A stretch of 64,000 nt of DNA from Macrostomum hystrix (GCA_950097015.1 CATNEN010000038.1:21886001-21950000), one strand, 5' to 3'; shown: positions 1-64,000, counted from the stretch's first letter. The notes: generated from the letters alone by a model not told the origin. Translations and numbers: made by a program.

Positions 1-2105
1 CAGCCGTGCTCAGACCTGCTGTTTGGGGCTTAGCAGTCGTTTGTGTCGGAGTTCCTCCAGCCGTGCTCAGACCTGTTGTTTGGGGCTTAGCAGTCGTTTG
101 TGTCGGAGTTCCTCCAGCCGTGCTCAGACCTGTTGTTTGGGGCGGAGCAGTCGTTTGTGTCGGAGTTCCTCCAGCCGTGCTCGAAGCCATCGCTTGGGGC
201 GGAGCAGTCGTTTGTGGCAGTGTTCCTCCAGCCGTGCTCAGACCTGTTGTTTGGGGCGGAGCAGTCGTTTGTGGCAGTGTTCCTCCAGCCGTGCTCGAAG
301 CCATCGTTTGGGGCGAGTCAGTCGTTTGTGGCAGTGTTCCTCCAGCCGTGCTCAGACCTGTTGTTTGGGGCGGAGCAGTCGTTTGTGGCGAAGTTCCTGC
401 CGCCGTGCTCAGACCTGTTGTTTGGAGCTTAGCAGTCGTTTGTGTCGGAGTTCCTCCAGCCGTGCTCAGACCTGTTGTTTGGGGCGGAGCAGTCGTTTGT
501 GTCGGAGTTCCTCCAGCCGTGCTCGAAGCCATCGCTTGGGGCGGAGCAGTCGTTTGTGGCAGTGTTCCTCCAGCCGTGCTCAGACCTGTTGTTTGGGGCG
601 GAGCAGTCGTTTGTGGCAGTGTTCCTCCAGCCGTGCTCAGACCTGTTGTTTGGGGCTTAGCAGTCGTTTGTGTCGGAGTTCCTCCAGCCGTGCTCAGACC
701 TGTTGTTTGGGGCTTAGCAGTCGTTTGTGTCGGAGTTCCTCCAGCCGTGCTCAGACCTGTTGTTTGGGGCGGAGCAGTCGTTTGTGTCTGAGTTCCTCCA
801 GCCGTGCTCGAAGCCATCGCTTGGGGCGGAGCAGTCGTTTGTGGCAGTGTTCCTCCAGCCGTGCTCAGACCTGTTGTTTGGGGCGGAGCAGTCGTTTGTG
901 GCAGTGTTCCTCCAGCCGTGCTCAGACCTGTTGTTTGGGGCTTAGCAGTCGTTTGTGTCGGAGTTCCTCCAGCCGTGCTCAGACCTGTTGTTTGGGGCTT
1001 AGCAGTCGTTTGTGTCGGAGTTCCTCCAGCCGTGCTCAGACCTGTTGTTTGGGGCGGAGCAGTCGTTTGTGTCGGAGTTCCTCCAGCCGTGCTCGAAGCC
1101 ATCGCTTGGGGCGGAGCAGTCGTTTGTGGCAGTGTTCCTCCAGCCGTGCTCAGACCTGTTGTTTGGGGCGGAGCAGTCGTTTGTGGCAGTGTTCCTCCAG
1201 CCGTGCTCAGACCTGTTGTTTGGGGCTTAGCAGTCGTTTGTGTCGGAGTTCCTGCCGCCGTGCTCAGACCTGTTGTTTGGGGCTTAGCAGTCGTTTGTGT
1301 CTGAGTTCCTCCAGCCGTGCTCAGACCTGTTGTTTGGGGCGGAGCAGTCGTTTGTGTCGGAGTTCCTCCAGCCGTGCTCGAAGCCATCGCTTGGGGCGGA
1401 GCAGTCGCTTGTGGCAGTGTTCCTCCAGCCGTGCTCAGACCTGTTGTTTGGGGCGGAGCAGTCGTTTGTGGCAGTGTTCCTCCAGCCGTGCTCAGACCTG
1501 TTGTTTGGGGCGGAGCAGTCGTTTGTGTCGGAGTTCCTCCAGCCGTGCTCAGACCTGTTGTTTGGGGCTTAGCAGTCGTTTGTGTCGGAGTTCCTCCAGC
1601 CGTGCTCAGACCTGTTGTTTGGGGCGGAGCAGTCGTTTGTGTCGGAGTTCCTCCAGCCGTGCTCGAAGCCATCGCTTGGGGCGGAGCAGTCGTTTGTGGC
1701 AGTGTTCCTCCAGCCGTGCTTAGACCTGTTGTTTGGGGCTTAGCAGTCGTTTGTGTCGGAGTTCCTCCAGCCGTGCTCAGACCTGTTGTTTGGGGTGGAG
1801 CAGTCGCTTGTGGCAGTGTTCCTCCAGCCGTGCTCAGACCTGTTGTTTGGGGCGGAGCAGTCGTTTGTGGCAGTGTTCCTCCAGCCGTGCTTAGACCAGT
1901 TGTTTGGGGCGGAGCAGTCGTTTGTGGCAGTGTTCCTCCAGCCGTGCTCAGACCTGTTGTTTGGGGCGGAGCAGTCGTTTGTGGCAGTGTTCCTCCAGCC
2001 GTGCTCAGACCTGTTGTTTGGGGCGGAGCAGTCGTTTGTGGCAGTGTTCCTCCAGCCGTGCTCAGACCTGTTGTTTGGGGCGGAGCAGTCGATTGGGTCG
2101 GAGTT
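1..2105. repeat. 57-bp coding minisatellite (about 37 units) with a 5-unit (285-bp) higher-order period
   Basis: Unit cagccgtgctcagacctgttgtttggggcggagcagtcgtttgtgtcggagttcctc. The variant ctcgaagccatcgct recurs at about 520, 805, 1090, 1375 and 1660. Confidence 0.97.
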
Positions 2106-2675
2106 CCGAAAAACGGAGGAACGGCTCCGTGACCGGTTGTTTGGTGACTAATTGATTGCGTGGAAGCTTCTGTCGTAGATGTGAGGACCAGAGGTGCTAA
2201 AAGTTTTAATGGATATTGGTGCAATTAAAGGCTTTTACCACCTGTCGGATTTACAATCCTTCAATTCATAGTCTTGCGTTCCTTATGTACTTTCAGTCCC
2301 TTCAGCACCTCAGTTACAGCTAACCTTATTGATTGTCTGTGGCCTCATTATTTGCGTCTACCACTTCTAAATCTATGTACAAGACCTGTCCGTTACAGGT
2401 TGCTCTTAGCTTTTCTCCCCTCAAGCGCACCCAAGTTTTTTTCCACCAGCTTACCTTTGCTTCCCCTGTCAATAAATAAACTCTTTCTACTAAACTACTA
2501 ATTAGTTGATTGTCAAAGCGACACCACCTAATAAAGTTTTCAATGAGAACTGTTGCGATTATTTTGCTATATGTACTTGTAGTTGATGAAAGTGTGCAGA
2601 AAATGAAAAAAGCTTACTTTTTGTTAGCACAACGATAGCCGCAGATGTTAACAGCCACGTTGTGAGGGTCTTCAT
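1..2675 (-). CDS. Secreted mucin-like Ser/Thr/Pro-rich repeat protein (3' end outside window); exons 2675-2618 and 2196-<1
   Basis: Exon 1 ATG at 2675 encodes the hydrophobic signal-like peptide MKTLTTWLLTSAAIVVLTK, then A|gtaagc. Acceptor ttttag|CA at 2196 is phase-compatible and gives TPLVLTSTTEASTQSISHQ..., followed by 19-aa repeats QTTAPPQTTGLSTAGGT(PT/LP). No stop seen in the repeat variants checked. Absent from the ORF track because it runs off the window. Confidence 0.8.
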
Positions 2676-2766
2676 CGTAGTTATTATTTCCTTGCTTAGC
2701 TTTTTAACTGGTAAGCGACTAAATTTTCCCTGTGTATATGTTCTTGTTCTGTTGTTTGAGTCCGGC

Positions 2767-2775
2767 TATATATAT
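2767..2775 (-). promoter_or_regulatory. Candidate TATA box of the mucin-like gene
   Basis: tatatatat about 90 nt upstream of the ATG at 2675. Confidence 0.35.
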
Positions 2776-5700
2776 CGCTTGACGATCGCCATGGAGACTG
2801 TCAAATCCATTGCAAAGGAGATAGAAATGAAATGAATAATTCGCTTTGGTCTTTGGCGTCAGTGCTGTCAGTGCAATTTTTAGCACATTGTGCCGTCTTA
2901 TTGTCTTGAATAGCTATTGGATGGCAACATTATGGCTATGCATCAGGCATCTTTACTAGCCCTGCTGGGTGAGAGCGTGTTCCAAGTAAGGTGGCCAACA
3001 CCTAGTTTTAAAAGCTGGAGTTTCGTTAGTTATTGAAAATAACTATAATTGAGGCTAATTATTGAAACATTGAATTGTCTTCTATTGAAGCCCACGCGAT
3101 GGCAATCCACGTTGGGGCGCGTCCGGCCGTTTCCCCGGCGTCTGGAGCCCTGCATCGTGAGCAGCAGCGCCTCCTGCACCGGTTGAGGGCGGTAGGCCTC
3201 CGCAAGGATGGGGTAAAATACAGTATCCGCCTACGGAGGGTATCGCTAGGTGCAGTGTGGTTGCAGCCCTGCCCGCTGGTAGAGGGCTGCTTTAGAGACT
3301 GCATGCATCCATCCTGGACACTGGATGGGCACAGGACGGCCGAAGTAGGTGCACTTGCAGCGAGGTAGAATTTATAAATTCCGCAGGTACACTTCCCTGG
3401 TGATGGAAAACCCTTTAGGGGATGCATTTCAGCAATGGGAGAGCGGGAATGTGGGTTTCGTTTCTGCGTTCTCCACTATCTAATATGAAAAAAATTGATT
3501 TACACTCATGGTAACATCTGTGCCCAAGCCCACGTGATAAAATAAGATACATTTTGAGCCCATTTTCTCCAGGACTTCGCTCGCAAAAGGAAATTTGTGT
3601 TTGAATGCCTGTGTTATTTAAACTTTAAAGTTAAAAGTAAAAAAACTAATGTAGTATTTTTTATTGCAACACCACAATCATCAGAGATCGTTTGCTGTTG
3701 GAGAATCAAAACTGTAATTGCATAGGAATTAGCAGATGAACTATATAAAAGGCAATTAAGGCAAGGTTTTGCAAACAAATGATATCATTTATTTTTTTCA
3801 GCTACTAAGTTGGGAGACTGCGAGATCCAAGTACCATTTGGACCAAGATAGGCAGATACTACCCTGCCAATTTGCCGCATACAAATCGGAGTTCGTTGGC
3901 ATGTAATCGCGTGAAAAATGTTATGAAAATAAAACTTTTCCTTTACGTACAGGCTCATTTGAAAAGCTGCTTTCTTGCCAACCTCCGGACTTCTGAGATA
4001 ATTATGAACATCCTTGCTTATATATGAGACCCCAACTCTCTCTCCTTTGAGAAATTTTCGCATCAAGATAGAAAAACTGAGCAGTTACGTAAACACAGGT
4101 AATGCTTCTCAATAATTAACGTACGCAATGAAAGAAGCAAAGCAAATAAGAAAGCTCCTATTTTACTTTGCACCAGAATGGAAACCAGTTTCTTCTCAAC
4201 AAAACTGGCCTGTCAAAGTAAGAAAAATAATTAAACAACAACACACTTTGAATGAGCGTAAAGTATGATTCATTGTACTTTAATGTACAATGCCCCCAAT
4301 GCCCCCCGGTTGTCAATAGAAGCAGGTATTTACACATAGACACAGTCGCTATGTAATTACAGTGAGATAGATACAGATAGAGGTCCTTATGGCATGACCT
4401 TATGTCGCTGGACAATGACTCACAATACATTTAGTGAGGCACTATTACATTATTGTACAAAAGTGGCCGAGTGGGGCCGGGGTAGGGTAAAATGTCCTTC
4501 TAGGAAACTTTCTGGCCCCATTTTGCATTTGCTGCCAGATTTTGACTTCATTTTTTCATACATGTGATTGGATTAATATTGTTACAGCTACGAGCTCGTA
4601 AACTCAGAAGTGGAATGATGATTATACACTAAATTTGCCAATTGATAAGACAATTAGACAGTTGATAAGACATTTGATTAGACTTTGAATTTATACAGCA
4701 AATTATAAAATGGGCTACACAGGTGGATTGGAAGCTAATGACACATTATATGAATTAAAATGACTAATTAGAGAGTGGATTCGGCAGTAGAGTAGACGGT
4801 GAAGTAGACAAATACTAAAAGTAAGCCTCATTGATGTACATACGTATCTGAATTCTAGACTTTTTCGCTATTTTTACAGTGAGCCAAAGCTCCGCTCGGT
4901 CGGTTTTGTCTCTGTACCAACCGCGTGCGTACATTGAGTGTACATTCTCTCCTCGCCTCACGTGACTAGCCTCTTTGTTAGTTTTCAAGTACAGTCACCA
5001 GGACTAATTCAATTATGACCCAGAGCCTAATAGGAGTAGGAGGCACTGACGTCAGTTGTAATGTTTAGAAATTGAAAGGTTTTTCTAGCTTTGCGGCTCT
5101 TGGTTGAACTGCAAAGCTAGATGGTAGTGTTTACTCACGACGGCTCGCTATATGAGCTTTCAAAATTCCATTAATTATGTCATGCTCCAGCCTCCCTGCT
5201 TTGTGACTTTGGTAAGTTTTGTTCTGCAAAAACATTCGACATCTACCTTTCATCCAAAAGCGAGCTACGCAGGACACACCTGACAGCGCTATCTTGAAAC
5301 TGTGCACGGAGTGCAGCTCTCGTGACTTGAGCTCTTTCGGGCCAATGACCATTTAAGTCATCAAAGGTAGAAGACCTGATGCCCTGGTGGCAGCACTGTT
5401 ACCACCGGATGCCGCAAAGTTTAGCGGAACAGCTGGTACAATACTTTCCGTAATAGATAAAGCACTCATTGAATAGATGTTTAAACAATATGCCATGGTG
5501 AAGTAGTTTGGTCTTGCGTTTAACTATTTATATATATATGTATTGATAATATAGCTGTTTTAAAGCATAGACAATCATGTAAGAAAAAACGTAACAGAAC
5601 ATATATTGAATAAGTCGCACAGAATGAACAGAAATATTAGGTGGCAGTGCGTAAATAATGCTAGATAAATTCATTGCGCAAAGTTAAATCAATAAATACT

Positions 5701-6082
5701 TTTTTAGAATATAGACTTGTAAACTAAGCTAAAATTATTTATAAAACGCAGACAAGACTATTGTTAGTAGAGTGTGCATATTACTAAGAATACAAAGCAC
5801 AGCAACATATTTATTCCAAACTTTTAAAAAATTCTGAAAAAACGAAAGTTATTTATAAAGAGAACAAAAAAGAACAATAATTGCCACACTAATTATAATA
5901 AATTACCTATCTGTAAGCAATTTTATAAATTAGAAAATCCTAAAGAGGAAAGAATGTTTTGGAATATACAGAATAAATAAATTAACAGTAATTATATTAT
6001 ATATAAATACACCTATAACATACACTGCTTATATTCGTCTAGGTAGGACTTTTGCTCTTAAAGTTCTCTTTGATAGGCCTAC

Positions 6083-6470
6083 CTAGACTAACACCCTCAT
6101 GTGATTGGCTTACTCAAATATTTGACCTGGACTAACACCCTCCTGTGATTGGCTGACTCTAATATTTGACCTGGACTAACACCCTCCTGTGATTGGCTGA
6201 CTCCAATATTTGACCTGGACTAACACCCTCATGTGATTGGCTGACTCAAATATTTGACCTGGACTAACACCCTCCTGTGATTGGCTGACTCCAATATTTG
6301 ACCTGGACTAACACCCTCCTGTGATTGGCTGACTCTAATATTTGACCTGGACTAACACCCTCCTGTGATTGGCTGACTCCAATATTTGACCTGGACTAAC
6401 ACCCTCCTGTGATTGGCTGACTCCAATATTTGACGTAGACGAACACCCTCCTGTGCTTGGCTGACTCCCC
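6083..6470. repeat. 44-bp minisatellite (about 9 copies) downstream of AMMECR1
   Basis: Unit acctggactaacaccctcctgtgattggctgactccaatatttg; contains ATTGG/CCAAT. Confidence 0.95.
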
Positions 6471-6672
6471 TCTCCTCAGGACTGACACTCGAGACCAGTG
6501 CGGAAGCAAGGAATTGTTTTATTAGAAAGTAGAATTTATACTTTATAGTGTGAAAAAAGCAAGCTTATTTAAAAAAACAAGCCGTAAAAAGAAATGGTCT
6601 TTAACAAGTAGAATTTCCTTTACGCAGCCGTAAAAGCAGCTCGTTCTCTGTTCCTATCCCAATGCCCATTGC

Positions 6673-9373
<2,701 letters not shown>

Positions 9374-9845
9374 ATATATAAATATACTATTTTACCTTTT
9401 AAATGAATAATATAGTATATGATACTTCGCAATGAGTGAGAATGATGCTCGACCGCAATAAATATACCTGTATATCGCTAGGAAAAATGCATACAATTAT
9501 TATATTTAATGTTAGCTCTTTGTATATTTTTTATATAAAACTATCATGAAGCAAGTGTGAAAGAGAGCTAAATCTGAAATAGCTTATCTAAGAAACGATA
9601 CAATAGCGCCAAAATAACCTGTCTGCCTAGTAAAAAACGTCCTTCAAAAAATTCAAAATTTCGCATATAAATCAGCTGTTTTTGTACAAAGCACGTAAAT
9701 TACGAGGATATGATAATACCTTAGCTTTTGTATTGCAAAATCTCATAGCACATAAAAATATTTATTGCTAAGATTACATTAAAACATGGAAAAGGTTTCT
9801 TTTCCTGTTCGTTCTGTTGGGACGATTAGATACAATATTCTATCG

Positions 9846-10005
9846 ACAGCCTCTGATTTGAAGCGGATCCAAAGCTGTTCTTTTGATTAGAATAAATTAG
9901 ATCAAATTGTCATGTAAAAGACTTTGTAACGTTCGGTAGAGCAACAAGTTAGGAAAGTTAAACCAAAAGAACAGCTTTGTATCTGATTCCAGTCAAAAGT
10001 TGTCA
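9846..10005. repeat. Imperfect inverted repeat (small MITE-like element)
   Basis: gacagcctctgatttgaagcggatccaaagctgttcttttg pairs with caaaagaacagctttgtatctgattccagtcaaaagttgtc. Confidence 0.6.
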
Positions 10006-10586
10006 CTGTTTATATTTGAAAAAAGTGAAAATTCCCTATCTTCGTAGTGTATTTTTTCGCGAAAACCAGCCTTAATTTTTTTCTTAGAAACGTAGTTTTG
10101 TCCTTTTACTCATAGTGGTCCTTGACTCGGAGAAGCGTTGGACTGCATATGAGCGACGCTGGGGCGAACGACACCGCCAACGGACCGGATTTTGTTCGGT
10201 CGCTGGCTCTGCAACGCGCCATTTGACGCTGCCCTCGACTGTTGCGTTTGCGACTTTCGGGTTGTGTGCCTTATTCTTGTTGTTTCAAGAGGGTGATAAT
10301 TATTCAAAAGAGAGTAATTTCCTCCAAAAAATGCGGATGAATGAGCTCAAACTGTTTTAACAAATCTTACAAGTTCCCTTGCGGATGTCCCAAAGTTGTC
10401 TTAAGAAGTTTAAATGTCTTTATTTTACGCATGATCAGGAAGGAAAGTAGCTTAGGAGTAAAAGTAAATATCTTAACATGATTGATTCTGCTTTTTACAC
10501 TCATATTTTACTACCGAAATGAAGCATTGTGTTGCAACAAAAATCGGCTGTAAATGCTGTCTCAAAGCTTTATTCTTAAGTAATAA

Positions 10587-11827
10587 TCATGCCCAGTCAT
10601 CAAAGCCACCTCGTCCTCTACCACGCGTCGCCTTATTCACTGATCGACTTCGTTTGTCCTTCAGCCGGCGCTCAGTGGCCAGCTCTCGACGACGTTTCAA
10701 CTTGGCCGCAGTTTCTGGCGAGAGTGGAGCCGCTGGACGCAGAGCAGCTTGAGCTTGGCGGACAAAGTCACGCAGTTTTTCCAGACAGTCGGCCTGGTTC
10801 AACACCTGACGGCGCGTGCGTTCCGAGGTGACGATTAGCCAGTCAGATTTGTTCATGCGACCAGCCTAAAATAAAAAAGCTCGTTATAAATGTACAAGTA
10901 ACTACATAGAACATATACATAACAGTAGGACTACCAAGCCATTTTGCCGCCCGTTTTTATACCAAGAGAAAAAGGAAATCACACCACACAGAATTTTTTG
11001 GCAGCGCTCGAATGCTAACAGTGATGACTGATTGGTTGACAGACTAGCTCGAGGGTGTCCGCTGGTTGAGCTGTGCCTAACAATATTTAGGCTTGATCCG
11101 TGAAATTGGAGAAATTCTCGTCAGGGTGTCCATAGTATCCTATTTCCACCTGTTGTAGACCTTGAAGGTCCAGCAAATCCGTCTAGAAAAAAGTAGGTGA
11201 CCACCGAAGACGGAGATGATGCAGGCACATTCAGGTGACATGCTGATCAATTTTGAAGGCCTGTCAGAGTGCTTATTTGTGCATAGGGTGGATACAATAC
11301 ACTAGCGCTTATTGAAAAAATGTGACATTCAGCCAGAACCATTGAATATCTCGACTGTCTTAAGAGCTGGCGACTTGATTATTGTTTCAGAAGATGCGCA
11401 ACAAAAAGTTGGCTGATGTTCTTGACTTTCAAGGCAGCAAAAATGGTGAGGGGGGAATTCACCCTTGGTATAGTTATACTGTCAATAAGTTTCTAATTAC
11501 TTAAAAACTCACCTGCATTAGTCTAATTTGAGCCTTAACCGGTTCAGAAATAAACGTCGCGCTGCCAATGTGCAACCGGACCTCAACTTTGCTCTGGGTC
11601 TTGTTCACGTGCTGGCCACCCGGTCCGCTGGAGTTCATGTGACTAATCCGCAGCTGGTCCATAGGAATCACACCGTCAAAGCTATCGTCACCGCCATCGC
11701 CGCTGGCCCGGCCGGCGCAATAGTTTCTATGGAAACAAAAACTGGCTACTGAGATAACAGAGAGCGAAGTCTTGGTCGTTATAGCGGTTCGCAAAGGAAG
11801 CGAGACCAATGATGAAACAGTGCCAGG
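10587..11827 (-). CDS. MRPL58: Mitochondrial peptidyl-tRNA hydrolase ICT1/mL62; exons 11827-11513 and 10865-10587; start Met probably supplied by the spliced leader
   Basis: SSGPGGQHVNKTQSKVEVRL (GGQ motif), LIVTSERTRRQVLNQADCLEKLR and basic tail ERRLKDKRSRS. Junction MQ|gtgag ... tttag|AGRMNK. The 5' boundary is inferred from acceptor ccccgcag at 11830-11828. Confidence 0.9.
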
Positions 11828-13045
11828 CTGCGGGGTCGTTGCAATGTTTTATTATGACTCTGTTATACATTGTGTTGTTTATTTGTAGATTCTAAGCCTA
11901 GTCCTAGAATGAGCAGGAGTTCCGCCACTAAACTCTAGATTATTTATCGGTGCCTGTAAAATAGTTCGTAAGTTTGGACTGTTAAATTTTGGGAACCCAA
12001 TAGTTAAATAATGCTCTCGTCTGCTATTTTTAAAAAAAATTAAGTTCATGAAAGTAATTAGTCACATTGTAGATTTTCTCGCATTTTCGAGACGACAACA
12101 CAACAGATACAACTGTGCAGCTACATTGCAACAATACCTGTCAAGGTTTTAATCGATTTTAAACCTTTTATAAAAAAACGATACAAAACATGCTACTTGA
12201 ATACAATTAAGTTGCTGAAATAGTGAGATTAAATAGAAAAAAATAGTTAGTAAAAAAATAATTAAAATCGATAGGACAGTAGAAAAAATAGAACTAACTA
12301 TAAGAAGACGATTAGTTTTAACTAAAATCTGACAGCACATGTTGCATACTTCAGATGGAACAGCCATACAAACAAAAACTATGCAGCTAAGCAAAGACAC
12401 GATATGTACACGAAAAGCTAAATGGAAATTAGTAAAAATATTTATATAATGTAATAATTTAAGGAATGCACAACTGTGACTGAAGTGCTTACAGAGTAGC
12501 TAAGAATATTGTGGGAAGTATTGCACAACTATGTAGGAATCAGCACGTCGATGGCTTCAGATATGCCTTTAGTCTTTAATATTTGCTACTTGCAGTAGTG
12601 TACGAGGATAAAGTACGACAAAAACTTCCTGCATAAACAAACAAGGTTGGTCCCTGTTGCTTTTTTGCCTTTTACATAAAAAACTAGATTTTGAAACTCT
12701 TAATTGATAGTGCCAGACCAAACAGGGGTATTAAATTAAGGTCATGTATATGTAGGAAAAGTAAAGAATAATTATTTAGAACATGACCACGATAAAATTT
12801 CAGACTGTATGACACTATCCAGCAGTGCTGATTTGGAACATGATAATCATATAAATGATAAAAAGATAATAGAGGAATACACATGCAGATAATAGGAAAG
12901 TTAAACACGAAAAGCACAATTGTACGGCCTTGGCTAATTTGCAATCACTTTAACTATCATGATCAAAATAGTTTAGATGTTTATTAGACCAAGGAAAAAG
13001 GACTGCCTACTAAAAGTAGTTTGCAAGCAAAAAAATCTAACTCAA

Positions 13046-14869
13046 TCAGATCATGGTATCTCGATAAGGCGCCAATCGAACTGGTGACATTGCGCCCAGA
13101 CTAAGCCGACCATTATTGTTGCTGCTGCTGCCTTTTCTGCCTGAGCTACCATTGTTATTATTATTGTTGAATCGTCTGAGCACAACAGACGGCTGCTTAT
13201 GCTGACTAGGCTGCTGCTGCTGCTGCTGCTGCTGCTCAGAAGACGTTAGCGTTACAGAGCTCAAGTCCACTAGTTGCTCCTCGTCGCCGGATGAATTTAC
13301 ACAGTGAACAATTAGATGATTGTCATTGGCAAGGACTGCAAATGGAGCCGCAGAGTTGGGCAGACCGGACAACCTGCCTGAGCTGCCGCTTACAACTGAC
13401 GATCCGAGAACAATGTCATCTAACTCGTCTGGCCGCATCGCCAGACTCTCTCTAACTAATCGATCCATTTCAGCTAGCGCAGCTGACTGCTGCTGCTGCT
13501 GCTGTGGCAGGTGGTGGGGCTGATGCTTCAGAGCGTCAGCTAGCAGGCGCTGCCAGTCGGGGGACCAGACTAATAGCGCGCCGTGCAGGCCGGAGGTGTC
13601 GTCAGTGACGCCTTGGGAGTTTATTAGTTGACAGTTTGCACAGAATTAGATTAGACATTACTGCGCAACGTTTCTAAAGGCCATTGTGTACAGCTATTAA
13701 GCCCATGTACCTACGGTTATCGCCACAAACCTACTACCTAACTTGATGGCACCGACTGTACAGGAAATACAATAGCAATATTGCGCAAAAACACAATTTT
13801 TCCCTCGAGTTGAGATTCGAACTCATGACCTCTCGATCAAAAGTCCCAAACTGTAAACACAGGCTACAGAGCAGGTGAGTGGCAGAGCGGTAAACGCGTT
13901 TGAACCTGGCACTATGTCCCTGAGCTCGATTCCACGGCGAGGCCACATTTACTTGGGGCGCAGCCGCGGAGAGAAGGCTTGTTGTGCAACTTAGGCCATT
14001 GAATGCCAACCTCCAAGGCACAGTGAGGTGGACACTGCCTGACTATGAGAGTCAGGGCAGATGTAAAAAAAACTGTGAGCGTGAGCCTGCGTACGGCTGT
14101 TGTGCGTGTGTTCTAATGAGCCAGCGAAATGGGCAGAATTGCCTCCTCGCTGACTGTGTGTCTAGTTTTACCAAATGATGTGCCATTGCCCACAGTTTGG
14201 CTAAAGTAAAAATCACGTGACAGCTCGTCTATTCACGAGCCAATAGCAACATACATACTTAATCCTGCAGCCAATAGAAAGAGATAGGCAGTGTACTAAG
14301 CCATGCTTCTAGCGGACAACACTTACCAGGCTTTCCAGCCTGACAGCCAGCAGATGCAATCAACCACTGAGAGACATTGCTATTAGACCAGAACATTAGC
14401 GGCACAGCTGGCAATGCGCGGCATCGCAATCGGTCTAACGAGTCCCAATCGCAGTGCAATCGGCGCAGCAGATCAATGCCTAGTAACAAGCTGCGCCTGT
14501 GCCGCCTCCGACTAATGCCCAGCGACTGTTGCTGATCCAGCTTCAGTAGATCCCGCTTATCCTTCAACGCCAACAATCGTTGCAAATCAATGCCGCTAGT
14601 TAGAAAGGCCGGGCCTAATTGGCGCAATCCGAGCGACGGCAGGAAACGATCGGCTAGCCAGGCCGGCGAGCCCACAGACCACGGCGGCAGTAGGATGACC
14701 TCCGGACCTGCTAGGCCGACACTGTCGGGCGTACAGGTGGCTGCGGCTACGTTCAAATTGCCAAGGCTACGCTGCATCAGTGGTGCTGTCCCGTTGGCTT
14801 CCAGAGCGCAGCGAACCAGTTCAGTCTGGGTGGAGACAGTGCAAGCTGGATAGTCTGATAACAATGGCG

Positions 14870-14903
<34 letters not shown>

Positions 14904-16609
14904 CTGCTGCTGTTGCTGTAGAATACGAACTCGTTTCCGCTGCTTGTCTAACTGGCGCCGAAGCTTAGATACCTAAAAATTTATGGATATGATTTTTTAA
15001 TGCTTAAATATCGCTACAGATGTGCTTATAGTCAATACCTTTTATATTTAAAGTCAAGCCGTTGTCGAAGAGATTCTTCCCATTTCTATGACTCCTGAGC
15101 ACACACTCACACAGGTGTGTACATCTGACCTGACTTTTCATAGTCAGGCAGAGTACACTCTCACTGTGCCTTGGAGGTTGGCCCTCAAGAGCTAAAATTA
15201 CACGATAAGCCCCCAGGGCGTTTTTCCACGTCTGAGCTCTAAATGAATGCGGACTCGCCGCGGAATCGAGCTCAGGACCTTGGATTGAGAGACAAACGCT
15301 TTAATCGCTCTGCCACTCAACCACCATTCAAAGCCTTTTCTTTCATCAAAAGCGCTACACTGTGTGTTAAGCATAATTAGAAGCTTGAAATAAACTTTTT
15401 CCCCAATCAAGAGGAAAGCGAGAGGCTTTCTAAAACAACAAACGCAAATGTTACAAAAATTGATAATAAAATGCAGATCAGGATTAAAATGGCTGCCAAT
15501 CAAAACAACAAAGAATAAATTACGGTTGAGGAACAATTTTTTTCCAATTATTAATAGTTAAAATGATTCTTACTTTAAACTAGTATTAATCAAAATCAAT
15601 ATTATTATGTGTATATATCAATCAAATATTAGAATGTCGTGGGTTGATTAAAAAACTGACTAGCATTAAACTGAATTACCTTTTCAGTAAACTGAAAGCA
15701 AGCAGTTTTCACGGTGGTTAAAATGTTGTGTGCAAGCTATCATTAAATTGAAACATATATAAAATTGTGAAAGTGACAGGTAACATAATAATCCAGGTGC
15801 ATTTTACTACTATCAATGAATTTAGTCGCCTAAAATCTGCCTTAAATCATATGCCTACTATTTTAGAGTCTTGCGACATTCTACTTCAGTAGTGCTTGAC
15901 ACTAAGAAGTGCAAAGAATCATACGCCTAATTCTTAACAAGCGACAGTCTAAGATAACTGACGAAGAAATTGTGAAGAGCTGACAAGAGATGTTGTAGAT
16001 ATACAACCCGCCCACACCCGCTCACAGGTGAGCAAAGAATTCAGCGAGCTACAGCTCCGGCCCAACTTACTCAGCTAAGCAATAAGTAATTTTTGCGGTG
16101 TAAAATGACTTTACAAAAACCAACTTGAATCTCAAAGGCCTCAAATTCCAGTCAAGTTAATAACTCTTACAATTCTGCAAACTTTTGATTGGCTCCTGAA
16201 GGGTAAGTGGATGCTATTTTTAGACAACCCTAATGAGGAAACTCTTTTTGGCCCAACACAAGCACGTGACACAAACAAGCCTATAAAAATGTAAATCTAT
16301 TTAAATAAAAGTAAGCTTTACTTATTAGGCACACAGGACAGCGCTTAAAAAACCCAAGCTTACCTCACGGAGACACGCAGCAGACTTGTCATTGGACTCC
16401 CTGCAAAAGGCCAGCATCTGGGCCTTCTCCTGCTCTTTTTCTTCAACACTTTCCAGCAAGGCTTTGATTCGATGCAGTAGATCTATGCGCTCCCGTTTAA
16501 GTGTATCAATTTCCTGTTGCTGCCTAGCAACAGTGACTTCAAAAGATTCTGCTGGAGCTGCGGCATGGCTATGCAATAATTCACCAGATTTCAACTGGCA
16601 CTCAGTCAT
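13046..16609 (-). CDS. Kazrin/liprin-like coiled-coil plus SAM-domain protein with polyQ tracts; exons 16609-16364, 14972-14327, 13611-13046
   Basis: Coiled coil LKRERIDLLHRIKALLESVEEKEQE. SAM-like segments WLADRFLPSLGLRQLGPAF...LGISRRRHRRSLLLGIDLLR, MFWSNSNVSQWL and SGLHGALLV resemble kazrin SAM2/SAM3 from recall. Splice phases are compatible. Confidence 0.75.
13878..14105 (+). mobile_element. tRNA-derived SINE, family A copy
   Basis: A-box-like tggcagagcgg, B-box-like gctcgattcc, body aacctccaaggcacagtgag...cactgcctgactatgaga shared with other copies in the window. Confidence 0.75.
15085..15320 (-). mobile_element. tRNA-derived SINE, family A copy
   Basis: Reverse complement of the 13878 copy (cgcggaatcgagctc ... 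cgctctgccact). Confidence 0.75.
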
Positions 16610-17624
16610 CTTTATCTTGCCATACAAGACACTTCAGTCAGTGAAATTCCAAAATATCTAGGAATTCTGTGCCATGGTTCTTATTGCCAATTTCAGCTAC
16701 TGGAAAAATTTTAGAATTAGTTGTCACTTTTCATTTTATCATCACATTATTTATCATAAAAATATTTACAAAACACTAGAATCCTCTGCATATAGTTAAA
16801 TTAATTTTTTTTATATACTTTAGAGATAAAAATTCTTAATAACAGTTATTAATGTATTATCGAGTCTTAGCAGAATCTCAGTACTACAAATTAAATATTT
16901 TATAGACTTATTAGCCCTGATGCCCTATATATATTTTTAATAATAATGCTAAATTACATGGCCCATCGTTGGTGTTATAAATTATTTTGGGTGTAGATGC
17001 AAGCTTGCTTCAGCATTTTTTGACAAAAACCCTGAGTATGACCACTATAGGCCTATCTTGACTATTCATAGATGTACTTTACAATTAAATGGCTTTTGAT
17101 CTATGATTCCATAGTCATGAAGTAGAACTATACTATCTAGTTTAAGTTCAAAAATATATTTTTTATAACTAGGCCTAGGCCTATATCAGGCAAAACGAAG
17201 GATTGAGCATGTAGTAAATGCCTGAAAATATAAGCCTACATTGGTTTTACTAGCCAAATTTGGTATATGCATGGTTGGCAAGCATTGGCATTACTTTGAG
17301 ATACTGATGAGCATATTTAGTACTTAAGGAAGGCCTATGTATAATAAATATTTAGCACTACACAATGTGCCTAATATTATTAAATATATAGGCTTATTGC
17401 CATTTTGACAGATTTTTACCTTAACTTTTAACTTTGAAACATGGAAAAATGGTTTCAGAATGCAATCTTGCAAGACTTAAATAGTTTTATAAAGTTACAT
17501 GAGAAAATAGATCAGCATTGTGTCAGCGCACTCAATCATGATCCAGACTATAGCAATGCTTAGAATCAGTTGGAAACTGCAGCATGAAGACAAGAATATT
17601 CATTTAATAGTGTAATAGGCTATA

Positions 17625-19364
17625 TCTATGCTTTTATAATAGACTATATAAAAGTGAAAACTCTGTCTGTCTGTCTGTGTGTGTGCAACCTTTTGTCTTT
17701 ATAGACGCCAAAACCGCTCAACCAAATCGCACCAAACTTTGCACATACCTAAAACCACCTACGCTGAGTGCAATAGGCTACTCAAATTCCCGAAAAATAA
17801 TTTCCTTCCTGCTCAAAAGTGCAAAAAACTGCTCAAAAATCGTCAAAAAATCACTCAATTCGACATATCGTTGCTCCACTTTGTCAGATTTTCTCCAAAT
17901 TTGATCCACTTACACTTTACATGTTTTCCAACAATGCTGTCAATTTTGAACATCTCTACTCAATCCAGAGCAAAGCTGCATCATCTCAAAGTGAGTCACT
18001 TTTTGTTTTCCGAGGACAGCCACCCCAACTCCCCTCCGCCACTCTGCGGGCCAAATTTTATTATAGCCACCCCCTCCCTTCCCCGGGCGCCGAAGCCCGG
18101 GCTGTCAGAGAGGGCAATTCTGTGTCCTAGAAATGATGCCGCCAACGAAATTAACTACCAACTGCTTCAGGAGTTGCCAGGTGCAGTTTTTACCTACAAG
18201 TCAATTGATACAACATTGACTGATGACACCGCTGTGGAGTATCCTGTTGAGTTTCTGAACTCTCTAGATCCTCCTGGAACTCCATCGCACAACTTGCAGC
18301 TGAAAGTTGGGGCACCAATTATGCTCCTCCGCAACCTGAATGCGCCAAGGCTATGTAACGGCACCAGACTGATAGTCAGGCGGCTCTTCCCACACGTGAT
18401 TGAGGCCACGATAATGACTGGATCTGGCAGAGGAGAGTCTGTGTTCGTTCCCCGGATTCCAATTATCCCCACGGACCTGCCATTTCAGTTCAAGCGACTG
18501 CAGTTCCCTGTGAGAGTGTGCTTTGCGATGACAAGGCTCAGGGACAGTCGCTGAAGGTGGCTGGCATCAACCTGGAGACTCCTTGCTTCTCGCATGGGCA
18601 GCTTTATGTCGCCTGCTCCCGTGTTGGAACTCCAGCTGGCCTATTTATTTTCGCACCAAGGGGAAGAACGAAGAATGTGGTGTATCCCCAGGCCTTGAGG
18701 TGACTTGCAAGCAATTAATAGAAAAGTAGTCGCGAATTGACCTTGACCTGTCTAACTCTGAACTCTGAAACAGTTTAATTTTGTTTCTTTGACATTGTTA
18801 TTGTTATGCCATGGCTATTTTCCTTATGTATACGCGTGTACATGCATACTGTATACAGAGGCAGATTTAGGGGGGGCGGGGGGGCAGTCGTCCCCCTAAA
18901 TTTTAATCATGGGAATAAGATGCCCCCACCAGGGGCGCCAGTCGCAGCACTGGCGCCCCTTTTCGGCCGCTGGCGCCCGTTTTTCAGCCGCTGGCTCCCG
19001 TTTTTCAGCCACTGGCGCCCTTTCTTGGCTCCTGGCGCCCTTTTTCGGCCGCTGGCACCCCCTCTGTGATTCTCATGGCGCTCCCCTGACAGACCGCCCC
19101 AAAACAAAATTCCTGGATCTGCCACTGACTGTATAGAGGAGTGGCTAAGAGACATGTTTCTAAAGAAGTAATCAAGAGGGGGCTATTTGGACAAACTTTT
19201 CACTTATTTTTTACTTAAAACGCCCTTAAACAAACTCTTCACTTTTCATTAATGCAGTAAATAAATAAATGGTGACCTTCACTATAAAGTTAATACAGAG
19301 ACGTGAATTGCTTACTGCTTTGCTTTAAATTTCTGCCCCAAAAACAACGGGCAAAAAAAGCTAG
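17625..19364 (+). mobile_element. Internally deleted Helitron carrying a PIF1-helicase C-terminal fragment
   Basis: RAILCPRND, LKVGAPIMLLRNL, LCNGTRL, FKRLQFPVRVCFAMT, then frameshifted AQGQSL and FSHGQLYVACSRV (about 18100-18703). The 5' end has a (tctg)n tract; the 3' end has hairpin tgccc...gggca followed by CTAG|T at 19361-19364. Confidence 0.88.
18856..19127. mobile_element. hAT-type MITE nested in the Helitron
   Basis: TIRs cagaggcagatttag / ctggatctgccactg; exact 8-bp target duplication actgtata at 18848-18855 and 19128-19135. Confidence 0.88.
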
Positions 19365-22275
19365 TAGACTATATCTTACTGTATCTATGCTATATCAATG
19401 CTTTCATAATAGAATATACAGTTTTCCATTTATGAATAAATCCTTCATTTGTTACCGTATTCATGCTCATTCTTAGAAAGTTATAAAACACGTATAATTT
19501 TGCTTTGCTTTAATACACCAAAGAAATTCTTTGTTTTGCTATGCCTACCCACCTGTTTTTATACTAGGCCCCTATAAATACGAGCGCTTTTTACCAACCT
19601 AAAATCAACGGTCCGCAAGTTGGGAGTTCATAAATAAATGTTTTATAAACCAATAAGTTCTTTCACTCAATCTCACTCGTGTTCTATGTTAGTATTTGTT
19701 GGAAAGTGAAACCTGATTGGTTATTGGTGATTTAGAGTCGAGCAATAGAGTAACTAATAAATACGTTGTGTTTGTCTGGTACCCTCCAATCCATTGGAGC
19801 CTTTAGAGACTGGGTGTAACCAATAAGTATTAAAAAGAGTAATTCTATACAGTTAAAAGTAAAAGTGTCTTACTGCTCGGGCACTTATGATTTGCTACCA
19901 CAGTAATTGAATTTACATTAAAGTGTTATACTTCCCTATAAATTGGGCAATTTTAAATATAACAAAAGTTGATTATTAAATAAGCATTTTTGCAGTGGAA
20001 AATTATAAGTAATTTACAAAGAATAAGAGTAAAGAAAGGGCCCTACGACAACTGGTGACAGCTGTGGGATTTTAGTAAATAGCCCTACAACAATTGGTGG
20101 CTGCTGTGGGATTTTAGTAGATAGCCCTACAACAATATTTAGGCTACTAGCAGCTTGCTATGGGCTATGCCCTATGATGTCATGATGCATACAAGGAACC
20201 AGCAATAGCTTGTTTGAGACACACCTAAATCAATATCATTGACAATGTTGAAATGACAAGGCCTGTGTCCTGGAAAAATAGTTTTTAAGAAATCTATTTT
20301 CTAGCTCACTATTCTCACACCCACTTAGTAGCACTACCTACTTTTTATTAGGCCCTATTGATTTGGAATAGGAGCCCATGGAAAATAAGTTGTGAATTTC
20401 TGAACCAATTTTTTACTTAAATCCGAATAATAACAATAATAATAGCAATTCTATCGAGGGACCTATCTCTCTTTTATTTGAATCTTGAAAGATCTTGAAA
20501 TAATCATTTGCCAAATAAAAGGCCCAGGCGGCCAGGCCTTACATCAAGTGGTATATTCAAGCCATTATTAGCTTATTAGTATCAGCTAAAAAAGATAGGA
20601 CCTTACCAAAAACTTTCTCGGAAAATATGGATTAGCTAAACTAAACTACGCCATGAATTACAAATACTGAAATGCTAGGCCGAGCTAAGTCTTATCTTAT
20701 ATGTTAGAATAACTTGATAGGCTAGGATACTTCATCACAAATTAACGAGGCTTCAAAATTTCTAGACGGAATGTTTTTTACTAGTTCTACTTCCGGTAAA
20801 TAAAATAAAATGACTTCACGAAGCCTATAGACCATCATTTAGCTAGTTGATTAATTTAATTACACAAAAGGTCAACGTCAAAGAACCAGCCAATATATTG
20901 TTCAAGAAAACAACCGATGTACACTGACAGATCATTTAAATTTAAAGCAAATTTAACGTTTTTCTTGGACATCTGTACGTTATAACACAAAACGCTGTTC
21001 AACTGTAGATTTAAAGAATATATTTAGTAATTTGTTTTAGCAAATTATATATTTTATGTGTACTCTGCCTTCATTTTTAACCCCTATATTTTTGGGACAA
21101 TTCTCTTTTAGGGTCTCAAGGCCTACTAATCTTGTTCCTGTCTAGCGACGGAATCTTAAAAGCATATAATATTAGAAGCTCATAATAATTCTTAAATTGC
21201 TAACATACTTTTATTATTAGAGTTATACTGGAAGTTAGAAGCAAAAGTGGACTTCCTCAAATGTTTTCATTTAACTTAAATGTGTTTGCTTAAACGTGAT
21301 GTTGGAAAATTAGAATTCCTAAAAATAGTTAGGAATTGCTAATATTATGTAATAGGCCTATATTGGGCCACAGCCAGCCCAGACTAGAGTCGACAACAGC
21401 AAGCTAGAATAAGTTTTAAAATTCTGCGAAAATGGCAGAGCTAGGCTAGGCCCATTTGATATGTGTGCCATTAAATGTAGGCTAAAAATTGATATTGCAT
21501 TTTGTGGCTTCCTAATTTTTGTCTAGATTTACACTTTAGGTCCTAACTTTTTAGGTAGTTAACCGGACAAATAGCCATTTGATTATTCGTCCGGTTAACT
21601 GAGTTATAACTTAGGCCTATAACTAAGTTATAAGGGGTTGTAGCGCTACCACAAGAACCTCTATCATTTGTAAGATAAAATAATTAACAAGCTGCAAAAG
21701 CACAGTCATTCAGATTTGAAGTTTGTGTTTCAAATTATTCTTGCTTATCAGCTAATTAAAAAAATTAAAACCTTTTCCAGAAATTCAGTTGTTTCAGGGA
21801 CTAACTTAGTTCAAGGGTATAGTTTGGTCTTTGTGAGGTCAAGATACAAGATGGCTCTCAGCAGGGCAAGAGTGGTCTTTGGGAGGATCGTTGCTCCTGC
21901 TCATTGAAAGGGGAGAAATTAAGTCCTAGGGAGGTTAACCGGACAAATAGCAACTACCAAAAATTAAATAGAGCTTAGTTATTTTGTTATATGTTGATAT
22001 GTCACAGGCCTAACTTCTTAGTAAAGTCTTAATTCCAATGATGCCACCAAAGTTGTCCTAGTGCTTCTCTTTTTAATTATCACTCTATGGATATGATGTC
22101 ACCAAAGTTGTCCTAGGGTTAATTACTAGGCCTATTCTAACTTTTTTTTCACAATGCCACCAAAGTTGTTGTATTTCTATTTTTTCTAAAATATCCTACA
22201 AAATTTGTTTAGAGTTTTTTTAATAGGATGTCTAAGTAATTTCTATATTTTAGTCTTTGAGTATGTATATTTTAC

Positions 22276-23556
22276 GAGAGGCACTATTAAAGTTCTGAGC
22301 CTCAACATGAAAGAGAGGAGATATAGGCAAAGTGAGATCAGCTTTTCTCAACAGTCTCCCCCAACCAAGATGCATTTATGGCATCTTGATTGCAGCGCCT
22401 CAATGCCACTCTGGAAGAATTGACCCAAGCAGCCCTCAAACCAAGCAGTCACAGAATCCTTAGTGCGTCATCAGTGTCAAATCGCTGTCCATGGAGTGCC
22501 TGCTTGAGATGTGGAAACAGGTGGAAGTCACTTGGGGCAAGGTCCAGTGAATAGGCCAGGTGTGGCAGCTCTCGGAACCCTATGACAATGACAGCAGCCT
22601 TGGCAATCCTGCTGGTATAGGCCGTTGCATTGTTGTGCAGCAGCATAAAACCACGGCTCAGCATCCCTCGCCTATTTTCCTTGATTGCCTTGTGCAGATG
22701 GGTGATCAGGTCAGCATAGTAGCCACCTGTGACTATCTGCTTTTGAGGTAGAAAGTCTAGCAGTAGTGGGCCCTTGGCATCCTAGAAGACAGTCAGCATA
22801 ATCTTGCCCACACTGCATGTAGTCTGTGCCTTCAGTGGTGCAAGTGAACCAACTGGCAGCCACTGCTTGGACTCCTGCTTGTACTCAGGATTGTGGTGAT
22901 GGATCCATGTCTCATCCCTGGTCACTCAGCAGGACAGAAAGTTGGCAGGGTCCCAATCATAGGAGTTGAGGACAAGCTTTGATACTGCACCCATGCGGTC
23001 TTTTGGTCCATTGTCAAGATTTGTGGGATCCATCTGGCAGAAACCTTGGACAGATGAAGATGCTGGTGCAGAATCTCAATGACTTGCGGGTCAGAGAGTC
23101 CAGTGTATGCAGCAAGTTCCCTGACTTTCACCCGCCAGTCATTGTCAACCAGAGCCTGGATACACTAGATGTTGTCGGCAGTGACAGCAGTCCGGGGTCA
23201 TCCACATCAGGGGTCATCTTCAAGCAAGTCGCCGCCACACTTAAACTTGACAGCCTAGTGCTTGATGGTGACATGAGGGGGCAGCATCAGCATACACACC
23301 AGCCATGCGGCTTTGAATTTAAGCAAGCTTTGATGAGCCCTCCAGTGTCAGAAATTCGATCACTGTCCTGTGCTCAAGCTTCAATTCTTAAGAAAATGCC
23401 AAGGGGTGCTAGAAATATAATGGTGCAGTGGGACTTAGGGAATGCAGAAAAGTATGAAAAGTTGACAATAGACTATTAGCATGTGCAGCTTTTAGAACCT
23501 GACTAGCAAGTTTTGCCCCCCTTCGGGGAGCAGAAATACTTTTAATTCGTCTAGTA
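22276..23556 (-). mobile_element. Decayed mariner transposon (transposase pseudogene)
   Basis: Motifs SKVSARWIPQILT (WVPHEL-like), DETWIHH, LLHNNA and YSLDLAPSDFHLF, broken by stops and frameshifts. TA-flanked terminus tacgagaggcactatt at 22274. Confidence 0.9.
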
Positions 23557-23595
23557 TATACTTTTTAGCAGCTGAATTTACAGCTTTTTAAAGCT

Positions 23596-23922
23596 ACAAT
23601 GAACCCCCAGTTGACAATGATCCCCCAGTTGACAATGATCCCCCAGTTGACCATGAACCCCCAGTTGACAATGAACCCCCAGTTGACAACGATCCCCCAG
23701 TTGACAATGATCCCCCATTTGACAATGATCCCCCAGTTGACAATGATCCCACAGTTGACAATGATCTCCCAGTTGACAAAGATCCCCCAGTTCACAATGA
23801 TCCCCCAGTTGATGATGATCCCCCAGTTGATGATGATCCCCCAGTTGAAAATGATCCCCCAGTTGACAATGATCCCCCAGTTGAGAATGATCCCCCAGTT
23901 GACAATGATCCCCCAGTTAACA
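23596..23922. repeat. 18-bp minisatellite upstream of SGF11
   Basis: Unit cccccagttgacaatgat, about 18 copies. Confidence 0.95.
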
Positions 23923-24516
23923 AAGTATTTAGATAGTCTAAGTATCATTTTTAATTGGTCTAAGTATTGTATTCCTGAGTATATGCTTTCCAAAGCGCAT
24001 TACCAATGATCTCAAGTAATACTTTCTACTTCTCTCTCTTTCTCTTTTGAATCCTTAGTATTCATCTCCATATGTTTTAAAAAGAATGAAAGAAAGAAAG
24101 TGTTGTATACAAACTTTGTATGAAACCACAAGTCATTGCTTCCTTCAGTTTTTGCTCCTGTATTTATACAAAAATGTATAAATTAAAACAAATTAATTCC
24201 TATGTTTTAAACCAAATATTGTATACAGTAAAACTAAGAATAACTTCTTTTGATCGTTTAAATTGTTTGTACATCTTATGGGGTCTTTAACTTGTACCCT
24301 TGAACAAATTGATATTACTTCAAAAAAAGGAAAAAGTTTCATTACTTTGCATTGCCTCCTTTGGTCTGAAAATTGATTTCATTAATTTTTATCTGACACT
24401 GTAACGTATAACTTTGAAATTTTGATAAGTAGTAATTATTTCAATTAGTTACATTCGGTGAATATAAAGACAGGTTAATAAAACAAAGTATAAATTAGTA
24501 TTCTAACTTCTAGAAG

Positions 24517-25662
24517 ATGGCCTCTTCGGCTTTAAATGTTGACATCCTTGACTGTCACGTTACTGATGCTGCTCTGTGGCCATTAATTGATGAAATCATT
24601 GATGATCTAGCCATGGAAGTGATCTTTGCCAGCCATATGGAGGCTAAAATGGGCGTTCTATTCCTACACGAGGAGCTACTAGCTGCTGAGCATGGCGGGG
24701 GTCGGGTTTCTAGTCGCATTGGCATGGGCGGCAATGGTCTTGGAGGCGAGCGATCTAGCAGCGATTCGGAGCCCCCATTGTTCGGTAAGCCTTTAATTGA
24801 TTGTCGAGCTAATTAGTTGTGTGTTTGTTATGCTTTCACACTTGTTTTTATGCTACTTTTAGTAGCTTAGCAGTAAACATTTTTGTATTGAATTTAACTT
24901 TCACATCTAAGGTTTTAGCCCAGTGATTAGGGCTACTGTATTCTAATCAATAGGTCTGAAGTTCGAATCTCTGTGCAGGGATTCGTGTTTTTTGTTGCAT
25001 GCCACATTTACTGCATTCTTCCCAACTCTTGTAGGGTTTTTTAGGTTGTGAAATTTGGGGACAGTATAGTCCTAGAATTCCTAAAGTCGATTTCTTTTGG
25101 CATCCAAAACAGTTTAACTACTACAAGTAGTTGATCAACTATTCCCGCAGGTCAACCCGCAGCCAAGCTGAAGCCTGTTATGTGCCGCTGTCCGAATTGT
25201 AACCGCAGCATGGCCGCGCTGCGCTTCGCTCCTCATTTAGAAAAGTGCATGGGCATGGGTCGGGTCAGCAGTCGTCTAGCCTCTCGCCGTATCGCCATTC
25301 AGCATCGTTATAGCGACGATTCGGATAGCGACGATCATCATCAGGGGCATCAGCATCATCATCATCATCAGCCGCCTATGAAACAGCGGCGCTCTATAAA
25401 GCGATCCTCGACGGCTCCTGGCAATGTCGCCAATCTGCCGCCTCCGCCGCCTCCGCCGCAGTTTCACGACGCGCCATCTGCTGCGCCCGGCTCCGGCGCG
25501 GTAGCCGGCGGCGACGACGACTGGGACGGTTTGAGCACGCCGTCGCCATCGAGCGTCAGCACCGGGAGCTCCGGCGGAGGCGGCGGAGGCAATGCTGTTT
25601 TAGCTAAAGTAGCACTGCAAAATCGGCATCAGCACGAGCATCATCATCATTCTAGACGTTGA
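24517..25662 (+). CDS. ATXN7L3: SAGA deubiquitinase-module subunit Sgf11/ATXN7L3; exons 24517-24784 and 25151-25662
   Basis: N-terminal helix [24 protein letters not shown]; Sgf11 zinc finger [38 protein letters not shown]; phase-1 GT-AG intron. Confidence 0.92.
24915..24985 (+). mobile_element. tRNA-like SINE head in the SGF11 intron
   Basis: A-box-like tagcccagtgattag and B-box gttcgaatc; no convincing cloverleaf. Confidence 0.4.
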
Positions 25663-26136
25663 GAATTGTTAATAAATCACTTAGAATACGATTCGATCTT
25701 TCGAATAACTCTCGTTCCACTCTATATATTTGAGTAGTCTAGAAGCTGGCATGAAAGTAAAAAATGCCCTAGTATCCATACACTTGCATTGAGTCGTACT
25801 CAAAATGTTGAGTGTCGTCAAATAAGGCCACTGGATCATTGGTATTGTTAGGGGTGCCCTGGGTGCTGTGCTTGCGTAGGCATGCCCGACTATTCAGGAT
25901 TGTTTTTTACTGATTGACTTGTGATATCAACTCGCTTCTAGTTGAATGCTATTTGTTTCTGGTTGGATAATATGCTTTTATCTAAAGTATCTTGCACTAT
26001 TGATTGTTGAATAAAATGTACATTTGCAGTAGGATTATACCGTATCAGACTTTTTGTGACTCTAATTTTATTTTGCGATCTTTTCGAGTTGGCTCCCTAA
26101 AAACATTAGGAACATTTCTTGAAAAGACAAGGCAAT

Positions 26137-26540
26137 TTCCCTGAACCTTCAGGACTATTTCCCTGAATCTTCAGGACTATATTTCTAAACCTTCAGAATC
26201 CTTCTCCTGAACCTTCAGGACTCTTTTCCTGAACCTTCAGGGGCTATTTCCCTGAACCTTCACGACTATTTGCCTGAACCTTCAGGACTATATATCTAAA
26301 TTTCAGAATCCTTCTCCTGAACTTTCAGGACTGTTCCCTTGAACCTTCAGGGGCTTTTTCCCTGAACCTTCAGGAATAATTCCATGAACCTTCAGTAATA
26401 TTTCCCGGAACCTTCATGACTATTTTCCTGAACCTTCAAGACTATGTTCCTGAACCTTCAGGGGCTATTTCCCTGAACCTTCTGGACTATATTTCTGAGC
26501 CGTCAGAACCCTTTTCCTGACCCTTCAGTAATGTTTCCCC
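26137..26540. repeat. About 22-bp degenerate intergenic minisatellite (SGF11-DHX16)
   Basis: Unit tttccctgaaccttcaggacta with internal dyad cctgaa-cc-ttcagg. Confidence 0.92.
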
Positions 26541-26619
26541 AATTATTCCATAGTTCTTATAGTCATAGTTCTCAAAGTTTAATTTTGTTCCCCCACTGCT
26601 TTTCTTCAGCCAGTCTCAA

Positions 26620-29600
26620 ATGTCGTTTCGTGGCAGCGGCGGTGGTCGTCAGTTTCGTCGGCCGGGCGGCCAGTCCAGCGGCGCCAACCAAGATGCCGAC
26701 AGCGACTTGTCCGAGGACAGCCCGGACGAGCGTCGGCCAGTTAGCAATTCGAAGCCTAAATCTCGCAATCGACAAAGCGACGACGACGCCGACGGTGAAG
26801 ACGCATTCGAACGCGAGGAGCAGCGTCGGCAGGCTGATCTGCGCGAGCGCGACGAATTCTCTAAGCGCGTGCTCGAACGAGAGCGCGACCGGACTCGGCG
26901 AATTGGCACCGGCGCCGAGTCGTCCGCTTCCAAAGCGGCTGCGGATCGGCGAGCAGCCGCGGCGGCTTCACGCGACTCGCATCAGCTGCGCGAATTGAGG
27001 ACGCAATCGCGTAGGGAATACCTTAACAAAAGGAAGTACGACAAGCTGCAGGACCTGGAGAAGGTTTGTGCCTTGATAGAAATATTATACCTGAGCTCAA
27101 GAAAAATGTTTTTGTCCGTCAGCAACTCACTTATAATTGTAGTGAATCATAAAATAAAAAATCTGGCGGTACGCAAAACGTCCTACTGAGAAATTTTTGT
27201 TGCAGAGAAATATATATATATATATATATATATTATAAAGGAGTGAGTCATTATGACTCATATGTTATTTTTAGAAGCACTGTCACGTGAATTTATATAC
27301 TTAGGCACTTGTTCCCCGGTGTCAAAAGGCGGGAGTTTAAGCGTTTAGGCACTTTTTTATTTCCCACTCTTTCTCTCTTTTCAGCTCTTTCGGTTTAAAG
27401 ACTCCTTTCCTTTCGAGCTATAGCCCAAGTCTTAAATTCCTAATTTCAGGTTTTCCCAGAATCAGATTTAAAATTGTATATTTTTTAAATCTAAATAAGA
27501 TTTTCCCTGATAATTTATTCAATTTAGTTTTTTTCAGTATCTTTCTCAATAATTAAAATAGTTTAAAATTCATGAAAAATCATAAATGTATTATTTCTTA
27601 ATGTCAAGGTTGTCTATATATTTTTTCTTTTGCTTCTACTTGATTTTACCTTAGTTTTCAGACAAAATATACTATGCTTTTCTCAGCATCCTACTAGCAG
27701 TAGGCAGGTTCGACAAAACGAATATTTTTCTTGTTTTCAATTTTAATAGGAAGTGCTCGACGAGGACGCCCTATTTGAAGACGAGGAGCTGACTGAGCGA
27801 GAACGTCTACAGAAGCGCTCCAAGAAGCAGATTCTGGAGGTGGCGAAAGCGCACGTGGCAGCTGGCGATGAGCAAAAAATCGATCGATATTTTATTCCTT
27901 CGAAAGATCGACAGGTGAGAATTATTTTGCTTGTGTAGACTCCGGACTGGAACAATTTGTGTCCCACAATGGGTGCTCAGCATTAATAAGAGGTTATTAA
28001 GGGTAGGTGCGGCGTCTCCCCAGTCCATGGACTGAACAGCCAGCCGAACGCACCAGCCGAATAACACTAATTATTGCTGAAGGTCAGCGGGCAATGGCAC
28101 ATCATTTGGTGACTAGACCCACAGCCAGCGAGGAGGCAGTTGCTGACTCCTGACACGCGCACACAGATACTGTACGCAGACATACGCTCACACAGGTGTG
28201 TACATCTGCCCTGACTTTCTCATCGTCAGGCAGTGTACACTTTCAATGTGCTTTGGAGGCTGGTCCACAAGGGCGTGAATTGCAAGACAAGCCCCCAAAG
28301 CCTTTCCTTCGCTGCGCCCGAAGTAAATGTGGCCTCGCCGCGGAATCGAGCTCATGGACCTTGGGTGCGAGAGGCAAACGCAATAACTGTATTAAATATT
28401 AAACGTTATTAAATATATGTGAAATATGTTTTGACCATGCTGTCCTACATACACTACTTAGAGTGGCAGTGTAAGTATTTTATTTGATCTCCCCATTCTC
28501 AAGAAATGCCACAGATAAGAACCCCACGTCCCTACTCACAATTGAAATCCATTGTTTTTGTGCTCAACCGCAGATCGATGATCGCTACCTGGAGGATGAG
28601 CACGAGAAGGGTCCCCACGGCGAGCAGAAGCGCTGGGAATCGGAGCACCTTGCGGCGGCCACATTCTCCGTTGGCGCCAGAGACGCCAGACGAGCCGCTC
28701 AGGCCAAAGATGACGAAGACGGCGGCTACCTGCTCGACGACGAGATTGACTTTGTTCGCGCTGTCACAATGCGCGGCAGTCGGGAAGGCGACGACGACTC
28801 GGCGCAGGCGAAGCTGACCGAGGCCCAGAAGCGCCGGCTGAGTCTGCAGGAGACTCGCCAGAGTCTGCCGGTATATCCGTTTCGCGACGACCTGTTGAGA
28901 GCTATCGAAACCAATCAGGTTTGGTCTTTGTTCTATCTACCAGTTTTTCTATGCCTAGCCCTGGCATTTTCCTTAGTGTTACTTCCTAAATCCTAAAATC
29001 AGTTTTTTTACTTTGCATTTTTAAACAGTATTTATCCTCCTTTCCTTAGTCTTCATATTTTCATTTCCGAATTAGTATTTACCATTTAAATACTTAATAT
29101 ATGTTTTTACCCCTCATATTCCCCAACTCCGTCTTTATCCATTCTATTCCCAATGTCAATCAGTCTTTATCTTTTTCAATCTCAATCAGTCCTCATCTCT
29201 CGCATTATCAACCAGTCTTTATCTCTCGCATTATCAACCAGTCTTTATCTCTCGCATTATCAACCAGTCTTTATCTCTCGCATTATCAACCAGTCTTTAT
29301 CTCTCGCATTATCAACCAGTCTTTATCTCTCGCATTATCAACCAGTCTTTATCTCTCGCATTATCAACCAGTCTTTATCTCTCGCATTATCAACCAGTCC
29401 TTATCCCTCGCATTATCAATCAGTCTTTATCTTTTTCAATCTCAATCAGTCCTTATCTCTCGCATTATCAATCAGTCTTGATCTTTTTTAATCTCAATCA
29501 GTCCTTATCTCTCGCATTATCAATCAGTCTTTATCTTTTTTAATCTCAATCAGTCCTTATCTCTCGCATTATCAATCAGTCTTTATCTTTTTTAATCTCA

Positions 29601-32600
29601 ATCAGTCCTTATCTCTCGCATTATCAATCAGTCATTATCTTTTTCAGTCTCAATCAGTCCTTATCTCTCGCATTATCAATCAGTCTTTATTTTTTCAATC
29701 TCAATCAGTCTTTCTCTTTCCCATTCATAATCATTCCTATTCTTTTGCAGAAACTTTCTATTATCGTACCAGTACTTAATCCTTCACAGTCTTCTATTTA
29801 ATTTTTTCCCCATTATTAAGCAACTTAATCCCTATTAAAATCATTCCCAGGTGCTAATTATTGAAGGTGAAACGGGCAGCGGCAAGTCCACCCAGATACC
29901 GCAATATCTATACGAAGCCGGCTATTGTAGGGACGGCAAGAAGGTTGGCTGCACTCAGCCTCGCCGCGTAGCCGCAATGTCCGTAGCGGCCCGAGTCGCT
30001 CAAGAGATGGGCGTGAAGCTTGGCAACGAGGTTGGTTACAGTATTCGATTCGAAGACTGCACTAGCGAGCGGACAGTTGTCAAATACATGACAGACGGTA
30101 TGCTGCTGCGCGAGTTTCTAACTGAGCCAGATCTGGGCTCCTACAGTGTTATGATTATTGACGAGGCTCATGAGCGCACTCTGCACACGGACGTCCTGTT
30201 CGGCTTGGTGAAGGATATCGCCAGATTTCGCCCGGAGCTGAAATTATTGATTAGTTCGGCTACTCTTGACGCAGAGAAGTTTTCTACCTTCTTTGACGAT
30301 GCCAATATCTTTCGCATACCCGGCCGGCGCTACAATGTTGACATCTATTATACAAAGGCGCCCGAAGCTGACTATGTCGACGCCGCTGTTGTATCAGTGC
30401 TGCAGATTCACCTCACGCAGCCTCTGCCTGGTGACATTCTAGTGTTCCTAACTGGCCAGGAAGAGATTGAAACAGCAGAAGAGATTCTCAAAGAGAAGAC
30501 TCGAAGGCTTGGGTCCAAAATGCGCGAGCTGATCATAACTCCTATCTATTCAACTCTACCGTCTGATATGCAGGGCAAGATCTTTGAGCCAACACCGCCT
30601 AACGCTCGCAAAGTGGTCATTGGTACTAATATTGCTGAGACTTCGCTAACTATTGACGGCATTGTCTACGTGATAGACACCGGGTATAGCAAGGTGAGCA
30701 ATGGGCTTTGAGCTCGAAGAATCCCATACTAGAAAAAATTCTTATTAAATAATCCTGATTTGAAATATCATCCCAATCTCGAAAGATGATACCCATTCTA
30801 AGGATAATCCTAATTCTGAAGATAATCCTAATTCTGAAGATAATCCTAATTCTGAAGATAATCCTAATTCTGAAGATGATCCTAATTCTGAAGATAATCC
30901 TAATTCTGGAGATAATCCTAATTCTGAAGATAATCCTAATTCTGAAGATAATCCTAATTCTGAAGATAATCCTAATTCTGAAGATGATCCTAATTCTGAA
31001 GATAATCCAAATTTTGAAGATAATCCTAATTCTGAAGATGATCCTAATTCTGAAGATAATCCTAATTCTGAAGATGATCCTAATTCTGAAGATAATCCTA
31101 ATTCTGAAGATGATCCTAATTCTGAAGATAATCCTAATTCTGAAGATAATCCTAATTCTGAAGATAATCCTAATTCTGAAGATGATCCTAATTCTGAAGA
31201 TAATCCTAATTCTGAAGATAATCCTAATTCTGAAGATAATCCTAATTCTGAAGATAATCCTAATTCTGAAGATAATCCTAATTCTGAAGATAATCCTAAT
31301 TCTGAAGATGATCCTAATTCTGAAGATAATCCTAATTCTGGAGATAATCCTAATTCTGAAGATAATCCTAATTCTGAAGATAATCCTAATTCTGAAGATA
31401 ATCCTAATTCTGAAGATGATCCTAATTCTGAAGATAATCCAAATTTTGAAGATAATCCTAATTCTGAAGATAATCCTAATTCTGAAGATAATCCTAATTC
31501 TGAAGATAATCCTAATTCTGAAGATGATCCTAATTCTGAAGATAATCCTAATTCTGAAGATAATCCTAATTCTGAAGATAATCCTAATTCTGAAGATGAT
31601 CCTAATTCTGAAGATAATCCTAATTCTGAAGATAATCCTAATTCTGAAGATAATCCTAATTCTGAAGATGATCCTAATTCTGAAGATAATCCTAATTCTG
31701 GAGATAATCCTAATTCTGAAGATAATCCTAATTCTGAAGATAATCCTAATTCTGAAGATAATCCTAATTCTGAAGATGATCCTAATTCTGAAGATAATCC
31801 AAATTTTGAAGATAATCCTAATTCTGAAGATGATCCTAATTCTGAAGATAATCCTAATTCTGAAGATGATCCTAATTCTGAAGATAATCCTAATTCTGAA
31901 GATGATCCTAATTCTGAAGATAATCCTAATTCTGAAGATAATCCTAATTCTGAAGATAATCCTAATTCTGAAGATGATCCTAATTCTGAAGATAATCCTA
32001 ATTCTGAAGATAATCCTAATTCTGAAGATAATCCTAATTCTGAAGATAATCCTAATTCTGAAGATGATCCTAATTCTGAAGATAATCCTAATTCTGAAGA
32101 TAATCCTAATTCTGAAGATAATCCTAATTCTGAAGATGATCCTAATTCTGAAGATAATCCTAATTCTGAAGATAATCCTAATTCTGAAGATAATCCTAAT
32201 TCTGAAGATGATCCTAATTCTGAAGATAATCCTAATTCTGGAGATAATCCTAATTCTGAAGATAATCCTAATTCTGAAGATAATCCTAATTCTGAAGATA
32301 ATCCTAATTCTGAAGATGATCCTAATTCTGAAGATAATCCAAATTTTGAAGATAATCCTAATTCTGAAGATGATCCTAATTCTGAAGATAATCCTAATTC
32401 TGAAGATGATCCTAATTCTGAAGATAATCCTAATTCTGAAGATGATCCTAATTCTGAAGATAATCCTAATTCTGAAGATAATCCTAATTCTGAAGATAAT
32501 CCTAATTCTGAAGATGATCCTAATTCTGAAGATAATCCTAATTCTGAAGATAATCCTAATTCTGAAGATAATCCTAATTCTGAAGATAATCCTAATTCTG

Positions 32601-35600
32601 AAGATAATCCTAATTCTGAAGATAATCCTAATTCTGAAGATGATCCTAATTCTGAAGATAATCCTAATTCTGAAGATAATCCTAATTCTGAAGATAATCC
32701 TAATTCTGAAGATGATCCTAATTCTGAAGATAATCCTAATTCTGGAAATAATCCTAATTCTGAAGATAATCCTAATTCTGAAGATAATCCTAATTCTGAA
32801 GATAATCCTAATTCTGAAGATGATCCTAATTCTGAAGATAATCCAAATTTTGAAGATAATCCTAATTCTGAAGATAATCCTAATTCTGAAGATAATCCTA
32901 ATTCTGAAGATAATCCTAATTCTGAAGATGATCCTAATTCTGAAGATAATCCTAATTCTGAAGATAATCCTAATTCTGAAGATAATCCTAATTCTGAAGA
33001 TGATCCTAATTCTGAAGATAATCCTAATTCTGAAGATAATCCTAATTCTGAAGATAATCCTAATTCTGAAGATGATCCTAATTCTGAAGATAATCCTAAT
33101 TCTGGAGATAATCCTAATTCTGAAGATAATCCTAATTCTGAAGATAATCCTAATTCTGAAGATGATCCTAATTCTGAAGATAATCCAAATTTTGAAGATA
33201 ATCCTAATTCTGAAGATGATCCTAATTCTGAAGATAATCCTAATTCTGAAGATGATCCTAATTCTGAAGATAATCCTAATTCTGAAGATGATCCTAATTC
33301 TGAAGATAATCCTAATTCTGAAGATAATCCTAATTCTGAAGATGATCCTAATTCTGAAGATAATCCTAATTCTGAAGATAATCCTAATTCTGAAGATAAT
33401 CCTAATTCTGAAGATGATCCTAATTCTGAAGATAATCAAAATTTTGAAGATAATCCTAATTCTGAAGATGATCCTAATTCTGAAGATAATCCTAATTCTG
33501 AAGATAATCCTAATTCTGAAGATAATCCTAATTCTGAAGATAATCCCAATTCGAAAGATAATCCCAATTCTAAAGATAATCCCAATTCTAAAGATAATCC
33601 CAATTCTAAAGATAATCCCAATTCAACAGATAATTCCAAATCGAAAGATAATCCCATTTTAAAGATAATCCCAATTCAAAAGATGATCCTAATTCTGAAG
33701 ATAATCCTAATTCTTAAGATAATAGTAATTCAAAAGATGATCCCAATTCAAAAGATAATCCCAATTCGAAAGATAATCCCGATTCTAAAGATAATCCCAT
33801 TTCTAAAGATAATCCCAATTTTAAAGATAATCCCAATTCTAAAGATAATCCCAATTCTAAAGATAATCCCAATTCAACAGATAATCCCAATTTTAAAGAT
33901 AATCCCAATTCTAAAGATAATCCCATTTCTAAAGATAATCCCGATTCTAAAGATAATCCCATTTCTAAAGATAATCCCAATTTTAAAGATAATCCCAATT
34001 CTAAAGATAATCCCATTTCTAAAGATAATCCCAATTTTAAAGATAATCCCAATTCTAAAGATAATCCCAATTCTAAAGATAATCCCAATTCTAAAGATAA
34101 TCCCAATTCAACAGATAATTCAAATTCGAGAGATAATCCCATTTTAAAGATAATAAAGAAAATTCCACTTCAAAAATTATCCCAATTCGAAATATATTCG
34201 AAAGATTCACTGACAAAAAATTATCTAGTTAATGCAGATTCGTAAGATAATCCCATTTCAAAAATAATTTGAGTTTGCTTGGAAATCCTAATTCAAGAAA
34301 GACATTCTTATTTCTTTCCTTAATCCCAATCCTAAGAATTATCCCAACTTAGAAGAATCTACCAGAACTATTGTTTTCCAAGCAGACGGGGTGCAGCATC
34401 ATAAGAAAATAAAATATATAATTAGTGTAATTTCGACCCGCCGCCAGGTGAAGTCCTACAACGCTCGCACAGGCATGGAGTCGCTTCTAGTTCAGCCAAT
34501 CTCCAAGGCTGGCGCCGATCAACGCGCCGGCCGTGCTGGCCGGGTGCGCGACGGTAAATGCTTCAGATTGTACACAGCGTGGACCTACAAGCACGAGTTA
34601 GAGAGCCAACCAGTGCCAGAGATTCAGCGCACTAATCTAGGCAATGTTGTCCTATTATTGAAATCCTTGGGCATCAACGATCTGTTGCATTTCGACTTCA
34701 TGGATCCGCCGCCCAATGACACTCTGGTGATGGCTCTGGAACAGCTCTACGCATTGGGCGCGCTGAACCACAAAGGCGAATTAACTAAACTGGGCCGACG
34801 CATGGCCGAATTGCCGTGCGATCCAATGCTATCCAAAATGATTCTGGCATCGGAAAAGTACAAATGCTCCGAAGAGATCATCACCATTGCCGCTATGCTG
34901 TCTGTTAACAATGCCATCTTCTACCGGCCCAAGGATAAGGCTATACACGCTGACACGGCTAGGAAGAGCTTTCATCGTCCAGGCGGCGATCACCTCACAC
35001 TGTTGAATGTGTTCAGTCAGTGGAAATCAGCCTCCTATTCTGTGCAATGGTGCTACGAGAATTTCATTCAGCACAGGTCTATGAAACGGGCCCGCGATAT
35101 ACGCGATCAATTCGAAGGCCTATTGGAACGAGTGGAAGTTGACCTAGTGTCCTGCAATAGCGACTCAGTGCCTATTAGGAAGGCTGTCACTGCTGGATTC
35201 TTTTATCACACGGCCAAGTTTAGCCGAGACGGTTATCGCACTGTTAAGCATCAGCACACTGTGCAGGTGACGTCACGTTATCTAATAATAATAATAATAA
35301 TAATTGCAGGAGGGCTGCGGGCAATGGCACACAGACACACAGATAACTTACGCAGGCATCCGCTCACATAGGTTTGTATTTCTGCCCTGACTTTCTCATT
35401 GTTAGGCAGTGTACACTCCTACTGTGCTTTGGAGGTACTTGGCAATGCAATACAAGCTCCCAAATTAATGCGGCCTCGCCGCGGAATCGAGCTTAGGGAC
35501 CTTGGTGCGAGAGGCAAACGCGTTAACCGCTCTGCCACTGCCATCGGACCTCCTCTTCATCACGTTGTCAAAGTAAGAGAAGGCTTCGCAATTTACGCAC

Positions 35601-36039
35601 TTGAGGGCCAACCTCAGTGAGTATGAGCAATGCCTGATGATGAGAAAGTCAGGGCATAAGTACACACCTGTGTGAGTGTGTGCTCAGGAGTCAACGAAAT
35701 GGGAATCAATCAATCAGATATGAAAAACTGATTGATTTGTAGCCTAGTAACCGTTTCTTATCTGTTTGCAAAACTTAATTATCGAAACAGGTGCATCCGA
35801 ATTCGTCCGTAGTCGAAGATCGACCGCCGTGGGTTATCTACTTCGAGCTAGTCTTCACCACCAAGGAGTTCATGCGGCAAGTCATCGAGATTGATCCGCG
35901 CTGGCTGCTAGAAGTGGCGCCGCACTATTACAAAGCCAAGGATATCGAGGCCGAGACTAGGAAAATGCCTAAACAGACCGGCCGAGCAAAAGAGGATGTC
36001 ACAAGGGACTATTCGGCTGCTCCGGCAATTAAAGGCTGA
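26620..36039 (+). CDS. DHX16: Pre-mRNA splicing DEAH helicase DHX16/Prp2 (about 954 aa); exons 26620-27063, 27750-27914, 28574-28918, 29851-30693, 34448-35266, 35791-36039
   Basis: Motifs [34 protein letters not shown] and [11 protein letters not shown]16-typical [27 protein letters not shown] and [10 protein letters not shown]. All five introns are phase-0 GT-AG. Confidence 0.96.
28070..28385 (-). mobile_element. tRNA-derived SINE, family A copy in DHX16 intron 2
   Basis: cacacaggtgtgtacatctgccctgactttctcat ... gccgcggaatcgagctc shared with other copies. Confidence 0.75.
29150..29715. repeat. 26-bp intronic minisatellite (DHX16 intron 3)
   Basis: Unit atcaaccagtctttatctctcgcatt, turning into a dimeric variant toward the 3' end. 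Confidence 0.95.
30770..34150. repeat. 18-bp intronic satellite, about 3.4 kb, with higher-order structure (DHX16 intron 4)
   Basis: Unit aattctgaagataatcct. Marker variants ctggag and ccaaattttgaa recur together. Diverged cccaattctaaagataat units follow 33540. Confidence 0.98.
35310..35700. mobile_element. Two oppositely oriented SINE family A copies in DHX16 intron 5
   Basis: Minus copy about 35310-35545 (ctgactttctcattgttaggcag ... cgctctgccact); headless plus copy about 35575-35700 (tgcctgatgatgagaaagtcagggc...acacctgtgtgag). Confidence 0.75.
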
Positions 36040-36309
36040 TTGATTTTTTGCCTAGTTACAATTTTCTTATCCGTTTGCGAAACCAGATAATTAGCTTGTT
36101 AGTTTGTAAATATTATTGTGAATTTCAAAATAAGCATTTTTATAGTAAAACCTGCTGCTATATCAAATATTCCTCCTTATTTTTTTCTCAACAAATAACT
36201 ATTTTTAGCGGCAAAGCTTGTAACGAATATATTGTTACTTTTTGTGTATTTTCTTTTAAAATTCTGTTCTATCCGTAACTCCCATGACAAATAATTCCTA
36301 AAACAACTA

Positions 36310-38308
36310 TTCTCCCAGATCATCAGAATTAGCATCCACTCTGTCAGATCATCAGAATTAGCATCCACTCTGCCAGATCCTCAGGATTATCATCCACTCT
36401 CCCAGATCCTAAGGATTTTCATCCACTCTGCCAGATCCTCAGGATTATCATCCACTCCGCCAGATCCTCAGGATTATCATCCACTCTCCCAGATCCTCAG
36501 GATTATCATCCACTCCGCCAGATCCTCAGAATTGTCATCCACTCTCCCAGATCCTCAGGATTATCATCCACTCCGCCAGATCCTCAGGATTATCATCCAC
36601 TCTCCCAGATCCTCAGGATTATCATCCACTCTGCCAGATCCTCAGGATTATCATCCACTCTCCCAGATCCTCAGGATTATCATCCACTCTCCCAGATCCT
36701 CAGGATTATCATCCACTCTCCCAGATCCTCAGGATTATCATCCACTCTGCCAGATCCTCAGGATTATCATCCACTCTCCCAGATCCTCAGGATTTTTATC
36801 CACTCTTCCAGATCCTCAGAATTACCATCCACTCCGCCAGATCCTCAGGATTAGCATCCACTCTCCCAGATCCTCAGGATTATCATCCACTCTCCCAGAT
36901 CCTCAGGATTATCATCCACTCTCCCAGATCCTCAGGATAATCAACCACTCTTCCAGATCCTCAGAATTAGCATCCACTCTCCCAGATCCTCAGGATTAGC
37001 ATCCACTCTCCCAGATCCGCAGGATTATCATCCATTCTCCCAGATCATCAGAATTAGCATCCACTCTGTCAGATCCTCAGGATTATCATCCACTCTGCCA
37101 GATCCTCAGGATTATCATCCACTCCGCCAGATCCTCAGAATTGTCATCCACTCTCCCAGATCCTCAGGATTATCATCCACTCCGCCAGATCCTCAGGATT
37201 ATCATCCACTCTCCCAGATCCTCAGGATTATCATCCACTCTGCCAGATCCTCAGGATTATCATCCACTCTCCCAGATCCTCAGGATTATCATCCACTCTC
37301 CCAGATCCTCAGGATTATCATCCACTCTCCCAGATCCTCAGGATTATCATCCACTCTGCCAGATCCTCAGGATTATCATCCACTCTCCCAGATCCTCAGG
37401 ATTTTTATCCACTCTTCCAGATCCTCAGAATTAGCATCCACTCCGCCAGATCCTCAGGATTAGCATCCACTCTCCCAGATCCTCAGGATTATCATCCACT
37501 CTCCCAGATCCTCAGGATTATCATCCACTCTCCCAGATCCTCAGGATAATCAACCACTCTTCCAGATCCTCAGAATTAGCATCCACTCTCCCAGATCCTC
37601 AGGATTAGCATCCACTCTCCCAGATCCGCAGGATTATCATCCACTCTCCCAGATCCTCAGGATTATCATCCACTTTGCCAGATCCTCAGGATTATCATCC
37701 ACTTTGCCAGATCCTCAGGATTAACAACCACTCTCCTATATCCTCAGAACAGGATTAACAACCACTCTCCTATATCCTCAGAACAGGATTAACAACCACT
37801 CTCCTATATCCTCAGGACAGGATTAACAACCACTCTCCTATATCCTCAGGACAGGATTAACAACCACTCTCCTATATCCTCAGGGCTGGATTAACAACCA
37901 CTCTCCTATATCATCAGGACAGGATTAACAACCACTCTCCTATATCCTCAGGGCTGGATTAACAACCACTCTCCTATATCCTCAGGACAGAATTAACAAC
38001 CACTCTCCTATATCCTCAGGGCTGGATTAACAACCACTCTCCTATATCCTCAGGACAGGATTAACAACCACTCTCCTATATCCTCAGGACAGGATTAACA
38101 ACCACTCTCCTATATCCTCAGGACAGGATTAACAACCACTCTCCTATATCCTCAGGACAGGATTAACAACCACTCTCCTATATCCTCAGGGCTGGATTAA
38201 CAACCACTCTCCTATATCCTCAGGGCTGGATTAACAACCACTCTCCTATATCCTCAGGGCTGGATTAACAACCACTCTCCTATATCCTCAGGGCTGGATT
38301 AACAACCA
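36310..38308. repeat. Intergenic minisatellite: 29-bp units (to about 37735), then derived 34-bp units
   Basis: atccactctcccagatcctcaggattatc, then aggattaacaaccactctcctatatcctcaggac. Confidence 0.97.
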
Positions 38309-38462
38309 CGTGTTTAGCGCATTGTTTTTTTAGCCACTGTTCTTAGAGGGTTTGTTAATCATAAATTCTTGAATAGATTTTCTGCTTCAATATTTCCAGC
38401 AAGCATAGCAAACAGCTGTTTGAGCACAGTTACGTGATAATTAACAGCTGCCACTTCTGAGC

Positions 38463-39062
38463 ATGTCAAATTCACAACAATTATCGGGCCTCCGACCAGC
38501 ACCGCCTCAGCGGCCGCCTCCGCCAACAACTTCATCCTCAGCTTCGTCTTCTTCGGCTGTTCGGGCTGGCGAGAAGCGCACGGCCTCTACAGCAGAGTCC
38601 GGTGGTCGAGGTGGCGCTTGTGGTGGCGTCGGAGTCAGCGAAGACTCGGTTGCGGCGGCTATGGCGCAGCTCAACGACGAATGCGGCGACGACGTCGACG
38701 GCGGCGGCCGTGGAGTCAGCGATGTTGGCGGATTGATTGCGGCAATGAATCGAACATTCGATTTCCAGCGCGAGGATGACAAATTAGCCAGCTCAGATTC
38801 GGACTCTGAGCTAGATGACTACGGCTCCAGCTGCGGTGACAGCGATGGCTGCGCCGGCGGAGAAGAAGGCCTGGATCAAATGATTGCCGATAGAAAGCAA
38901 CGAGCCTTGAGACAGCAGATGAAGGACATGCGCGGACAACAGAAGATTAAGCAGCAGGAACAGCCGACGCAACCACCACCACCGCTGCAGCAACAGGAGC
39001 AGCAGCAGCAGCAAAAAGTACAGAAGGCCAAGTTGGCGCCCAGCGAAGACTTTGATTTATAA
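38463..39062 (+). CDS. Uncharacterised single-exon low-complexity protein (199 aa)
   Basis: GC-rich ATG-initiated ORF in AT-rich surroundings, with the same compositional style as neighbouring exons. Acceptor tatttccag at 38399. No family recognised. Confidence 0.7.
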   Translation: MSNSQQLSGLRPAPPQRPPPPTTSSSASSSSAVRAGEKRTASTAESGGRGGACGGVGVSEDSVAAAMAQLNDECGDDVDGGGRGVSDVGGLIAAMNRTFDFQREDDKLASSDSDSELDDYGSSCGDSDGCAGGEEGLDQMIADRKQRALRQQMKDMRGQQKIKQQEQPTQPPPPLQQQEQQQQQKVQKAKLAPSEDFDL

Positions 39063-39499
39063 TAGCTTTAAAATAAGCTCGTTTTTTATAATATTACATT
39101 TATTGTCCCTGTGCTAACCAAATATACTTTTTAGCTTTCTCATATTTGATCGGTCGCATGCAAAAAAAGAGAATGCCACTTCTTTGAAGTCTGCAATTTT
39201 AATTAGACTTTCATTTCAGACTATTTGCAAGCCTTCAATGTACTTTCCGTCCCAGCTTCCATTTCTTTTGTCTTAGGATGCCTGGTAATAAAAATATTAT
39301 TTTGTTGTTAACATTTCCCCCTGTGTGTTGGACTGTTTGCCTTTCGAGACACAAATTACGGAGTCCTTGAGAATATATCTAGCGGTCAAAGAATGTATTT
39401 TTCGCTTTCCTACACACATTTTTGTTTTTTTTCACATTTGTATCGTTTTATTTCTGTAAATCAATTTGTGAGGCGCGATGCGCGCTTACTCCAAATTAT

Positions 39500-39962
39500 A
39501 TTTCCTTCGAAGGAGTTCCTTAATTAAGTCCTAACTTGATTTCCTCCGAAGGAGGAGTTCCTTCGCTAAGACCTAATTTAGATTTCCTCCGAAGAAGGAG
39601 TTCCTTCGCTAAGACCTAATTTAGATTTCCTCCGAAGAAGGAGTTCCTTCGCTAAGACCTAATTTAGATTTCCTCCGAAGGAGGAGTTCCTTCGCTAAGA
39701 CCTAATTTAGATTTCCTCCGAAGAAGGAGTTCCTTGGCTAAGACCTAATTTAGATTTCCTCCGAAGAAGGAGTTCCTTGGCTAAGACCTAATTTAGATTT
39801 CCTCCGAAGAAGGAGTTCCTTGGCTAAGACCTAATTTAGATTTCCTCCGAAGAAGGAGTTCCTTGGCTAAGACCTAATTTAGATTTCCTCCGACGGAGGA
39901 GTTCCTTCGCTAAGACCTAACTTAGATTTCCTCTGAAAGAGGAGTTCCTTCGCTAAGACCTA
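39500..39962. repeat. 43-bp intergenic minisatellite
   Basis: Unit gaaggagttccttcgctaagacctaatttagatttcctccgaa; internal dyads aagga-gt-tcctt and tcctcc-gaa-ggagga. Confidence 0.95.
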
Positions 39963-40687
39963 GATTTTAATTTCTTCCAAAATCAAAATCTAATTTTAAA
40001 ATTTCATCTAACTGTTTTCGTTTACTGATTGACACATTAAGACTTTGACAATCAATTTTTGCTTATAGAATAAGTACAACTATTTTTAAACTTGTAAATT
40101 TTTACTATGTTTTTGTATTGAATACACATTTATTTTCTTATTAATCTATGCAACCCTTAGCTGCCTTCTTTAAATATCAAGCCCTTTTCCTTTTCAGTTT
40201 TCTTGAAACCTTCAAAACAGCCCAGAGAAACGCTTAATTACGAGTATACCTGTAACTTATTTTTTAGGCTGCGTCTGGTTCACATTGTTTTTCAATCCTA
40301 TAAAACAGTTTTTTAGCTACTTTACAATCTTTGTAATTTTTAATCAGTTCTGGTTTATACTCGTATTATATTACTTAAGCTAAAACTATAAATTTATAAT
40401 TTAAGCATTTTTTCTTTCAAACCGTGCTTTGCATGATTGTCGCAGTTCATTTTTCCTTCTTTTATGCTACAAAGCTATCAATATGTGCTCTTGAACTCGT
40501 CGTTCTTCCAGAGTTTGATTGCTTTCTCTCCGCTTTTAACTTGATAATCCTGCTGTTAAAATTTTAGCTTTGATGCTAAGCTTTAGCTCACGACTTTTAA
40601 AAAACAAAACTTGTTTGTGAAAACGCTTTTTTTGCGACGGTTTATCTAAAAAGAGTAAAAACATGCTTAGAATTTATTCTTCAAGGA

Positions 40688-41078
40688 CTGACCAATCAGG
40701 AACGGGGCTGTTTTATCGGTAAGCTGACCAATCAGGAACGGGGCTGTTTTATCGGTAGGCTGACCGATCAGGAACGGGACTGTTTTATTGTTAAACTAAC
40801 CAATCAGGAGCGGGGCTGCTTTATTGTTAAGCTGACCAATCAGGAGCGGGGCTGCTTTATTGTTAAGCTGACCAATTAGGAGCCGGGCTGCTTTATTGTT
40901 AAGCTGACCAATCAGGAGTGGGGCTGCTTTATTGTTAAACTGACCAATCAGGAGCGGGGCTGTTTTATTTGTAGGCTGACCAATAAGGAGCGGGGTCTGT
41001 TTTATCGGTTAGCTGACCAATAAGGAGCGGGGTCTGTTTTATCGGTAAGCTGACCAATCAGGAACGCGGGCTCGTTTT
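40688..41078. repeat. About 36-bp CCAAT-box minisatellite upstream of the NUPR1-like gene
   Basis: Unit ctgaccaatcaggagcggggctgctttattgttaag, about 11 copies. Confidence 0.93.
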
Positions 41079-41236
41079 TGGTAGGCTAAAAAATAAGAAA
41101 TTATCAATTTAACAACTTATTGTCAGACCAATTTGTGGCCAGTAAAGCTTAATATAAATATTTAAGAAAATGATATAGCTTCAATTTCTCTTCTCTAAAC
41201 GCTTCTGTTTGCAGACAAAGCAGTCTAACTGAAACC

Positions 41237-41500
41237 ATGGCCTCCAATCTCCCTGAATACGAAGAGTACAATTACAATGCCGATCGTTACCTAGGCGGCA
41301 AAGGTGGCAAAGGTAGATCGAAACGCGACGCTGCCGAACACAAGCTTGGCGGGACAGGCGGAAGGCGGGCGGAGCGCATTGCTGTGCAAAAATTGCGCAA
41401 CAATCGTCTGAATAACATGGCGGCCATTCTGCAGCCAGGACCAAAGACTGCCGCCACTGCTGCTACTGCTAATGAGGCCATCGACATTGATAAGATCTAA
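41237..41500 (+). CDS. NUPR1: Nuclear protein 1 (p8) family protein
   Basis: EYEEYNYNADRYLGGKGGKGRSKRDAAEH...ERIAVQKLRN matches the p8 pattern YLGGGGRKGRTKREAA...HERKLVTKLQN. Acceptor tttgcag at 41214. Confidence 0.85.
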   Translation: MASNLPEYEEYNYNADRYLGGKGGKGRSKRDAAEHKLGGTGGRRAERIAVQKLRNNRLNNMAAILQPGPKTAATAATANEAIDIDKI

Positions 41501-41707
41501 CCCTACCCATTTTTACTAGACATTTTGCAACTTTAACACTTTTTTGGTAAAAAGGAATCGAACAATAGTTCCTTGAGTGCGTCATTATGTACATTTCAGT
41601 CATGAATGATTCTGTAAGTTGTCTTTGTTCGCCAATGGTTGATCAACTTAATCAATTGTCCTCCTTCGAGTAAACAGTAATATATGGTCATTGGTCACTT
41701 TTAATCT

Positions 41708-42710
41708 GTGTCCTGAAGTATTGGTGGAGTATAACAGCCAGTGTCCTGAAGTATTGGTGGAGTATAACAGCCAGTGTCCTGAAGTATTGGTGGAGTATAA
41801 CAGCCAGTGTCCTGAAGTATTGGTGGAGTATAACAGCCAGTGTCCTGAAGTATTGCTGGAGTATAACAGCCAGTGTCCTGAAGTATTGCTGGAGTATAAC
41901 AGCCAGTGTCCTGAAGTATTGGTGGAGTATAACAGCCAGTGTCCTGAAGTATTGGTGGAGTATAACAGCCAGTGTCCTGAAGTATTGGTGGAGTATAACA
42001 GCCAGTGTCCTGAAGTATTGGTGGAGTATAACAGCCAGTGTCCTGAAGTATTGGTGGAGTATAACAGCCAGTGTCCTGAAGTATTGGTGGAGTATAACAG
42101 CCAGTGTCCTGAAGTATTGCTGGAGTATAACAGCCAGTGTCCTGAAGTATTGGTGGAGTATAACAGCCAGTGTCCTGAAGTATTGCTGGAGTATAACAGC
42201 CAGTGTCCTGAAGTATTGCTGGAGTATAACAGCCAGTGTCCTGAAGTATTGGTGGAGTATAACAGCCAGTGTCCTGAAGTATTGCTGGAGTATAACAGCC
42301 AGTGTCCTGAAGTATTGCTGGAGTATAACAGCCAGTGTCCTGAAGTATTGGTGGAGTATAACAGCCAGTGTCCTGAAGTATTGGTGGAGTATAACAGCCA
42401 GTGTCCTGAAGTATTGCTGGAGTATAACAGCCAGTGTCCTGAAGTATTGCTGGAGTATAACAGCCAGTGTCCTGAAGTATTGCTGGAGTATAACAGCCAG
42501 TGTCCTGAAGTATTGCTGGAGTATAACAGCCAGTGTCCTGAAGTATTGCTGGAGTATAACAGCCAGTGTCCTGAAGTATTGGTGGAGTATAACAGCCAGT
42601 GTCCTGAAGTTTTGGTGGAGTATAACAGCCAGTGTCCTGAAGTATTGGTGGAGTATAACAGCCAGTGTCCTGAAGTATTGGTGGAGTATAACAGCCAGTG
42701 TCCTGAAGTT
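41708..42710. repeat. 33-bp intergenic minisatellite (about 30 near-identical copies)
   Basis: Unit cagtgtcctgaagtattg(g/c)tggagtataacagc. Confidence 0.98.
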
Positions 42711-43197
42711 AAGATTAACTTGCATGTTTGATTGTCTATTTTTCTTTGACAAATGTAGGCCGGTAGTTAAGAGTACACTTTTATTCCTTAGAATGTCAGT
42801 CAGCTTTTGAATATTGCTTTTTTGTATATTTATATCGTTTACATATCGGCTTGTTTCATCATTAAAAGTCCACTTTTTCTTTCTTGGCAAAAGTACATTT
42901 GTACATATGCACAAACTTAAGCAGGTGATTTTTCACTATCGAGCATTCAATCGAAATCTTTCAATACTTTTTGCAGTTTTTTTAACGCATTGCTGGTGTT
43001 TTTTGCTTTTCTTTTTGTTCAAATATTCAGATTTTAGTTATTCGCTACCTTTTAAGTCCAGTGTTTTCAGCAATAGATTTGAACTAAGTTATATACAACT
43101 GTATTCGTTAGTTAATCTATTGTTTCAATTACCTAGATTGTCTTGTTTATTTAGCAAAAATAACTGTAGCTTCCCGCCACAATACTCTAATGCTACT

Positions 43198-44121
43198 CCA
43201 TGCCGTTCTCCCCATCCACATCCTCATCCCATGCCATTGCCATTCTCCCCTTCATGATCCTCATCCGATGCCATTGCCATTCTCCCCATCCACATCCTCA
43301 TCCCATGCTATTGCCATTCTCCCCATCCACATCCTCATCCCATGCCATTGCCATTCTCCCCATCCACATCCTCATCCCATGCCATTGCCATTCTCCCCTT
43401 CATGATCCTCATCCGATGCCATTGCCATTCTCCCCATCCACATCCTCATCCCATGCTATTGCCATTCTCCCCATCCACATCCTCATCCCATGCCATTGCC
43501 ATTCTCCCCATCCACATCCTCATCCCATGCCATTGCCATTCTCCCCTTCCACATCCTCATCCCATGCCATTGCCATTCTCCCCATCCACATCCTCATCCC
43601 ATGCCATTGCCATTCTCCCCATGCACATCCTCATCCCATGCCATTGCCATTCTCCCCATGCACATCCTCATCCCATGCCATTGCCATTCTCCCCTTCATG
43701 ATCCTCATCCCATGCCATTCTCTTGACCCTGATCCTCATCCAATGCCATTCTCCCCATCCAGATCCTCATCCCATGCCATTGCCATTCTCCCCATCCACA
43801 TCCTCATCCCATGCCATTGCCATTCTCCCCATCCACATCCTCATCCCATGCCATTGCCATTCTCCCCTTCATGATCCTCATCCCATGCCATTCTCTTGAC
43901 CCTGATCCTCATCCAATGCCATTCTCCCCTTCCTGATCCTCATCCCATGCCATTCTCCCCTTCCTGATCCTCATCCCATGCCATTCTCCCCTTCCTGATC
44001 CTCATCCCATGCCATTCTCCCCTTCCTGATCCTCATCCCATGCCATTCTCCCCTTCCTGATCCTCATCCCATGCCATTCTCCCCTTCCTGATCCTCATCC
44101 CATGCCATTCTCCCCTTCCTT
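43198..44121. repeat. Pyrimidine-rich intergenic minisatellite: 37-bp units changing to 31-bp units
   Basis: ccatccacatcctcatcccatgccattgccattctcc, then ccttcctgatcctcatcccatgccattctcc. Confidence 0.95.
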
Positions 44122-44273
44122 CTCTACGTCAGTCATTGAATTCCCAAAGTGCTAAAGTAAATTTCTGAATTTATTTCCCATTTCAGCGCTGCGCAAAGCT
44201 TGTGCCAGCGCTGCTTGCCGGCCGCTGTTGCCAACGGCAGTCGCCTTCGCCGATAACGCCGCTCCGGCTACAC

Positions 44274-45380
44274 ATGCTGTTAAATCTCTGCTTTCGTCGA
44301 TTACGTCGGCAAAGAGCTTATCGCCTAATCAGGCGTCAATTTGGCCTCATATGGGGCGCATTCTGCTACAATCATCATGCAGATTTCTATTACAACATTG
44401 AGACTATTATCTGGCCATTGGTACGAATCGGTGAGGCTATCGCTCATAGCCTTGGCCCACTATTAGTCTGTCTAGTCATACTACTCACCGCTTCAGTAGT
44501 ATTCATCTTCTATACTTGCCTCCTGCCGGCTGTTTATTTTGAAAGCGGTCTCCGCTGTCTATGGCACTTCCTGTTTGGCCACTGGCTGCTAACCAATATA
44601 GTGTTTCACTATTACTGCGCCGCATTCTCCGATCCGGGCTCTCCGCCTACCGGTTGCACTTTTCCCGTAGTCGGTGTCTGCCGAAGGTGCGTTGCGCCTA
44701 AACCGGCTAGGGCGCATCATTGCGCAGTGTGTCGTAAATGCGTCTTACGCATGGATCATCATTGTCCTTGGATTAACTCTTGCGTTGGATTATATAATTA
44801 CAAGCATTTCCTATTGTTCTGCTTGTACATGATGGCTGGCTGTTTGTATGTCATGCTAGTCGCATCGCCAGTTTACAAAGAGCATTTCTATAGTAGAAAT
44901 CTTGCGCCAGAACAAACTGATGACTTATCCGGAACCCCGCCAACTTCTTTGCCTAGCAACAAACTCGAGCAACAAACTTTAGAATTTCCTGAGAACGCCT
45001 TCATGTGGATATTTCAGTACACAACTGTACACCTGATGATCTATTATGAGATTGTGCTCACCTCGGCTGTAGCCTTAGTACTAGGCTGTTTATCGGCCTA
45101 CCACGTGTATTTGGCATCGCGCAATGAGACCTGCATTGAGTCGCATATTAACAGACGCATGGCTAAGTCAATGAGAGCCAAAGGACTCACTTTTAAAAAT
45201 CCCTACGATTTGGGCCTATGGCGCAATCTGGCACAGGTGCTGTGCATTGATTCGCCAGGTAGATCATTCTGGCGTCACGTACTGCTGCCTTCTACCTGCC
45301 CGCCAACTAGTGATGGATTAACTTATCCGACTACGCTAATGTCTGTTGACGATGTCATCAATGATATTTCTATTGCTTAA
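44274..45380 (+). CDS. ZDHHC16: DHHC palmitoyltransferase, ZDHHC16 type (single exon; frame is open from acceptor at 44186)
   Basis: CRRCVAPKPARAHHCAVCRKCVLRMDHHCPWINSCVG, NETCIESHIN, NPYDLG and FWRHVLLPS. The N-terminal YN...LVILLTASVV pattern is typical of ZDHHC16. Confidence 0.92.
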   Translation: MLLNLCFRRLRRQRAYRLIRRQFGLIWGAFCYNHHADFYYNIETIIWPLVRIGEAIAHSLGPLLVCLVILLTASVVFIFYTCLLPAVYFESGLRCLWHFLFGHWLLTNIVFHYYCAAFSDPGSPPTGCTFPVVGVCRRCVAPKPARAHHCAVCRKCVLRMDHHCPWINSCVGLYNYKHFLLFCLYMMAGCLYVMLVASPVYKEHFYSRNLAPEQTDDLSGTPPTSLPSNKLEQQTLEFPENAFMWIFQYTTVHLMIYYEIVLTSAVALVLGCLSAYHVYLASRNETCIESHINRRMAKSMRAKGLTFKNPYDLGLWRNLAQVLCIDSPGRSFWRHVLLPSTCPPTSDGLTYPTTLMSVDDVINDISIA

Positions 45381-45435
45381 GGATTCAACTTATATACTAA
45401 TTATCTCATTTTAGCTGGCCAAATGTAGCGAATTG

Positions 45436-45730
45436 AGGTGTTGGTTTAGTACAGGGAATGGGGTGCTGGTTAAGTATGGGAAATTGGGGTGTTGGTCTAG
45501 TACGTGGAATGGGGGTGTTGGTTAAGTATGGGGAATGGGGGTGTTGGTTAAGTATGGGGAATGGGGGTGTTGGTTAAGTATGGGGAATGAGGGTTTTGTT
45601 TAAGTACGGGTAATGGGGGTGTTGGTTAAGTACGGGGAATGGGGGTATTGGTTAAGTACGGGGAATGGGGGTATTGGTTAAGTGCGGGGAATGGGGGTGT
45701 TGGTTAAGTACGGGGAATGGGGGTGTTAGT
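45436..45730. repeat. 26-bp G-rich intergenic minisatellite
   Basis: Unit gggggtgttggttaagtatggggaat, about 11 copies. Confidence 0.95.
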
Positions 45731-46489
45731 TATATTTTTTTAAATTAAGATTTTTTAATTTTTTAACCTTGTAAGTGAGACAGTTAAAAGCAAATAAATT
45801 TCAAAATGTAACAAAAATTTGCATGTATATTTTGATTTAGTTATGCTGTTTTGCTAATCAAATTCAGTAATTTAAAGCGTTACTGACTACTGATATTCAT
45901 TGATCTAACATAAAGTAAATCATAAAGGGTGAATCGAATCGTTAATTAAATTTCATGTACTGAACAATAGTAGTTATTAGTGCAATTTGATTGATTTTTA
46001 TGGATAATTTACTCAGATGAGAATGATATTCCATACTAATAACTATGATAGTATGGTATGATACTGAGTCACTTCTGAACAATAATTGATCATAGTTGCT
46101 GTTTAGTCTTTCACTTCAATTATTAGCCAACTTACTGCGTAAGTATTGCTTCTGATATGGTTTTTTATATAAAAGTACAGACTAATTGATGTGCTTTAAG
46201 TGCATTTCTTTGTTTGCATGTTTTTATTAACCATTATGTATTCTAGTAGACGTATAGCTGGTTTAATTGTATTGTTACAAAAATTATTATAAATAAACGT
46301 TATCCAATTAATGCGAGGTTTTAACAAATTTCGTTCGCAGTCGTTTTTATTATACTACTCGAATTAGCCACTGTAGGCTCTGCTTGCAACTTTGTTTCTT
46401 AGAAAAGTTGCGGAGTCTGGTCCTATTTGCCCAATGTAAATGTGACGACATACTACTTCACTGATAAGTAGTATTTAAAACTATTTCAG

Positions 46490-49400
46490 GCGAAGCACAC
46501 CCCGCTTCCGCTGCCGCCAGACCTGCTAGACAGTGTCTGCGTCAGCGCCAACTCTCTAGCTGAGCACTGCCGTTGGATAACTCGACGTTATCGCCTGCCA
46601 GACGATTCTCCGCATCGTCTGGCCTGGTTACTGAAATCTGCCACACTGATCGACCTGACCACACTAGCTGGGGACGATTGTCCTAGCAATGTCAACCGGC
46701 TTTGTCACAAAGCTCGCAGGCCGTTCGCTTTTTCTGTGCTAGACAGATTAGAGGCTGAGCAGGGCATTAACAAGGATGAGCTGCACACGGCTGCCGTGTG
46801 TCTGTATCCCTACCAGCTGGCGACTGCCAGGTCTGCGCTAGATCAGATGTCCGCCAGCAAACGGATTAGCTTAGCCTGCGTAGCAACCGGATTTCCCAGC
46901 GGTCAATACGGATTGGATAGCCGATTAGACGAGATTCGGTGGGCTGTTAAACAGGGCGCCAACGAGGTTGACATTGTCATCAACAGGACTCTGGCCTTAC
47001 AGGTATGAGTCTTTTTTGGTGTGGTTGCTTTTATAGTCTGGCTTTGGTCTCAAATCTTCCCATGTTGTAAGTTAGGTTTTGTTAACTTTCAAGATCCCCA
47101 GGTAGGTTTTTCCAACTTCCCAGATCCCCAGGTTGGTTATTCCTAATTCCCAGATCTCCAGGTAGGTTTTTCCTAATTCCCAAATCCTCAGACAGGTTTT
47201 TCCTAATTTCCAGATCCTCAAGTAGGTTTTCTAAACTTCCCAGATCCTCAGTTAGGTATTCTAAACTTCCCAGATCCTCAGTTAGGTTTTCTAAACTTCC
47301 CAAATCCTCAGTTAGGTTTTCTAAACTTCCCAAATCCTCAGGTAGGTATTCTAAACTTCCCAGATCCTCAGGTAGGTTTTCTAAACTTCCCAAATCCTCA
47401 GGTAAGTTTCTAAACTTCCCAAATCCTCAGGTAGGTTTTCTAAACTTCCCAGATCCTCAGTTAGGTTTTCTAAACTTCCCAAAACCTCAGTTAGGTTTTC
47501 TAAACTTCCCAAATCCTCAGGTAGGTATTCTAAACTTCCCAGATCCTCAGGTAAGTTTCTAAACTTCCCAAATCCTCAGGTAGGTTTTCTAAACTTCCCA
47601 GATCCTCAGTTAGGTTTTCTAAACTTCCCAAATCCTCAGTTAGGTTTTCTAAACTTCCCAAATCCTCAGGTAGGTATTCTAAACTTCCCAGATCCTCAGG
47701 TAGGTTTTCTAAACTTCCCAAATCCTCAGGTAAGTTTCTAAACTTCCCAAATCCTCAGTTAGGTTTTCTAAACTTCCCAAAAATGAGTTAGGTATTTTTA
47801 ACTTCCCAGATCCCACATTTGGGTTGTCAGCCTCCCGGATCTTCAGATAAGCCCCATAATATTACCTACATAATATGCGGCGTATGCTACTCATAGGGCC
47901 GCTGGCTAGATGTCTACGATGAGGTGTGCGCAATGCGCCAAGCCTGCGGCCCGGACGTCTGCCTGAAGACCATCCTTGGCGTTGGAGAGTTGGCCAGCTA
48001 CGAAACAGTGTACAGAGCCAGCCTGGTCTGCATGTACGCCGGTGCGGACTTTATCAAGACTAGCACTGGAAAGGTTTGTGCGACTGAACATTCTTAGAGA
48101 TTAGATAACTTTCGCTGAACCATTCGAAAAAGGCATCGAGTTTATAGGCTCCCCCTCGGTAAATTAAAGCGAAAGGATCTGACACACTACTTCTCGAAGA
48201 AAAAAGAGTAGCGAACTAGTCAATGGCATGACATTGGGCCAATCGCAACTGTCAACCTAAGCAACCTATCAGCAACCTAACAACAACAACAACAACAAAG
48301 TACGCTGTCAGGTGGAAAAGGCAGCGTCACAGTGCACGCTTCAGAGCCTGGGCGCGAACAAAGGCCGCACCGCCAGCAGTGTCCGGGGCGCCAGCATCGG
48401 CCAGCAGGCAGTCGACGAAACGCCGAGTTCGGGCCTGGCCGCGCCGGTAGGGTGCCTGCAGCGTTAGCAGCAGCACCTCCTGCACCGGCTGCGGGCAGTA
48501 GGACTCGGCGCGGATGATGTGGCCTGCCAGCTGGAGTCGCCGAAGTCGCAGCAGTTCACTTGGACGGGCCAGGCCGGCGCGGCGATAGAGTACCGCGTTA
48601 GTGATCCGCTCGTCGCTGATCTTAAAGGCGGCACGCAGCAGGCCAGCGTGCGCCGCGTTGACTTGCTGTTCTAGCGAATCCGTCAGCGTCCACGTCTCGG
48701 CGTTGTACAACAGGACGGTCTCGACCACCGCCTGGAACAGCGCCGCCCTCTGGCGATCAGGTAGGGCCTCGGACTGCAGGACCGCCCTCACAGAACGAAA
48801 GGCAGCCCAAGCGAGCCCGCGGCGACGCCGCAGATCTTCGCGGACGTCTGGTACCAGACCGCCGAGGTAGACGAACTGCTGACAGCGCGGAAGCTCCATT
48901 ACCTGCCCGTCAGCGCTTCGGCAGAAAATTGCGGCCTCGATGTCGCTCGGCACGCAGAGCACAACGGTCTTCTTCGTGTTGACCAACAGGCCGACGCTCG
49001 CTGCAGCGCTAACCAGCTTATCCAGCTGGCGCTGGGCGTCCTCTACGGTCGAGGACAGCAGGGCGAGGTCATCGGCGTAGCCAAGCACGCTGAGCCGCTT
49101 CTCCGGTTGACGTCGACCCATGCGTCGCCGCAGTAGGAAACCGTCTTCGTCGGTAGGAAGAGCAGTTCGTAGCACCCAGTCAAGCACCAGGACGAACAGG
49201 AACGGCGCTAGAGTGTCCCCCTGGAGCACCCCGGAGGATGTCTCGAAGGGGTCCGACAGGCCGTCCGGCGTCATCACAGATGCTCTCGTAGCACAGTACA
49301 ACGCCATGATGGCGGAGATCAGCTGTTCTGGCACATGGTACGCGCGGAGCACATGTGGGAGCGCAGCCCTCGCAACCGAGTCGAAAGCCTATTTAGTGAA

Positions 49401-52400
49401 CGTTGCATACCCTAAAACGAAAAATTCTGTTGCGATGCGCTAGAACCTATCTTAGAAAAGCGAACTCCATGTCGCTAAAGATACAGACAGAATGTCGCTA
49501 CAGCAACGTCCTGACAGAATGTCTATAAATGATTGAACATTAAAGCTCTGGACAGATGAACGAGAGGCTAAGACATGCAGGACAAATGATCCAGTATATG
49601 AAAACTTCAAGAACTTCAGTCGAATCTGTTTGTCTATTAGTATTTGCCAATCGTTGTATGTATGAAGTCTGGATTTTCAAATGAAAATTGTAGTTTTTTA
49701 ATTTTTTTTGGAAAATACTTAAGGAATATGTAGACTTATTAAATTAAATAAGGAAAATACCAAATTTAAACTGAAAAACGAAACAGAGCAGAAATAATAC
49801 CAAATTATTTTTTACAATCACTAAAATTTCAAAGTACAATTATTCAGTTTCACTAGCAAAAAATTATATAAATACATAACAGTACAATTACTGTTAATTT
49901 TGCTGATTCATTTAGATTAAAAAGACGCATTTACTTTCATTTGCAAAGAAATTTAGAATAAAAAAATAATTACTGTACATTCACACTTAATTAAAAAAAG
50001 CGAAACGCGCTCAAAATGCGAAAAGTTCGACAACAAAAATTCACTTTTTTAGAAATAGTGCGAGACGCCTAGAAAGAGTCATTGCAGATGCAGAATGCAT
50101 TTTTTATAGGCATAAATAAAAGATGTGCTTTTTGCCTCGACTCCGATGCTGTGGTCTTTGATGCCCCGAACTTGGGCAACCCAGTCACGGGTTGGCGGGT
50201 CATCAAAAAACTGCACATGTAAGTGCTTTCCTCGTACAGCCAATTTTCCTTTTGGCGGGTAACAAACCATGGCCGGCCGCCATGATTCGTTTTTATATGG
50301 CCAGTAGGCAAACACTAAATCGCCCGGCTGCCAGCTGCTTATGCGGTCATTCCTGCTGCGTTTGATAGCGGCGTCCGCAGCAGTTAACGCAGTGCCGGCG
50401 GCAGAGGCTGTGCCGACCTCAGTAGCAGCGGCTGCTCCATCGTTAAAGGCTGTCGCACCAGGCTGTACCTTTTTCCGCGTCGCAGTGATTTGGCGGCGAG
50501 TAGAAGAGACGGCGGCGGAGGCTGTGCCGACCTCAGTAGCAGTGGCTGCGCCGGCGGAGGCTATGCCGACCCCAGTAGCAGTGGCTGCGCCGGCGGGAGC
50601 TATGCCGACCTCAGTAGCAGCGGCTGCTCCAGCGTTGAAGGCTGTCGCGCCAGGCTGTACCTTTCGCGTCGCAGTGATTTTGCGGCGAGTAGAAGAGGCG
50701 GCTGCGCCGGCGGCGTAGGCTGTGCCGACCTCAGTAGCAGCGGCTGCTCCATCGTTGAAGGCTGTCGCACCAGGCTGTACCTTTTCCCGCGTCGCAGTGA
50801 TTTGGCGGCGAGCAGGAGAGGCGGCGCCGTTGTCATCAGTTGCGACGATGACGGCGGAGTCGGATGCGGTCGCTGTGCCGGCCTATTATTTTAGTATAAT
50901 GTGAGGGCTTTTGATAAAATTTTACGGTTTTAAACCTGCTTTACTAGGTATAAAAGCTGAATAAAATGTATAATTCAGTTCTGTCAATACGCAAGTGAAA
51001 AGCTTTGCTCACCCGGTTGACTGAATCTTGCACCATGCGCTGAAGCACATCGCCACCAGCTTGTCTGTTCCATTCGGTGTGTACTTGATATGACTCGCGC
51101 GCCACTTTCGGCGTGTGATACAGCCGGTCGGCAACTAGTTGCGGGTCCTCGCCGGACAGCAGTGCCTAAGGGTACGACGCATATTCAAATTAATGTACTA
51201 TTTAATACGGAATCCTCTACTGAAAGTGTTAAAGTGAGATAAAAACATTTTAATAGCCAGAACTCCTCAGGTTGAGATCTAAGAAGCATTCTAAGTTGTG
51301 CAACTTCGACGAGAGAAGTGGGAAAATCTAGCAATTTAATCTATTATCGCCTGCTAGGTTCTCTGTTTGACCCACAGAGTTAATAAGGTTGTTGACCATT
51401 GATCTAGTCGGTCGTTTAATGAGTTCGATACTTCAGGTACTCACTTTCGTCTCAACAAAAATGCGAAACTCGGTGCATGTGACTTTCTTACTAGCCATAT
51501 CACAGACAACATTTAATTACTGAGCTATAACAATATAGAGATAAAAATATTTTAATTATTTCATGTATTTTTGAGGCTAGCTATTGTTTCTTAATTCGTT
51601 AAACAGATAGCTAATCATTTATTCTTACTTAGTCTATTGTATTTATTTATTGCTATTTATATTCATGAATTTATTAATTCCACCTACAATATTCCTACTG
51701 ACAATATATTACAATATTTTTATTTAATAAAAAAGACAATTAATATACGAGCTATATATTTCTAATACATTATAATATACTATAATTAGATTTTTAACTC
51801 ACCCAGACTTCTTTACAAGGCTCCTTGGCCCATTGCCGCACTTGGTCAAGAGTCAAGTTGCAGACAACATCTTGGCTATTTGCATTTCCGTTGCCGAAGC
51901 ATAAAATCATGCCAATGGCAAGCATGGCTACGTCGGAGATCCAGGTGCTGCTATCAGTGCTGGTCTCAGATTCTGCTTTAGCCAGTAGGTGGGCCTTCAT
52001 TGTCATCAAATGAGCCACCTGGTCATCAGAAATGAGCCGGGCATGCTTCTTGTCCTAGAAAGTCATTTTGAGGAAATTTGCATTAAAATGCTGTAAAAGT
52101 ATATTCTTATTGGTTCGAAAGTACTATTAATGGCTCGAGAATTTGTATAATAAAGTTTATACATTGTAATACATACAATTACTATTCATAACTTTTGCTT
52201 TGCATGTTTCTGCATTATTAATATTAAAGAAATTTTTGTATTTTGTATTTACACCTTAATTAAAAATATTTAGAATTTTATATATATTTCTTGTCACTTC
52301 CTATTGAAAATTTATACACAACCTAGATAACATGTATAAACTTATTAGCTATAGGTTAGTGAGTTTGAGCTGGTCTAGGACACCTGAATTTGACTTGTTT

Positions 52401-54346
52401 ATACCTGGAGGCATACACAATGGCACTTTTCTTACCTTCAAGGCAGCATAGTATGACTGCTTCCGTTTGTTATAATATTTTGTCCATTTAGGACAGACTG
52501 CACGAAAGCTTACCAGGTGATCCCGGAGTCCCATTGTGTTGATCACACTGAGCTTATTTGTAACTAGGTAGTCTGCACTGCAACCTTCTGAAGGCTTCTT
52601 TAAGCACTTAAGAATTCTTTAAGCACGCCAAAGCCTAGGCTTGTCAGGTTTAATTAAGCCTTAATTGAGCTTAAAAAGTTTAAATGTTTATTAGGCTAGT
52701 GAGCAAAGCATAATTTAAACTACAGATCGCACAAATAAGTAGTTTATTTACCTAGCCCCAGACTAAGTGGAGTCTGATTATCTAATTTTCTTGTACCAAG
52801 CCAGCAACATATGAATTCATTTTATAAGGTTAAATTTTACATCCTAAATTCAGTAATTGGAGTAGCTTAAGTATAGACACTAGGAATAAACTAAGTCTGG
52901 GCTCTGAGGCAGAGTTGGTTGAGGTAAAATTCAATTTATCAATGTGTTGCCTAGACTGCAACTGAGAGAGAGAGGACCGCCAATCAGTTTTTCGCACATT
53001 CTGACGTGCGGAGTTTTGGGCTGAGGAGGTGGGTCGGGTGGGTCTGATTTATTTAAGAAAAAAGGGCGCGCACTGACTGGGGCGGTGAGGAGGCGGTCTG
53101 CTGAAACTTTTTTGAATTTTTATTTATTAAAATTCGCACCTCTGCCTTGGCAGAGAGAGGAATGTGCTTACCAATAGAGCTGGCCTAGGGCTACCTCACT
53201 GTCCACAAATGGACTATTCTGTGTTCACCTTATTTTAAGTTCACTGAGTTCTCTTTACATTGTCAGAGTTTGGGAGTTTGATCCCCTCAACTTCATCCAG
53301 AGGAGAAATTCCGCCCATTTATAATAAAGCCAAGACTATTTTTATACAATAAGTGCACCTAGAATAATGTAATACAAATGTAATATACTTTAGTTACGCA
53401 TAAGACAATACACATACGCCTAGGCCTACAAAATCTTCTTGATAAAAGTTCTTGATAAAATAGGCCCCTGAACAAAGGGAGGGCTTAACCTTGGTTCTTC
53501 AGCCTGGTACAACACGACATGCTATTCTCCATTATCCTATCTCTCTCTCCCCTGTCTCAACTTTCCCGTCTCATCTCTTCTGTGTCTCCTGTCTCCCATG
53601 TCTCATCTCTCACGTGTCTCATCTGTCCCCTATCTCATCTCTCCCGTCTCTCATCTCTCGTGTCTCATCTCTCCCGTCTCATCTCTCCCGTGTCTCATCT
53701 CTCTCGTGTCTCATCTCTCCCGTGTCTCATCTCTCCCCTATCTCATCTCTCCCGTCTCTCATCTCTCTCGTGTCTCATCTCTTTCGTGTCTCATCTCTCC
53801 CTTGTCTCATCTCACTCGTGTCTCATCTCTCCCCCGTCTCATCTCTCCCCTGTCTCATCTCTTCACTCTCTCATCTTTTAATTAGACCCACTGTCGCATC
53901 CAGTATTTTCTCTCATTGGCCAGCAAGGCCTATATGTTCGATGACCTCTGTCATATTCTTTCAGACTGCGCTGCTGTTTTGTAGAACTGTAGCAAAATGT
54001 GCTCGCAACACTACTTAGTCAGTAGAACTAAAAGAATATCATTACTAACATCTCTTAGGAGGCGGTCAATGCCACCCTGCCACTATCGTTGGTGATGCTG
54101 CGGGCTATAGGCGACTTTCATCGCCGCACTGGCCGACGCGTTGGATTCAAACCAGCCGGCGGTATTCGCACAGCCGCCGATGCTCTAGACTACCTGCATC
54201 TGGTGCACTTCGCCTTAGGACCCGAGTGGCTGCAGCCCAGCCTGTTTCGCATCGGCGCCAGCTCGCTGCTAGCCGAAATTGAGAAGGCTGTTTTCCGCCT
54301 GACAATGGGTCGAGACGGTTGCGCCGCAGATCTGCCTATGGCTTGA
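46490..54346 (+). CDS. DERA: Deoxyribose-phosphate aldolase; exons 46490-47002, 47897-48073, 54059-54346; no genomic ATG at the 5' end
   Basis: AWLLKSATLIDLTTLAGDD, VATGFPSGQ, EVDIVINR, LKTIL, AGADFIKTSTGKE, VGFKPAGGIR and FRIGASSLL. Phase-0 introns; 325 codons. Confidence 0.95.
47085..47810. repeat. 30-bp intronic minisatellite (DERA intron 1)
   Basis: Unit aaacttcccagatcctcaggtaggttttct. Confidence 0.96.
48279..49390 (-). mobile_element. 5'-truncated RTE-like non-LTR retrotransposon (RT C-terminal half)
   Basis: AFDSV, GVLQGDTLAPFLF, GYADDLALL, FVYLG and LLYNAETWTL in an uninterrupted ORF (48327-49352); short 3' UTR and (TTG)n tail at about 48281-48297. Confidence 0.93.
50079..52620 (-). 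mobile_element. Spliced, partly decayed tyrosine-recombinase-like gene with C-terminal PWWP domain (Crypton-like element) antisense in DERA intron 2; exons about 52618-52436, 52054-51803, 51524-51445, 51165-51013, 50882-50079
   Basis: GT-AG exons encode LCFGNGNANSQDVVCNLTLDQV, KVTCTEFRIFVETK|ALLSGEDPQLVADRLYHTPKVARESY, an Ala/Thr repeat linker, and WQPGDLVFAYWPYKNESWRPAMVC...LHVQFFDDPPTRDWV (PWWP). One in-frame stop and a phase mismatch indicate decay. Confidence 0.6.
53565..53876. repeat. 16-18-bp pyrimidine-rich minisatellite near the 3' end of DERA intron 2
   Basis: Unit tctcatctctcccgtg and variants. Confidence 0.9.
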
Positions 54347-54696
54347 ATTGGGAGTTGGGGTGGGGAACTGCTAGGAGTTGAACTTTTCAAATTAGCTTGC
54401 TTCCATTGTACGAAGTTCTTATTAACAGCCATTCTAGATTTTGTTCTACTCTGATTGATTTTTAATGAAGGCCTGCAATATTTTTCTTTGATTTCGTCAA
54501 TACCTGCTTTTTGGAAATAGAAAATCAAGCTCGTTTTATGAAATTGATTCAGGTGTTTTAACTATTCTATTTTGGTTTTTGCTTTTTTCACTTTATATTA
54601 GCCACAAATATTTGCTACTCAGAGCACACAACAATAATTGTGCGAAATACTCGAAACAATAAGGGACATATTGGATTTTTACTCACAAGACACTTT

Positions 54697-55249
54697 AGTA
54701 GGTTGAGTAGTACTCAAGACACACCCAGAGACTGTTAAGTAGGTTGAGTAGTACTCAAGACACACCCCGAGACAGTTGAGTAGGTTGAGTAGTACTCAAG
54801 ACACACCCCGAGACAGTTGAGTAGGTTGAGTAGTACTCAAGACACACCCCGAGACAGTTGAGTAGGTTGAGTAGTACTCAAGACACACCCAGAGACAGTT
54901 AAACTGGTTGAGTAGTACTCAAGACACACCCAGAGACAGTTGAGCTGGTTGAGTAGTACTCAAGACACACCCAGAGACAGTTGAGCTGGTTGAGTAGTAC
55001 TCAAGACACACCCAGAGACAGTTGAGCTGGTTGAGTAGTACTCAAGACACACCCAGAGGCAGTTGAGCTCGTTGAGTAGTACTCAAGACACACCCAGAGA
55101 CAGTTAAACTGGTTGAGTAGTACTCAAGACACACCCAGAGACAGTTGAGCTGGTTGAGTAGTACTCAAGACACACCCAGAGGCAGTTGAGCTCGTTGAGT
55201 AGTACTCAAGACACACCCAGAGACAGTTGAGCTGGTTGAGTAGTACTCA
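54697..55249. repeat. 41-bp intergenic minisatellite (DERA-SEC61G)
   Basis: Unit gagtagtactcaagacacacccagagacagttgagctggtt, about 13 copies; dyad ttgagta-g-tactcaa. Confidence 0.97.
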
Positions 55250-55285
55250 GTGCTTAACAATCAAATGTTTCCAGCAGGCAAGCGC

Positions 55286-55492
55286 ATGGATCAGATTGTG
55301 AAGTTCGCGGATCCGCTTCGACAATTCTCCAAGGACTCGCTGCGCCTAGTGAAGCGGTGTACAAAGCCAGACTGGAAGGAGTTCAGAAAGATAGCCGCCG
55401 CCACAGCTGTCGGCTTCGCCATCATGGGCTTCATTGGCTTCTTTGTGAAGCTGATTCACATTCCAATCAACAATATCATTGTTGGATCGTGA
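55286..55492 (+). CDS. SEC61G: Protein transport protein Sec61 subunit gamma (68 aa, intronless)
   Basis: [68 protein letters not shown]; acceptor tttccag at 55274. Confidence 0.97.
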
Positions 55493-55854
55493 GACAATCA
55501 TATTAGTTTATGTCCTAGTAAATAGTTAAGCAACTCAATTCAGCAAAATATCCTATTTAATAGGTGTCTTGCTACAGTAAATAAGTTTGTTTTGTTAGCA
55601 TTAGTCATCGTGGTAGTTTGTATCGTTAGTTTTACATTTTACAGCTCTAGTCATCAATTTTTACCGCAGTCCGCGACCTATTTTTTCTAGTTTTTATAAT
55701 TATCGTTACACTAAATACATTTATCATTTCGTTTACACCATTATTACGATTCGGTCTATAGACTCAAATATATCAATCAATAACCTGCACTATCAAATGC
55801 TTTTTTAATGCGAAAATACTTTTTCGAGCATCATTTTTCTCATTATCTGGAATT

Positions 55855-57468
55855 ATCTTTCTCTACAGGATTAGCTCATCTATCTCTACAGGATTAGCCC
55901 ATCTATCTCTACAGGATTAGCCCATCTATCTCTACAGGATTAGCCCATCTATCTCTACAGGATTAGCCCATCTATCTCTACAGGATTAGTCCATCTATCT
56001 CTACAGGATTAGCCCATCTATCTCTACAGGATTAGTCCATCTATCTCTACAGGATTAGTCCATCTATCTCTACAGGATTAGCCCATCTATCTCTACAGGA
56101 TTAGTCCATCTATCTCTACAGGATTAGCCCATCTATCTCTACTGGATTAGCCCATCTATCTCTACAGGATTAGTCCATCTATCTCTACAGGATTAGCTCA
56201 TCTATCTCTACTGGATTAGCCCATCTATCTCTACAGGATTAGTCCATCTATCTCTACAGGATTAGCTCATCTATCTCTACAGGATTAGTCCATCTATCTC
56301 TACAGGATTAGTCCATCTATCTCTACAGGATTAGTCCATCTATCTCTACAGGATTAGTCCATCTATCTCTACAGGATTAGTCCATCTATCTCTACAGGAT
56401 TAGCCCATCTATCTCTACAGGATTAGCTCATCTATCTCTACTGGATTAGCCCATCTATCTCTACAGGATTAGTCCATCTATCTCTACAGGATTAGCTCAT
56501 CTATCTCTACAGGATTAGTCCATCTATCTCTACAGGATTAGTCCATCTATCTCTACAGGATTAGCCCATCTATCTCTACAGGATTAGTCCATCTATCTCT
56601 ACAGGATTAGTCCATCTATCTCTACAGGATTAGCCCATCTATCTCTACAGGATTAGCCCATCTATCTCTACAGGATTAGCCCATCTATCTCTACAGGATT
56701 AGCTCATCTATCTCTACAGGATTAGCTCATCTATCTCTACAGGATTAGTCCATCTATCTCTACAGGATTAGTCCATCTATCTCTACAGGATTAGTCCATC
56801 TATCTCTACAGGATTAGCCCATCTATCTCTACAGGATTAGTCCATCTATCTCTACAGGATTAGCCCATCTATCTCTACAGGATTAGCCCATCTATCTCTA
56901 CAGGATTAGCTCATCTATCTCTACAGGATTAGTCCATCTATCTCTACAGGATTAGTCCATCTATCTCTACAGGATTAGCTCATCTATCTCTACAGGATTA
57001 GTCCATCTATCTCTACAGGATTAGCCCATCTATCTCTACAGGATTAGCTCATCTATCTCTACAGGATTAGTCCATCTATCTCTACAGGATTAGTCCATCT
57101 ATCTCTACAGGATTAGTCCATCTATCTCTACAGGATTAGCCCATCTATCTCTACAGGATTAGCCCATCTATCTCTACAGGATTAGTCCATCTATCTCTAC
57201 AGGATTAGTCCATCTATCTCTACAGGATTAGCCCATCTATCTCTACAGGATTAGCCCATCTATCTCTACAGGATTAGCCCATCTATCTCTACAGGATTAG
57301 CCCATCTATCTCTACAGGATTAGTCCATCTATCTCTACAGGATTAGTCCATCTATCTCTACAGGATTAGTCCATCTATCTCTACAGGATTAGCCCATCTA
57401 TCTCTACAGGATTAGTCCATCTATCTCTACAGGATTAGCCCATCTATCTCTACAGGATTAGTCCATCT
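55855..57468. repeat. 23-bp intergenic minisatellite (about 70 copies; SEC61G-CHP)
   Basis: Unit tctacaggattag(cc/tc/ct)catctatc. Confidence 0.98.
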
Positions 57469-57594
57469 GGAATTATAATCTCAGCTTTTAAGGACAAATT
57501 TGGCAAGATAGCGCCTCTAGATACTACTAGAGGCAGAGCCCAGCAGCAGTAGTATCTATCCAACTATGCTAAATCCGCAGCATCAATAGTCGGC

Positions 57595-59392
57595 ATGGGC
57601 AGCTCCTATTCGCACTCTCCCCTAGCTGAGTACGACGTTGCCGCCATCGTTGCCAACACCGGCCTGTCGCATGCCAACATTCGTCAGCTGCATCGGCGCT
57701 ATCGCCACCTGTGCCTGCACCACGGCGGCCCGTCGTCCGCTTCGTCCACTGCGCCAAAAGCTCTGTCCAAGCGTCAGCTGCTGGCCGATCCGGAACTGAG
57801 TTCGAATCCGCTGGCTGAGCGCATTGTGGCCGCAATGTTTCCTCATTCGGTTGAGACGCTCACCTTTCCCGAATTCTGCGCCGCTGTGGCAGTTTTCCAG
57901 CCGGCAACGGACGCCGCCGGCCGGCTGGCTAAAGTACAATTCGTCTATCGCATGCTGGCCATTGAGGAGAACGATTATCTGACCGCATTTGAGCTCTGCT
58001 CAACTCTCCAGATGCTTGTTGGCAACCACTTGCCGTTGGAACAGGTAGAATAACACCTGTGCCAGCTTGTTTGTCGCTGCTCTGCTCACATGCCTCCGAC
58101 CCTGCAATCATCCCTACAACCCTGCACTCATCCCTACAACCCTGCACTCATCCCTACTACACTGCACTCATCCCTACAACCCTGCACCCATGCCTACGAC
58201 CCTGCATATATCCTTTTGACCCTGAGACGTACCTACGACCCTGTGCCCATTCCTTCCCTACAACCCTGCACCCATCCCTTCCTTTCGACCCTGCACCCAT
58301 ACCTTCCTTTCGACCCAGCACCCATCCCTTCCCTACGACCCTGCACCCATCCCTTCTTTTTGACCCTGCACCCATCCCTTCCCTGCGATCCTGCACCCAT
58401 CCCTTCCTTTCGACCCTGCACCCATACCTTCCTTTCGACCCAGCACCCATCCCTTCCCTACGACCCTGCACCCATCCCTTCCCTACGAACCTGCACCCAT
58501 CCCTTCTTTTCGACCTTTCATCCACCCCTTCCTTTTGACCCTGCACCCATCCCTTCCCTGCGACCCTGCACCCATCCCTACCTTTCGACCCTGCACCCAT
58601 CCCTACCTTTCGACCCTGCACCCATCCCTACCTTTCGACCCTGCACCCATCCCTTCTCTTCGACCTTGCACCCATCCCTTCTCTTCGACCCGGCACCCAT
58701 CCCTTCTTTTCGAAACTGCACCCATCCCTTCTCTTCGACCCTGCACCCATCCCTTCTGATCGACCCTGCACCCATCCCTTCTCTTCGACCCTGCACCCAC
58801 CCTACCTTTCGACCCTGCACCCATCCCTTCTCATCGACCCTGCACCCATCCTTTCTTTTCGAACCTGCACCCATTCCTTCCCTACGACCCTGCACCCGCC
58901 CCTTCGATCCGGAACCCGTGCCTTTAATCCATATTATAGCTTAACCTTCAATATCTGCTCCTATCCATACAACGAGCGGTCTAACGCGTTTGGCTCTCGC
59001 ACCAGAGGTCCACGAGCTCCATTCCGCGTAATTGGGCCACATAATTTGTGGCGCAGTTGCGGAGAGAAATTTGTGGCCTACCATTTACGCAATTTACGCC
59101 CTTGAGGGCCAACCTCCAAGGCACAGTGAGAGTATGCACTGCCTGACGATGAAAAAGCTGCGGGTCTAGTGTCACTAAATAATGTTACCATTCAACGCTC
59201 ATGTCGTTCCCGTCTTTATCCATTATTAAAGATAAAAATGCTCATTTAAACCGATGATGGCAGGTGCAATCAATCGCCTGCCGCGCCCTACAAGAAGTCG
59301 ACAAAGACAAACACAATCGCATCACGAATCAAGAGTTTGTTAACGCAATGGAGGGCCTTGACGTGGAACAGAAGATGTCTGTGCCGTTTTGA
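57595..59392 (+). CDS. Calcineurin B homologous protein (CHP)-like EF-hand protein; exons 57595-58044 and 59264-59392
   Basis: Myristoylation-type start MGSSYS, TGLSHANIRQLHRRYRHL, PELSSNPLAERIV, KVQFVYRM, LQMLVG, and C-terminus EFVNAMEGLDVEQKMSVPF (cf. CHP1 DVEQKMSIRF). Phase-0 intron. Confidence 0.88.
58097..58915. repeat. About 25-bp C-rich intronic minisatellite (CHP intron)
   Basis: Unit cgaccctgcacccatcccttccttt and variants. Confidence 0.93.
58972..59165 (+). mobile_element. tRNA-derived SINE, family A copy
   Basis: gagcggtctaacgcgtttggctctcgcacc ... gagggccaacctccaaggcacagtgagag. Confidence 0.7.
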
Positions 59393-59590
59393 GACCATTT
59401 TCTAAGTCTGTTTTTAATTTTCAAAGAACCATAGAATGATTTAGAAGTTAGCTTTCATTTAATTTAACACATTGAGGTGCTGTATTGTATGCTCAAATGC
59501 TCATTTGTAGCTTCGGCTGTCCGTTATTCTGGTTTGTTTTTATCTGTAAGTTTATCGACTAGTTCTACTAGGGATCAGAGTGAGTTAAGA

Positions 59591-61110
59591 CTGTGTACAC
59601 AGCTGTCACTTATCTCTCATGGGTCTGTGTACACAGCTGTCACTTATCTCTCATGGGTCTGTGTACACAGCTGTCACTTATCTCTCATGGGTCTGTGTAC
59701 ACAGCTGTCACTTATCTCTCATGGGTCTGTGTACACAGCTGTCACTTATCTCTCATGGGTCTGTGTACACAGCTGTCACTTATCTCTCATGGGTCTGTGT
59801 ACACAGCTGTCACTTATCTCTCATGGGTCTGTGTACACAGCTGTCACTTATCTCTCATGGGTCTGTGTACACAGCTGTCACTTATCTCTCATGGGTCTGT
59901 GTACACAGCTGTCACTTATCTCTCATGGGTCTGTGTACACAGCTGTCACTTATCTCTCATGGGTCTGTGTACACAGCTGTCACTTATCTCTCATGGGTCT
60001 GTGTACACAGCCGTCACTTATCTCTCATGGGTCTGTGTACACAGCCGTCACTTATCTCTCATGGGTCTGTGTACACAGCTGTCACTTATCTCTCATGGGT
60101 CTGTGTACACAGCTGTCACTTATCTCTCATGGGTCTGTGTACACAGCTGTCACTTATCTCTCATGGGTCTGTGTACACAGCCGTCACTTATCTCTCATGG
60201 GTCTGTGTACACAGCCGTCACTTATCTCTCATGGGTCTGTGTACACAGCTGTCACTTATCTCTCATGGGTCTGTGTACACAGCTGTCACTTATCTCTCAT
60301 GGGTCTGTGTACACAGCTGTCACTTATCTCTCATGGGTCTGTGTACACAGCTGTCACTTATCTCTCATGGGTCTGTGTACACAGCTGTCACTTATCTCTC
60401 ATGGGTCTGTGTACACAGCTGTCACTTATCTCTCATGGGTCTGTGTACACAGCTGTCACTTATCTCTCATGGGTCTGTGTACACAGCTGTCACTTATCTC
60501 TCATGGGTCTGTGTACACAGCTGTCACTTATCTCTCATGGGTCTGTGTACACAGCTGTCACTTATCTCTCATGGGTCTGTGTACACAGCTGTCACTTATC
60601 TCTCATGGGTCTGTGTACACAGCTGTCACTTATCTCTCATGGGTCTGTGTACACAGCTGTCACTTATCTCTCATGGGTCTGTGTACACAGCCGTCACTTA
60701 TCTCTCATGGGTCTGTGTACACAGCCGTCACTTATCTCTCATGGGTCTGTGTACACAGCTGTCACTTATCTCTCATGGGTCTGTGTACACAGCTGTCACT
60801 TATCTCTCATGGGTCTGTGTACACAGCTGTCACTTATCTCTCATGGGTCTGTGTACACAGCCGTCACTTATCTCTCATGGGTCTGTGTACACAGCCGTCA
60901 CTTATCTCTCATGGGTCTGTGTACACAGCTGTCACTTATCTCTCATGGGTCTGTGTACACAGCTGTCACTTATCTCTCATGGGTCTGTGTACACAGCTGT
61001 CACTTATCTCTCATGGGTCTGTGTACACAGCTGTCACTTATCTCTCATGGGTCTGTGTACACAGCTGTCACTTATCTCTCATGGGTCTGTGTACACAGCT
61101 GTCACTTCTC
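59591..61110. repeat. 34-bp minisatellite (about 45 copies) downstream of the CHP-like gene
   Basis: Unit ctgtgtacacagctgtcacttatctctcatgggt; contains the perfect palindrome ctgtgtacacag. Confidence 0.98.
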
Positions 61111-61524
61111 TCTTATTGAGTCTTTGTACACCCGATTCTGTTTCACGCGTAGTCTGTGTACACAGACGTACTTTTCCTTGCGCAGTGATACACTTGCACA
61201 AAATTTTAACTTCGGGCCCCTTTCCCGCTGCAGCTCATATCGCTTGGTAATTTTCCTTGTAGTTTTCTGCATTGCTTGCTTTTTATTAGCAATATTTGCA
61301 CAATAAATGTTTAAGTCCATGATTTAAAAAAGACAATTAGCTTTTTCTCCATCCAACGGCCTGTAACCTTTTGCTCCTTTAAAGTACATCCGCATTCAAT
61401 GCAATTTAGGACAATTATTTTTTGTTTGATTGTTCTGCTACGACTTATAAATCACGCAGCATATTTCTTGTTGGGATTAAATAAAAAATGATATTAGTTT
61501 ATTACACCTGCCCCAATTGGTCGA

Positions 61525-61740
61525 CCAGATCTGAAGGATGCCTACCACGTACAACTGTTCAGTCCATGGACTGGGGTGACGCCACACTCACCATTAATTA
61601 CTCCAATTGATTGTGGGTGTGAAGCTGCTTGTAGCACCCATTTAACAGCTGGTTGAACTAAAGAAATTCAAAGCTAAGTTTCTTGCTATAGGGCACAAGT
61701 TGTTTGAGTTGAATCAGGAATCGAACCCCCGACCTTCTTA
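61525..61740. mobile_element. Second interspersed repeat family (SINE-like); a related inverted fragment lies at about 27990-28045
   Basis: ctgttcagtccatggactggggtgacgccacactcacc matches the reverse complement of 28002-28039. B-box-like ggttcgattcc on the minus strand near 61718-61728. Confidence 0.55.
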
Positions 61741-62691
61741 AGGCTGAAACTTCCTTAAAATTTATATCCCCACGCAATATTTAATCTCGCTTATGATTAT
61801 GATCCTAGCAATCTCTCACTTTTTATTTTGTTTTATAATTCATTTTTTCGAACATCTGCAATTTTTGTTCTGCAGTTAACAAAGCTAGCTGTTATACAAT
61901 AGCTTTCATGTTCAAAATTAACTTTTATTTATTTATTTATACCTTAATACTATTGTCCCTTTTCTGGTTTAGAAATAAGTGTTTCTTCACAGTTGGTGTG
62001 TTGCACCGTTCTCGTTTGTGACACATTTCACTTAATTAAAGCGCAGAAATTTATTTTTGTTGTATTTGTCATCATTGTTAATTATTCTCTTATTAAAAAA
62101 AAACAAAAATGCACCATTAAATTTTTTTTATTTCACTTTTAATCGTAATTGGATTTTAATTTTCTATATTCAGTTTTTGGCCTTACTTCAGCAACTTTTA
62201 TTTTCTCGGAAAATGTTTCTTTAAATACGAGGGCTGTCCCAAAAGTAGTGTTACTTTTGATTATATATTTTGCTCTGATGGTTCAAATGACGTGATTTTA
62301 CACAGTCTTATAGCGCCAAGTCTCTTCTTTATATTAATTCAAATCTTTTTTTTCTAACAGACTAAGGAAAGAGAAGTTATCAACGGAAAACTAACAGGAC
62401 CTCAACCATAGACTTACAGTAAATCAAAAAGCTATCGGAATTCTACGAAAGACTGAGGACACACTCTTTCAACCAAAATTTCTCAATTTCTCAATCTGCG
62501 ACAAAGATATGTCTCTGGAAAAATCATAATGAAGTTATAATTTGAAAGTTGTCTCTGGAAAAGATGGAATGAAATCTTCATGTATCTCCCAGTTGCACTG
62601 GTGCAGTAGTCTATGTTCTAATGTTCTAATGCAAACATAATAGTCTATGTTTGCACCGGCACAGAGTGCAAATAAACGAGAACTTTATATT

Positions 62692-63106
62692 TTAAAATGA
62701 AATCGATTCAACATGAAATTGTAACCATTTAACAGTTGCACTTGTGCATGTCGATGTCCGTCCAGATGCACCACTGACGGCGATACACATGGCGCATTGT
62801 ATTGACGAAAAGAAATCCTTTAATGTCCCAGCGGAGTAGCGACCGTTGCGCTTTGTCCTCAGCTCAAGAATGAAACTTTTCATTAGAAAGTTCTAATCGG
62901 AGAACTTCGAGAACTAATCTGCGCCTTTCAGTACCATAAGCGAGGGTCCACCGTCGGAACACCAGAGCACTTTCTTCGCCGCATTTCTACTCTTGGAAAG
63001 TAGAAAACATCCAGCGACATTTCTTTAGCGTGTTTGTTGGAACCGTTCCTTCGATGAGTGAACTGACTTCTTCGTCAGTCAGATTGACAAATCTTTCGGT
63101 AGCCAT
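62692..63106 (-). pseudogene. Crypton-type (DUF3504-associated) tyrosine recombinase N-terminal remnant
   Basis: MATERFVNLTDEEVSSLIEGTVPTNTLKKCRWMF (ATG at 63106), then after a frame break SFILELRTKRNGRYSAGTLKDFFSSIQ. This pattern resembles CryptonA/ZMYM/QRICH1-related proteins from recall. Confidence 0.65.
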
Positions 63107-63439
63107 TTTAACTAGCTAGCTAAGCCAAGCACTCGCGCTGACTCTCTTCTTTTTACGAGCGCGTCTTTCATTTAGCGGTACAGTACCTTAATGCTAGTGT
63201 CTATGGCCATTTTTGCTTTTAGCTTTGTACTTTATGCTATTCAACTGAGGGATAGATACATATAATATTCCCCACTTATTCCAGTGTCTATGGCAATAAA
63301 TGCACTCGTGCATCGCTTATTGACCGCACTCAAGCATTTATTACCCTAGCCCTGGAATAAATGGGGAATATACATTTATGTATATGTATACCATATATAT
63401 ATATGTATACCATATCTCTCACTGGGACTTGGGACTTGG

Positions 63440-64000
63440 GAGAGGAAGGGAATTGCATTTGTGAGATGAAGGGAATAGCATTTGTGAGAGGAAGGGAATT
63501 GCATTTGTGAGAGGAAGGGAATTGCATTTGTGAGAGAAAGGGAATTGCATTTGTGAGAGGAAGGGAATTGCATTTTTGAGAGGAAGGGAATTGCATTTGT
63601 GAGATGAAGGGAATAGCATTTGTGAGAGGAAGGGAATTGCATTTGTGAGAGGAAGGGAATTGCATTTTTGAGAGGAAGGGAATTGCATTTGTGAGATGAA
63701 GGGAATTGCATTTGTGAGAGGAAGGGAATTGCATTTGTGAGATGAAGGGAATTGCATTTGCGAGATGAAGGGAATAGCATTTGTGAGAGGAAGTGAATAG
63801 CATTTGTGAGATGAAGGGAATTGCATTTGTGAGAGGAAGGGAACTGCATTTGTGAGAGGAAGGGAATTGCATTTGCGAGATGAAGGGAATTGCATTTGTG
63901 AGATGAAGGGAATTGCATTTGTGAGAGGAAGGGAATTGCATTTGTGAGATGAAGGGAATTGCATTTGTGAGAGGAAGGGAACTGCATTTGTGAGAGGAAG
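63440..64000. repeat. 23-bp purine-rich minisatellite running off the window
   Basis: Unit gaggaagggaattgcatttgtga. Confidence 0.97.

What the first reader, a model, noticed from the sequence alone, without database searches (positions are those of the whole stretch)
24517..61110. Eight-gene candidate operon with a different minisatellite in every intergenic gap
Seen: SGF11, DHX16, orphan, NUPR1, ZDHHC16, DERA, SEC61G and CHP-like are all on the + strand, 0.9-2.8 kb apart and functionally unrelated. Each begins just after an apparently unpaired acceptor AG (24513, 26609, 38399, 41214, 44186, 46489, 55274, 57580). All seven gaps contain one or two tandem arrays, each with its own unit (22, 29/34, 43+36, 33+37/31, 26, 41, 23 bp). 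In six of seven gaps the array stops about 25-140 nt before the acceptor; DERA is the exception at about 760 nt. The minus-strand gaps kazrin-ICT1-AMMECR1 have no such arrays. Established: flatworms, nematodes and tunicates resolve polycistronic RNA by SL trans-splicing, and C. elegans intercistronic regions are typically about 100 nt. Inference: this is a ~35-kb polycistron whose long spacers are built from minisatellites that may act in processing, with position mattering more than sequence.
Basis: partly seen in the sequence, partly recalled or inferred. Interest (0 to 1): 0.85.

Follow-up and report, generated by a model that had tools for sequence, protein, structure and literature searches.

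The report
Flatworm spliced-leader operon candidate, repeat-swollen spacers
Eight same-strand genes of the flatworm Macrostomum hystrix are real, and at least two demonstrably receive the genus's trans-spliced leader, but the tandem repeats between them are as dense in their introns, so this looks like an ordinary example of the repeat-swollen operons already published for this genus.

Summary
Eight + strand genes lie 0.9-2.7 kb apart, and every gap holds one or two minisatellite arrays with the stated periods and distances. The assembly is Macrostomum hystrix, by an exact match of its statistics to the published table. RNA contigs carry a non-genomic 5' tail joined exactly at 38399 and 41214. 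The tail equals the last 25 nt of the published Macrostomum spliced leader. So SL trans-splicing is shown at the two acceptors I could test; the other six are predicted only.

After subtracting repeats, all seven spacers fit the published M. lignano operon rule (<1 kb). That 2021 paper already describes repeat-rich operon spacers and proposes neutral accumulation.

The proposed processing role for the arrays is not supported:
- Arrays fill 62% of the gaps and 59% of the same genes' introns, leaving out one transposon-laden intron (40% with it).
- About 22% of 20 random 10-kb samples of this chromosome is array.
- Most unit families recur at dozens to hundreds of other loci.
- The position near the acceptor is not significant (p=0.08).
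- Two same-strand gaps on the minus strand have no arrays.

Co-transcription of all eight genes remains unproven. The scan has noted the same kind of locus before on other DNA of this genome.

The parts
24514..25662 (+). SGF11-like gene. Predicted SL acceptor G at 24513. CDS exons about 24517-24702 and 25180-25662.
   Evidence: Pfam Sgf11 E=3.5e-14; acceptor context and ATG at +3. The acceptor was not tested with RNA.
26131..26539 (.). Gap 1 array: 22-bp unit x18, 74% matches. It ends 70 nt before the DHX16 acceptor.
   Evidence: TRF; layout; more than 50 related arrays elsewhere in the genome.
26610..36039 (+). DHX16-like DEAH helicase gene with six coding exons. Predicted acceptor G at 26609. 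Introns 3 and 4 hold arrays at 29156-29733 and 30795-34154.
   Evidence: Pfam DEAD, Helicase_C, HA2_N and HA2_C on separate exons; exon landmarks; intron array shares of 62% and 90%.
36311..38309 (.). Gap 2 arrays: a 29-bp unit x50 followed by a related 34-bp unit x17.5. They fill 85% of the gap and end 90 nt before the orphan's acceptor.
   Evidence: TRF; units related to each other and to the DERA-intron 30-mer; at least 343 candidate family loci in the genome.
38400..39538 (+). Orphan gene mRNA. The SL is joined at acceptor G 38399. CDS 38463-39062. The 3'UTR runs at least into the 43-bp array.
   Evidence: X4 contig 38399-39538 with 0 mismatches and the 5' tail CGAAGACTCAATTTATTGCAT; no Pfam family.
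39509..39978 (.). Gap 3 array 1: 43-bp unit x10.9. RNA contigs enter it from both sides.
   Evidence: TRF; X4 contigs 38399-39538, 39595-39667 and 39861-40704.
39861..40704 (+). RNA-covered unique middle of gap 3. Depth is 13.3, against 28.4 on the orphan CDS. It is probably a long 3'UTR isoform of the orphan gene; the strand is inferred.
   Evidence: X4 contig 31. Depth is zero at 41079-41213, directly before the NUPR1 acceptor.
40688..41078 (.). Gap 3 array 2: 36-bp unit x10.8. Each unit holds a CCAAT and an ATTGG. It ends 136 nt before the NUPR1 acceptor.
   Evidence: TRF consensus; only 2 weak relatives in the genome.
41215..41707 (+). NUPR1/p8-like gene. The SL is joined at acceptor G 41214. 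CDS 41237-41500.
   Evidence: SL tail at 41214 in X1, X2 and X4; Pfam Phospho_p8.
41708..44120 (.). Gap 4: a 33-bp array (41708-42709, 98% matches) and a 37-bp array (43201-44120), with 491 nt of unique DNA between them. The last array ends 66 nt before the ZDHHC16 acceptor.
   Evidence: TRF; 61 candidate related loci.
44187..45380 (+). ZDHHC16 gene in a single exon. Predicted acceptor G at 44186. The AUG at the end of the SL would be in frame with the ORF.
   Evidence: Pfam DHHC E=5.5e-29; ZDHHC16 orthologues, 68% identity to M. lignano; frame check.
45430..45732 (.). Gap 5 array: 26-bp unit x11.7. It starts 50 nt after the ZDHHC16 stop codon and ends 757 nt before the DERA acceptor.
   Evidence: TRF; layout.
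46490..54346 (+). DERA (DeoC aldolase) gene. Predicted acceptor G at 46489. The frame is open from the acceptor, with no genomic ATG for 199 nt. Intron arrays lie at 47073-47813 and 53540-53862. Transposon ORFs sit in intron 2.
   Evidence: Pfam DeoC; frame; RT ORF at 48327-49352 on the minus strand; TRF.
54701..55249 (.). Gap 6 array: 41-bp unit x13.4. It ends 25 nt before the SEC61G acceptor.
   Evidence: TRF; layout.
55275..55492 (+). SEC61G gene. Predicted acceptor G at 55274. CDS 55286-55492.
   Evidence: Pfam SecE E=1.1e-14; ATG at +11.
55855..57468 (.). Gap 7 array: 23-bp unit x70. It ends 112 nt before the CHP-like acceptor.
   Evidence: TRF; layout.
57581..59392 (+). CHP-like EF-hand gene. 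Predicted acceptor G at 57580. Exon 1 is 57595 to about 58050 and exon 2 about 59273-59389. The intron holds 20- and 25-bp arrays at 58099-58905.
   Evidence: EF-hand hit on exon 2; frames; TRF.
59591..61131 (.). 34-bp array x45, starting about 200 nt after the CHP-like stop codon. It has the same layout as the gap arrays, but no following + strand gene was found in the window.
   Evidence: TRF; open frames.

Best explanation
This is a run of eight housekeeping-type genes of Macrostomum hystrix. Their mRNAs start at a 3' splice site and receive the genus's 35-nt spliced leader in trans; the leader ends in AUG. By the published Macrostomum criterion the run counts as one operon-type unit, or a few adjacent ones. 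That criterion asks for same-strand SL genes less than 1 kb apart after repeats are subtracted.

Mechanism. RNA polymerase II that has passed an upstream gene's 3' end reaches the next acceptor. SL trans-splicing there gives the downstream mRNA its capped 5' end.

The minisatellites are neutral filler. This genome expands tandem arrays in any tolerant non-coding DNA, including introns, 3'UTRs, outrons and intergenic DNA. The arrays sit towards the acceptor because the first 200-470 nt after each stop codon is 3'UTR. The last 25-136 nt must keep the branch point, pyrimidine tract and AG.

Shown: the genes, the arrays, the SL at 2 of 8 acceptors, and RNA running through most of gap 3.

Inferred: the SL at the other six acceptors, co-transcription, and neutrality of the arrays.
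For: - Species.
- Leader. Contigs of three runs carry the tail ...CTGCGAAGACTCAATTTATTGCAT joined at G 38399 or G 41214. With that G, this equals the last 25 nt of the published SL (PMC8629364).
- Joined in trans. The leader exon lies at 28 other genomic places and nowhere in the window.
- Distance rule. Repeat-adjusted stop-to-acceptor distances are 538, 361, 1291, 764, 806, 379 and 474 nt. The 1291 falls to <=815 once the RNA-backed 3'UTR is removed. The published rule is <1 kb.
- Precedent. Polycistronic precursors with several SL sites make up almost 7% of assembled M. lignano transcripts (PMC5730564).
- Gap 3. RNA covers all unique sequence from the orphan's acceptor to the second array, but not the last 135 nt before NUPR1's acceptor. 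That leaves at most about 510 nt, or 136 nt without repeats, between the upstream 3' end and the next acceptor.
- Neutrality:
  - Array share is 62% in gaps, 59% in introns (40% with the transposon-laden intron) and 22% in random samples.
  - The unit families are dispersed over the genome.
  - Position near the acceptor gives p=0.076, and 7/7 gaps versus 5/9 introns gives p=0.069.
  - Arrays are not enriched next to gene starts genome-wide.
Against: - No RNA molecule spanning two cistrons was seen, and contigs break in every array.
- Six of the eight acceptors are untested.
- Among runs X1-X3 (closely related organisms A and B), X2 has NUPR1 contigs but none for the orphan, and X3 the reverse. 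This hints at separate regulation, although the tool warns that holes prove nothing.
- All seven gaps being occupied is somewhat more regular than the introns (5 of 9) and unlikely at chromosome-average density (0.015). A mild preference of arrays for these spacers is therefore not excluded.
- The distance rule is operational, and its false-positive rate is unknown.
Confidence: 0.62

Rival explanations
1. This is a co-directional cluster of SL-trans-spliced genes, most of which have their own promoter in the preceding gap. SL trans-splicing only trims each gene's own outron. On this reading the block is not one polycistron, or it splits into several short units or hybrid operons with internal promoters.
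For: [quoted passage not shown]
- Physical gaps are 0.9-2.7 kb, which leaves room for promoters. Regions of up to 2 kb upstream drive faithful expression in M. lignano transgenes.
- Orphan and NUPR1 contigs occur independently in runs X2 and X3.
- The array 136 nt before NUPR1's acceptor carries about 21 CCAAT/ATTGG motifs.
- RNA depth drops to zero in the 89-135 nt before both tested acceptors.
Against: - After repeats are removed the spacers are short.
- In gap 3 the upstream transcript reaches to within about 510 nt of the next acceptor, leaving little room for termination plus a separate promoter.
- The CCAAT count in arrays is not clearly above chance: about 3 of 22 arrays, where about 1.3 are expected. 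This is my rough estimate, not a tool result.
- The tool warns that contig holes are not evidence of absence.
Confidence: 0.28
2. The minisatellites are functional spacers of a polycistron. They could slow the polymerase, separate 3'-end formation from trans-splicing, or bind factors. Their position before the acceptor would matter more than their sequence.
For: - All seven gaps carry arrays, against 5 of 9 introns, and six of seven end 25-136 nt before the acceptor.
- The joint occupancy has a probability of 0.015 at chromosome-average density.
- A further array follows the last gene in the same layout.
Against: - Array share is the same in introns as in gaps.
- Neither the occupancy contrast (p=0.069) nor the position bias (p=0.076) is significant.
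- 10-15% of random 10-kb samples are just as array-rich.
- Arrays genome-wide show no preference for gene starts.
- The families are dispersed, and the units share no motif beyond one family.
- The gap before ICT1, whose reading frame opens at a CAG acceptor, and the gap before AMMECR1 are array-free.
- In gap 3 the first array lies inside stable transcribed RNA, apparently a 3'UTR, and not in a discarded spacer.
- The published analysis reads the repeats as neutral.
Confidence: 0.06

Closest known systems
Macrostomum lignano SL operons with repeat-rich intergenic regions (Ustyantsev & Berezikov 2021, PMC8629364; transcriptional units of Wudarski et al. 2017, PMC5730564)
   Same: - The leader is the same: its last 25 nt are identical.
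- The genes are same-strand conserved housekeeping genes.
- The spacers are inflated by tandem and simple repeats.
- The repeat-adjusted distances fall under the 1-kb rule.
- With eight genes, the run sits at the top of the two-to-eight range that paper quotes for C. elegans and calls similar in M. lignano.
   Different: - The species differs: this is M. hystrix, for which operons have not been catalogued (PMC10468722 only counts SL genes).
- Adjusted distances here are measured from the stop codon, not from a mapped poly(A) site.
- Co-transcription is not shown.
Caenorhabditis elegans operons (SL2-resolved, about 100-nt intercistronic regions)
   Same: - Co-directional unrelated genes each start at a trans-splice acceptor.
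- In gap 3, the repeat-free distance left between the end of upstream RNA coverage and the next acceptor is at most about 136 nt.
   Different: - There is one leader type and no specialised SL2.
- Physical spacers of 0.9-2.7 kb are ten to twenty times longer.
- The leader ends in AUG and can donate a start codon.
- No U-rich element was identified.
Minisatellite-inflated introns of M. hystrix
   Same: - The arrays are of the same kind: 16-57 bp units over 0.3-3.4 kb.
- They make long non-coding intervals out of short ones.
- In this window every intron longer than 900 nt, except the transposon-laden DERA intron 2, is 62-90% array.
   Different: Here the host interval is a gene-to-gene spacer or 3'UTR, not an intron.

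Membership tests
SL trans-spliced gene (Macrostomum SL) | The mature RNA carries the leader, which is not encoded upstream, joined exactly at a 3' splice-site AG. | tested here: met
   Met for the orphan (38399, run X4) and NUPR1 (41214, runs X1, X2 and X4).
SL trans-spliced gene (Macrostomum SL) | The leader exon is encoded by separate SL RNA genes elsewhere in the genome. | tested here: met
   There are 28 exact copies of the 25-nt leader end on other contigs or about 6 Mb away, many in units of about 11.6-11.7 kb. There are none in the window, even with 2 mismatches allowed.
Macrostomum operon (published operational rule) | Adjacent same-strand genes, with the downstream one SL trans-spliced, lie less than 1 kb apart after RepeatMasker and TRF intervals are subtracted. 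| tested here: met
   With TRF arrays only, and measuring from stop codons (an upper bound), the distances are 538, 361, 1291, 764, 806, 379 and 474 nt. The 1291 falls to <=815 after the RNA-backed 3'UTR is removed. SL status is shown for two downstream genes and predicted for the rest.
Operon in the strict sense (polycistronic transcription unit) | One promoter and a single precursor RNA containing two or more cistrons. | not testable with these tools
   Only contigs were available, and they break in every array.
Operon in the strict sense (polycistronic transcription unit) | There are no independent capped transcription start sites before the downstream genes. | not testable with these tools
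   No CAGE, cap or chromatin data could be reached.
Functional intercistronic element (for example the C. elegans Ur element) | A conserved motif or structure at a fixed distance upstream of the trans-splice site, specific to intercistronic regions. | tested here: not met
   - The units share no motif across gaps, apart from one 29/34/30-mer family that also sits in an intron.
- Arrays are as dense in introns.
- The position bias is not significant.

The most novel reading that the evidence does not exclude
Minisatellites are preferentially retained in the spacers of Macrostomum SL operons. Transcribing a long array downstream of a gene's coding region could buy time or distance between 3'-end formation and trans-splicing of the next cistron, or could tune how much polymerase reaches it. 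They would then be sequence-independent, position-dependent regulators of operon output.
Probability: 0.06. Interest if true: 0.7.

Novelty: new member of a known kind. Interest (0 to 1): 0.27.

Why it matters
If confirmed by long reads, this would be an eight-gene operon at the upper end of the size range known in this genus. It lies in a cleaner, non-polyploid genome than M. lignano. That makes it a convenient test locus for how 3'-end formation and SL trans-splicing cope with kilobase-long repetitive spacers.

As it stands, it mainly documents that M. hystrix shares the repeat-swollen operon architecture already published for its sister species. It also shows that the arrays need no special function to explain where they lie.

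Tried and rejected
As the tool advised, I used the neighbouring part 38310-41707. That used the only call, so six acceptors stay untested.
I therefore obtained no transcript contigs and no sister-species loci.
The background rests on 20 evenly spaced 10-kb samples of contig C38 only.
- The homologue search with ZDHHC16 confirmed orthology. It returned no M. hystrix transcript-derived protein, so it could not show an SL-donated start.
- Rfam and tRNA scans of the window found nothing. No small RNA genes hide in the gaps.
- AATAAA/ATTAAA scans gave no consistent poly(A) signal placement.
- I considered a tunicate, nematode or rotifer origin. The leader sequence and the assembly statistics rejected these.
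- I considered that the arrays derive from amplified local acceptors. The units do not resemble the adjacent acceptors by eye, and three of the families are dispersed genome-wide.
- Multi-exon genes were searched exon by exon, by reference. I built and searched no joined spliced model.

Full report
**What is there**

Pfam and homology searches, run exon by exon, confirm seven of the eight + strand genes:
- Sgf11
- a DEAH helicase of DHX16 type
- p8/NUPR1
- the DHHC palmitoyltransferase ZDHHC16
- the DeoC aldolase DERA
- SecE/SEC61G
- an EF-hand CHP-like gene

The eighth gene, the orphan, has no family but is expressed.

The stop-to-acceptor gaps measure 947, 2360, 2152, 2686, 1109, 928 and 2088 nt. 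The last array ends 70, 90, 136, 66, 757, 25 and 112 nt before the named AG. Each AG follows a pyrimidine-rich tract. The start codon lies 3-63 nt downstream, or the reading frame opens directly at the acceptor, as in ZDHHC16 and DERA.

**Which organism**

The window's genome has 220,453,370 bases in 42 contigs, and the window's contig is 35,345,953 bases long. These three numbers are exactly those of the Macrostomum hystrix assembly in Table 1 of Wiberg et al. 2023 (PMC10468722). That paper reports that about 20% of M. hystrix genes are SL trans-spliced. It leaves the repeat content for later work.

**Direct RNA evidence**

- Contigs of X4 carry a non-genomic 5' tail, ...CGAAGACTCAATTTATTGCAT, joined exactly at G 38399 and at G 41214. 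X4 has 0 mismatches over 2.5 kb, so it comes from the same strain.
- Contigs of X1 and X2, from closely related organisms, carry the same tail at 41214, up to CTGCGAAGACTCAATTTATTGCAT.
- With the shared G, this is the last 25 nt of the published 35-nt M. lignano spliced leader, CGGTCTCTTACTGCGAAGACTCAATTTATTGCATG (PMC8629364).
- The same 25-mer occurs at 28 other places in the genome, many spaced about 11.6-11.7 kb apart on three small contigs. It occurs nowhere in the window.

The other six acceptors remain predictions.

**What RNA says about the spacer**

In X4 the orphan's contig runs from the acceptor through the CDS and 476 nt further, into the first copies of the 43-bp array (38399-39538). 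A second contig covers 39861-40704, from the last copies of that array to the first 17 nt of the 36-bp array. Its depth is 13.3, against 28.4 on the gene.

The 135 nt between the second array and NUPR1's acceptor have depth 0, and so do the 89 nt before the orphan's acceptor. Genomic DNA contamination would cover those pieces, so the mid-gap signal is RNA.

Its abundance is about half that of the mRNA. I therefore infer a long 3'UTR isoform of the orphan that contains the first array, and not a rare precursor. The strand cannot be read from contigs. If so, the distance from the upstream 3' end to the next acceptor is at most about 510 nt, or 136 nt without repeats.

This supports read-through co-transcription of the orphan-NUPR1 pair. 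It also places at least one array inside a 3'UTR, not in a discarded spacer.

Against tight coupling, X2 shows NUPR1 contigs but none for the orphan, and X3 the reverse. The tool warns that such holes prove nothing.

**What is already known**

Ustyantsev and Berezikov (PMC8629364) analysed M. lignano and made these points:
- They subtracted RepeatMasker and TRF intervals from intergenic distances.
- This sharpened the SL-to-SL distances into a bimodal distribution with its main peak near 100 bp.
- They set a 1-kb repeat-adjusted rule for operon membership.
- They hypothesised neutral accumulation of repeats.

Wudarski et al. (PMC5730564) found that almost 7% of assembled transcripts are precursors with several SL sites. 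They also found that simple and tandem repeats make up 15% of the M. lignano genome.

Applied here, the rule gives 538, 361, 1291, 764, 806, 379 and 474 nt from the stop codon, with the 3'UTR still included. The 1291 falls to <=815 after the RNA-backed UTR is removed. All seven spacers pass. The locus is a new member, in a sister species, of a described kind. Earlier notes of this scan describe several similar clusters elsewhere in this genome.

**Are the arrays special to the spacers?**

| Compartment | Array share |
|---|---|
| The seven gaps | 62% |
| Introns of the same genes | 40% |
| The same introns without DERA intron 2, which holds transposons | 59% |
| Neighbouring minus-strand gene block | 3% |

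Apart from the transposon-laden DERA intron 2, every intron longer than 900 nt is 62-90% array.

Twenty evenly spaced 10-kb samples of the same chromosome average 22% array (range 0-68%), and 18 of the 20 hold at least one array.

Statistical tests:
- Occupancy of 7/7 gaps against 5/9 introns gives Fisher p=0.069.
- If the arrays' insertion point were uniform over the unique spacer sequence, their closeness to the acceptor would have p=0.076. The 200-470 nt of 3'UTR in front of them explains the direction of the bias.
- For seven stretches of the same unique length placed in the random samples, the chance that all are interrupted averages 0.015. It reaches 5-13% in the three most array-rich of the 20 samples.

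The block is thus an array-rich neighbourhood, but its spacers are not distinguishable from its introns.

In the random samples, array flanks are followed by an ATG opening 60 or more codons in 19% of cases, against 17% at control positions. This proxy is crude. It gives no sign that arrays in general sit in front of gene starts.

**Are the units private?**

Within the window they mostly differ. However, the 29- and 34-mers of gap 2 are related to each other and to the 30-mer in DERA intron 1, on the same strand.

| Array family | Relatives elsewhere in the genome |
|---|---|
| Gap 1 (22-mer) | more than 50 matches |
| Gap 2 (29/34-mer) | at least 343 candidate places, up to 2 kb at 70-79% identity |
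| Gap 4 (33- and 37-mer) | 61 candidate places |
| Gap 3 (43- and 36-mer) | 2-3 weak matches |

The matches cover the arrays only, not their flanks. These are dispersed minisatellite families, not locus-specific elements.

**Internal control**

On the minus strand, kazrin-like (SAM domain), ICT1 (RF-1 domain) and AMMECR1 follow each other with two gaps of about 1.2 kb that hold no array. ICT1's frame opens at a CAG acceptor, as another first-stage note suggests. An SL-type same-strand gap can therefore do without arrays.

**Verdict**

The reading as an SL-trans-spliced operon candidate is supported as far as the data reach: two of two tested acceptors carry the leader, the published distance rule is met, and upstream RNA approaches the next acceptor in one gap. 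A single 35-kb polycistron is not shown; internal promoters or several shorter units remain plausible.

The idea that the minisatellites act in processing is not supported.

The kind of locus is published for M. lignano and has been noted repeatedly by this scan in M. hystrix. Interest is modest.

**Limits**
- Only one read-laying run was available, and only contigs were on hand.

Noticed in passing
window 40688-41078; also 6081-6468 and 41708-42709: The 36-bp array that ends 136 nt before NUPR1's acceptor has a CCAAT (GACCAATCAG) and an ATTGG in every unit, about 21 NF-Y-type boxes in 390 bp. Two other arrays also carry CCAAT/ATTGG in each unit. This could be an internal promoter or chance; I expect about 1.3 of 22 arrays by chance and see 3.
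   Followed up: partly
window 44187, 46490, 24514: The AUG that ends the spliced leader would be in frame with the ORFs of ZDHHC16, DERA and SGF11. DERA has no genomic ATG, GTG or TTG in frame from 46490 to 46735. ZDHHC16's first genomic ATG is 87 nt in.
   Followed up: partly
G000 contigs C15, C17 and C42 (for example C17:2765-120870): The leader exon recurs at a spacing of about 11.6-11.7 kb on three small contigs, which suggests SL RNA genes embedded in a long tandem unit. There are 28 exact copies genome-wide.
   Followed up: no
window 38425-38736 versus 41214-41629, runs X1-X3: Orphan and NUPR1 contigs are both present in X1. Only NUPR1 is present in X2, and only the orphan in X3. This is a possible sign of uncoupled expression of neighbouring cistrons, or a contig dropout.
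   Followed up: no
window 48327-49352 (-) and 50079-52620: A reverse-transcriptase ORF (RVT_1) lies on the opposite strand inside DERA intron 2. Beside it lies the stretch that another first-stage note calls a Crypton-like element. This intron is long because of transposons, not arrays.
   Followed up: partly
window 17679-18554 (+): An ORF with a Pif1 2B domain, probably a Helitron remnant, lies in the transposon-rich region between the minus-strand block and SGF11. A short transposase-like ORF at 22449-22664 (-) was seen but not searched.
   Followed up: partly
window 1-2107: A G-rich 57-bp array (59% GC) shows a higher-order period of 285 bp (5 units, 94% matches). It runs off the left end of the window.
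   Followed up: no
window 36311-38309 and genome-wide: The 29/34-mer family (core ATCCTCAGGATTA) has at least 343 candidate loci on many contigs. Only the array itself matches, not the flanks, so how such a minisatellite family disperses is unexplained.
   Followed up: partly
window 38980-39020: A CAG/CAA-rich stretch coding for glutamines in the orphan CDS attracts many unrelated 31-mers and foreign contigs in all runs. This inflates depth there (up to 730), which is an artefact and not expression.
   Followed up: no
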